From Raillietiella orientalis (lineage: Eukaryota), in contig JAYWIR010000017.1 of NCBI GenBank assembly GCA_036172245.1, forward strand, positions 2,232,001-2,296,000: 64,000 bases of DNA, in the 5' to 3' direction. A model generated the notes under the pieces. It did no database searches, was not told where the DNA came from, and saw nothing but the letters and a program-made list of their open reading frames with translations. Below are positions 1 through 64,000 of this stretch, one piece after another. The stretch's first letter is position 1. Each line of letters begins with the position of its first letter. A program made the translations under genes and the position numbers.

Positions 1-105
1 ACTGCAGGAATTCACGACGGGAAGCCTCCTGCGGCAGACTCCCACAGTAGGCGGATCGGCGCGGATGCGTGCACGCGCACGTGTTCTGTGATCTTGGATA
101 CTCAC

Positions 106-3100
106 AGAAGAAAACCGCCAAGTACGGCGAGCTAGCGATGAGGTTTTTTAGCATCTTTTCGTTGACAGACTCTATTTCGTCGGCCAGCTCTCGGTTGTCG
201 TCGTCCAGGAGCCATTCCAACACAGAATCTCTGTTCATCAGGTCTCCTGTGGGAGCGCCCCAAAGGGAAATTTCCAAAGGAAAAAAAAAAAAAAAGGAAA
301 GAAAGTGTACAAGGAATGACTCCGTAGAACTCACCGTCATATAGCAGAGGATTGCCGTTCCGGAAATAGATCATCGCAGGAAAGGTCTTTATGGTGTAGC
401 GTTTGGCCAGTTGAGGGTCATTAATTTTCACCATTTGTATGCCGTGGAGGTCACAGTCGTCATCGATGTCCTCCAGCTCTTTCAGCGCTGCATCGCAAAC
501 TTTGCAATTCGGCTTGTCTGATTGCAGTAGATCATTAGTTCCTGTTCGTGCAAGAAGACCTTACAGAAGAAAACCACCAAATACTGCACTTCCTCTATGA
601 GTTTCTCCAGCATGCTGCGGTTGACAGTTTCGATGCGATCTTCCGTCTTTTGTTGTATGAGCCACATTAGGATCTCTTCCTCATCGTCCATGTTTCCTTG
701 GTTACAACGATTTCTTAGCAAGGGTCATGTTTTTGGCGCGAGTATACGCCAAGGAGATTCTATTATTAAGCGAACTGCCTAGAGTGGAACGACAAGGAAC
801 GTGGTATCACTGGAATTCAAGCACTCCGCCACCTGCCCGATAATGAAGAAACTTTCAGAGCTTCCGTACTGCTCCGCTGGAGCGCAGTCGGTTCGTTTGC
901 CTGTATCCGACTTGCGATGCGAACGGGAACAAAGAGGGAATCAGTACACCGGAAGAGGAATCGAGGCTCGGCTTACATGGAAACCAGTGGTTGGGGATAA
1001 AGTGTCCAGAGGCCGAGGGAAAGTTCGGTTCTCGGTCTGAGTAGCCTGGGGCTAGATTCGTCGAGCTGGATACCGAGCGATTGCTTTCAGCGGAAGATTT
1101 AGTGTCCGGATTTTTTTTGTTTTTTTAATTTTCTTTTGCTGACACGCAGCATCCCTGAAATTCTCGAAGTTTTACGCTTCCTCTGCGAAGTCCAGAAGTG
1201 CTCCGCCAAGAAGTTTCCAGAACGTACAGAGAGCTTGTACGGCTTTCCGACTAAGAGAAATAGACGGTGGTCTGCGTCTCTTCGTAATGTATTTTTACGC
1301 GTACCGAAGAAGAAACAGTGACAAGTGAGGAGATCATTGCAGACTCTTCTGCTTTTTACAAGTGCTGCTGCTGCTCGCAGGAGGGTCCTGCAATTTCCTA
1401 AAGATTGCCTCCTCTCTTGCCTTCTCGAGAAGAAAGTCTTGGAGACTTGGAGAGCGTTACCAACCTGGAGAGGGAGGAAGAGTTGGGCAAAGCTACAAGG
1501 ATGCCGGCAGGAAGGATATTCGCCCCAAAGCAGATCAGCAGACCCTGCAAACGGAAGAGTCCGCGAAGGTATGTCTGGTCAATGATTCCCTTATTTTCGT
1601 TCCTTTCCGTGGCTGCGTTCAAAGGAATCTGAAGTGTGTTGAAGATACGAAAAACCGACTGAATGGATTCTTAGCATCGATTTCCAAATCTTCAGATGTT
1701 GCGGAGACTCTGCTTGAACCTGACGTTCCCTCTTCTGGTTTCTTTCACGAGCACTTGCTCTGAGCTCTCCCGGCCGCTTTGCTTCACGCCTGCCCTCACT
1801 GCAGCCACTCTCAAAGATTCGAGTTCCGGTGGACTACGATTTTGTTTTCCGAGGACCGAACGACTCCTCCCGCCCCTTTGCATCCCCTCCTTCAGCAAAA
1901 GGCAGTCCGATACCGGGGTGACGCCCTGCGAAGGGTTCCCTGGATAAAACTCATTACACGAGGAGGAAGCGAGCCTTCGACCCACAGAGACCATTCTTCG
2001 CTTTTAGAAGGTTTCTCATTGGTTCCATTCTTTAAGTGCGAGCTGCTGCGAAATAGAGCATTTCGCGTTCGCTCGCTGCATCCGTCGCGCGCGCGCGCCT
2101 ACAGTGACGTATCCCACACGCGTCATTCTTGGACCTCCTCTTCGTGCGCAGCAGGTACCTCCTCATTGCCACTGCTTTCAGTGCACCGCAGCCAACACCA
2201 TGTTCGGTAGGAATAATTGGGACGAGCAACCACGAATCTGTTCCCTGCCGGAGTGGACAGTCCCTTCTAAACTCTGCCCTTTGTTCTTTCCTTCCCATCG
2301 ATTTGCCTTCCTCTGCCTTTCTTTTCTGCGTCGCATTTGATGAGGTTTCTTGAGCACACATTTATTTCTTTATTTGTTCTTGTTTTTTTCCTTCGACGGT
2401 TCATTGTAGCTATAACTTTTGTTGATAAATTTGAATCGATCTCTGCAAGAGAGAAGGGAAACTCAAGCAATGCTAAAGAAGTTCTCTTCCACGCGGACTA
2501 ATTCAATTTTCCAAGGCAACGAAGACCATGCACACAGTTGCGATTCATCCTCGGTGGTCGACTCTTAATGGATTGACATGCCGTCCAGCTTCTGGTACTC
2601 ACATACTGGATGCAAACTGCGAACTTGGGTCTCAATCTCCGCGTGACGCAGAGGAAGAAGAGAAGTTTCTTTCCAGCAACTGTTTAGTGCGCGCCATTTC
2701 GATGGACCGCACTAGACTCTGTGCTGATGTGGTGGCTGCTCAGGTTTCGGTTTCCCTACCAGAGGAAAGCAGACCAAAGAGACCACACAGCTGCATTTTC
2801 CTTGCTTTCATCTCATCCAGGCTCCTTCTGCATCTTCTCTTTCGGAATCCAGTGCCGCTAGAAAAGCTCCGAAGGAGGACAACGAAGCCGAATCGGTGGG
2901 AATGTCCCGACGCCCACCTAGCACAGGTTCGTTTTTCGGGGCCTCCACCGAAGACAGCGAGAGACCTCCTGAAGGACTGCACCAAGAAGTTTTTATGGCC
3001 TGTTTTCTATGGTCTACCCTGCTTGTGCTGCATACCGTGATCGTTTCCCGTTAGGTGCCACCAGTAGGGAGCACTTCTCAATGGACGTTCTAAGACTCTT

Positions 3101-6100
3101 CAAAAGGGGATGTGCTCTGCATCGTGCTATTTCGAAAAGCTGAACGATAGCGCATGCGCTGAGGCGAACCACCCGATACTTGCACAAAAAGTCCTGCAAC
3201 AGGGCGTAGGTGGATCGCACACGAAAGCAGCCGCCCAAGGAGGAACAAGAGAACCTTTTACTTGATGCCAGCGCGTGGTCCCTTGGTGTCGCACGTGCAG
3301 TTTCCGCCCAAAAATACAAGGATGCTGCGAAGAGCGCACACTTCAAACGTCGTGCCGGACCCAGTTTTTGACCGAGGAGGGAAGCGGCCGAAGGCTTCGT
3401 CAATTGCCTCGGAGATCGAGCAGAACAGTTCTCTCGGATTCTTCCACTTTCAGGATGGATTGAAAAATTCATCCACGTCAGAGCGAAGCAGCGGAGGATG
3501 TACTGCACCCGCTGGGAGAAAGGGCGAGCCCCAGAATATACACTGCGGGTGAGACTCCGAGATGCTCGTTCGTGCACCCCCCCTAGCAGGAAGAGGAGTG
3601 AAGTCGTAATTTAGCTTCCCACCGCCACCCCATTGCTCCAAACTTCGGATGGGGAGGTCGTTCTGCTGTGTGCATGCAGCTGTCTGGAATGCCGTGGACA
3701 GTGCGCTTCCTGTTGGAACTGATGGCGCGAGCTTCGGTCTCAGGCACGTCCCGTGCCATCCTTATCAAAAGAGTCAATGGGCCCACTCACGCTGTTCTTC
3801 AAAGAGCAATGAGGTCCTCTTTGCTGAACCTCAAAATAGAGTCGGGAAGTGGAGCTTCCCCGCGTCGGCTGGAGAGTTCCAGAGCCTTGAAGTTTCCTGG
3901 ATTTGTGGCAACTGAAGACAGAGACAAGCGGACGCGTCCCCCGCATTCTGGATAGGACAGTTTCCCTTGCTCAGTTGCGCCTCTGGGTTCGAAGAAGGAT
4001 CCATCCTCTCGCTTTTCAGGAAAATCCACGTCTTTCCCAGACGTTCTTCGAGTTTCGTTCTTGTCGCCAACTGTTCCGCCGACGTACGAATCGAACGGGC
4101 ATTTTCCCCGCCCATCTCGCGGCAGAATTTTTCAGAATTTCGGAGCAAACACAAAAAAAGTCAGATGCATTCTACAGGCTGGTTGCATTTGCAACCTTCA
4201 GGAATGCAGAAACCGAGCGACGAATTCACACTGCCGGCCCTGAAGGAGTTGGCGTTCTAACCCACGTTGTCAGCCGTGTTGTTGCGGTCTCCGCGCCTGG
4301 GTTGCGGGTTCGAATTCTTCCCTGGGAGAGATCGACGCCAGAGAAATGGGGATGCTCCATGTGGGTTTCGATTCCCCCCCACAGGATGACGCTGGCTGAT
4401 CCATAGACTGCTGGTCGAAGCAGGAAATCAGATTCGCCTGCTGACTGGACGGGATCGGAAGTTGACCATCCGGGGTCCTTCCAAAAACAAAGGAGCTGGT
4501 TGGTTTTCTTCGGGACTGTTTCCCGCCGGTTGTAAAAATGGAGCCATTACCATGGGGCTGTTGAGGGTTTGCCTCTTCAGAGTGGCAGAAGCGCGCTGCT
4601 CCCTTCGGGACGCGCCCTTCCGAGAAACTGGCAAGCGTTCCTTCGGGGTTCTCTTCAAGAGAGCAGGAAACCAGGAGCGGTTCCCTTGCGAGCCTCCGTA
4701 GAAGAATTCCAGGAGTGGATCCTTCCCTGGTTGTCTTCGGGAAAGCAAAAGAGGATCAACCCCTTCCAGAGAGAACAAGGAAGAAGAGGGGCTCCTGTAC
4801 CAAGAGGAAGGGAGGAATGGACTCCTTCCTTTGGAGCCCTTTCTGAATTCATAGGGTGGTCCCTCCGGGATCACCTTCGAGCTTGAAGAGTGACATGCCC
4901 CTTCAGGTGGCCTGTGGACTCAAAGAGCTTTATGGGTTCCCCTAGGGGATCGAACGTTTCTTGAGTATTTGGCGGACCAAAAAAAAAAAGGGAACCCGAA
5001 CAGCGTTCGCGCAGGTGCGAACGAAACCGCATCTTTGAACGAGACGATTTGATTTTTGAAAGACGCCCAGCCGTCCAAAAAAAGGGAGGAGGGAGGAGGG
5101 GGAATATACATCCAAGTGTTGCTTTCGGGAGGACTGCACTTGGCGTTTCTCTGAAATTCCTGGGATGCTCTGCTCCGAAAAACAGAATAAACGCACCAAC
5201 GCAGGTGAGCAATATAAAGCTCACCATCTTCCTGCTCACTTTTTGATCCCGAACTAATTTCCTTACGTAGCAAGTCATTTTTGAAACTTCCAGAAACAAC
5301 CCGCCCTAACAAAGGATTCCTTCTGCGAGGAGCAGCAGCAGATCTTTCTGATGATCTTTTTAGGGAGATCAGCGACCGCTGTTAGGATTCCGCAGATGGC
5401 CGAATGGGACACTTGTTCCTTCAGTCTGTCAGCTCGTGAGTGGGCGCTTATTGCAGCTCATTTAACCGGAAAGCACACACAGTAGCGAATCGACACACAC
5501 ACACAATGCGCACGCGCAAAAGAGCAGGAAATGGTACGAACTTTGCAGCAACAAAAGATAAACAGAAGGGGAGGGGGAGAGAACGTCATAGTCACCTTCA
5601 TAGACGTTCGGAACGGAGTCCCCGAAGTACAAGAGCGCCGGCGTTTTCTTGATCCCGAATTCCTGAGAGAAGTATTTGTCCTGAGTTTTGTATACTTCAA
5701 TGTTGTGCTTGAGAATCCCATGCTCGATGTTGTGGAGTTTAACCAGCAGCCTTTCGCATTGCCTGCACCCCGTGTCTTGATCTGGGAAAAGGTTAGAGTT
5801 TCAGCGGCAAGATGGAGCAGCGCGCGTCGTTGTGCGGGCAACTGAGGTCTTAGGCAAACGCGTGCTACGCATGGAAGACGCGCAAAGGCCTGATGTCGCG
5901 ACGGTCGGCCAAAGCCTCTCTTCTTGGTGGGATGAGAGGGCAATGCAGGGCTCGGCTGAAGAGGGAGAAATCACGCAAAATGAAGGCTGTTCAAGAGATG
6001 TGAAAGGATTGTTCAAGACGTGGTCAGAGGAGACGCTGCTGAATAGAGGGAATCTGACCCATCCGCCGAGCTCAAGAATGCTCTTCAGTCTGCATCTTCA

Positions 6101-9100
6101 ACTACTCCAGTTTAGGGTTTTAGGTTTGTTTTTGCATTGTTTTTTGTTGCTGATATTCGCCCCGCATACTTAGTTTAAGAGCAAGGGGCTGTTGACAAGA
6201 AGGGTATACCCATCTTCATCTTGGGTCTGTTTACCATTTCATGCATCTGAAAAGTGACATTTTTTTTTAAAGCATGTCCAGGTACTTATATTTTTTCGCA
6301 CGGTTACTCAGGTGTAACGGTGGAAACGTGAGTCTCTTGGATGCTTCTGTTATGACGGAATCCAGGAGGGAATTGAACGTTCCTTCCTAGAGCTAACGTT
6401 TCCTAGGAAACGGATCCCATCGAACGCGGACAAGTACGCTTTCGAGTTGCTGCAGCGAGCGATTCATCACGCTGAGGCACTCATGCGCGGTGGCTGCCGG
6501 AATCTTCTTGCGTCGCGTGCACCAAAGAGTCGATAGCAGCTTCCCTTCAGCATTCGGATCTGCAGCACCAGTCTTCTCCCTTTCCAGGCCACGCCCGCAT
6601 CAACCGCTGATTCACTAATACTGTTCTTTTCACTTGAAAATGCACTATGCGTTCCACCGTGTGGCCTCTCCCAGGCGCGGGCAGTCGAACGCCTGCTTTG
6701 CCAGATCGCTTGAGCTCATATGGTGCCGCGGGGCGTGTCTGAAACCGAACGGGAATGACGCCACAGTGCCTGGCTCCTGCCACTTTCGGACCTGCCGACA
6801 GGTTCGCCCGCTTAGCCAAGGACATCTGCCTTGACGACTCGTTGCTTGGAACCCCCCCCCGCCATTCGTGTTCCATCAAGGCACCGAAAGAGCTTTTCCT
6901 TTTTCCTTCTCCGAAACGAACCCATGATGATTCTTCGTCCGCCAGGTTTTAAGGTGCGGTCATCTCACATCTTGGGCGATGCTGTCAGCTCCATTGCTTC
7001 CCGCAGGCTTTTGTCAACAACGTGTGTGATCTGGAGTGTAGGTGTGTAGGCAGTAACCCCAGGTGTAGGCGTTTTTCTCCCTCTTCTTCTTCTTCCTTCC
7101 ATATTTCGAACATGTTCCAGGGTCGTTGTGTTCTAAACGAAACGATCGCGAAAGTTCCCGCTCACGAGAATGCCGCCTTCGAGTAAGGAAGGATGTGGAA
7201 TTCCAGGATGGGGATCTGGGAAACAGGTCTCCTTGCTCCCTTCGATCTTGGAGATCTTCTGCTTGTCCCTACCACTCCCTCTTCCGTTTCTTGCTTCTTT
7301 CCTCCTCTTGGCCCTTTCGTCATACATAACTGATTTCTAGTTCCACCACGGTGGTTGTGTGTCTGCGACGGTCTCCTAGCCTGGTATCCCAAGCGTTGAG
7401 GGTTCGAATCCCTCCCTGGAAGGGATCGACGCCAGAGAAATGGGGGATGCGCCATGTGGGTTTCGATTCCCCCCACCCGTAGGATGACGCTGGCTGGCTG
7501 ATAGACTTGATGGAAGAAGGAAACTAGATGTCCATATTGACCGGCCGGGATTGGAAGTTGACTCTCCGGAGTCTTCCAGGAACCAAGGAGCCGGTTCCAT
7601 CTGGGATTTCTCTCCAGCTGTGAAAATGGAGCCGCTACCATGGTGCCTGTGAAGGCTCCTGCTCCATCTTCAACCAGAAGAAGGGTATCCCCGGTGTGGG
7701 GTTTTGCTACCATTGCACGACCGGATGGAGAACTCCCTATTTCTTGATTCCTGGAGGGACCCGAAGGTCAACTCCCCTCGGGGGTTGTCTTTCAAGAGTG
7801 TTAATAGCGCTGCTCCCTTCGGGGAGCACCCTTCAGGGAAATCAGGAAGCGTTCCTTCGGGGTTCTCACCAGAAGAGGAAACCAGGAGCTGCCCCCTTGA
7901 GAGTTCCTTTCGGAGAAGGAATAATGAAGTGATCTCCTCCAGGTGACCTACCCCTCTGGAGAGAATGAGGAAGGGGATAGTTCCCTTCGGGGTTCCCTCC
8001 CAAGCGTGAGAGGAACGGAATCCTTCTTCCGAAGCCTTCCTGGATTCACAGAGGGGTCCCTCCGGGATCATCTTCGAGCTTGAAGAGTGACACGCACAGA
8101 GGGTGCGTGGACTGTGTTTAAAGAACTTCTAAGCCGCCCGTAAGATGAAGAACCAACAAGCTGAAAACTCGAAGGTGAAAAAAGAAAAAGAAAAAAGCTG
8201 GAGGGAAAACAGCGGAAACGGAAGAATCCAATAGGATTTCCATCATCGTGGGCCGTCAGGAGAACGGGGAAGGATACCACGGGATGGTAGTTGGTGTCGA
8301 TCAACAATAGAACTGTTCATTAAGACCGAACCTGGTCCAGAAGAAGGCGAATCGTATGCTTATCCCTTGGTTGGGACAGAAAAAGGAGTGAAAGGAAAAG
8401 CTTTTAGTCGCGAACACCTTTCGCAAAATATGAATGTTTTTTAACCGCTGGTAGTGTTTGCTTGTGTGTCTTGCTCCGAACAACATACCTCCGCTTAGCA
8501 AAAAGAGCTATCGTGGACCAGCGGAACGAAAACGGATCTCTTCGACATCCAACTTCAACTTTAGGATTCTTTGCCGATTTTTTTCCATTAGAAAGACCGA
8601 ACAAACCTCCGTTTCTTCCCGAGGCAACTGATTACACATCAAGACCAAAGCACAGATTTTAAGTTAGGGAAAGAAGATGAGATACTGGGAGCACTGGTCA
8701 AGCGACAGAAAGGCGCGTGCTCCTTGCGAAATCCGTGCTCTCTGATGTTTTCAAGCTTTTCGGAACTACAGGAGATCGGGAACGTGGAATAACTTTTGAA
8801 ATCCCGCATATGGATGAGATCACACCGAAGTTCCAAAACACCTAACAGAAGTTAGACGGCGAAAACCCCAGCTGTCCGAACCCGATCCATCTAAAGCCTC
8901 CCCCGCATGGACCGAGCACAGAAACGTGCCTCTGAACGGCTTGGCGCCGCAGGACGCGCGACTGCCCGCCATCCGATGTGCAGGCATTCCGGTGCCGTCC
9001 GACGCTGCGAGAACCTGCTCCACTCCGGGAAACCTCTTTGCTCGTGATCGTACTGAACCCAGATGGGGAAACAAAGTTTCATCCGCCTGATTTTCACATC

Positions 9101-12100
9101 TTCGTGAAGACCGAAATGCAGAGGAGCTGCACGGGTGAGCAGAGGACTGCGTCATCTGAGCGGAGGACTTGCGACCGCAGAGGAGGGTGTGAACGATTTC
9201 CGGTTTCAAAAGCGCGATCGAATGAATTCGAAGTACGACGCGAACCATCAATCAAAACAGTGAAAGCCGTTCAAGGCTGCATGCAGCATCCCGTCCATGA
9301 CGACCATAGCAACGTCCAAGCTGGAAACATGGTTTTTTAGAACAAAACCTACCACTTCCTGGAGAAATTCACACAGGAATAAATACTTCTTGTCAGATCC
9401 TTGAAAAAATAAAAAGTTCGCGGATGCTGTGATGCAATTTTTTTTTTCAGAACATGTGGAATTTTTTTCACTATTAATTATGAAGGATAAACAGGCGAAA
9501 TCACTAATCCAGCACCAATGAGCCGTTAGTTCCGAATGCATCTCTCACGCAATTGGATAAAGTGAACGAGCAACCGACAGTAGGCAAGCAGAAATTCATT
9601 AGGAAGAAACAGAGGCAGAAACAGTTTCACAGATGTGTGCTCCTCTCTGTTATTACTCTGCTTATCTAACACTTAAGGGAATTCCAAAAATTAGAGCAAG
9701 GAAGAAAAAAGATGGATCTTTTCTTGGACGTTTGGATAACGCATAGAACCCTGCATCCATCTTTTCTTGTTTCGTGAATACTCTGATGATTTCGAGGTGA
9801 TGCAGTTGCTTTGGAAGCAAAGAAGTGACCCGGTCTGGCTGCACATCAGCATGTAACTTGTAAGAGTGCTATTGCAGAAGACACCAAGCAGTGATGCTTT
9901 GTGCTAGAGGAAACAATGTCTTCTTATACTAATTGGGCAGACTACACGGAAGCTGAAAATTGGAGATTGGATGACTTTCTGAGACCATGGTAGGTTGGAA
10001 TTTCGGAAGACAAAGCAGAAAGAACGTGAAATCCTGCATCCTCAAAGAAGAATATTCAGCTTGTATAAGAACCCATTTAGACGAGCTACAAATCTTTCTT
10101 CTTCGGACCAGTAGTTCGAGCCTAAGGAGGATGGAAACGAAAATCATGAACCAAAAATCATTCTTCTGAAATAACACCAATGGTGCCTAAGGCAAAAAGG
10201 CGGCGGTCCATGTCGAATACGCTACTGTTCGCTCAATGCGTAGGAATCGCAATTCATCATGCAAGATTGCTATAATAGATAGAAAGAAAGATTATCGCTT
10301 ACATATAATGACGGCGAAGGATTGAGTTGTTTTTATCATTTCCAGAAGATCTTCCGCGCTTTTCTCGGAGATAGCTGACACTGTGGATGGGTTCTTTTGT
10401 GTTACAAGCCAATCCAGGATTTTTTCTTCTTGTTTCAGATCTCCTATTTGATAAACAGAGCTAATCACCTCCATGACATTAAGTCCCACGTGAGTTTGAG
10501 AAGGTTCATGTCTTACCTGCGTAGATGATCGGTTCTTCTTGCTTCCCTCGAAAGTACAGCAGCGAGGGAACAGCGTGGATTCCGTACTCTTTGGCCAGAT
10601 TGGTGTCGTCTATTTTCACAAATTTGATTCCTTCCCTGTGCGCGTCGTCATCGATGTTCTCTAATTCCTGAAGAACTTTATCGCAGTGTTTGCACTCTTC
10701 TTTATTATCTGCAAGTAATCGCTCGCTAAATTTTCTACGAGATGCATTGTGCAATCTCAGTTTTTTTTTTTTTCCTTCATTTCGGGAATTACATCTCATC
10801 AAACAGTCAAATCAGCAAATGCAAGATCAGTGCATGATGTGTCTTTGTGTCCGAGAAACGCGTCCAGAGCGTGTGCAATGAAGCGCTTGAGACGGCAGCA
10901 CTTATCAGAAAGCTGTTTCTTAAATCCGCGCCCTTTGGATAATGAGCTCCTTGCTTTTTTTTTTTGGCTTTCATGAGCACTTTCCAGTTGGGTTACCTGG
11001 GATGATGTGCTGAAGCTTTGCTGCCCTTCCTTTAGTTGGATGGCTTTGTGCAAGCAAGGACCGTCAGCTCGCGTCATCTTTCCACTGGTTCCATAGGAAT
11101 CGAAAGCGCACCGATGCTGTGGAAATCTCAATCACGAGAAGGTGCCATTCCCGGCGGCTGATGAATTTCTTTAAACGTCTTGGTGCGAAGTTCGTTTTCG
11201 GCCATGTTCCTTTTTGGCTGCCATACCCTCTTCCGGTAGACACCGTGAATTCCTTCACGGTTCTATCTGTTGTACCCAAGGAATTACCTTAAAACGCATC
11301 TTTTGCAACATTTTCTTTGAATACTTCCGCAGAAGCTTCTCGGTTCTCTTGACTCATTTATTTTTGCTCTATTCTCACGTGGCCTGTCACACCTCGCGAT
11401 TCCATAAGAGTGATTCAATGCTACATGAAAGGATGCCGTGTTCCAGCAAGAAGATGTTTTGTCTAGCATTCCTTTCAGAACAGGGCTGGCGCAGCCGTGT
11501 TTCCAATCGATCATCTTCTCGCTGATCCCACGAGGGACATCGTGAACACATTCAAGCAACTGTGCTCTACACGTTTGTGGTTACGTGCGAAACGTCTTCA
11601 CGACTCTGGATTCTTCTCGACCACTTGGTAAACCTCCCTCAGAGATGCGTTTCTGAAGGAACGACCCGCTGGTCCTGCCTTTCCAGATGCACTCGCAAAA
11701 TTTAGCTTGGAGGCTGCCAGGAGGAATCGGTACCAAAGTCAATCTATTAGAACGTGATGCCAACTCATAATGCGTTTATTATCTATTAATTGTGCTTGGA
11801 TGAGGCCTCTTGAGAAAGAATAGATTCTGGTGAAGTCTGTGAAGCCTCGAAAGAACGACAAAATAACCTGCTGCAGCTTTATCAACTCAGATTACACTCC
11901 AAATCATTAAAAAAAAAAATTAATAAAAACTCTGTGAGAACAGATAGACCCAAGTAATCAGGGAACAATGAGTCCAAGTGAGGAAGACAAGGAAACTGCC
12001 AAAAAAAACAGAATGTTAAGATGGTAAGATGAAGTCAAAGAAAAATCCTGCAGCCGGTGCGGTTATTGTCACGTAAAATCTTCTACAGACTGAGTGCCGA

Positions 12101-15100
12101 TCAATCCTAGGGATTCCCCACACTTTTCCCTTTGGACCAAGGATGCTCAGATGATCGAATTGCCATTAGACGAACAAAACTGCATTTTTTTTTTAAAAAA
12201 AAAAAAATGAATAAATAAATATTTGCTTATTCATCGACATTTCACCTATTCGAGCATTTATTTTATCGTGTACAGGCAGTTCCCGATTTACGTTCCCGAG
12301 TCCCGTTCCTGGAGGTCGTTCGTCATCTGTCTTAGTTTGTTGTGCGTCAAAACAGCCAAGTGTGCACTTTTTGCGCACACGGTGCGATCCTATATGTTGG
12401 CGGTCATTTTTACATATGAAAAGCATTGCATGAACCATCGAATGTGTATTATAACGATACTCCACGAACGTGCAATAAAGTTGAAAAAATACCAAGAGGA
12501 AACAAGATACAATAGTTGATAGTTGATTTTAATTGGAGACAGTTAAACAGAATTACATAATGTATTATGCACATGCGTGTGAATTCAGCTTTGATTTGTC
12601 CACGTTTCCAACAGTGTGCGTTATTTTCACATGCGTGTCACTTTGGACACACGAGGTGGGCGGTTGAACTTCTCTTGAAACGGCTGCGGTTGCTTCGTCC
12701 ACTCTTTTAAAACCAGGATAGATCGGACAGGAGATTGCACGGTTCGTTTCCTTTTTAAAAACGTAAGAAAAAATCGCATCTCAGCGAGTCAGACAAGAGG
12801 CCTCTCTTTCCGCTCCCGCCATTCTCTCCAGATCCTGTTCTTCGAACATCGCCGAATCCCTCCGAAATGAATATGAAGAGCCGCAGCCACGTCCTGCGTC
12901 GTGACTGTCCCGGAAGGATGCGAAATGTCAAGTTCTTCTGATGCTCCTTCTGTCCTTCGATTCGCTTCTAGCGCTGTCGGCTGCTCGTTCCTCAGGATGC
13001 GGCAACTCTCTTGCATCCGCCGGGTCAGGGCCCGTTTGACTGCCCATCTCCACGGCCGCAGATTCCAATGGTTCCCCGAAATCAGTGAAACTCTTCGCGG
13101 ATTGAGGACACGAGTTTTTCCACACACTGTTTCGGTTTGTTTCCTTCACATCCTGTCGTATTGAGTAAGCAAGTTTAGGGCGTCAGCAACCTTACAATTA
13201 TGGTCGCTGTTGCCTGCGTTACGCACATGAAAAAAAATCTTGAAATTGTGGTGTTCGTTGTAGCGAATGTTCGTACATCGAGAACTGCCTGTATTAGGAT
13301 CAAAAAACAAACGAGGGATGGTGTGTTATGCAAAAGCAGAAATTCTCTGCGAAAAATCCTCACATTCCTCTAGAGGAGATCTTAAAGTGTAGCAGCAAAA
13401 TGTACACTTTGGGACCGAGGAGAGAAATTGAACGTGGCGGTTCCCACAATTTCGAGAACGGCCGCATGGGAACGAAGGAGCTACCTGGAAAAAATTATCT
13501 GCATTGCGACTCCGTTCTTGGAGAATTTTCTTGAGAAAAATTTTCGAGGGTTTCAGAGGATTCGGCTGATCCAAATTAAGCCATTGAGGCTGGCCGGTGT
13601 TTGGGAGGGGAGGGAAGAAGTCAGGTATTTCGAGATGCTGCTGCCTCCAAGCGAAAGGCTTAGATGCACAATCCCATAAGTACCATGTGCACAGGGTCAA
13701 TTCTCTTTAGATTCGCTCTTTGTAAATAACCACGCCGTAGTGACCTTGGCTCCTGCATCTGAGCTTTCTTGAGGTCCGTGCTCGCACGCAGCTCTGCAAA
13801 CATGCTCACACCACGAGCGAATTCTGCACAAGTATAGAGTGCTTCTTGAGTGTTCGGTTCAGTCCTCAAGCAGAAAGAACTTTGAACCTGGCGCTTTTCT
13901 TCTATTTTCCAAGAAATCTTCTTATCTTAGATGCGAGCCTATTCTAGTTGGGGATTCTCGTTTACTTCCCCTGCGTAGCTCCCAGCGCGGCGGCCTTAAT
14001 GAAGTTCGTTCCTCTTTGACCGTGATTTTCATCAGCTACTGATTCCAGAGGATGTTTTTTTCCCGAAAAAAATCTTCAGACTTCTGAACGCTGCTGTCGA
14101 AGGTTCCATCTAAAAATGGTCCAACTTGAAATCGTTTCCTTTTCATAGGAAGCATGAATTTTCTTCTCGTTTTTGGATCTCCGGTCTCCTCAGTCTTCGG
14201 TCCTCGGTCCAGATTCTACCGCCACCTCAGCCAAGTTCGATTTGCGTCGAAGATACTCTCAACGTGGATGGATGTTTGGAATCCATTTTGACTGTGTGCA
14301 ATGAGCATCTTCCTTCCGCACTCATCATCGAGCTACGGAGGATTCCTGATTTTCCCGATTCATTCGCCTGGGCAAAACACTCCACAGTTATTCCGATATG
14401 AATCCCTTTCCCCTCCTCCTTCCTCGTATGCAAAGCATCTCGTTCCTTCCTGAGTGTGTTCATTCGGCTGCAGCTTGGCTGACGTGAGTACTCGACGCTT
14501 CCCTTGATCTCAGAGGTTCCGCATCATCACCTGCCTTTAGGGGAAGAGGGTTGCTGAGTTAACTTCTACACTCGCATCCCCACACGGTGCCAACGATCCT
14601 CTTCGCTTCCCCACGGGCGCTCGCGCGCGTACTAAAAATAAACCGCGGCGGCTCGCCACGCAGCCGGGTTCGAACCAACGGGGGCGGCCGCGCGTCCCGT
14701 CGGCGCTGGGGCGCGTCTCTCCCTGACGCCGAGATTCCCGCTGACAGTTTCTGCTTCAAGGGAAGACAGTTCGGGGGCCCACATCCATGGGTCCCGCTGG
14801 AAGCCCCGAGTAGGCCCATCCGAAGGGCGCCGAAAGGTCTGCAGGCTTTTGCTGGCTGTCATTCTCGGCACGGGACGACTGGCGCCGATCCGCGACGGGA
14901 ACGAGCTGTCGCGCGAAACGCGGAGAGGAGCGAAGCGATCGGGTTCGACTCCCGCAGCACGTGAAGAAGAGAATTTATACCCACAAAACAAGATCGCCAC
15001 ATAAGCATATTTTTCCAAGAACCTCTCCAGCATTTTCCTGTTCACAGTTTCTATGCTATCGTCGAGCTCCATGTTGGTGGGCTCCGTGAGCCACTCGAAG

Positions 15101-18100
15101 ATTTCCACCTCGTCCAGAAGATCACCTGCCCCACAATTAGGACCACTTTTTTTCTTTCTTCCGGATTCCTTACCTTCGTATTTCAGGCTCTTCCCTCTTC
15201 TGAAGTATGCCAGTCCGGGAACGGCCTTGAAGCCGTACTTTTTGGCCATGACTTTGTCGCAGATCTTGTAGATGGTTATGCCATACTCCGCTACGTCATC
15301 ATCAATGGTTTCGATATGCTTCAGGACTCGCTCTGATGACTGCTCGCCTTCCTGAACTGAAAGAACACAGACCAAAAAAAAATAAAACAGAATGAAATTC
15401 AAGATGAGTCCAAGCTTGAGGAAGCTCTGGATGCCGAAGACATGAAGCGTTGCGTTCGAGTCGTCACCGCACTACATCTTTCACAGATGAGGTTGGGAGT
15501 CGCAGAAAAATTCTGGCCGCCCAGATCGCGTGTTCCGCAAGTGCTGGGCATTTCCGAACGGGCGTGTGCCTGCTTCGACATCACGATGTGCAGTGCTTCT
15601 AAAAATTTCTGGATGCAAAAGATTTGGACACAGTCGCCGACGTTTATTACACAGCGAGCACTAAGGAGTCTTAATTTTCAGGAAACTCGCAACTGTGTGG
15701 AGACCAAACGGACAAAATAATTCTGCAAAGTCTCGGGATTCTTGCTCTCTTTCTCGCCACGGCCATAAATTCCAAAACCTCTTTGGAAGCTTCAGAGCAT
15801 GGCTGATGTTGGGAGAGTCAGAAAAAAAAAAGGACATCGATCTAGATGTGCCTTTGACACGTTTCGGCAAAGCGCACATTTCTCATGCTCGTTTCCATGT
15901 CTACTGCTTGCACCTAAAATGCTTTTGCCAAATGGTTGCCTTCGAGAGAATCGCAACCATTTTGTTCCAACACCAGCCGCGTCTAACAAGGCTAGAATTC
16001 TCATCCAAGCTAGAACGCTGTCTATAAGAATAATGATCTATTTCAATTTTCTGTGTGAACGCATCACCAAATTTTGATGGAAGAGCGACTATCTTGATCC
16101 ATAGACCACTCGGTCACTTCAGATCCATTGTTTCAGGTCGGTCATTAGCTTCATTCACCAACGAACAGTCTGGTTACATGGAGAACAACTCACCGCTTCT
16201 AGGATCTTCCAGTATCGGTAGCCAATTATAAGCTCATGCTTTTCTGGGAAATCAGTTCAACAACTATCTCTGCCAGCGTCTTCAACTTGTGCTTTCTGCA
16301 ACAAGACCTGTCTCTGAGGGGGTAGCTCTTCCTCAAATGCTCATTTTCTTCCATGGAACTTCATGAGACACCATACAGATGACTCATTTTATTCTTTCTA
16401 GGCGTTCTTCAATGAATTTCATTTACCTGGGACTCTAGAAATTCTTTCACTGTTTCTGAAAGTTTCCTTGGAACCCATTTGTTCAATCTGAGAATCTTCC
16501 ATCAGGGAATTTTCTGTAGAAATAGATCTTCCCCTTAAAAAAACCCAAATTTTCAAGTCGCCTCAAAATGCCGTGAGAATCCACAAGTACCCTTGCTGAA
16601 CATGCAATCTTTCTTACTGTATCTATCTTTTGAGCAAGAACGAACTGAATGTCATGGTGAGGCTTCTCATCACACTCGAGGCACTTGCAGGTCATTAGAT
16701 GAATTTTTGGTTTGCACTTTTTTCTCTATCACAGATCGACTAATCAGAATAAGTTGATTAGTCGACTAATCGACTAATCAACTTATTCTACTGGAGTCCA
16801 ATATCAAGGAGCTGTTCTTCTTTTCCGTAGTTTTCACTCGATGCATCTTATCCCTGGAATTTCTTGTTCTCAACTTAGGTTAGACAGGATCTACTGAAGA
16901 CAGCCTTCTTCATTCCAGACGTGTGCTTAACACGGCATCCATCCTGAGGACTAAAACTGCAGAATTCCTCTCCGTTAGCAAGATTTTGTTTTTCTGATCT
17001 GCACCTTTTGATGGAAAACTTTTGAGGTAGAGTAAATTGATGTCTCTATCCTTCCTCACCATCTTATCGAAGGATGAAATCCGCTGATGTTAATTGAGGC
17101 TCTAAACAGCACACGCGAAGTACCTTGGCCTTTTCAGAAACCAAGCTACTATCTAAACTCCAACTGGCTAGCAACCGAATCTCCATTCTCAGGGGGCAAG
17201 AGAACATCAGAAAATAGAATCCCCTATTTTCCTGATCTTCTCTGACCTTTCCCGCATCTACTAGTAGCTTCACACTTTATCGGGCGCCCATCTGAGCAAG
17301 GTTAAAGCCAAGCTTCTTAGTTATCCACTTCCCTTGTGAATACCATGCTGCAGGCTGGCTCAAATCTTCGATGAGCTCAAGCATCCCCAAGTGGGGAATT
17401 CTATGCTTGCTAAACCGATCTAGCGTTCCAAGCTTGTTCCTATTGACCGAGCTAGGTTGTTAGGTCTACCCGTTCCCTATAGACCGAACTGGGGTGCTAG
17501 TTCGACTCGTACCCTAGGCTATGTATCTGGACAGTGTACTGTCTGGACAAACAACACAAGTTAAAAGGAATAAATCTAATGAAGTTCGCGATTTCCATCT
17601 CACGCTAATGGAAACGCAGGTGAATTCATAAAGCGAGAGGACGAATGGGGTTTTCGTTTTTCTTTCTTAAAAAAGTATAAAGATACTTCGTCCAGAACAC
17701 CATTCGAGTCTGCTCAGGGATTCTTCACTGGAAATTTTAAAGCTGGAGAGCTTCCACGAAACTTCAGATTTTCAAGGAAGACAGAACCAGAGAGAAATTG
17801 TGATCAGGAAAACAAAAAACTTTGCCTCACTTTTGCTAAAAGAGATAGAACTTGACCCTAATTATTATTTGAAGCATTTGGTTAATATGATTTAAGCATC
17901 TTCAGCTATCCGAGCAACCTATTTAATCGAAAAGCGAGGAACACTTGGATGAAACGAAGAAAAGGACATGCAAAAAACAGTGCTCGTCGCGGTGTAGAGA
18001 TGGACCATATGGTAGAAAATAAAAGGGTCAGGGTGATTGATCTCGCATTTGCTGTGAAGCGCCATTTCGAGACCTCATTGGAACTCATGAGAAGAGAAGG

Positions 18101-21100
18101 AGAATTCCACTGGAACTGAGGAGGCTGGAAAGTTCTCAGTGGAGCACGAGAAAAATTGAATTTTCTTTCAATCCTTTGATTTGCACTTGACCTCGTTTCT
18201 TTTCTTCAAGTGACCTTGGGCGTTATCCGAGAAATCCTTGCGCTTAGCCGCATTCAGCATTTTTCATGAGTCAAGGATGTATCACGAATGAAATAAACAA
18301 AATCAACAAAGGTCCTTTTCTGTTTTCTCATGTCGTGGACTTCGAGGTCCTTCAAGTCCAGACCTTCATAGCTCAGGAATCTTCAGGAGATTTTGAAAAT
18401 CTGGAGGCGATTTCTGTTTTTTTCTATAAGGAGTACAGAACGCTTGAATCCTTGTTGCCACTACACTGAAGAGAAACAATCGAGAAATTGGTTCTCTCCC
18501 ATCCTTTGGCGAAGTCCGTCTTCGATTTGTATCCGCATCTGTGCGTAAGACATCCCTTGAGAATAGCTCGGGCGCAGCCTCGGTTCGCAAAGATTGCTCC
18601 GGAATTTTTCTGATCGCAGGCAGATTGTGGATGGCTTCGGCAGATTATGTGAGACACAAGGACCACATTGAGAAGAGTAAGATGGACTTGTTCTTTCAGG
18701 GCTGATTTTGAAGCTCTTGCGGCAACCTCTTCCATCTTAGAATCCCAGGAAGTTTTAAAAACCCTAAAGCATGTTTCGGTTCCAGGAAAACTTTCGTCGC
18801 CAGAGATTCGAGCCAATAATTGGACACGAATAGGGAGGAGGCGGAACGAAAGCAGGAACCAACTATCAACAGATGAGGGGAGCTGGATGCACCAAACAGG
18901 GATAGAACGAGCTCATCCCTGGAAAGAAACTCGAAAGTGCAACCAGGTGGAAGTAATCTGCAGCGCGGCTGCCTCCGGAAACTGCACATCTCCGATCAGT
19001 ACCGTCCACACAGCCAGCAACGTAAGTCCACACAGGCCGCGAACATGCTAGCTGGGGGCAGCTCACAGCAGCATGGCCGTGTGAATCGTGGATTCCACGC
19101 GAGCGGCAGCATCTTCGTTCGCATCCGTGAGCTCGGTACGAGGAGCAGCGCGCTTTCAAGTTCACTAGGGCAGACCCAGGAAACAGCGGAACCTGAGCAA
19201 ACCTCCAAGGGGAGAATCGCGGTGCTCGGTGCATCGAAGCACTTCCATCCAGCAGCCCGGCGGGAAGTCATCTCTCGCGTGTGGAGCGCGCGAACTACGC
19301 GTGCAGAACGAAAACCACCTCACCGGTTCGCGCGAATCTTCGCGGCCAGTCTTTCGGATTCTGTTCTTCCCATTCTGTCTCTCCTCCTTCCAATGTCGAC
19401 CAACTCACAGGAGGGAGGAGATCCCATGTCTCCTGCATCACCTCCCAGGATCGAAGAAGCAAAGAGGAACGCGAAAATGGAAAAAGAGACCTGGGAAGTC
19501 GAGATACCGATTACAGGTGAACGGCACAACGTGCTTTCTGTGAGGGCACTTCGGGAAAACTCCATTCCAAACCGGTGGAGCTTCCCCAAATTATGGATTC
19601 TGAGGTGCTGCACTGCACTTTAGAGCTGTTAGGACGAACAGAATTGGCAACAGGCAGTGGGCATCATTGTGCACATGACCTAATCTGATAGGGTTCATGA
19701 CATTTGGGGGAATTCATTAAAGATGTGTTTTTAGTGATGCAGGCATCTGTTCGAATCAGAAAGTGATCAACAATGAAGGCCCTATCTGAATGATACAATG
19801 AGGCTGTAGGAATCAAGTCAGCAGTGGCAGTGTAGGATTCTGGAGGGATGTCTTAGTTACGGTAGAATTTGACAGAACTGTTACTTTTCATTCCCGAATG
19901 GCTTTGATCCAATTCCAGCATTTTCATTTTGGACGAAATTGTCCCTGGTCAAACTGGGAACACATGTTAGATAAGCTGTTTGCCTCAGAAGGCACTTCAC
20001 AGAATCTTGTCTGGCTACTGCATCCAAATGCAAAATTTTAGCATTACAGGACTGTATTGCTGCAAGAATCAGCGCAACGTTTCCGGGATGTATCTTCAAA
20101 TATGATTATTCTTCCCAGAAGACCTTCCATGACATTATCTTTGGAAGAACCAGTTGGATGCAGTAGATCAATTTCTTGACTCTTTCCCCGCTTGTCCATC
20201 CCTGTGCTAGTAAATGCCACAAGCCTCTCAAAACCGGAGCTCATTTTGCCGCTGATCAAGTGTGCAGGGGCCAGATTGCAGCATCGAACCTTCCGACCTT
20301 GTTCTTCAGCAACAAGCATGAATGAGCAAGAAAAAGGAGGAAAAAAAACGTCAGTTGATGTTCGGGTGGGCTTTCGAAGTTCCCGAAAACTCTAATTTGA
20401 GGGCATTTCAGCTTGGAAACTCCGGAACAAGGGAAGGAGACAAAGAGTTTCCAGGAAGCATTCTAAAATTTGAAGAAAATACGCAAAAAGTGGAATTTTG
20501 GAAGGAAGAGAAAACTGAATTGGAGAAGTCACGCTCAACGGAGCACATTAGGAAATTTCTTGAATTGCGTTTGCTCGGACTTTCTGAAGCTTCTTCCCGT
20601 TTTTTTTATCTGGAGATGTATCGTGGCTGCCAAACGTACAAAGCCTGCAGTCTCCAAATGCATGGTGATGCAATTCGAGCTTCAAGCATCCCTGATAATT
20701 GGGAGCTCCTGAAGCACTACGGTGTTTCTTTGAATCAAGGGATCTGTTTGCTTAGAGATCTGGAGAGGACTCTTGCGCGTGAAGAGCAAAGCACACTGGG
20801 ATGAAAAATTTGCAAAACGTCGTTTTTGTCTGGAAGCACAGTATTACGGGAAAAACTGCTCCCAAACGGAATTTAGCATCAGTATCTGTATAAAGAACAC
20901 GAAAGGATAAAAATAGGTGCTCGCTTGCCTATTCAGGGGGTAAAGGAACATCATCGGAATGCAGATATGGTGCAGGGTTTTCAAACTTGAAAACCTCATA
21001 GGTGAAAGCCGAAAGAGACACGATCTGTGCTGATTCCGGACTGATATTCTAGACCGCGATCTCAGTCTCCAAGGAATGCAACAGAAAAATGAAAATAAAG

Positions 21101-24100
21101 TGTTGCTTGATGTGCATCACAGTACGCTAAGAGGACCACAAAGCCCTTTCGGGAATGCAAAAAAAACGAAAAAACAAAAAGCAGAGCACAGCATCAGAGT
21201 ATAAACACTGGGGATCGAAGAGTGAAGTTCAAGAACTTCGAAGACAAACGGAAGCAGGGAATCCGCCGCACAGCAGCATTCGACCCGGAAAAAGGGATGA
21301 CTGAAGACAATCAGAAGACGTTTGACGGCGAAGCTTCAAGCAGTCGGTTTCTCAGAGACGGAAAATCAGGAGATGCAAGAGGAAGCTGACCACACAGTTT
21401 ATCAGCACGAGCACCTAGATAAAGATGTGACCTGGATGCCCGATGACTGAAGTCGAAGACAAGTGGTGTGCTGTGAAGCACGGAACCATGAAACATACAG
21501 ACACGTTACCAATGGATTCCCCTTGCGGAATTCAGTGCAAGAACCAGATTCTGGACTTTGAATACCAAGTAAATTAGTGGTTGGTGATTGAAGTTTGGTA
21601 AGTACAAACTGCTCATTACGGAATGCCCACATTTAATTGCATGTATGAATACCGTGGATAACGAATTGGGGCACGGGACCGTAAACGTGATAGAGTTTTC
21701 CAAGACAAGCCAGAAGAAACCTTCACTCTTCCAGATCAGGCTCACAGAAAAAAATGCTTTCGTCCTTGCTTTTCGCTTATCGGGAGTTTCCAGATTATGT
21801 TTCTTAGGTTCCACTTCAAGAATTAATAGGCATTGATTCATCTTTGTAAGCGCATCTCTCTTTATGTCTCTCTTGACCTGGAAGTAACCACTTTTGTTTA
21901 CAACTAAGCACCCGTTGTAAACAAAAGGGGTATTTGAGACCAAAGCTGTAAACAGTTTCAAACAGCTCCATTCTCAACATCTGGATTCGAAGATTCCTTT
22001 TTTTTTACTCTCCTTCGAGTTTGCTCACAGCAGAAGGAAACTTCCAGGAGGAGAGAAAACACTGCTGCTCGAGGCAGATTCCCTCAGGAACGAGTACGCA
22101 GTCACGCACCCCTTAGGTTCAATTGAGAACACTTAGGTACTATAGCCCGAGCGACTTGACACGGATCCGTCTGGAGGCAAGCTTTGCGGCGAAACTTAGA
22201 TGCTTGAGGGTTTTCAAGGGGACCACCCTCGTAGATACGATAGTTGAAATCGCATCCTGTTTCTTCCTGCTGGAAGGTATTGAGTGGCTATCGTTCCACT
22301 CCTGACCTTCAATGGCGGCCTCCGGTGGAGTCAATCAGCGAGGGTCCTCGCAATGGGTACCCAAGAGGGTCCTCGCTAGTACAGAGTGAGCGACATGAAA
22401 ACGAGTTGGGCTTTGCAGAGAAACGCTGCGGGGCTCGATGCAGGCGCGTTTTAAGTGGCTCAGCCTGAGGAATTTCTTGAGTGCATTCACACTGCAGAGA
22501 CACCTTGCGTAAAAGCTCGTTTCGAAGACCGTCGGTACAAGACAAAGAATGAAGGATTCAGGTACTCGTAACCATCACCACAGATCATGCCTTCCTCCTT
22601 CCAAGAGAATACGCGCTTTAATTGGCACCAGCAACTTTAAAAATTCTTGCATCGTATTCAGCATTCTTGCATCGGCAAAGCATGCAAGAAGCTTACCTCT
22701 TGCAAGAAAGCTGCAAGCAGCACACACGCACACACATACACGGGCGCACATCGTTCTCATGAAGCACTGCGGACGCCAGGCAGAGAATTTGCATTCAGAG
22801 GAACTGCGGAATCGACTTTTGGTTCTTCTTCTTCGTTTCGGATTACGGTGCAGCAAATGCGCTTCCAAATCCACACTTACAGAAAACCACAGCAAAGTAG
22901 TCCTTCTCGTTCACCAGCCTTGTCAGCATAGCACGATCGATGCTCTCGATGGAGTCGGATTGTTTAGGATAAAGGATCCATTCCAAGAGGTCGTCTTCGT
23001 TGAAAGAGTCGCCTGGAAAAAGCGGAACATTTCGGTGCAACGGTAGCAGAGGGATGACGTACCTTCGTAGATGGTGAGTGACCCGTCCTGCAAAAAGGCG
23101 ATCGTGGGTAAGCTGTCTATCCGGAACTTCCTGATTATCATCTGGTTGGAGGTGTGCAGTATCTCGATCTCGTTCTGCCTCGCTTCTTCTGCTATGTCGT
23201 CCAAAGCTTCCATGATCGAGTTCCACTCCTTGTAGGCGCTGTCATCTTATGTGCCAGCTACGTGTTAGAGAGGAATGCAGGTAGCGACATCTTTCTTACG
23301 GAAGAAGATCACAGCTTTCTGCACTTTGTTGACTTCCGATACGGAATGTAGCTCTTTTATCAGAAAGGTGTTGTCATGAGTTTTCAGGTGGAGTATCCAC
23401 TTCAAGATCGTTTGCTCGTCCAGCAGGTCACCTGTGAAAAAAAAATGCAAGGGCCTGAGGTGAGCCTAAGAAAACTTGGACACTCAGCAACATGAAAAAA
23501 AGACTTTCCTGCTCTTTTATCGCGTTCCGAAAAGGGGTCTGGTTTCTACGGGTGTTCGGAATCTTTGGGAGAAACCGAACCTAAACGGTTCCCGCAGGAG
23601 TGGTGATTGCACATGCGCGACTTGCCTTCGTACACTTGCGGCTCCTGCTTCCTCTTGAAGTACACCAGAGCGGGCAAAGTGTCCAGCTCGTAATCTTGTT
23701 TCAGGAGCTCGTCGGAGGTCTTCACGAACTCGATCTGCTCGCTGTCACACTCGTCGTCAATGTTCTCCAGCTTATTGAGTATTCTGTGGCTGTTTGGATC
23801 GTTCCGTTCATCTGCATCGGGAGATGGGAAGTTATTGGATCATACACTCTGATTTCACGAAATGGGAGACTTACAGAAAAAAACCACAAGGTCATTCGCG
23901 TATTTTATCTTTTTCTGTAGTCTTTTCCTGTTTACACTCTCGATTCTGTCCTCTACCATGAGATTTCTATCATCTGTGAGCCAAACGAGAATTTCGTCTT
24001 CGTCCAACAGGTCTCCTGAACAGAAAGATGTATGGCGTAAGACAACTCAGTTCTTTGGGAGTTCTCAGTTACCGGTAAAATGCAATGGATCCTGATTTCG

Positions 24101-27100
24101 GAAAAGCAGCAGAGCTGGGAAGTTCTTCACGTTCATCTTCTTGGCGAAATGCGTCTTGCTCGTGCTCACGAGAAGAATTTCGTGGTCGTCGAGTTCATCA
24201 TCAATGGTTTCCAGGTTGCGTGCGATCTTCTGACACACGCTATCCTGATGGCAATTCTGCCCACCTGGACATTTCATGAAGAATCAAAAAAGGAGTGCCG
24301 TTTGGGTTCTGGTGTCAGCTTCGGAAACTATTTCTGTATGTAGCATTACGATTAGAGGCTTGCGAGAATCTTAGATGTATGCAGGGAAAAGAGGATCGCT
24401 ATGTTTCTGTTGCAATGCTTTTAGAATATCTTCGATTAATTAGATTCGGCACTCAGGTACTGATTTTGCCAGGAGGTTACTTCGAAAAAATAAAAATAAA
24501 AATAATGCAAATCTTACGGAAAAATACGGCCACGTATTCGTGTTCGTGGATGATTTTCTCTAACATCTCGTCCGTCACTTCTTCTATCGTGGGGTTCTGC
24601 TTCTGGTAGATGAGCCATTCTAAAACCGTCTCCTCTTCACTCAAATCCCCTAAATATAAAGACCAATTAAGGGCGATCACGAAGCCTCAGCTTGCCTTCG
24701 TAAATGGAGGGGACCCCGTGTTCGTAGTAGACAAGAGCTGGAGTGACGGACAGCCCTAGTTTCCTGGCTTCCGGAACGCTGTCGACCATTACAAACACGA
24801 TCCCATGCTGGTCACATTCGTCGTCAATGTTTTCGAGCTCCTTCAGCACAAGCAAATCATTCTTGTTGCTTTCATCCACTAGAGAATAGAAAATTCTATT
24901 GAAAAATTTCACAAAGTGCTCTGTCTGTTTTCCAAAAAAAATTAGAAAATAAGAGGTTCCTTGGAATTCCACAAGAGATTCAACGAACTTTAGAAAGATA
25001 ATATCTCGAAATTGCAGCGAATAAAAAAAAACTAAAGTCATCTCGCTTTATAAGACAAAGAACTAGATCTTTCTTACTGAAGAGTGCTGCAACGTAAGGG
25101 AATCTATGGATTAGTTTCTGGAGCATCGCAGCGTTTATTTCCTCGATTTCATCCTTTTGAGTTTGAGCAACCAGCCATCGGAGAATTTCTTCCTCGTCCT
25201 CAAGGTCACCTGCAAACACATACGGTAAAAGCGCCTGGAGTTGCATTCCAATCAATGTTGGAGAGCTTTCAACATAATTCCGAGAAAAACTGGGCGTGCA
25301 TAGACCGGCATTCCCAGGATATGATCACAGAGGAGCCGCTAAAGGATTCCATAAAGTGCAACCTTGGTCTCTCAAATTGCTATCCTGTCAGCACGCGTGT
25401 CTGCTGGAAGGTGCGGACCTGCAGTTCGTTCATCCAAGGATCCTGTACGAGACCCGGAAGCACGATGGCGCAGGACACTGGGGCATTTCCTGTTATTCAG
25501 AAACGCGGCGTTTTCGATAGCGTTTGAAATGTAACGTTGCCACGCGTAGTCCTCACTGGAAAGTGGGCCAAGCGAGAGAATCTCTCGTTTGATTCGACTT
25601 CATCTGTTCCTCCTACGGGGAAAGGCAAAGATCCCCCCTCACATTCCTTTGTTTGAGAAGAACTGCAAACGCCACTTGGCCAGTGCCACTACAAATAAAA
25701 CTCAACCACATTCTGCCACGCAGGAAGCATCAATTCTGCTGAATTCGTTGGCGTCCGATTCAGAAACGACCACTTTCTATTGCTTCTACCTTGATGCAAA
25801 AGAGAAGTCGGTGCATCTCTTTTCCGATGCTGGTCTCCCCATCGCTACTCATTTCGATTAACCCACGCAGCAAAAGATGAGCAGTGTCATGAAGGTCCTC
25901 TGCTCCAACCAATCTCTCTCCCCCTTGCCTCAGATACTCCTGCCAGGACATCTGCTGCAAGAATCCTACAGCAGGGCGACGGGCGATACGCTTTCCAAGA
26001 CTTCGTTGCTCAACTGTCCCTCCTGAAGAAACTTTACGATTCGCCCCTGTGTCAATGCAGAATGCACACCCATCCACCCGATTCGAGAGCAACAGGCGTA
26101 GCTCACTTCTGCTCCTTTTTGTGCCATAACTTCATTGCCGCTCTCTATGCGTTCCTTATTGGAAAGAGGAATCGCTTTTCAAGGAACGAAACCACTATGC
26201 AAGGACTCGAAAGAGATAGCGCCCAGTCACGAAAGTCTCCGAAAGTTGCCCGATTTCCCATTGTCCATTATTATGCTGCAGTACCGAATTCTACTCTACT
26301 GACACGAATTCGAGTATTGGAAATACCCACGGTGTCAACTCTTGCGCATCGCAGGTACTCAGATGAAAGAACTTACCGTGGCCTATCACCGGAGTCGATG
26401 GTGCTACAAGAAACCAACTGGAAACCAACAGCAACCACCAACTGGAAGTCCAGTTGGGAAGTTCCTGGGCGCAACAGGCGTTCAAGGGCGGATTTATAAC
26501 GAGCAACACAATTTACAACGGTCAGAAAACCAAACAAACAACAGTTCCAGAAGCAGAGAAGATGAAAATCATGCAGGAAGGTTGACCACCACAAGCCCTA
26601 CTCAGCACACCTTCGAACTGCGTGTCGGTGGTAGCGTCCAAAATGGCAACTCTACGGATGAAACCATTTTGCTTCAGATAGTCCTGTTGGATGGAGACAA
26701 TTCCAAATGAGATCAGCTTGAGTCCGTTCCCCCTTTTCTGGAGCAGCGCCCCAAGGCAAAGAACCTTATACTTGCCTACGGAATTCCAGTTTTTCCAGAT
26801 GCAGTGGGATTTCGGTTGGGGCAGCTGTCTTTGAAATGCTGCTTCCGGCATCATTCGAATCATTTATTCGTGAAAGAAAGTTCAGATATGTTGTTCCTGC
26901 GGACAAACAGCTAAGTGGGTGTTCATCTAGAGCTCGGACGACGTTTGGGGAAGACGGGAATTGGAGTGGACACGCGTACTGATCCAAAACGATGAAGAGC
27001 ACCTCAAGCGATCGCTATGCTCTCGATGCACTTGTTCTTCTTTACTCGGTGGTTCAAAATACTGAACACGACGCCAGGTGGGTGTGCGTACCCTAACATC

Positions 27101-30100
27101 TAGTGCCATAGCATCTACGAATGCGATCGTGAGTAACCCCTGCGATCCCACTTCGCATCCAGATATCTTCGAAGCGTGCAGTTAGCAGGGACGATTAAGG
27201 GGAAACGCTCATCGCGGTATCGTTGCTGCTGTGTCTGCAGTGCAGCAGACTTTTTTCAGGATTCCAACCAGTGGTGCGAAAATTCCTCTCTTGCCCGCGT
27301 CGGAGGCTTTGTGGTTAAGGCTTCCGCGCGTGGCACCATGCGTCGCGGGCTCGAATGCACCGGCAGAAAGTGACGCCATTGCGTCGTTGGATTCCGAGTT
27401 TCTCCTGCAATAGCGCTGGTTGGCCTAATCATTCGGGAGTGGCACCGGCGGTGGATTAAGCCGTAGGTCCCCGATGAAGGCCGGAACAATGGGAGTCGAC
27501 CTTCGGGTCCTTCCAGGAAAAAAGGAGTGGGGAGTTCTTCCTCCTGTCGTGCAACGGAGAGCGGACCCTCCTCCGGGGGGACTCCTCCGGTTTCAAGATG
27601 GAGCAGAAGCCCTCTCGGGCACCTCTCCAGTTGTTCAAAGGAGCGGATCCTTCTTGTTGCTGGGCCTTTCCGAGTCATCTCCTCTTCACAGAGTGCAAGG
27701 AAGCAAGCGAGAATGATTCTTGCAGGGAAGCTGCAGAGCTCCTTCTGAGTTTCGGAAGCATCCCTTCGGGGTTCTCTTCAGAGGAGTGAACAGTTCCCTT
27801 ACGGGCTCCCTCCGGAGAAGAAAGTCCTGCTAGCGGATCCTTTCCGGGTTCTCTTCGGAGAAGTTGAAATGGAGAGGACAGACCCTCCCCATTGGAGGGG
27901 TGTCCCTCCGGAGAGAATGAGGAAGGAGATTCCCTTCGGGGTTCCCCTTCGGAGACAACCAGGGTGGGAGGTGCGTTCCCCCCATCCGGGGGGATCCCTC
28001 CCCAAGCGTGAGGGGAACGGACTCCGAGCCCTTCCTGGATTCATAGGGCGGACCCCATCCCGGATGCCCCCTATCCTGAAGAATTACACGCCCCCCTGCG
28101 GGTTGCCGCGGGCGGAGAGGCGTGGAAACTAAACAGCGTGTTTAAAGAGCCACGTGCACCGCGAGGCACGCGACCGGCTCTGAGGTACTTAGCGAACCAA
28201 AAAAAAAAAAACTCTTAAAAAAAAAAAAGCTGGAAGGAAAACAGAGAAGACAGAAGAGAAAGAAGAACCCAAGGATTTCCATCGTCCTAGGCCAACAGTA
28301 ACGAATTCCTCGTGGGGTCGCTACTGGCCTTAAAAAAAAAAAAAAAAATTTCTCTCCTTGTTCCAGTCACGTCTGCAATGGTGGTGTAGGCCCTCCCGAA
28401 GAATTTCTGATCAGAAGACCTCTTCGACCCTTCAAAATAACACAGGAAAGAGGAAAGGTTTTGAGTCCCTGAGCGGCTGCGAGCGCGGCCGTCGCAGTCG
28501 CCCTTCGAAACCGGGAGACGCCTCCCAAGTCCGCAAGCACGAGGAAGCGGATCGGGCGCTGCCCGAAACTTGCAGGTGCGCAACCGCCTCGAGCGGCGAA
28601 AGCCAAAGTAGGCTCTCTTTAAGACTTCGTTCTAACCGCTCTGCAAGTACCAAATCCCAGGGAAAAACGTAGGGACAGAGACGAGCAGAAAACGAGTCGC
28701 CTCCCACGCGTTCCTCTCGGCAGAAAAAGGGAATCAAGAAGACTACCTTCGTATATGTAGGGGACCTCCTTTTCGAAGTAGACCAGAACAGGCAGGCTAT
28801 CAAGGCCCCATTCCCGGCTTTTCTCCTCGTCGGAAACCCTCACGAAGGAAATGTTGTGCTGATCGCATATGTCATCGATCTTTTCCAGCTCTCCCAGGAC
28901 TTTCTTGCTCTTCTTGCTGTTTTCCGAATCTGGAAATTGACATCTCCAACAGAAGAAGAAGGAAAAAAGAAACAAACAAAAATGAGCTGCATGCAAAAAG
29001 TTCCAATGAGCCACAGCTCCGCTCTGGAGAAATGGGTTGATCGAGATCAAGCTTTTGCACAGAGGACGCTGTTGGCTCGAGAGGAATAGAAAGAACAAAA
29101 AAGGAAAAGAGAGATAAAGAGAAAGAGGAAAAAAATCCTTACAGAACAAAACGGCCAAGTGAGGGACCTTCTGCACCAAAATCTCGAACATCTCCCCGGT
29201 GACTTTCTCGATCTCTTCCGAATTCGCCTGCCGGATCAGCCATCTTAAGACCTCGTCTTCGTTAGCCAGGTCTCCTGCCATGGAAAAGCAAGAAAGTCAG
29301 ACATCTCGCCTGCTAGGAGCATCCGAAGCAGAGGAAGCATTCTTGGCCACGTGCTCTGGCAAGTGGATCGCGGACACACACGAGAAGTGCATCCATATGC
29401 AGCTTCCTTCTCCTCCCCCTTCTCCAGATGCTTCCGCTCTGAAAGACTCAGCTCATGCCTCATCGGTAACAGTGCTCAGCCGAGCTGGACTCTTGGGACA
29501 CAGGGAAGCTCTACACGCTGGATCACGAGCGAAGAAGAGGAGTGGCCGTCGTGGATTCACGTGAGGAAAAAGACTGTCTCAGAATCGCGCGCGCCCGTTG
29601 CGATGGGAACCAAAGGTGCGTAGCTTATCCAGGCATGGCGGCGGCTCAAGAATTCTGGAAAATCTGGAATTTCTTGCACAGAAGCTTTTGGGGATCAATT
29701 TGGGATGCCCTGATAGGAGAACCCAGACAAGGTTCATCGTGCACCCTTAGCAGCTTCCTACGAGGTTGAAATGTCAGAGAAAAGAAACCGGAGAGGCGAG
29801 TCGATTCGAAATTATTCCCAGAGGACTGTGGAGCTTGGGGGTTTCAAGATTGACTGGAAAGGTGGGTCAATTTTTTCGTTTTCGGAATTTTTGAGCTAAC
29901 TGGACCAGGTTGTGGACTTTGCTATTTTTAGACTTGTTTTCGAAGCCCTGATACTCGTGTCATCGGGAAAACTTGAGGTTTCTCCGAGTGTTCTTTTCAC
30001 TCCCTCTTCGTGAAAGGAGGCAACTGGACATCAGAAGACGGGGAAGGTGGTTCAAGGTCTGAAGTCGACGAGCGTTGACCATGCACCTTTGATGTCCTTG

Positions 30101-33100
30101 CCGTCCCATCTTCAAGTTCTTGTGACGTTTTGCCAAAAACTCTCAGGCGAGTTAAAAATGCCCTTTTCGGTCCTCAAGATTGTTGTTGGTGACAGTCCAT
30201 CGTCCTCCCTCTCGATGGATGGAACCGTCCGGTTCGGACTTCAGGTTCAAAGTCTCTATATCTCCGTTCGTCGGGTTTGTGGGGCGAGCGCGTTGAAGAC
30301 GGGAGCGCGAGAGAGCTCACCCGCGCGCAGAAACTCCTTCCGGAGTCTTCGTTGCCTTTTGAACGTGGTTCGGAAATAACAGGCCGCATTTTCACAATAA
30401 GCTTCAGCTGGAGTACGCGACCGTTCCTCAGGAATCCACTGAAAACCACCCTTTGGTGGAGTCAGCTCTCAAGAATGCAAGCATCGCTTGGTAGCCAGGG
30501 TGCTCGCTCTTCGTCTGTCAAAGCAGCCTGACTGCATCAGGACTTGGCCTCACGTCACGTCCTGGAAACACTGCGAGAGGAGATTTTTTCTGAAGTGTGA
30601 GGAAACGACGTAATACAGGAACTTTGATTAGAGGCACTGCTGACGTCACCACAGACTTTTCCAGAGTTTTCTGAGCTCCAGGAAGACATTCCATACCTTT
30701 CTCAGCTGGTCAAGGAACACTGACCTCTGCAACAGCAACACTCCCTTCCGCTCTCCAGTTTAAGATCAGCGTATGCTTGGAGTGCGAGATCGACTGTTTG
30801 TTGAGAATTAGAAGAGGGAAAAAACTCCCGTCAAATGCTGCAACTTGGACAAAGGGGAATCGTTGCTCCCATATTCAACACTGTGGTCCTGCTGGAAACA
30901 GGGGCACCACGGAAAACAAATGTGGACAGAATGCAGTGTTTGGTCAATGAACGCTGCAGAACATGGAAAAGCTGCATCCTCCAAATAGGATTCCTCTGGT
31001 GAGCCCTGAGACAGGTGAAACGGTTGCCTTTAACCGAGATAGCGATCTCGAGAGACCGATGGACGTAGACAGGCGCTTCCAAATCTACCGGGGAGCAACA
31101 TTTTGATCCAGAATGAAGATCGAAATTCATCACAGAGTATGTGGCCATATGCGGACGAACAAATGATGTGGACTTCCATTCTCTGTTCACCCCAGGACCT
31201 CCGTTATGTACAGAGTCAAAGCTGAAGCTGAGTACCGTCTCGTTACTAGAGCATTGGAAAAAAATCGTGCGCATCAGAAATTTCTTACCCGAAAAGATCG
31301 ATTGCTGCAGTAATCATACTGAGGCAATCGATCTTTAAGACAGAAAGTGAACTCGACAAGCCATGCAGCACAACGCAGCTCCAGCATATGTCGTTTTCAT
31401 GACTTCCTCGCTAAGACGCTGCTCTGGAAATCCCTTCCTGGTTGCTAAGTTGTCCCTCTTCCTAGGGTTTCTATTCTTCAGAGATTAGTTCCTCCTTCGA
31501 GAACTTTTCGGAAAGCTTCTAGAGCCAGATCTTCAAGCTCTACAAATCCGTTGGCTTCTTCTGGTCGAAAACTCTTCTCGTGGCGGCTGGAAAAACCTTT
31601 GCCGAATGGATGGATCCAAAATGATTTGGTGCGAGAATAAAAACAAACTGCAGCTCCCAGATCTCACTAAGAATTGAGCACATTCTCCAGTGCATGAGAA
31701 TCTTTTTAATGCTGGATCCGGAATCTGATCTTTAATTGCGACAATTCTCGGCTCAGAACATTTTTCTTTTTGTTCCCGTAGTTCATATATCTGATGCTCT
31801 TCAGGCCAGATCCATGGTGGGAAAGAGGAAAGGGTCTGCTTGGAAGTCACTTCAAGTGCTACATTCATCCTTAGTGCTTTCCAGCTACTTTTCTTTTATA
31901 AACTGTTTTCTCAAACAATCAAGTTTCTTTATATGTGTTCCCCTAGCTGGATTGGTTAGCGCTCAAAGAAGCCGAGTGAAAGACCTGCATGGCCCCTACA
32001 ATCTTGGAAACCGACGCACGAAGACACTCAAAGACAAACAATTCATAGTGAAATAATAAATAAAGTCCGCGTGATGTGACCAGCGGATCGTTTTCAAGAG
32101 CGGAACAAAAATAAACAGGATTGAAAGAAACGGTTGTGGAGAGGCACGAAGCAGAGAAACGCAATCTCCACCATTTCTTCAATGGTGGAGATTGCGCGAT
32201 TGCACGCTTCGAACCATCACTCCCTATTCTGTTGCCTCAGATACTGAACAATCATAAAAGGAAAACGATTCGAGCTAGACGCCTTCTATTTGCAGCGGTC
32301 CAAGACCAGGTCGCCTAAGTGGCAGCCATTCTTTTTGAGTGGAAAATGGATCTCGGAATGTACTACCAAAACTCCAGTTGAAGCGTCTCCAGTTGAGCAG
32401 ACAGGAAAGACTTCCAAAGAAGGAGCAAACGGGCTCACCTTCGAACAGATATGGAATTTTCCTCTCAAAATACACCAAGACGGGAAGGCGCTTCAGTCCG
32501 TATTCGATGGCTTCAGATTTGTCATCGATTTTAACAAAAGCGATGTTGTGATGATCGCACTCGTCATCGATCGTTTCCAAGTTATCTATGACTGTTTTAG
32601 AAGCCTCGGAGTTGTCATCTGGAAGAGACATTAATTTCCGGGAGTTATTCCTAAAAAGAACTTTCTTACAAAAAAGAACTGCGAGGTGCTTCGACTCTTC
32701 TATGAGACTGTCAAGCATTTCATCGCTTACTCTCTCGATATCATCTGCTTGGATCCTTTCTGAGAGCCACTGGAGCACCTTTTCTTCTTCTCTCAAATCT
32801 CCTAAAAAGACAGAAAGAGGAGTACAGAAAGAGGGAAATGCAAACTCTTATGGGAATTTATGCTTGCAATCTCTTCGCTTATTCGAAAGCATAAGAAAAG
32901 AAAGAAAGAAAATCAACCTTCATAGATGTTAGGAATTCTTTTTTCAAACAAGACCAATTTGGGGAGTTCATCAACACCATACTGTTGAGCTGCATGAAGG
33001 TCACCAATTTTGACCATCAGGACTCCCTTTTGGTCACACTCATCATCGATGCTCTCTAGCTCTTCCAGAGCGTCCAAAGATTCTGGATTTTTCGGATCAT

Positions 33101-36100
33101 CTTGGGAGACATCGTAAGGATGAGGATCATAGAAATTGATGAGGAAAGAGATCAAAAAATAAAAAAATCAGTGCATTGATGTAGCAACGAACGCTCGTTT
33201 GGACTGTAAAAGACAAGATCAAACGAAATGATTTGTCCAGAGGCAAGCACAAATGGGCCAAGAGCTCTGAAAGGGACTCGTGATTTCATATCACGAGACT
33301 CCTTCAACAGTTGAACCACAATAAACAGCGGGTATCGATTGATGCTGAGGGATGGAATCCTCGCGCATCCATTATGGTTTCGAGTTTAGGGATGCCCGGC
33401 GTCCACCTCGCTGGAACGAGTTTCCATCCCTCCTTCCGTTCGCAGGAAGGAGGGATGGAAACTTCAAATCGAATCGCCAAAGGACTCCTTTGGCGATTCG
33501 ATTCAAGCCATCTCACTTGGAGCATCGGCGTCAAAGGCAACCGAAGGTGCACCCCGAATTCGTTACTCCACTTGAGCGCCACGCGGAAGAGTAGTCGAAG
33601 GATGTGGTCTTTTGTGTGCTGTAACTGATCCGGGATAATTGCTCGAACTTGAAAGGGATGCAGCACCACTGCTGGAATCCATCTTTCCGTGCTTGAAAAC
33701 ACTAGGGAGACCTGTATACACCGAGCGCGCGGCATCATGCTTGCTTCTTACGTCGGGACTGCTAATGTACCAACATCAACCAACTATCGGTGGAGATTAA
33801 GAGCTGTCAAAACAGGGATTTTAAGTAATCTTGAGAGTTGTTTTAGGGAGATTGCAGCTGTCTTCCTCATGTGGAAAGTATTTATAATTAGGCTCCCATA
33901 AGGTTATTGGAGGCAGGCTCTAGAAAAGTTCCGTATCACATCAAGATGCAAAATGGATTCCGCACGAAACGATTCCGTGTATGCCTTTCGATAGTTCTTG
34001 CAGAGTTCTTAGGTGTCTGTCTGAATTCCTTCTTATGTTCGGTCCTTGAGAACGGATCTAAGGAAATCGAAATAATCGAACACAAGGAACTTGAAAACGG
34101 AGTAAGGAAGCTTGTCGAGAATGCATCTGAATGGAACCTAGTCTTCCGAAGATGAAGATTGACTACGAGCGGCTGCTCTTTATGTACCTGCTGCTAGGAT
34201 ATGGTATCGAATGGAATGCGGAATGTTCTCACTGGATTTTTCATGGGATTCTTCTTTTATTATTTCTTACCATTAATCCTTCACTCTGAAAGCGCGATCC
34301 TCAGTCAACGCAGCAACTCTGGAGCTGCTACTCCCAACGGTTGTCAGAAACCATCTCTCATCTTTAAATGCAATGCAAACACACTAACACATGTATGCAA
34401 CACGGGACAAGGAGAGCACATGATAAGGATTCAAATCCAGAAGACTGAATTCCTGTTCATTTTCTGTGGAGTGTTATGATGCAGTTTCCTCTTCAGTTGC
34501 TCCAGGATTGTTTCCCTTCATCTGGGAAGCAGAAATGACAAGGAGCAATCGTTCGAAAGTATAACGGCGATTTTACGGGATTTGATAGTGACCTACATTA
34601 TTGTTATTCTTGGGTTTCGAGTGAAGTGGGAGTTTTCTGAAACCGCGCCATATTTTTTCTTCCATGCTGAGCTCTTTTATTTCAACTCAGCTGAAAAGAA
34701 AGCTGCATTCAGTTTCTTCGTAGAAAAGAAACTTCCATTCTTCTTCGATCGAGGATCACAGGAGTACTTAAGTTATGCTTCCTGGATGAGATGTGATATT
34801 TGAAACGTTCCAATTTTGGCTCAGCGTTGGCTCTTTAGAATAGCAGGAACCGTTTTACAGACATCCCTTTCCAGGAGTACAAGCACAAAAAGCACAAGGA
34901 ATGCAGGTACAACACACCACTGACTTTTGAAGATGTCTTTATGCGACATTTTGCACAGCAAAGAATGCTGGCGAAATCTGGGATAGCGCGTTCGTTCTCC
35001 GAGAATATTCTGCTGAGATTTTTGTGTGACGTTGAAAGGCGTGATGCCTGCAACACGCACCGCATCAAACACTATGTGGAGTGACCACGGTTGTGTAGAG
35101 GGACGCCTCGAACTGGGCTTCAGGCAAAATGTGCCAACGGTGGAGTGCGATTCAAATCCCAGGGGTGTGTGGAAGACGAAATGATAATGGGGGAATGATT
35201 ACTTACAAAAAATCACAGCGAGCTGATCTACAGATCGAATCAGGGTCGCCAGATGCTTTTCACTGACTTCGTCTATAATGTCTTCTGCAGACGCACTTGT
35301 CTTATGCTCTATCAGCCACTCCAGAACTTCCTTTTCTTGCTGCAAGTTCCCTGAAAGGATGGAGACCATAAGTTTGGGCCCTCTTTGTCATTGTGAAAGG
35401 CTGCTACCTGCATACACGATCGGAATTTGGTTTCTGTAGTACACCAGTGCTGGGATTTGCTCCAGATTATATTCATCAACAAGGAAGGCATCATCTATTT
35501 TGACGAATCCTATATCCAGTTCGTTGGCTTCATCATCGATGTTTTCGAGCGCTTCAAGAACCCTTTTGCTTTTCTGATCGTTTTTGCTATCTAAAAAAAG
35601 TTAGTCCTCAGAACAGAGGAACTTGAAGTGATGTTTTAAAAGGAGGAGGGATGCACGGAAAATTAGGTATTCCAATTAGAGGAAGGTTTTGCGATTTTGT
35701 ATTCGAAACTTTTAGGTGTTTGACGAAATTAAATAAGAAAATTGTGTATGCAGCTTCAAACTCTGAAGGCAGTCTGTGTACAAGCAAGCTCGTGTACGAC
35801 TTCAAATCCTGAGGTCGTGAACACACATACACACACACTCCGTGTGAGCCACCTTTGCGTGCAAACCACCCTTCGTGGGGATTTTGCAGATCACTCCATT
35901 TATTTGTGCTGTTATGAGAAGGATTGTATGGGGGAATCGTCGTGGGAAGGGATCGGCAAGGAAGGAAAAAAGTACCCTTGGAAAGGAAAGTGACTGCTAT
36001 TTTTGGATCATACACTTCTCCATAAGAATATTTAAGCACTTTGCAATTTTGACAACAACCAGACAAAAATACATTTTGAGGCCATCATTCGGTAAAAATA

Positions 36101-39100
36101 GAAACTGAAAAATCGTAAAAACTTGCAAATCGATGATTGTTTTTTTGGAGCAGATGAAATTTCTTAGCTTGCTTTCTGTATCACGTCGCGCATGCAAAAG
36201 GATTGTGGAAAATGCTTTTCAAAAAGAGGCGGTGATATCCCATTTAGCCACCGGGCTGTTGACAGACTGGAAGAGTTTCCTTGCGACCGATCGTGAAAAT
36301 CGAGTAGTCATTCAGTCAGTTCAGCCTGCATGGGAAGTTGTAATCAGCATCCCAGAGCACAAGCTTACTCAACGCATTTTATGAGAATCTTATTCTTAAT
36401 CCTCCCAGCATGCCTTGATGATGGTGCACTTGCCTACCAATATGATCTCAGGATTCGTTCTTGTGGAAAGATATCTGGTTTTTCAGACAGAGGACGAAGG
36501 AAAAGGGGCATATTGCGAGAAAGCAGTTAGGTCGAGTGCATTCCGTGCTGCTGATCGAGACAAGTCGAGCCGGCAGTGATTCGGAATGCCTTCGAAACAA
36601 CAAGGAACAAAGGAACAGCACTCCCGATCAAATTCCAGAAAGACCCCATTCAGGTGAGGGGCAGGACTCGGAGCAAACGCTCTAACTTTCGGATGCTGCA
36701 GATGTCTGGGATGAAAGCAGCAACTTGAATATGGGAGATGGCATGACATGAGCAAGTCACGGTAGACGCAAGAAACCTCTGCTGCAAGCGGGGGTGGAAA
36801 CCAGCCGAGAGCGTAGAGAAGGAAATGAAGTGATGAATTGATCGGAACCAGGAAACTTCAGCATGGCAAAAAGAAATGAGAAGGAAGACATCCGGAAAGA
36901 ACACCAGAAAGGTAGTGAGATCACTCGTTCTTCATTTGATCCCAATAGTGAGTCTTTTGCTTTCCTAAATGCCTCGTCTGGAAGCACTGAGACGAGTGCG
37001 GTGAGATGTGTCCTTCAAGGAACTGGGTCTCCGAGAGGCAGTGTACTTACACAGAACTGACCTAGATTTGCCTCATGCAAACTTGGTATTGGCACCTTTA
37101 CCTGCGCGAGTCGTGGAACACATCTCCCGCAGACGAAAAAAGACTTCGGCCCCAACCCTACTGAGAAATGGTGCTGTCGTTTCCAGAGAAGATAAAAAAA
37201 AAAAAAAAGAAACGTTTTCACGGCTTGAAATCATTAGGATGAGCTTTGCGTGTCAGGGGTGGGACAGATGCCTTCACCAGTTCCTACTCTTGCCGCAAAG
37301 ACGTTGCTCGTTTATCGGAGTCGGTGAGAGGGGCTTGAGAAATTTGGGGGAGCCTAAATCAATGAATACGCGGAGGATCAGAGAATCTCTGGGTAAGAAG
37401 AGTTCGCAGATTTGTTCGTTCCTGGTCTGCAGCTGCCGAGGAGGACACGTCAAACACCGGGTCATTCTTAGATGCAACACTGGATGACTGTCGTGTATGG
37501 TACTCACAGAACAGCACAGCCAAATATTTCGTCTCTTTCACGACTTTGTCAAGTATTTTGGCGTTCACTTCCTCTATCTGATCTGGCAGCTCTATCATAT
37601 CCAAGCTGGTGAGGAAATCGAGAACCCTCTGGCTGTCTTTGAGGTCACCTAAAGGGTAAGCATGTGTTAGGGGCAACCTCTCGGATTTTTTCAGAGAGCT
37701 TACCTGTGTAGGTGATGGGTTCCTTGGCTCGAAAATATTGGAGTGTAGGAAACGAATTGACTCCATATTGCTGGGCCAGTTTTCTGTCATTTATTTTGAC
37801 GAAATTCACCCCAAAAGTGTCCGTGTCATCATCGATGTCTTCCAGCTCTGCCAGAGCTCTCTCGCATTCTTTGCATTGATTCTTGTCTGCAAAAAGAGCA
37901 GAAAAACAGTTGGATCACTTGTTGCATGACGGGTCTAGAAAATGGATGCCCACAAGGACCGTTGGCGGGAGATTTTTCTCACACTTTCCAAGGTTAATTC
38001 GAAAGGAAAAAGAGGACGAAGGTTCCCGCGGCAAGTCATGACTATGACTCGAGCGAAACGCAAGAAAGACCGCGTTCTTTGCAGCTTTTCGCCTTTTGCT
38101 ACTCTTCCTGAAAGCATCGAGACTTTCGCCAAGAGCGGCGGTGGGCTCTGTGGAGACCGCCTGAATAGACGGACAGACGAAGAGGGGAGGAGGAAAAGGA
38201 CGGGATCCTTCTCCGCTGCTGCTCCCTGATAGAAGGCGATCCAAATCTTCAGGGTCCCCAAGATTGGGAAGAACCGATGCAGAAAGCGATTTTCTTCAAG
38301 CATCGGAGTATGCAGCCCTGAGGCAGCTCGCCATAAGTTTTGAGAGCCTCCTAGAGCAGGCTCGCGTCGAACCTCCCTGAGTTTCGCCGCAAAGTCCTAT
38401 TCGGGACGGGACGATTTGAAGCAGCTGTACAAGCAGCTGGCGGCAGGGATCTTCGGCGTCTGTTCGGCCCATCCTTTCAGAGGATTTTCTTCGAAGGCGA
38501 GTCGCACACCAATCTGAACAGATGGTGGCGTCCCCCCTCCAACTGCTTGTACGAGGAGAGCTTCTCTTCCGAAGGGGATCTCGCTTTCGCGGTTTTTCGA
38601 AAGCCCGGTGTGCTCGTGATTCGGAATGGAACCGCAGAAGACGCGAGGGAGCAGTTGGAACGGGAAGGAAGAGGACGGGGGACGAATTCCGTCCTCTTTG
38701 GTGAAACCTTCTAGGAGCGCTCCTCTCTGTGAGCGACCTCAGTGAGGGGTCCAGCCAGTGTTTGCATGCACCCCTCTGCTCTCTGGGCCCTCTCACACTC
38801 TTCGACTGTCCCCACCTCGAGTTCCCGATAAACCTCCGGGTGTTCGTAGATCAGGAATTGATTGGAGCTTCGAGAATCTCCCGCCATCGAGTGGCGTGCG
38901 GACCCGTGTCGGGCGCGCCGTAACGCGTGCGGCGCGACCCAGCAGACGGCGATTCCTCAGAGGTCCCGCGGCGAGGAAGGAGAGCTGACCAGCCGGGCTC
39001 TGGTCACTCAGAGTGGCCAGCCGGAGCGACAGATGAGAGGGGGGAGGATTGGCTCCTCATCCCGGTCAGCGTCTAGATCCAGCGTGGATGGGAGGTCGTC

Positions 39101-40492
39101 CTGTCAGAGTCTTCCTGGATGAACGGAAAAGAGGGAAGAGAGGAAGCGGCCCCTCCCTGATGCGATTCGTGACGAGGCGCATGCCGTCGCTGCCGGCTGT
39201 CGGGAAGCGCTCGCCGGGGGCAGTGGCGGGGGCTCCTTCCTCCTCCTTCTTGCGTCCTGCTGTTCCGCTCCGCCGTCCGAGGAGGTCGAGACCCAGGGTC
39301 CAGAGGCCGGCCGCTCCATCCCGAGAGGGAGCCTCCAGGAAAATGAACCGATGATGCGATCTCCTGAGGGGGTCTCCAGCGTCTCCTCCGCTGCCTTCCC
39401 CTTTTCCGCTTGCCTTGCCGTTCGGAAGGACGACGCGTCTCCTTTCCTTGTCGGTTTCTAGATGCGGCTCTTTTGAAACGGAAGCTGTCGTCCTCTTCGG
39501 CGGACGGGTGCGGGCGAGACTGCCGGCCCGCAAGGGAGGTCCAGGTGGGGTGGGCAGGAAGAGGCACACCTCAGGAGCTTGCAAGGGGGGCAGTCCGAGA
39601 GATCCGACGACCTCGGCGTCGGGGTGCCTCCGGCGGCGAGGAAACGAGTCTTCCCTCTCTTCCGGCGTTTTCACGGAAACCGCTGCTCTTCCGGAGGGCG
39701 CATTCGATCGGCTTCCCTTTCCTGCTTTCCCGGGCGGAAGAAGTGGCGGCGTCTCTCTTCAGCTCTCATCCTCTTCTGGACCGCTCCGCATCTCGTCGCC
39801 AGCTCGCCCTGAGCGAGCAAGCGCCGCCCCAAGGGCCTTCCGCGTGCCCTCGGAGGTGCCACTCGCCCCGAGGGGGGAGATCCGCTCGCGATCTCCCGCT
39901 GTTTCCGGGGTGATACCATCCTCTGGGAGGGGGGCGTTTTCCGGTTGCCCTCCCGGCCAGCCCTCGTCCCTGCCCCGCGCGCCGGGCAGCTTCGGAGGTC
40001 CCCCGCCGGATTGCCCCCCAGGAGCTATCCAGTCCCTCCCATTCCTTTGCCTTCCCCCTCCCCTTCTTCATCTTCCGGTGACCTCTGCAAGGTCACCTCC
40101 CGCCGCGCCCTGGGGCAGCCTGATCTTCCCGCGGCAAACCGGGGTTGGCTCTCCTGCTCCCCAGACTGGGAAAGGTCTCCACTTTCAGTTCCCAGATCAT
40201 CCCCGGAGGTGAGCCCGGATGGCTGACGACCCCGTCTTGGTCACCAATCTTTGGAAGGCGCAGCGCGACCGGGGAAAGGTGCCCCCTGAGGAGAAGGAGG
40301 GGACAGAGGGCGCGGCTACTCACACCAGAAGACGGCAACCAGATCTTGCTGGTCCAGCAGCCTCCTCAGTTCCCTGGCATTGACATCCTCGATGACGGCT
40401 TCCTCTTTCTTCCGCAGGGTGATACACCGCGCCGGTGGCGGCGGCAGGAGCAGCAGCAGCAGCCAGGGGAGCGCCGAGAGCACCGCCCGCAT
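106..40492 (-). CDS. hlk: Multi-thioredoxin-like-domain secretory/ER protein, hulk / l(2)01289-like; 3' end lies outside the window
   Basis: Hand-assembled exons (minus): 40492-40324, 37886-37704, 37648-37508, 35590-35408, 35350-35207, 33100-32918, 32801-32670, 32618-32439, 29274-29143, 28929-28747, 25209-25078, 24878-24696, 24649-24518, 24264-24073, 24015-23875, 23811-23626, 23431-23300, 23245-23063, 23012-22881, 15356-15174, 15125-14985, 10708-10517, 10443-10303, 5781-5596, 696-565, 517-335, 246-106 (about 1447 aa in window). Signal peptide MRAVLSALPWLLLLLLPPPPARC, then 13 repeats of 'Y...LxELEnIDDecD..gI.fVki.d...a..YG....PaL.yF....P.iYeG-DL.dEe.vL.WL.....IE.V...ML..li......aVfF'. All internal exons are multiples of 3 with splice sites at equivalent positions. 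The gene symbol rests on recalled similarity to the Drosophila protein, not on a search. Confidence 0.9.
4261..4989 (+). mobile_element. tRNA-headed structured SINE-like element, copy A
   Basis: B-box GGTTCGAATTC at 4307-4317. Shares blocks with copy B (gatcgacgccagagaaatgggg, gtgggtttcgattccccc, aaaatggagcc, gcgttccttcggggttctc, ggtccctccgggatca.cttcgagcttgaagagtgaca). Ends in an A-tract. Confidence 0.7.
5596..5781 (-). CDS. hlk: hlk-like isolated Trx-like exon that the ORF track misses
   Basis: ttttcccag|AT CAA GAC ACG GGG TGC AGG CAA TGC... = YQDTGCRQCERLLVKLHNIEHGILKHNIEVYKTQDKYFSQEFGIKKTPALLYFGDSVPNVYEG|gtgac. It is 186 nt, phase 1-1, and fills the required slot between exons 10443-10303 and 696-565. 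Confidence 0.85.
7341..8254 (+). mobile_element. tRNA-headed structured SINE-like element, copy B
   Basis: Perfect T-arm GAGGG-TTCGAAT-CCCTC at 7398-7414; acceptor-like pairing TTCCA(7341)/TGGAA(7417). Collinear blocks shared with copies A and C. Confidence 0.7.
16746..16789. repeat. Perfect 20-bp inverted repeat, probable DNA-transposon/MITE remnant
   Basis: AGAATAAGTTGATTAGTCGA-ctaa-TCGACTAATCAACTTATTCT, with an extra ATCGACTAATC copy at 16735. Confidence 0.85.
17405..17520. repeat. Degenerate tandem repeat, unit about 36 bp
   Basis: gttcc-tattgaccgagctaggttgttaggtctaccc / gttccctatagaccgaactggggtgctagttcgactc / gtaccctag. Confidence 0.5.
27299..28293 (+). mobile_element. tRNA-headed structured SINE-like element, copy C (more diverged)
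   Basis: D-loop-like TGTGGTTAAG and decayed T-arm GCGGGCTCGAATG. Shares ggagagaatgaggaagg, cccaagcgtgag.ggaacgga, ccttcctggattca, gtgtttaaaga, aaaagctgga.ggaaaacag and ggatttccatc with copy B. Confidence 0.65.
33419..33503. repeat. Two adjacent perfect inverted repeats
   Basis: AGTTTCCATCCCTCCTTCC-gttcgca-GGAAGGAGGGATGGAAACT (19 bp, 33419-33463) and AATCGAATCGCCAAAGGA-c-TCCTTTGGCGATTCGATT (18 bp, 33467-33503). Confidence 0.9.
40324..40492 (-). CDS. hlk: hlk-like exon 1: signal peptide plus N-terminal part of the first Trx-like domain
   Basis: ATG at 40492; MRAVLSALPWLLLLLLPPPPARCITLRKKEEAVIEDVNARELRRLLDQQDLVAVFW; donor GTGAGT at 40323. Confidence 0.85.
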
Positions 40493-40800
40493 CGCGCTGC
40501 GAGGAGACGGGCCGACAGGCACGGTCGTCCTGGAAACTAGCAGAACCACGGGGATCGGGCGGAGGGGGCCCGCGGATCTGCGCTCAGTTCCCGCGCGTGC
40601 CGAGCGCCCAACTGCGGCGGCGGCCGCGCACGGGGTCGCGCGCGCGCGCGCGCGAGCGAGCGAACGATGGAGCGCGGGGGAGGACCGGGGGCGTGGGGGA
40701 AGGGAGAGCGTCCCACAGCCCCGCCCGCCTCCGCTCTCGGTGGCAACCCGAGCTCCCCCCCACTTCGCCGCCGAGGCGCCTTCCCGGAACGTCGGGCGGG

Positions 40801-40810
40801 CTATTTTTAG
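40801..40810. promoter_or_regulatory. MEF2 consensus site upstream of the hlk-like gene
   Basis: CTATTTTTAG matches CTA(A/T)4TAG. It is an isolated AT-rich decamer in a GC-rich promoter, about 310 nt upstream of the ATG. Confidence 0.5.
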
Positions 40811-43800
40811 AAGCGCCTCTCCCGGTTCGTCCCCCGCGGAGCCTCCCGCGGCGGAAGAGCTGTGAGCTGGAGGAGGAGGAGGAGGAGGAGGAGAGGGAGA
40901 GAGCGGCGCTTGCGCGCTCCCCACAGGCCGACCCCTGCGCCCTCGCGGGCGGAGTCTCGTCTCCCCCCCGTTGACGGTCTTGCCTGGTGCGGTGAGGGCT
41001 GACGTAGAGGCTGGGAGGTCACTGAAGGGGGGAAGGGAGGGGGCAGCCCCACTGATGTCCCGAAAGCAGGAGGAGAAAGCCCACTATTCCTCTAGGCTGC
41101 CACATGAACCGGCAGGGTAGCCTCTGACCTGCGATAGAGAGCGCGTGCCTTCTCCCTTTCGGTTGAATCCTGCCCTGTGGCGTCAGGTACCTCCTTCTAC
41201 TCCCTGATCCTCCCGGGAGACTCCTCCGTGACATCTTTAGGCCAGCACGGGACTCCTCCGCTTCTTTCTTTCCTCGGGAAAGGGAGAAAGGTACAAGCCG
41301 AGTGCCCTCGTGGTGACCCTCCCCTCCGAGGCCGCATCCCGTCCCTCCGCCTTTCCGCACTCTCGTGCCCCATCGGCGACATCGCTTTCCCGACTCCTCC
41401 GGGTGCGGTTCTCTGGCGACCCGGGGATCTCCAACCGGCGCGGGAACGAGGACGTTCGGGGAACCCCCTGCGGCACAGGCTCGTGACCCCGTCTGCGGCT
41501 GCCGCAGCTTCCGAATCGCGGCCATCCCCTGGAAGCTGGAATCCCCCTGGATCCCGGATCCGCGATCCATCCACATCTGAAGATCACTCCCGGAGCAGAG
41601 CCCGGCAGCAGGTCCGTCGTCCCCCACCTCCTTCCGCTTCGGGAGCGTCCTGTCTTCCCAGACGCAACCTCAAGGTCTCCGTCGAAGCCCCGAGGCGTTC
41701 CCTGAGAATCAGGAATTCAGGTAGTCTTTGCCGCCTCCGCCGTGCAGCATCCTCTCAGGCACGTCGGCTCCAGAGACATCCATAGGAGGTCCTCGGATCG
41801 GGAGCCACCCGCGCACACTCCGACCTCGCTCGCTTTCGAGCCGCTCGGTCGCTCCATCAGAACCGCGAAAGTCTCCCTGCGAGTGACCGCCGGGTGGAGC
41901 CTTGCGGCGAGGGTGCCTCGCGAGAAGAATCTCTCAGAGGCCGTCCGGGCCGCCTCGTCCTGAAAGAGAGGTGGTGTTTCTGCTGCTCCGACCCCGGAGC
42001 GCAGCTTCGGCGGAAGAGGGCGGACCGCCCTGGCTCCTCCTGAATACCCAGGGTTTCCCTTCCAGCCACGAGGCCGAACAAGGAGTCAGCAGCGGCAGGA
42101 TAGTGAGCCCTCTTCCACGATGGCCGGCTGCAAAGGAAAGCCGTCGGCTGGAGGCAGTACGAGGATGTGCAGCAGCTGCCGTCTGAAGGAAACGCGCGAT
42201 CAGAACGGGAGTGCTGGTTCTTCTGTGTTCGAGAGTCGGTCGCGCTTCCAGGCCGCTCCCGTGCTCCGAAGACGAGAGCCTTCCATCCGGTCTCCGAAGG
42301 AAGCAGGACGGAACGGTTGAAAGTTTCCCAGCCAACGTCCCCTCGAGCTGAAAGCATGGAAAGGCGAACCGGACGAAGTCCAAAGAGTGAAAGCGCGTTC
42401 GACTGCGGACGACAGCCGCCGCCGCGACGCAGGAACGTTGGCGCTGGACAACGTCGCAGACCCCACCCAGGGTGGCGCGCGTACAAGCCGGATTTCCTCC
42501 TGGAAGCAACGTGACGGAAGCGTGGAGATGCGTATCTAACCCCATGCAGCCTCAGGACCGGTATGATTTGTCTGAGGAGGCATCGCAAAGATGATGAATC
42601 GAGGGGCAGGCTCTCGAGTCGGATGAGGAGAAAGATCGCGATATCCGTGGTGTCACTACTGGCGAGGAGCAGTTGATGATGGGAAAGGCATGCCTAATTC
42701 TGGAGCCATGATTAATCATACGGATGAGAGTAATGATGGCTATCCAAGCTTAGGAACACACTGCACAGAGTCATCTCAGCACGATGAGCCATCCTCTCCA
42801 ATCGAATCGACTTCGGTCCTATCGAGGAGAGGAGACTCCGAGAGCAAGACGCGTCCCAGTCTTCTGCGCGCGAAGAATCAAAACGGTGATTTTTTGAAGA
42901 CGAAAAGTGTACTACGAAGGGACCAAAGCGTCTCCCAAGCTACAGAGACCAGCACGGTGAGTTTTCCCTTTTCCTTTTTTTTCTTCTTCGTGCATGTGCG
43001 TTCAAGATGAGATGAAATTGACGAGAAGTTTCGGATTCTCGTATTCAGGTTTCCCAGGAACGAAAGTGAGCTTGCAAAAGATCGCTGACGATTTCAGGGA
43101 TACCAGGAATCAGGCTTTGTGGTGAACAGCAGGTGGCTTCTCTCGCGAAGAGAACCGGAAGCAGTCTTCAGCCAATGTTGCGTAATCAGAATGGGCGAGT
43201 TGATCTAGGGATCGAAGCTTCCTCCCCTCCCTCGTCTCCTCCCTGATGCCACCACAATCATGAAATGATCATTCTCTTGGCTGTGTGCGTCTTGCTGCAC
43301 ACCCCTGCGGGCTAAAATCATCCTGATCATTGAAAAAAGAAAATTCTTGTAGAATGGCTCTCTTCCGGGCAAGACTCGGTGTCAAGAGACTAACAAATAT
43401 TTCCGAGGTGACTGTCCGCAGCCTTCCCATGAAGAGCTGAGGGTCAATCAATTTCTTGCAAGTACCCTTGAAGAATTGACAGGTTTACGATTCTACTGCT
43501 TGCAGTCACATTCTGCTTCTCAGCCATTCCGAAAGACACTCCATTCATATATTTTTTTTTTTTTCAAGCGAACTTCCTACCCTATCATATTTCCTTGGAT
43601 TTCTTCCCATCTCCGGATCTCCGTTTTAGATCGACATTCCTTACATAGGAATGCAAGGCTTCGTCCTTTCCACCGTGGTATTTTACGCTAGTGCGGGATG
43701 ATCACACGAGAGGGTTGAAAAACCTGCCTGCATAATTGTGAGTTACATCATGCTGTACCCTGGGTAAACCCGAGATGGAAAGATCGACACGCAACGAGAG

Positions 43801-44964
43801 CCTCATCACGTGGTTTGAGGCTGTGGTTTCTGCTTTTTTCTCCACCACCAGCATTGCAGGTGGCTATGATGGAAAGGCGCCTTCAGTGGCTGCTGCTCAA
43901 CCATTTTGCTTGCCGACTTTCCAAGTTTATTTTTGAAAGTCTCCTTTCTTGTGTGCTCATAATCTTTCGCGGGGTTTTCGCCCCCCACATCCGGGTTTCT
44001 CATCTCGAAAGGCTCCAGGTCTTCACTTTTCTTGGGGTACCTTGCCTTCACGATTGCACACGGTCTAATAAGTACATTGTGACCAGATTGGCTGTCAACT
44101 CAACCCTACTTTGCTTCCTTGTTTTTCTTTTTTTGCAATTACCTCGTCAACGATCACCCTACTGAAGATAATATCAGAAACGACAGAACCGATGATTGAC
44201 GGAAGTAACTTCAGGGATCTCAAACGAATGCTTCAGATGTTTCAAAGGTTCAAACGTTTTACGCACGTTTAATTGCCTTCACAAGTTGACGTCGTCGTCG
44301 CAAAGGGGGAACACAAACCCATCTCAAAGGTCAGACTTTGCCAAAGGTCACGTGAGCTGCGCCAGCTGTGCTTCACACACACCTTGTTCAAAATAGCTCG
44401 ATTGGGATTAGTTTCCCGTGCAATGCAGCACGGAAACACCTCCATTTCCCTAATAGGTGATCAACACTTTTCTAAATATCAACCACTTAAAAAAAGGAAG
44501 AAGAAAGGGAAGTGCGGATTCTATGACGGTTCCCGTTTACAAACAGAGCCGAACAAGAGTTCGGTAGCGGAAAAATTAGCATATTACGGACAGCTTCCCC
44601 AGACGTTTCGTGGGTGCACCACCGTACCTACAGCTCACCTGCGCAGCCCACCTACAGTGTTTCGAAGAGGCAGCTAACTGTCCGATCCGAGCGCGATATA
44701 CCGACGGTTCCTTCGGAAGCGGCTGGAAGTGCCCCAAACACGGCACTGAAGGCTGAGGGTTGGTCACTGCGGTCTCGCGAGAAGTCAGGAAGAGCTCCTC
44801 CAATCTGCTGGCTGGTTGGCGCCCACATTTTGAATTTACGGGAGTTTCGGACGATAAAAAAAACCAAAAAAAAAAAAAAAACGGAAGCTTTCAAAAAAAC
44901 ATGTCAGACAGTATGTTGTAGTACATGTGAAGTAACACATACGCGAAGGAAAAAAAAGTCATCG

Positions 44965-44970
44965 TTTATT
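44965..44970 (-). promoter_or_regulatory. Candidate polyadenylation signal of afadin
   Basis: AATAAA on the minus strand about 85 nt after the stop codon, followed downstream by T-rich runs. Confidence 0.5.
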
Positions 44971-45054
44971 CTGTATCGTCAAATGCATATAAATTGTTCT
45001 AGTGTATGTATAATTTGAAGAGTCATATGGACGGCCAGCATGAACATTAAGGCA

Positions 45055-48000
45055 CTACCGGACGGCTTCGTGGTTCATTTCGATTTCCCTCTGTGCTCTG
45101 GAGATTTTCACTTTATCACGAGGTGTGATCTGCTCGCCGCTTTCCAAAGCAAACATCTTCATCTTTTCACGGAAAGTCAGTTTTTCTGGACCAGAGATTT
45201 TCACGCGATTGAGCTCTTGCTGCTTCGCTTCCAAGCGCTTCTGCCGGGGATCTCTGCGGAAACACGCGTATCAGGGTTTGTTTCCCCCCCCCCCCCCCCC
45301 CAAACACACTCGTACTTACTTGTACACTTCTTGAGTGCCGATAACACCAGGTGTCACGGAAGATGCGACTGCATCAGGAGGAGAAGCGGCCGGCTTTCGG
45401 AACATGGCTTCCGCTTCCGATATAAATCTCTGCTGCAAGTGCAAAACAAAAAGAATTTGCGCCACGCTCGACTTACCTCCGGATTCGACAGAATTTCATT
45501 AGCTGCATTGAAGGAAGAACTCCTTTCCGGAGGTTCCGGGGAATGTGATGTATGATTCTCCTGATAGAGGCGCAAACGCACTTCTTCGTCCTGACGGCGC
45601 TGAGCTTCACGTAAAATTCGCTGCTCAGCTTGCTGGGCGGCTTCTAATTCCTTCCTTTTCTGCACCTCTTTGCGGCGTATTTCTTCCAGTTTTGCTTCGC
45701 GAGTTGAGGCCAAAGAGTTTTGTGGAATGTTACGTGTTGGGACTAATGAATGGGGAATATGCTCGCTCCCGGAAACCGATAGGTTCTGCTCCATGAAGTG
45801 TTTATCAGGAGCAGCATTAGACACTGTGTTAAATGGAGGAATGTAACTGCTCTGCACGGAGTCCCGCGATACGGTATAGTTTTGTGGATAATCATGAGCA
45901 GAAGGATTTAAAGTATCTTCGCTGGACGCAATATAAGCCGCCTGTGACATTTCACGAGATGCTTGCGTACATCCAGCAATTGGAACATTATTTTGAGTTC
46001 TTACAGAGGAGTTCCCTCTGGAGTTGTATGTTGGGAAGATACCATTACGCATGGCAGGCACACATGAAGGTGTACTTTTTTCTGTGTGCTCCTCCTCCTC
46101 TTCATCAATGTCATCTTCATCCTGGTTACACATTTCCTCAGCTCGCTTCTGGAATTCCCGTTCCAGGCGCAATGCACGCAGCTGCTCTTCTTGCTTCACA
46201 GTACGGCACGCTGTGGTCTCTAGGAGAATGATTTGCTGATCTCGGTAATTGCGAGCTGTGGCTAGGCGCCTTGCCTGTTCCTGAAAACACATTCTGATGT
46301 GGTGGAAATGTAAACTTTGTCACCTTTTCCTTCTCTTCGCGTTCCCATGGATTAGAAGCTCCGAATCCCTTATGATTAGCAGGAACTGTTCCACTGAGAA
46401 CAAACATCTAACCGAACAAAAAACACAAACACTTACCTCTGAGACCAATCAACTCTTTTCTGATTAGGATAAACCATGGGAGCAGGTTGCAAGACTTCCT
46501 TAGGAAGCGGAGGTCTTTCGGGTGGAATGCTATCAAAATGTACATCATGCTTATTATGTCGATATCTTTCATCCAAAGCAGCTTCCTTTGAATAATTAAC
46601 GGAACCATTGAACTGAGAGGGGAATGTGCGATCAGGGACATGGTGGTCACTGTGTGCCTGAGAACCATGCTGTGGAAGAACTCGTGTAGGTGGTGGCTGA
46701 TGTGGGACATGAAAGCCACCAGGAGGTATATTCTGGTAATATTGTTCCTCGGAATGCTTTGGAGGGAGAGTAGGCGCAGAAGAGTGAGAGTGTGAGCCAG
46801 GTTTGGGTGGTAATGTATGAGTAAGGTTTTGAGGAACCCTAAAAATGACATAAATAGGAAATGGAAATCGAGGTGATTTGTGGATACCTCCCAGTATCTG
46901 AACGCGAATTCAGAGACGTTGAAGATGTTTCCATGCTAACTGATGATCCTGGTAATTTGGCTGGTTTGCTGCCTGCTTCTTCATGCTGATCAACAACTAA
47001 AAGGCGTTTGTGTTAACAGAAAGCAACAAGAGGAAATACTCACCATTGAGCGAGGGTACAGATTTCGAGCTACTTATTCCAGAACCAGGATTAATATTTC
47101 GAATATCTTTTAACACAGAGTTGGGAATGTCTCTATCACTTGATCGGAAAAATGGTTGAAATTTAGGAACACCTAACATTCAAAACAGAAGCAGGCTAAT
47201 AACATTTAGGACAGATGGACAACACCTGTATTTGCGTTTCTGGGAGATATTGGAGATGGCTGAGACAACAAGGTTCCTAAGCCATGGAATATTGCTCCTT
47301 GTTTCGCTACCTCCAAAGTAACCAAATTTCCTGTGTTCATCAATATTTCAGCAGCTCTGCAAAATTAACGCGCAAAAAAAAAAAAAAAACGAATCAATAA
47401 ACCACACTATTCGTCACATTCACGCATCCACTGAAACTAAATAATTTGATCTATGAAAGCAATCACTAGCATTTGCACAAGAAGTTCAATTTAAGATATA
47501 TTGATCTCCTTTCACCAACACATCAAATGAAGAGTTTATACTTTCGCTTTCATCCATGATTGTAAAATAAAGAATAAGAGCACTATTCTAAACTTTGTTA
47601 ATAACGGAAATCGCCATTTTTGGAAAAAAAAACAATCGACGTCATGGGACTGATGTTTAAAGATGCAGCCACATCATGCTTCCCTTGTTTTCTCTTTTCC
47701 TATTAAGGATTTAGAGTGATTTTAAAAGACTGAAGATAACAGGTAGAAAAAACAAATGAAATTTTTCTACCACAAACTCAACTTAGGAGATCCCATGAAA
47801 AATGACAATTCCAGTTACACCTACAAACTGCTCCAATATCTCTAGGTTTCCGGGCAATAAAAATACATTTATGTCCAATGAATGTTTTCCAAGATTTTGG
47901 GGGAAAACAAAACAAAACAAAACAAATAACTTCAAGTGAAAAAACAATAACTAAGAATGCCAGTGACGGAAAACATCAACACAGACATGACTGGTTATGT

Positions 48001-51000
48001 TTCTAACTAATTTAAACACCTATTAGTGTGCAATGAAAGGTTAAAATTATTTGTAGATCAAGACATTCGTGACTAAATTTGTAATGGGGAGTTGACCAAG
48101 TGAAGAATGTCACTAAACCCAGAACAGTCATTTTGTATAACACTATTAGTTAAATGTCTTACTGTTCTTGTGTGATTCCCTGCAGACTTGCTCCATCAAC
48201 AGATAAGAGCTGATCCCCACTCTGCAAGCGTCCATCCTAAATTATCAGATGCAAAGTCAATCCTAAATTAGCAGAAGTATTGAAATTTCTAAAGTAATTA
48301 CCAGATCCGAAGCTCCTCCTTTGACAACAGATTTGATATAAATGCCCAATTTTGTTTGGCCAATTCCCTGGAAGGGTATTTCAAGCACAAGCACAAGTGT
48401 GATTTAAACTTACTCGTGCAGCCACAATACTGAGTCCCATTCCTCCTCCTGATTTTTTGAATTGAATGGTCATGACTTCTGGCTGTGATGGACGTTGGTT
48501 CTCAGGTGCTGCTTGCAAACTCATAATGCTGCCATTGTGTCTCTGAAAAAAGAACCATAAAAATTACAAGTAATAAGAAACTTACTCGGTCAGGTGATTT
48601 CATATAAATAGTCCAGAATCCAGAAGAGGATGGTTGTATGGTCATTCGACAAAGTCCTGCTTGCTGAAGAGGAGCAAGAAATTCTGGAAGTCCCGCTGGG
48701 ACTCCTCGCACAATATCAAAACTGTATCCATCTTCTGGGAGCAAAAATGGTAATCTCAACTCTGGATTTTCCTCTAAACGAATTTCACGGCCTTCACTTT
48801 TTAGCAGTTCATCAGCTGAGTTCATAGCCACTTTAATAACATTGCTGATAAGCTCTGCAGATACTCTGGGTTCATCCGGACCCACATGATATTTATCAAA
48901 TAAAGTATGCAGTTGCAGTGAATTGAGCTTGAAGCAGGTAGCACTAATAGCAGCAGCATCATCAGCACTGCTCTTTGGAGCTTGTAGGAAGAAGGCCAGC
49001 TGGTTGATTCTTGCTAGGTGACAATCTGCTGCCAACTCCAAACCTTGTTTCTCAGCCCAAACCTCAATGCGGACAAGACGCCTTTCTAGTCGGTCGCCCC
49101 AAATATGAGAACAGTAGTTAGCATATCGTTCAGTGAGAATCTAACAAAAGATTACTTAAACACAACACAGTTAACAAATTTTTTACTTTGTTGAATAGCC
49201 ACGCATTGATGAAATGAAAAAGCTGGGAAAACAGCTGAATTGTAAGTGCTGCATTGACACGACATTTACGAAACAAAGACATTGTACTGGTTAATGTGGC
49301 TAAAACTCCTGTAGTAGTTGTTTCTTCCTCACGGAAATCATCTGAGTCTAACAACATAGAGGGTAAGTAACGTCCCAAATCAGTCTGTAAGCCATTAACA
49401 AGCAAATAAAAAGCATTCTGCACGCTTTCTGCTAGCACATCCTGAGCATCTAGAGAGTATGCATCTAAGTGACGATCTTGTTTAAGAAAATGCAAGAATT
49501 CGGAGCAGTTGGCCATCCAGAAAGCTACTGCTCCAATATTAATTCTGAATTGCTATGGACAGCTGATTGAAGATGATTAAACAATCTGCACCTACCTGTA
49601 TGACAGCCTGCATCAAAAGAGCTACCTTGGTCAGCATGGAAGTTAGACGCATGGCTCTTTCTTGAGGAGTAATTTCTGGTCTAAAATGAGTGGAAGCACG
49701 AAATCGTGTGGCCATGTATAGAGTATAAGTGGGTGCTAATTTGAACTGCACCAAACTTGGATCTAGGTGAGTAATTATAGCATCCCATAAAACATCCTCA
49801 GTGGCTTCTTGGAATTCCAACACTGCTGGCAAGATCTGACTTCCAGGAACAAGAGATATGGACTTGTCAGGTCTAGGGAATTGTTGTTCTCTGTAAGTTC
49901 CAGTGGATACAGTTTCTACTTTTCCATCTACATCAAAAGTTGTCTCAAAGTTCTGCCTCCTTGGCAGCTCTTGTGTGCTACAGTACATTCCTAGAAAAAC
50001 ATATTGGAGCTGTACCTCACCGAATGCTTGATTCAGAAACTTTGCGCATGCGACCAGCTGTAACAGGATCAATCAACTGAAACATTAGCGTGTGGCCAAA
50101 CTGAACAAGTGACCCATGCTGAACAAACACAGTTGAGTCAACTTCTAAAAACTAGGCCAAACATACTTGAAGAAGAGTGGTCTCATGTATCCTTCTGCCA
50201 TCAACATATGTTTCAGCTTCTTTACAGCTGGGAGTCACCGTGACAATATTATCCATCAAGGCTAAAACACAATGATGTGGGCAAATGCCTGGTCCTGCCA
50301 ACTGCAGTGAGTGTCCTGATCCTTGTGCTGGTTTATCACTGCCAATTTCTGTAACGTTCTGATGTAAACGGAAGATTCGAGTGCAGGTACCGCTAGGCCC
50401 TCCTTCTAACAAAAGCTCACTTGAGCAAAAGCCAAAAAAAAACAAAAGATAAAAATGCATACCAGAGTCAACCTCCAAAAGATACGGCAAAGATTCATTT
50501 CCATTATCATCCAATTCTGCACCAATAACATTAGGTTTTTTTTTTCGCTTTCGGTGCTGATAATCTGGTGGTCTTCGACGGACATGAAACATGATGGCAT
50601 CATCACTTTGATGGGCTGTATGGTTCATCAAGATAGCTAAAGGACATTCATCATCATCTAAGATGTACTCCCGAGTGGCTGCATTTGGATTATTCAAGCC
50701 TCTCTGACTACTGGAATCAGCACTAGCACAAAATACCTACAAAGACTTTGTTTTGACCAGCATAACAGAGTCAACCTGAACAAGGCAGTAACTCATTGGA
50801 TCTTCTTTTTCCAATCCATACTTCTGCAACATCTCTTTTATCACATGAAGGGCTGTATCTTCCACAGATAACAACAAGGTTTTATATGGGACATCTTTGC
50901 ACAATGCTTCTCCATATATTTTAAGTGTTCCACCAGTATCTGGACCACCATCTCTACTGCGGAACTGTTGCAACTTGCGCTCCAGTTTTTGTTGACGTCT

Positions 51001-54000
51001 TCGCCTCATTACAGCTTCTGGATTACTGATTGATCGTGTGAAGCTAGTTTCTGGTATTTCTGAAACACTGAATTTCTAATAATCTGTAACACAGATTAAT
51101 TTACCATTATATAATTTGTCTGCTACTGAAGCATCAATGTCACCTTCATGCAATTTTCTTTGTTTTTCCTGTTTCTTTAATTGTTTCTTTTCACGCTTGG
51201 ACAGCTTTCTCTTGAAGCTACTATCATCAAAAGAATTGGGAGGAACCTGACACAAACTAGGATATATATATACACATATGGATAATAGTAACCTTCAGTG
51301 GAAGTGGTTTGTTCTTTTCCAATCTTCTTAAAAGAAAACGACCTTCTAAATCATCTTTATGCCACTGCAGCTGAACTAATAGTGGCTTCTCATCAGGTGA
51401 CAACTGCCTCTCCTCTACAAGGCAGAAAAGTATTCTTTCGTGATCCACATTTGTTCTTTACCTTTGCTTGCATTGACTTCATACAATGCATATTCACAAC
51501 TTGATAACATTCTCATATCTGGACGGAATTTCTCAATTAGAGTTTCAATCACAGCCTGTGCTGTAGCTGTACTTGACACACGGATACATTTTGTAGCAAT
51601 TTTTTGTCCATAGTCTTGAAAGTAAAATCGCATAACACCATGGAATTCCAAGTCCTGCAATCAAAATCAAATGAAACTGAAAAAATCCAAATATTCAGGG
51701 ATCTTTTCATCTATCTATACACATGAATTAATTCTGCAAGCTACTTGAAACGATTTGTAAGATAGCATCACTAGTACACAGTGTTGATATAGAACATGAT
51801 GTAAATATAATTACAATCGGAAATGAGGTTTGACTTTATGATGAACAACATGCTTCTGTTAAGATATTCTCATAAAACCATGCTTTAAATTCTCCTTTTG
51901 TGAAAACCAACTCTAGAGAATTACAGCTCACCTCTATGTTACAATTTTTTTCTGGTCAATAACCTTGCCAAAACTTTTGAATTTAATCTGGCAAAATGTG
52001 TCACATTTCAAAAAACGGAAAACAAAGTACCATATTTACAATGATGTTGACCAAATATCCAACATTGTACTTGCTCAAAGATGTACACATCATAATACAC
52101 ATAATTAACTGTTAAAACATACATACTTCTGTTACTTGAAAATTCTCATTCAATTTCATGTCTAATTTAAAGAACTGCCTAAAGTTTATGGAACAGTAAT
52201 GAAAGCATTACTATTCCATAAACTTTAGGCACTTTTTCCCAATAGTTCCTCCAGATCTACAAAACTATATTATGTCTATAAAGATTCTTAACTTAAACAT
52301 AATTACAACAGTAATTTACCATTTTCCAAAATTGCACTTAAGAGGAAGTGTCTAATAACCATATGCCTTAATAACAATTTCCTCATTACTACAGTTATTT
52401 TCATGTATCTTCCCAAATTTCAGATTGCTGTCCATACAGCTAGAGAAAGGGAGAGAAAACATGCACTCCAGTCACACTTTCATAGAAACAGCTTTTCCTG
52501 ATTGCTACTTTAACTTCCTACTTCTTCCATATTACAATCTTTGGATTATATCCTTTGGCCTTTTCATCTATGCATCTCTTCAATGTCAACTTTAAATACA
52601 GAAGTCCACTTATTAATATACAAAGATAGAAACAAAGTATAATCAAATGGAATGCAACCCACTGCTTGTGTCTCTGAATTAATGTTTTCTCAAAGATGTA
52701 CAAACCTTCCTGTGAATGTAAGGATGTGCTAGCAGACAAGTCTGACAATTTTCTTCAGCTAAGTAAGCATTTTGATGAAATTCCCAAGTATTAAGTCCTC
52801 TTTTTGCCACAAAAGCAGTTGACTGAATATAAAAAACAAATTTGTGTAACCAAGCATGCATTCTGATACTCTTACACTGTCTACACCAAGAGGGTTTGAA
52901 CATATGAAAAAGGTTAATAGATTTGTTTCACCTTCAAAGATTCATTTCAATGTAATCATAATTGCCTTTAGATTAACAATACAATTCTGAGAAATGCACT
53001 AACAGAAAGACCATAAATGTATAAAATATTAAAACATCATACACATAAATCATTAAATGATTAAAAAAAAAAACAGTTATATATGAACAAGCATAATGGA
53101 AACACTCAGAATCCAAATCAGTTCTTCTACATAATTTGGATATAAATATGTATAAATTACGAAAATTGCATAAGGTTCTTATTTTGTTCCATGTTCTGCA
53201 ATGTTTCAGAAGCAAATAAATAACCAAGCAAAATTCATTCCTGTGTATTAAAATCACCAATACGTTAATATATCTGACTAGTAATCTCTAATAACTAAAC
53301 CATGTACACAAGCAGAAGTTTCATTGCAACATTCTGCAAAAACAACAAAATTATTTTTCAAAGCCATTTATAAATTCCAAGCTCAAGGACAATTTCCTAA
53401 TTCTGTTTCCATATATGAAAATATCAAGAAAAAAAAAATACACCTAAATCTATAAAAAGACAATTATTATGAATCAAAAACTAGTGTAGACCTTTAGAAT
53501 GATAGTTTGATTGCAGCTAATGTATCATTCAAATTCCGGGGGGGGGGGAGAGAGAAATTGAAAAACGGAAATTAAATGAAAGACTTCAAATAACAAATTT
53601 ACAAGTGTTCCTAAGAGAGATGGCTAGCACTCAAGCTATGTGGAAGATTTGTCATCAACATGCTGTCCAACCATATTAACCAAATTGTTTTCTGCGGACA
53701 TTTTTGTTTACAGCTACTTTCATAACACTCCTGTCCATCTAAGTAGAACAATTGTGCTGTTGCACTAATCTACTTTAAGCACTTGTTTGAGCTTTCCCTT
53801 GTTCTTTGTCAAGTAAAACTGGTGAATCATTGAATAAAGTATCATTTCTTAAAACAATAAGCATGTGAAACAAATCTATAATATGATAAAGTCACATCAA
53901 TATGGAAGAAATGTAATAAGTGCTACAAAAAAACTTGTTTAAGAAAACGAAAATTCACAGTAATTGTAAACATAACTTAATGACTTTTGCAGATTACATT

Positions 54001-55846
54001 GTATGTTAAAAGTTAACTTAATGTCCATATATACATCATAAAATTTTTCATGATTCTTGTCATAATAATTAAAGCTCCAAACATCTTGAAGCTATGGGAT
54101 ATCTTTTTTTCTTTTTACATCATAGCTCCTCATTTTGGGGAGAGTTCCCTCATGATAACTACTCTTTGGTGTAGTTTTTTGTAAGACAGAATTATCCGCC
54201 ATGTAGAAAAGCAGAAAAAGTAATTAAATGTGTTGTCAAAATCAATCAAATCAAAAAATCAGAAACTCATTCATGATCAATAAGCTCATTGAAGACATTT
54301 GCAAAATCTGTCCAAATCTTTGTTAAATTAATAATTATTCATTATCCCTTTATCCTTATTGAAGAAATCTTAAAGAAAACTAATAAAGGAAAAAAAAAGA
54401 TGATTTTCCAAATGTACTTCCGATATATGTTTTGGACTTGGGCTTATTAATGTTGAAAATATTATAAAACATGATTTTTTTTGCCTTGAATTTTTTTTGA
54501 TGTATTACCATATATCAAAAAATGTTTTATATCAAATTGGTTGCTTTAAGACATGCTTGTGTTCTATTACAATCACATTCTTAGACCATACCTAGACATT
54601 TTCAGATTCTATGCATCATTCTTTCTGGACAACTTACACATCACATATACAATTCATCAATTTATAATCATTTTACTGCTGTCACTTCATCCATAATTTT
54701 GCAATTTCAAGTGGCTTGCACCATATAAGAAACAGTTTGAAATTCACAGGGCGAATCACTAATTTTTGAAGCTTCCTCCCTTGGGCAAATTTTCTTCATG
54801 CTTTCAACATTTAGTTTCAATGTAATTTTTTGAAATTTTCGTTTTGATAATCATGTTTACACGAATTTCAGTAAGGAGTGATAAGAGCAATATACTTTCA
54901 AATTCAACCTACTGAATAAACCTTGCTTTTTATGCAAGGTGGATAGAAATACTTGTACTGCACTTGAGTAAGTCTTTTGTTGCATTGCAATTTGTCTATT
55001 TCCAATCATTTTTATGCACTCATTTTCAAAGACAATTTGTTTATTAGAGATCAAAAAAATTGGTTATTGGAAATTGCCTATAACCTTTAAGTGATTAAAA
55101 GAATTTGAAATACGTGCTATTTAATTAATGGAATCCATTATGACTTTTAATCATTTTATTTTGTATCAGTGCATGCTTTTCTGTAAGACAAAAAAATGTA
55201 GCTTTTTCCTTAGAGAATGTGTGCTAATCATGAATGTTACAGTGAAACAAAAATGAGCAAGTTATTGTGTACTACTGCAATGGATACCATGAATTCGACC
55301 CAAGGCCCTGCATAATTATGTGCTACATTATTTACTAATGCAAGCCTTAATTACTGTTTGCTCTCCAATAATCTGCTTCACACATACATATCATGTTGAA
55401 ATGGTTAAAGTCTGACTTCAAGATGCAATAGATTACAGAATAATTCTACTGGATTTCCCTAAATTGAAGTATGACTAAAACACTATCGATACTTAAATAC
55501 TCGAAAATTATGAAATAGTGAATAGATCCTTCCATTAATATTAATATTCAAATTAACACCCTATGAAGACCAACTGTCTGTAAATCTCTTTAACAGTAGA
55601 CACAAAACCACTTGGGGTAAAGTATTTGTAATAAAAAATTGGGAAACATGACCAAAGACACAAACAATATGATGCGACATAAACCTTTAATAGTAGAGCT
55701 TTGTTATAAATACTACTCTGAAATTAAAAATATCTACTTACGGCATTGGGTTCTGAAAGGGCAAACAAATCAAGTCGATTTGCATTCCATTGATTGATCA
55801 GCATTTTCAAACTTTCAAGATCGTGATGTTTGCTTCTACTTGTCAT
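45055..55846 (-). CDS. cno: Afadin / Canoe (AF-6) adherens-junction scaffold, complete, about 1661 aa
   Basis: Exons (minus): 55846-55742, 51654-51462, 51414-51293, 51246-51105, 51059-50776, 50736-50463, 50405-50167, 50118-50021, 49977-49596, 49552-49187, 49140-48586, 48542-48414, 48367-48302, 48236-48163, 47356-47226, 47172-47044, 46996-46888, 46838-46437, 46393-46324, 46280-45477, 45432-45320, 45253-45055 (sum 4986 nt, in frame). Diagnostic motifs: WNANRLDLF..SEP-DLEFHGVMRFYFQD (RA1), GGTLKIYGEAL..DVPYKTLLLS (RA2), FHA, DIL (AFWMAN, LTIQLFSQLFHFIN, CFKLNSLQL), PDZ (GMGLSIVAA..LGIYIKSVVKGGA.D.DGRL..GDQLL), and C-terminal PWEREEKE, PPERSSSF, TPGVIGTQEVY, PEKLTFREKMKMF. A few junctions are uncertain. 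Confidence 0.95.
47226..48480 (-). other. PDZ domain of afadin, split over four exons
   Basis: EVMTIQFKKSGGGMGLSIVAAR|GIGQTKLGIYIKSVVKGGASDL|DGRLQSGDQLLSVDGASLQGITQE|QAAEILMNTGNLVTLEVAKQGAIFHGLGTLLSQPSP. Confidence 0.9.
52176..52231. repeat. 26-bp inverted repeat in afadin intron
   Basis: TGCCTAAAGTTTATGGAACAGTAATG-aaag-CATTACTATTCCATAAACTTTAGGCA, one mismatch. Confidence 0.9.
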
Positions 55847-56193
55847 CTTAACAGTTGCTTACAAAAATAGATATATATAAAAATACTATGTAACTTTATC
55901 AATGATAACTCTGAAAAGCACATGAACAAAACAATTGTGACTGCTTCAAGTTGTCATCATACCACATCAATTCAACACGCTTCGTTACATAAAGCAGCCA
56001 AAGTACTAACACTTAAAGGGCAACCCAAATCATTTTGTCGAGTTTTTTTTTTTTTTTTTCATCACATCACAACAGATAAAAAGGTTTACATTTTGAATAA
56101 TCGGGGAAGTAATTCGCAACATCTTGCCATTTTACTCTTAAGTTCACACGACCAACTTCCTTACAATTTGATTGAACAGTACTTTGGCAACAA

Positions 56194-56400
56194 ACTTACA
56201 TATTTATGAGGTTTACTTTTGCAAAACTGGAAAAAATACGTTATTTTCAACGAAACGAAATCTTTTTACTACTCCAGCCTGTTCCCACATATAATAATTT
56301 ACACATTTCGAACGTTTCAATCGGAACTTTTTGTTTCAAACTCCCATTTACTTGGATTGAACGCAACTTCACCACCAAAATCTGTTTCCTTTCAAACATT
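56194..56400 (-). other. Possible non-coding 5' UTR exon of afadin
   Basis: Perfect donor GTAAGT at 56199-56194, about 350 nt upstream of the ATG exon, where CpGs reappear. The upstream end is a guess. Confidence 0.3.
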
Positions 56401-59400
56401 AGGATTATCGAAGGTTCAGAGTGCAGATAACATTTGAAGCGTATTTACATTTTTTTTTATGCTTGAAACGACAAACACAACAGATTTGCACGGTTGCATG
56501 ATTGGAAACAAAATGAAATGCTGCGACTTTGTTTTTCTACTACAAGTTTCCAAACAAATGTTTTAAGCTCCGTTACGATTTTCATCTGATTTGCTTCAAT
56601 TTTTGTCATTTCAAATAATTGCTAATTCGCCTTAAATACTTTACGCCTCTCTCGGTAAGGCTGCACAGGAAAACGAAGATGCCAAATGCCGAGCAGATAA
56701 ATGCACTTCGTCCCATCCTGACGTTTCGTGTTTTGAAGGATGAAAATTTCTGTGCACTGTAATCATACTGACTTGTGTTGACACTCACTGATTAAAAAGG
56801 GGACGCTGGAAATCTCGTTTGATCCACTGGTTCGGAAAGTTTTGCTTTTGTTTTTCCAAGAGACGAAAATCAAATGATCAGTGCATGCCTTTCCATCTCT
56901 CCATTCTTCATAAATGCAAGGAAAAGTGAGTTTTTTAGGAAAAAAATAGGAAATAGGAAATAGGAAAAAAAAAAAAGCTGAACGAATGCTGAAGAAAAAT
57001 GGCAGTTTCGGGTTCTCATGTTTTTAAATTCGGATTCTTGATAACTTTCTTTTCTCCCGCATTTTAAATGCATTTTCATTTTTAAATGCTTCCTCTTCCA
57101 TTTTGTAGGAACACGGAAACGGCAACGGAAATTTCCAAGCAGTCGTCGACGTATTTCTCTCATCCCTGGAAACTTGCTCCGATTCATTAGGGTTTGTTTT
57201 CATCTTTCAGCTCTCCAGATACAGACTCCTATTTCTTCCGTGTTTGTCCACCCACGGCCCCTCTGCTTCCAGCTGGAACTTGGTGTTGGGAACAAAGTCA
57301 AGATTTCAGGACAAACAAATATCTGTGTAAAGCTCATTACGCACATTCCAAAGTTTGAAATACAAAAAAAAAAACAAATATGGACATACATGCACCTATT
57401 TTTTCATTTTTTCGAGATGGGCTCTTTTCATCTTATTTCTTCTCATACGTGTATCCATTCGGGTATCTCATTTTGTGTACACCATGCAGCTTGCCTGCAA
57501 CTTGTTAAGTAAACTGACTCTCTTTGACCGATTTATTTCCTTCATTTCACAGACAAATGCATTTCATTTGCTTTGCTCATTTTTGTATCGTCTTTAAATA
57601 GAAAATAGACGTTTTTTTGAATACAAAGTAGTTCGATCAAAATTCATCTAATTCATTTAGAAATCATGCAAGTAATTTTGAATACATTTCTTATTGATCG
57701 CTAACTATATAGTTAATCCTGCTCAGTGTACGTGCCGTGGGGCAAACAGTGAACTTCTTTGTGAAAAATAGCCATCAGGTATCCTTCAAAGTTTTGGGGT
57801 CTCAAAACGTGGACTCGTAGTGTATAATATATGCATAATATTTCTAAAAATTGGTATTTTCCTTGAAATCTCGATGTGTCTTACAATCTGCAAAATGATA
57901 CACATATGTAGTATGTACGTATGCATCCGTACATACGTACATGTATATGTACGTGAGAACTTCCTGAGACTATCTGCACATGTAGCATACAAGTGAGACA
58001 GACTATGCACGGATCATGTTTCCATAATTACAAAGAATTAATTTGGAAATTGGGCAAAATAGATAGAAAGTTGAAGTAAAAAAAAAATGGAAAAGCCAAT
58101 TGTTTAAAAGAAATTATTAAAATTTAGAAATATCACGTGGATGTGTTTTTTTCTTTGTTTTCTCTTTATTGCCTTGAAAATGAAAATGCTTTCCTCCTTT
58201 CTTTTCCTTTTAAGAAGGAATAGATATTTCAGATATGATATTTCAGGTTTCATAGAGAAGTGGCAAGCTTAAATAAATTTCCCTTAAAAGGAACGCATTT
58301 CATCGAAAAGCAGACGTTCACATGAACTTATTTCGGTTGCCATCCAAGCAGCCGCGTCACCCTAGGAAATTTCTGGAAGTGTCATTTAACGTTTTTAAAT
58401 TCCATGTACGAAATTTTTCATCATGATCTTCCCAAGTAGCAGAGGCAATTTTCAGCAATTGCTTTGAGAGTCCTTTCTCCTGAGGTGTTCCACTTAAGAA
58501 GTATCTTATATGACCTCACATAACCTTTCTCTTGCTGTTGAAGGAAATCGTCTTCATTTGTAAACCTTCAATCGATGTCGCCTTCGCACACGCCTTCTGG
58601 AAACACCATTTCTGTGCACACTGTGTAACTCGTTTTCAACTTCTTTGAAGACAGTTGCAGGGCAGCAATTATGCCAGCCACAGATCTTGTTACGTCTGAA
58701 TGATCCGATGTGTTTTAATCACTCTTAATTGGTTGTTTCCTTCGAGGGAATGCAAAATAGTTCTCTAAAAGTCGGAGATGCTTGCGCATAAGTTATTTTG
58801 GTTGGTGTAATTACCAAAATGGAGTATTTCTATGTAGATCCCTCGTTAGGACTAATTGCATCTTGGTTTCTTTGCATGTATAACAGGAAACTAGAAAGAT
58901 CTCAAGGTCTGAGGAAGATTAGGTGAGCTCTGAAGCGTGTATCATGAAACTTGAGGAAGTCATCAAGATCGATAATATGCGTATGCATGAATTTTTCACC
59001 CCGTCCTATAAAATGTTTTACTGCAATCGAATAATCAATATTACTGTATCATAAAAAAAGGAAAAGAAATCTGTACAAATAATGAAGATTTGGGCGGCTA
59101 AGAAGATGCTATCGAATAGTCAGTCCTAGAAATACGTAGTTCATCTGTCTATTCGTCTTAGGTCCTCATGATCATCTTAATGAAACCAATTGACGAAAAG
59201 ATGATCGGTCCGCAATGTGGGATTGAGGAACAAATGTTGGATGGACGAAAGCATTCGAAACATCCATGTTCATTACGAGTTCATTTTTAATGAAGATAAA
59301 TACTGGATTAGGGAACAAATACTGTGTGGACATCATTTCCAATCTTTCAAATGTACTGCGGCACATTTCTTGAGACGTGTTCATGGTATGAACCTGGAAG

Positions 59401-60214
59401 CAAAGATCTCTCTACCTCTTTGCATCTCCCCTGGAAATTTAAAACAGATCTTTCGACGAAGATTCGAATTTTGCAAAGATTGGTTTCAAAGAACAGAAAC
59501 GAAGTCTATAATCTCCTCTGACTGCTATCAAGGGAGCTTATTAAGCTCGTTGTTACACATGTAGTAGAAAGAAACATCTCTACATGAAAATCATAGGGTT
59601 CTAGTTACAAAAATATTTTTGAGAATACCATGGATACGTGCAGGTGAATGATCTAATCGTAAACAAAGATCAGTCAACATTGTGACTACGTGGTTAGTTA
59701 CTGGTACTTCTGCATATACAAACCAAAACGTGACAGCTCGTCGTTCACAGCGTTCGTTGTCCAGCTCATCTAGCGAATGACCAAGAAATTTTATAGTGGA
59801 CTTTTGAATATCCAACATCCATTTCTGATCCTGTCGAGTTTTGCGAACGGTTACTCTGGATGCTAAACGCTGCTTTGCATTTCCGGATAAGCTTCTTCAC
59901 CCTTTAGTTTTCACAAGTTTGTAAATTTCGCATTGACCTTGTTTCCATCAAGCTTTCAGTCTTATTACTTTTCCCTTCGGACGTCATCTCGAGAAGCAAA
60001 AGTAAGAGGGACAGAAAGCAGCTGGCCTGTCTCTGGGAACAACGCAAACGAAGTGTCTTGCCAAACGGAAACACTCAAATCAGCGATTTAGACAAGGAAA
60101 GCAAGTAAGGAAACTGCTTAAAAAAAGCACATTTTTCTTCCCTAAGAGAAAACTAAATGATTTCAAAAGAACTCAAGAACAGGAAGAAGCTTGCTGATAA
60201 GGTATCCGTAATAA

Positions 60215-60262
60215 ATGATTAGTATTACTTTGGTTTTCCCAAACGAAAGTAATACTAATCAT
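60215..60262. repeat. 17-bp perfect inverted repeat, intergenic
   Basis: ATGATTAGTATTACTTT-ggttttcccaaacg-AAAGTAATACTAATCAT, with an extra GTTT/AAAC pairing inside. Confidence 0.85.
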
Positions 60263-63200
60263 CATTGTTGTTCCATCAGTCCACTTTAGAATTCAGTAGA
60301 GTTTATTCCAGCATGAGTGCTAATCTGCGTCTTTTATGAAGAAGTATGCATTCCAGAAACGTGGCTGCAGAGATGTAAGCAAACAATTCCTTTCAACTAA
60401 GTTTGTTTCAGCAGTTCCGACTAGAGATATGTACGTCGAAGATCACCACTATGTACTGAATTCTGTGCGAATCCGTCGAATGCATCTGAGTTGTACACAC
60501 TTTGATGTGTGAAGACGGTATCTGAAGATTTCCCTTCAATGATCCTTTACAAGATCGTCGTACAAATTAAATCTATTCCAAACTCAAGGGTGTGAGCTAT
60601 TGTGCCCATGCTGCTGCTGCCATGGAAATGCATCCGCTAATAAACTGCGTGTGTCTCTCGTGTCTGATGCAAGCCAAGGCTTTGCATGTATCAGATAATT
60701 AGCTCATTCTCTTTGATCACTGTGATTTGCGAACTTTTATTCAAAAAGTCAGTCTCAAAAAAAAAAAAAAAAAAAAGAAGCGCTGCAATCATCAGTTCCA
60801 CAGTAGCAGCACGCATGAACAGCTTTCATTCATAATTTGCATTCCATTACGGGATTGAGTCTAGCGTACACACTTTTTCGAGAAAGCTCTTCCTACTTAG
60901 GTAGCAGCGGAATGTCAAGATGACGGGAAACATGCACTGTCACTGTGGAGATGGTTTCTTCGGTGTTGCAATATGATCATGGCGTGGCTGCTCTCGGTAT
61001 TTTCCGGACCACGCATGTTTCCAATTGTCATTTCGGCCCTTTTTTTTTAAGAAAAAATAATATAAAATGCAGATTCCCCTTCGTGTCACCTCTGCTTGCG
61101 ATTTAATGCAGATGTTAATTAAAACGCAATAAAAATCTCTATGATGGAAACCGTGTTCATGAGATGTGGACTTGTGTTCTACGTACAGAATCATCGTTGT
61201 GTTAAAATGTAGTAAAATTTCGGAAAGACACTGACTGGTGTCGTCGATAAAGATGCATTTTCGCATGTATATCATGAGTCATGCCAAATACGTTCTTGTG
61301 ACAGTAATGACACGTGGAAAGAGATGAAGGTAAACCTTTTGCTAATTCGAACCGTGCTGACAAGACGTTGAGCGGCTTTGTTCCTCGGTATACTCAATCT
61401 TCCTCCAATACAATTCCAAAAAAACCATGAAAGCATTTTGGATGCTTGTGCACTCAAGGGAGTCCCATGCAATCTCGGTGAAGCATTCACGGATGTAACA
61501 CATTGTATTTGAATCGATTACCATATCAGAAACACAGCTAGGAAAGGATGCGAAGATGGGGGGTGATGGGCTCTTTGCCGTTAGGGTGCTCTGAAAAGAC
61601 TTCCTGAACTATCTTGCCTATCACATTGGTGATATGCTGGACCAGCAGCAGATCTTTGTGACTGGCATTCCAACATGACTTTTCTTTATTTACGCCCCTC
61701 TGCCTATTCCTGTAACAAAAGATCATTGTTCGAAGTAATTGTGCCCGTCTGAATTCCTTGCTCGTGTGGCTCGTGTGGGCAAGTGGGATACAGTAAACGT
61801 GTCTGAGAGAGGAGCACACTTGTCTCCGATGCTGCAGGCCGAGGAGACGTCTCAGGGCGAACTGAATTTGCCGAGCGGAACTTTTAGCATAAAAGTGATG
61901 ATTCAGTACGGTGGACTTTTGAGTTCTTGCAATCAGAATTCGGGACGCTGTGTGCGATCTACGATGTGTACAAATGCAGAGATGTTTACGTTCAGCGATG
62001 CTCGAGGTCAAACAACGACCGTGTGAACTGTCCGTTATCCGGATTCCACTACGGTCTACAAGTTCGTTGACCAAGGAAGCTGGGGAGATCATCTCTCCTT
62101 TCTCGTATACTTGTCATCCGTCATCTTGATCATTTGACACCATTTTTTCCCCTCTCTGTTCTCGACGTTTCTTTGGCTGTTCAAATTTTGCATCATCCAA
62201 ACCAGTCTCCGTTCCGATTCGCTTAATCGAGGCTTCTACAAGAGTCTCATGTTTCACGCCTCATACAATGGAATGCAGATGGAAAGTGCTTGTCTAGCCC
62301 TCCACATTTTTCAGTGGAATTGCCAGTCAAAAAACTGCTCCCGGGGTCCCCAGAAGGGGTAACTGATGTGAAAAGACGAAACGAACTGACTAAAGCGCGA
62401 CCACTTAGTGGATGAAACCGAAAGCACTTTAGTCATTGAGACGCTTTTTTTTCTGAAGTTATTTTTTGCCACATTATGCTGGACCTATAGGTGGACTTTT
62501 TAAATGATTTGTTGATACTCTGGACGCAGTGGAAGGAACACGCAACTCTATGAGACCCGGGTGAAATCGCACAAGAGCGATTATAGACTCTCTAATTGGC
62601 CCAAATGGTGCATTTTATTCGTTTGCACGCTTTCGTGAACTAGAAAATGTCCCGAGATTGTGACCCGAGAAAAGTAAAGATGCCTTATGAATGATCATTC
62701 AACAGATGTGCATTCCAGCTCTTCATCTCCTAATAAACACGCAAAGCACGTGTAACTACACTTCTTCGTGTGGGAACTGTCTCAAAGATGGCTTTGTGAA
62801 AATGTAGGTAAAGTGAGGAGACTTACTGATTCACATACGAAAGCACCCATTTGTAAAAGTGTCACTCCAGGTGATTCTTAGGTCCAATATGTGTGCTAGA
62901 TTATGTTTTCTGTGTAGTTGGTTTCCATGTTCTGAAGCATTGAGAATTCCAAAGTCGGGAACCCGAGAAGAGCGCTCACTACTTTTTGTAAGGTGTAACC
63001 AAACATCTGGCATAGAGCCTACAAAGCAAGGTGTTTTTTTACTATCTCAAGCCTAAGACGAAAAAAAAAAAAAAAAAAAGAAGAAAAATACACGTCATTT
63101 CCGGTAAATGCTCTCTTTTTGGACAGATGAATTGCAAAGGTAAAATACGACCCTCTTTGCCTGGGTTTCATACCCTACAGAAACGCACGCAGCTCTCCCG

Positions 63201-64000
63201 GTGGGGATACAGATGGGAGCTCGAATTGTGCGTACTTTGCAGGTATTTTGACATGGCATGTCGCTATCGCTAGCACGAGATATCTGATATCAGTACGACA
63301 TCGGATACAGCGGCTGAGGATTCCATTGGAGTGCCAGCAACGTAAACGCGCCTCTTTCACTTTGCATATCCGGCAGTGTGCAAATTTCCATTCAGTGAAT
63401 GCCGTAGCCGAAAGCGTTTGTGAACGAATATGTCATAATCACACGCGAATCGAGACTTTCTTCCGGGCTGCTTGGCACTGCTGCAAGTTGTGGCGGTTGG
63501 TATTTTCAGTAACAAAAAATTTTAAATTTAAATTTTAAGTTTAAATTCCACTGGCATTCTGACGTGTGTTTCTAGCGCCGAAAGGAAAATGGAATTGGCT
63601 CATCTTTTGCACATTTCTCTCGAACTGATAAGCAAATGGTTGTAAATACACGATGGGTTCATCAAATCTGTTGAAAAACCAGAAACGGAAGTTGACAGCA
63701 GCAGCATGTGTCACATGCACGAAAGTACGCATGCAATCGGAGAATGTGCTTCAGAACCACTCCAACCTTTTCAGTTCAGTTTTCTAAGAGGTCGAGGCGC
63801 TTTCTTCTTCTTCTTGCTTTTTTTTTTTTCTCTCCTGCTTTCGCGGATGAGGAAACTGACCACTGGAGCAGAAAAGGCATTGCGTCTTCAAAAGACTTCA
63901 AGCAGAATCAGCAAAACGAACACCCGAAATGCATTTGCGGAGATCCAAAGTCCCAAAGTCGACTCCGCGCGGAACTCGGCTCGCCTCACTCAAAGTGGGA

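Follow-up and report, generated by a model that had tools for sequence, protein, structure and literature searches.

The locus raises the question of what three long, hairpin-rich stretches of DNA represent on the + strand of the window, i.e. the whole 64,000-nucleotide stretch of Raillietiella orientalis DNA analysed here, in which a multi-thioredoxin gene lies on the minus strand. The original prediction proposed either an unusually long SINE lineage whose RNA fold is under selection, or an undescribed multicopy Pol III structured RNA. The three copies are ordinary genomic repeat material and not a new structured RNA gene, and their family is probably a LINE-mobilised, SINE-like non-autonomous retroposon, unusually long with 0.73-1.05 kb.

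Alignment and BLAST bear out three + strand homologues close to the positions first given (Table 1), of at least 729 nt (A), at least 909 nt (B) and 1051 nt with the tail (C; 1038 nt to the (A)17 run). The alignment also shows a faint likeness of copy A beyond 4989 to ~5005, possibly as far as the A-run at 5077-5083. Mean column identity is 64% in the A/B/C alignment, with two BLAST blocks between A and B (262 nt at 77%, 320 nt at 68%) and blocks 72-89% identical with C. All three share a common homology start (CCCACG at 4261, CCACGG at 7346 and CCCGCG at 27294), upstream of which the sequences are unrelated, and similarity is confined to the elements when 1-2 kb of flank on each side of each copy is included (regions of 3.8-4 kb). 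The copies are thus interspersed between unrelated flanks; neither BLAST nor a profile HMM found a fourth copy in the window, and no tandem array or internal tandem modules occur in the copies. Their predicted collinearity holds in part, since one segment of B is inverted relative to C while the remainder aligns. It is likely that all three elements belong to a single non-coding retroposon family and go back to separate, old insertions.

Table 1. Positions of the three copies and of their parts in the window
Feature	Position	Strand	Sequence or likeness	Remark
Copy A	4261-4989	+		From alignments and BLAST
Copy B	~7346-8254	+		3' end uncertain, may extend to ~8320; from alignments and BLAST
Copy C	27294-28344	+		Full length, poly(A)-terminated
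B-box/T-arm hairpin, copy A	4307-4317	+	GGTTCGAATTC	1 mismatch
B-box/T-arm hairpin, copy B	7401-7411	+	GGTTCGAATCC	Exact consensus match
B-box/T-arm hairpin, copy C	27348-27358	+	GGCTCGAATGC	2 mismatches
Second T-arm-like hairpin	A 4363-4376; B 7458-7471	+	GGGTTTCGATTCCC	Motif search and alignment
Inverted duplicated segment	B 7640-7790	+		B only; reverse complement collinear with C 27485-27630
Best conserved body core	A 4829-4898; B 8026-8095; C ~28026-28094	+	84%
Internal A-rich linker	A 4979-4989; B 8178-8196; C 28199-28228	+
3' tail module past the linker	C 28229-28331	+		Homologous to B 8197 to at least 8254
5' TSD of copy C	27279-27293	+	AAAATTCCTCTC, then TTG	Abuts the homology start
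3' TSD of copy C	28345-28360	+	AAAATTTCTCTC, then CTTG	Overlaps the last bases of (A)17

Concerning the internal organisation, the predicted second B-box-like hairpin was located in both A and B and is degenerate in C. The A-rich 3' region is present, and the homology of B and C does continue beyond it (74% by BLAST between 8185-8254 and 28217-28293). A + strand sense of the elements is indicated by the A-tails, which lie on this strand, and by its better folding (see below). The layout is, in all probability, SINE-like, consisting of a T-arm head with a second, partial hairpin, a GC-rich body of 0.5-0.7 kb, an A-rich linker, a tail module and poly(A). The tail module of C is a candidate recognition region for a partner LINE, a function suggested by its place in the element.

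The copies sit between coding blocks of a 'hulk'-like gene which, judged from its protein matches, is an arthropod-type multi-thioredoxin gene. With three 'hulk'-like proteins as tblastn queries, all of the matches listed are minus-strand matches lying outside the copies, which confirms the intronic position and the antisense orientation of all three. Since all three share one orientation within a single gene built from repeats of a thioredoxin unit, and the next ORF block on the + side is ~300 nt away for both A and C, they might be non-mobile intron sequence duplicated together with the repeated host exon units, perhaps acting as antisense regulatory RNA. This is very improbable: the flanks are dissimilar while the elements are 68-89% alike, neighbouring exons share no detectable similarity at the DNA level, copy C carries the marks of retroposition and many diverged copies exist in a DNA run (see below). 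Unrelated flanks, with likeness only inside the elements, imply that the copies did not arise by gene-segment duplication. Intronic retroposons that survive are usually antisense to their host gene, a bias which these copies match, though a sample of three proves nothing.

The most direct marks of retroposition are found in copy C, which is terminated by an (A)17 run at 28332-28348 and flanked by a target-site duplication (TSD) of 12-16 bp (a 12-mer with 1 mismatch), its two repeats (from 27279 and from 28345) sitting exactly at the homology start and at the end of the A-run. Target-site duplications, which could not be found originally, do exist for this copy. The TSD search gave no clean candidate for A and a weak, unconvincing one for B, although both do have A-rich tracts; an A-rich 3' tail together with a TSD is seen in one of three copies, and a convincing TSD in only one of three counts against the SINE-like reading.

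Evidence for further copies comes from one DNA run of low coverage, which probably stems from the same species and whose contigs were aligned to positions 1-20000 of the window. Ten of 83 contigs are at least 99% alike, two of 151 nt being identical to 8174-8324 and 8428-8578, and 59 of 83 are less than 90% alike. At least 12 diverged contigs pile up over the conserved core, the part of the element with most copies in the run, and summed contig depth, which is not a copy count and bounds the copy number only roughly, reaches 43-51 at 8020-8038 (up to 12 contigs per single variant), compared with 7-15 at 7554-7838 and ~2 for the listed contigs over unique sequence. A metagenome scan with a 17-nt core pattern returned 96 loci with a single 25-nt, chance-level match to the copies, i.e. 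no relatives, and ARAGORN found no tRNA gene in these 96 loci. Two conserved motifs of the element occur in no paper by full-text search, which says little as authors seldom print a consensus within the text itself.

The greater depth over the 3' core would also fit 5' truncation, and with it the idea that the family derives from an autonomous LINE, by deletion or as its 3' portion, and no longer has the ORFs of that LINE, the T-arm-like hairpins being coincidental. A length of ~1 kb with poly(A) and TSD, and the weak tRNA identity of a head with no A box, agree with such an origin. The depth profile can, however, equally reflect conservation passing the 80% likeness filter, all three copies begin at the same 5' position, and the B-box hairpin is exact in B, within 1-2 mismatches in A and C, and doubled in both A and B. 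Pfam gives no match for any of the 21 ORFs (95 aa or longer) overlapping the copies, none of the 150 scanned of the 190 window ORFs contains a reverse transcriptase (RT) or endonuclease domain, and mismatches show no 3-base periodicity (A vs B by codon phase 0.31, 0.30 and 0.29). On the Pfam result and the flat codon-phase mismatch, the long ORFs of the minus strand were also rejected as hidden coding sequence, in line with the prediction that no ORF is recognisable. Descent from a LINE by loss of its ORFs is hence unlikely. The lack of an RT fragment or partner LINE in the scanned ORFs at the same time counts against the SINE-like reading.

The head of the elements had been described as tRNA-like, of which the T-arm/B-box hairpin stands and the rest of a tRNA is absent. 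The Rfam tRNA covariance model covers only the 18 nt of the T arm (model positions 46-63 of 71) and scores 14.2 bits (E 1.9), where the gathering score is 29. ARAGORN reports no tRNA at default settings or at a 95% threshold, and at 80% one 90-nt 'tRNA-Ser' in copy B only. Promoter boxes were sought with general A-box and B-box consensus patterns. On the + strand, neither the head of A nor that of B has an A-box match with 2 mismatches or fewer, and the one 2-mismatch match in C is at chance level, as are A-box matches in the window overall (207 against 217 expected). As far as the sequence can tell, the head is a putative T-arm/B-box hairpin only and a complete tRNA-type promoter appears to be absent. 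The two B-box-like motifs lie 58-59 nt apart (4307/4365 in A, 7401/7460 in B), less than one tRNA length, so the second unit is at most a partial tRNA. A known SINE with two tRNA-related units in its head is the Twin SINE of Culex, which resembles A and B in having two T-arm/B-box-like hairpins, one after the other, close to the 5' end and differs in that the motifs here are only 58-59 nt apart and the body is far longer.

SINEBase, in the passages that set out how heads are recognised, asks for at least 60% identity to tRNA, 5S or 7SL RNA over at least 60 nt and treats A and B boxes as an indication only (PMC3531059). As a proxy for this comparison, the Rfam alignment extends over 18 nt, and the 5S and 7SL models give no match at E up to 5-10. 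That the head fails as tRNA-derived and has no A box again speaks against the SINE-like reading.

The elements had also been called heavily structured. This holds for B and C, whose fold z-scores against shuffles are -5.8 and -3.9, but not for A (z -1.09; 3 of its 20 shuffles equal or surpass its fold). The structure mostly reflects composition, and dinucleotide shuffles of the copies already reach -0.36 to -0.39 kcal/mol per nt. A structured-RNA family with a fold under purifying selection, either a long SINE with a helix-keeping master RNA or retro-copies of a Pol III RNA of ~1 kb, is favoured by these scores of B and C and by a consensus fold of -128.1 kcal/mol compared with -96.0±7.2 in 25 column-shuffled alignments (z -4.5). 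Folds of the + strand are 22-28 kcal/mol better than those of the minus strand (-368.8 vs -346.3 in B, -413 vs -384.9 in C), double changes preserve pairing in some hairpins (e.g. at alignment columns 256/263, where C-G becomes U-A), the 1051 nt of copy C contain no stretch of four T or longer, and CCTTCGGG occurs 8 times on the + strand of the window, always inside a copy. Against it, the RNAalifold covariation term for the three copies is +3.54, a net penalty, the 36 compensatory pairs compare with 30.7±4.1 when RNAalifold is rerun on column-shuffled alignments (z 1.3), the consensus energy is only ~0.37 of the mean single-sequence energy, and, by an estimate from composition, chance alone would leave C without T-runs in about one case of five. 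An apparent excess of compensatory pairs in a separate count arose because the three sequences being scored had also supplied the structure. Rfam 15 gives no match at gathering scores in the whole window; what matches appear with E relaxed to 5-10 are below threshold and at chance level, with no ribozyme model among them, so no family fits the copies. Selection on the fold is therefore unsupported by the covariation term, the pair count and copy A, and a structured RNA of either kind is improbable. The predicted multicopy Pol III RNA in particular finds no complete tRNA-type promoter, no Rfam family, and large rearrangements among the copies.

Much of the structure of copy B has a simpler source. 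The segment at 27485-27630 in C, in direct orientation, is found inverted in B at 7640-7790 (76% over 136 nt, E 5e-21 by BLAST), with the junction of the inversion at GGTGCC (7641-7646), and B also keeps a direct A-type copy of it at 7545-7650. The fold excess of B is due largely to this inverted duplication of ~140 nt. Among 12 rows scored for inverse similarity to their own flank, the B insertion reaches z 7.7, the C insertion at 27939-27999 is marginal (z 2.6-2.9, rows 27939-27999 and 27947-27999) and the remaining rows show none; fold-back duplication as a general source of hairpins was consequently dropped, and B is kept as a single case. A reverse-strand profile hit (E 8.7e-7) had suggested that a single large palindrome of ancient date makes up the body, which was rejected as self-BLAST against the own reverse complement is no stronger than in six intron controls, the arms in B excepted. 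The hairpin-rich look is mainly a matter of base composition, plus at least one inverted duplication of the fold-back type.

Among known systems, the hominid SVA is a long composite, non-autonomous, LINE-mobilised retroposon. The elements described here resemble it in reaching ~1 kb or more, in being non-coding and composed of modules, in poly(A) and TSD, and in a putative LINE dependence; they differ in having no VNTR and no Alu-like or LTR-derived parts, and no sequence relationship is expected. Closer in layout are complex tRNA-derived SINEs as the SINEBase account presents them (PMC3531059), which share the modular head, body and tail, the 5' B-box/T-arm motif, a body of unknown origin, the A-rich tail, an interspersed non-coding nature and a TSD (here in copy C). 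They differ in head, where the tRNA model here covers the T arm only and no A box exists, and in length. That account defines a SINE as short, below 1 kb, and counts 175 families of 75-662 nt (mean 253); all copies here are above this range, which counts against the SINE-like reading, and C is at or above the limit of 1 kb (PMC3531059). It gives a SINE copy number of 100 or more (PMC3531059), compared with at least 12 contigs at one position here, a depth and not a count. SINE superfamilies with a highly conserved central domain (PMC11481361, PMC4758252), such domains being CORE, V, Deu, Nin, Meta and others, offer a further likeness, as the segment 8026-8095 and its equivalents are both much better conserved and more abundant than the remainder of the body. 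Taken loosely, the proposal of an unusually long SINE lineage therefore agrees with the common 5' end, the poly(A) and TSD of C, the unrelated flanks and the diverged copies in the DNA run, while a strict tRNA head is lacking.

If the family is a SINE-like retroposon, its + strand RNA would come either from Pol III acting at the internal B-box region or from read-through of promoters nearby. For Pol III, 1 kb is an unusual transcript length, which counts against this reading. The RT and endonuclease of an autonomous LINE would then copy this RNA to new sites, and target-primed reverse transcription on an A-rich target would leave the poly(A) tail and the TSD. Any role of the hairpins in these steps is conjectural. 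A more far-reaching version, in which the elements form an undescribed panarthropod class of ~1 kb T-arm-headed retroposons, with a + strand multi-helix master RNA needed by the partner RT or by Pol III and helices added by fold-back duplication as in copy B, is a speculative option and rather unlikely.

For annotation, the copies should be masked as an interspersed repeat family and listed neither as genes for structured RNAs nor as transcripts antisense to the host gene. The inversion in copy B offers a concrete, small case of how a retroposon body can gain a hairpin without selection for structure. Should the family turn out to be abundant, with ~1 kb as its true full length, it would widen the length range of SINE-like elements and would provide a lineage marker for a poorly sampled panarthropod.

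Copies A, B and C, the three homologous plus-strand stretches lying in introns of the minus-strand 'hulk'-like multi-thioredoxin gene, most likely belong to a family of non-autonomous retroposons with a SINE-like layout, moved by a LINE. The homology itself, as originally predicted, is real in the main, with the three stretches aligning over their whole length at a mean column identity of 64%. Between A and B, BLAST aligns 262 nt at 77% and 320 nt at 68%, and C matches both in blocks of 72-89%. No further copy in the window was found by BLAST or by a profile HMM derived from the three-copy alignment. The homology starts sharply at one point (A 4261, B about 7346, C 27294), upstream of which the sequences are unrelated, and outside the elements no similarity is detectable between the flanks, taken as 1-2 kb per side of each copy (regions of 3.8-4 kb). 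Given these unrelated flanks, the copies did not arise through duplication of the host gene's exon-intron units.

The DNA of the window is animal. The host gene, from about 74 to 40429 on the minus strand, is made up of repeated thioredoxin-like units, one exon of which (10509-10811, minus) matches, in a protein search, proteins from arthropods and tardigrades, some 1,700 residues long and named 'hulk' or thioredoxin domain-containing in the sources, and also, in a PDB sequence search, protein disulfide isomerases. Its coding blocks were placed by tblastn of three 'hulk'-like proteins and, among the matches listed, fall on the minus strand only; the copies are antisense to the gene and none of the three overlaps a coding block among those matches. 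The most 5' tblastn match listed (40325-40429) covers protein residues 20-54, and the first exon and promoter region probably lie within 38000-42700, where G+C is 62-67% and numerous ORFs overlap on either strand. Next comes an afadin gene at 45354-51075 (minus strand), encoding RA, FHA and DIL domains; its best matches, at 66-68% identity, are afadins from arthropods, which puts the organism within or close to that group and implies a protein collection without a close sequenced relative. Downstream of it, at 52000-56000, G+C falls sharply to about 30% and the GC skew is strongly negative. The CpG observed/expected ratio, about 0.86-0.96 for the introns and for the window as a whole and 0.66-0.82 for copies A, B and C, gives little indication that methylation has driven CpG loss in this genome.

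Coordinates of the three copies and of the host-gene coding blocks, with minimum free energies (MFE) of folding; each z-score is against 20 dinucleotide shuffles
Feature	Coordinates	Strand	MFE (kcal/mol)	z	Basis
Copy A	4261-4989	+	-281	-1.09 (3 shuffles as good)	
Copy B	~7346-8254	+	-368.8	-5.77	
Copy B		minus	-346.3	-3.05	
Copy C	27294-28344	+	-413	-3.89	
Copy C		minus	-384.9	-1.44	
Coding blocks, 5' window part	74-700, 5588-5791, 10232-10775, 14938-15399	minus			tblastn, among the matches listed
Coding blocks, several	22870-25303	minus			tblastn, among the matches listed
Coding blocks, further	28733-29278, 32347-33110, 35190-35639, 37353-37914, 40325-40429	minus			tblastn, among the matches listed

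Copy C terminates in (A)17 at 28332-28348. Target-site duplications had not been found at first, but C has one: it is flanked by AAAATTCCTCTC (27279) and AAAATTTCTCTC (28345), a 12-mer with one mismatch that can be lengthened to about 15-16 bp if one indel is allowed. Such a 12-mer match would not be rare somewhere in the flanks searched; what makes this one convincing is its placement, with one repeat exactly where homology between the copies begins and the other where the A-run ends. The duplication starts A-rich, the trace expected of target-primed reverse transcription by a LINE endonuclease. A-rich tracts also occur in A (4979-4989) and B (8178-8196), and no convincing duplication was found for either, as is unsurprising given 23-35% divergence.

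Further evidence of dispersal comes from a public low-coverage DNA sequencing run, 83 contigs of which match positions 1-20000 at 80% likeness. Ten of these are at least 99% alike, including two of 151 nt identical to 8174-8324 and 8428-8578, so that the run is probably from the same species at low coverage; 59 of the 83 are under 90%. Summed contig depth, which is not equivalent to copy number, reaches 43-51 at 8020-8038, with a single variant common to up to 12 contigs, 29 at 4860 and 7-15 at 4619-4621, 7554 and 7821-7838, against about 2 for the contigs listed over unique sequence. This shows that many diverged copies of the element exist elsewhere in the genome, and that 8026-8095 of B and its equivalents are the most conserved core. 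In two contigs an A-run connects the tail with sequence resembling the core (loose end at 8178), suggesting that shorter variants exist. At 11901-11907 and 13102-13189, contigs with a depth of 23.6 or under 90% likeness suggest further interspersed repeats in the introns.

Long minus-strand ORFs run through the copies as a consequence of the purine-rich plus strand. The view that the elements are non-coding is borne out, given that the 21 ORFs that overlap them and reach 95 aa or more have no Pfam match; mismatches between copies are even across the three codon phases. No reverse transcriptase or endonuclease domain was found among the 150 of 190 window ORFs scanned (1-41.7 kb).

Collinearity between the copies is incomplete, with an inverted segment in B (7640-7790) that the original prediction missed. 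The strongest match between B and C is inverted (B 7642-7776 vs C 27623-27491, 76% over 136 nt, E 5e-21), and C 27485-27630 is collinear with the reverse complement of B 7640-7790. B 7545-7650 is a direct, A-type copy of the same region, which meets the inverted arm, absent from A, at GGTGCC (7641-7646). In B, therefore, some 140 nt are duplicated in inverted orientation and fold back on the adjacent segment. The inverted arm keeps about 45 nt lost from the direct arms of A and B, and the duplication is either older than that deletion or copied from a C-type template. Fold-back duplication was considered as a rule for the whole body and rejected: among 12 insertion rows of at least 15 nt scored for inverse complementarity to the flank, several of them overlapping, the B insertion alone is clear (z 7.7), both rows of the insertion in C (27939-27999) reach a marginal z of 2.6-2.9 and the remaining rows are not inverse-complementary. 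Otherwise, each copy matches its own reverse complement no more strongly than six control introns do.

This duplication accounts for much of the fold z-score of B. The description of the elements as heavily structured stands in part: B and C beat their shuffles, but A does not, and most of the effect is compositional. The copies are G-rich, with 53-56% G+C, and even when shuffled they have fold energies of -0.36 to -0.39 kcal/mol per nt, compared with -0.29 in a control intron stretch. B and C fold better on the plus strand than on the minus, which would weakly favour a plus-sense RNA. RNAalifold folds the three copies into a consensus of 189 pairs at -129.7 kcal/mol, about 0.37 times the mean energy of the single sequences, with a covariation term of +3.54, i.e. 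a penalty. Double-change pairs on this structure number 41 vs 21±3 in shuffles, in a comparison where the structure derives from the same three sequences. As a control, RNAalifold was re-run on 25 alignments with columns shuffled within gap and conservation-pattern classes, giving 30.7±4.1 compensatory pairs vs 36 observed (z 1.3) and a consensus energy of -96.0±7.2 vs -128.1 observed (z -4.5), a combination that indicates inherited hairpins common to the copies. Selection on the fold, as had been proposed, is not borne out by these three sequences, which give no evidence of a substitution bias towards keeping the hairpins; it retains a low probability.

Concerning the head, the 5' part of the element, its tRNA-like character holds for the T arm/B-box motif, and by ARAGORN and the Rfam tRNA model the rest of the head does not pass as tRNA-like. 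The motif is exact in B (GGTTCGAATCC, 7401); A (4307) has a single mismatch to it and C (27348) two. The predicted second hairpin, GGGTTTCGATTCCC, does occur in A (4363-4376) and in B (7458-7471), and its counterpart in C is degenerate. ARAGORN calls no tRNA across the window, nor in the heads with the threshold at default or 95%; lowering it to 80% yields a single 'tRNA-Ser' of 90 nt, in B, and lowering it to 60% yields seven calls that are mutually inconsistent. When run on the B head by itself, the Rfam tRNA model matches with 14.2 bits (E 1.9; gathering score 29) over no more than model positions 46-63 of 71, and no other Rfam family, ribozymes included, reaches threshold, with only noise at E up to 5-10. 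The A-box consensus with up to 2 mismatches has 207 matches in the window vs 217 expected, and is absent within 2 mismatches from the plus-strand heads of A and B. It should be noted that a CG-rich block at 14560-14960, adjoining a coding block of the hulk-like gene, contains two motifs resembling a T arm/B box: the palindromic GGTTCGAACC at 14666, and GGTTCGACTCC at 14942, which fits the B-box pattern exactly. The block has no similarity to the three copies and may be another tRNA-related repeat.

From 5' to 3', the element would comprise a T-arm head, a long body with one conserved core, an internal A-rich linker, a tail module (about 60-100 nt, common to B and C) and poly(A). We infer both the polymerase that would make its RNA and the LINE that would move it. 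T-runs of at least 4 number two in A (4504, 5053), one in B (7702, within the inverted segment) and none in C (1051 nt), an absence expected by chance about 1 time in 5 at 20% T by our own estimate. The SINEBase definition (PMC3531059) sets a 1 kb limit, with a known range of 75-662 nt, and asks of the head 60% identity to tRNA over 60 nt. The element is interspersed; it is at or above the 1 kb limit and well above 75-662 nt, contig depth bounds its copy number only roughly, and its head fails proxies for the tRNA identity. On length, copy number and head, it is therefore not filed as a strict SINE under that definition. A metagenome scan with the core pattern returned chance matches only, and a full-text literature search for two element motifs gave no match. 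Probably lineage-specific and perhaps undescribed, the family nevertheless belongs to a well-known kind.
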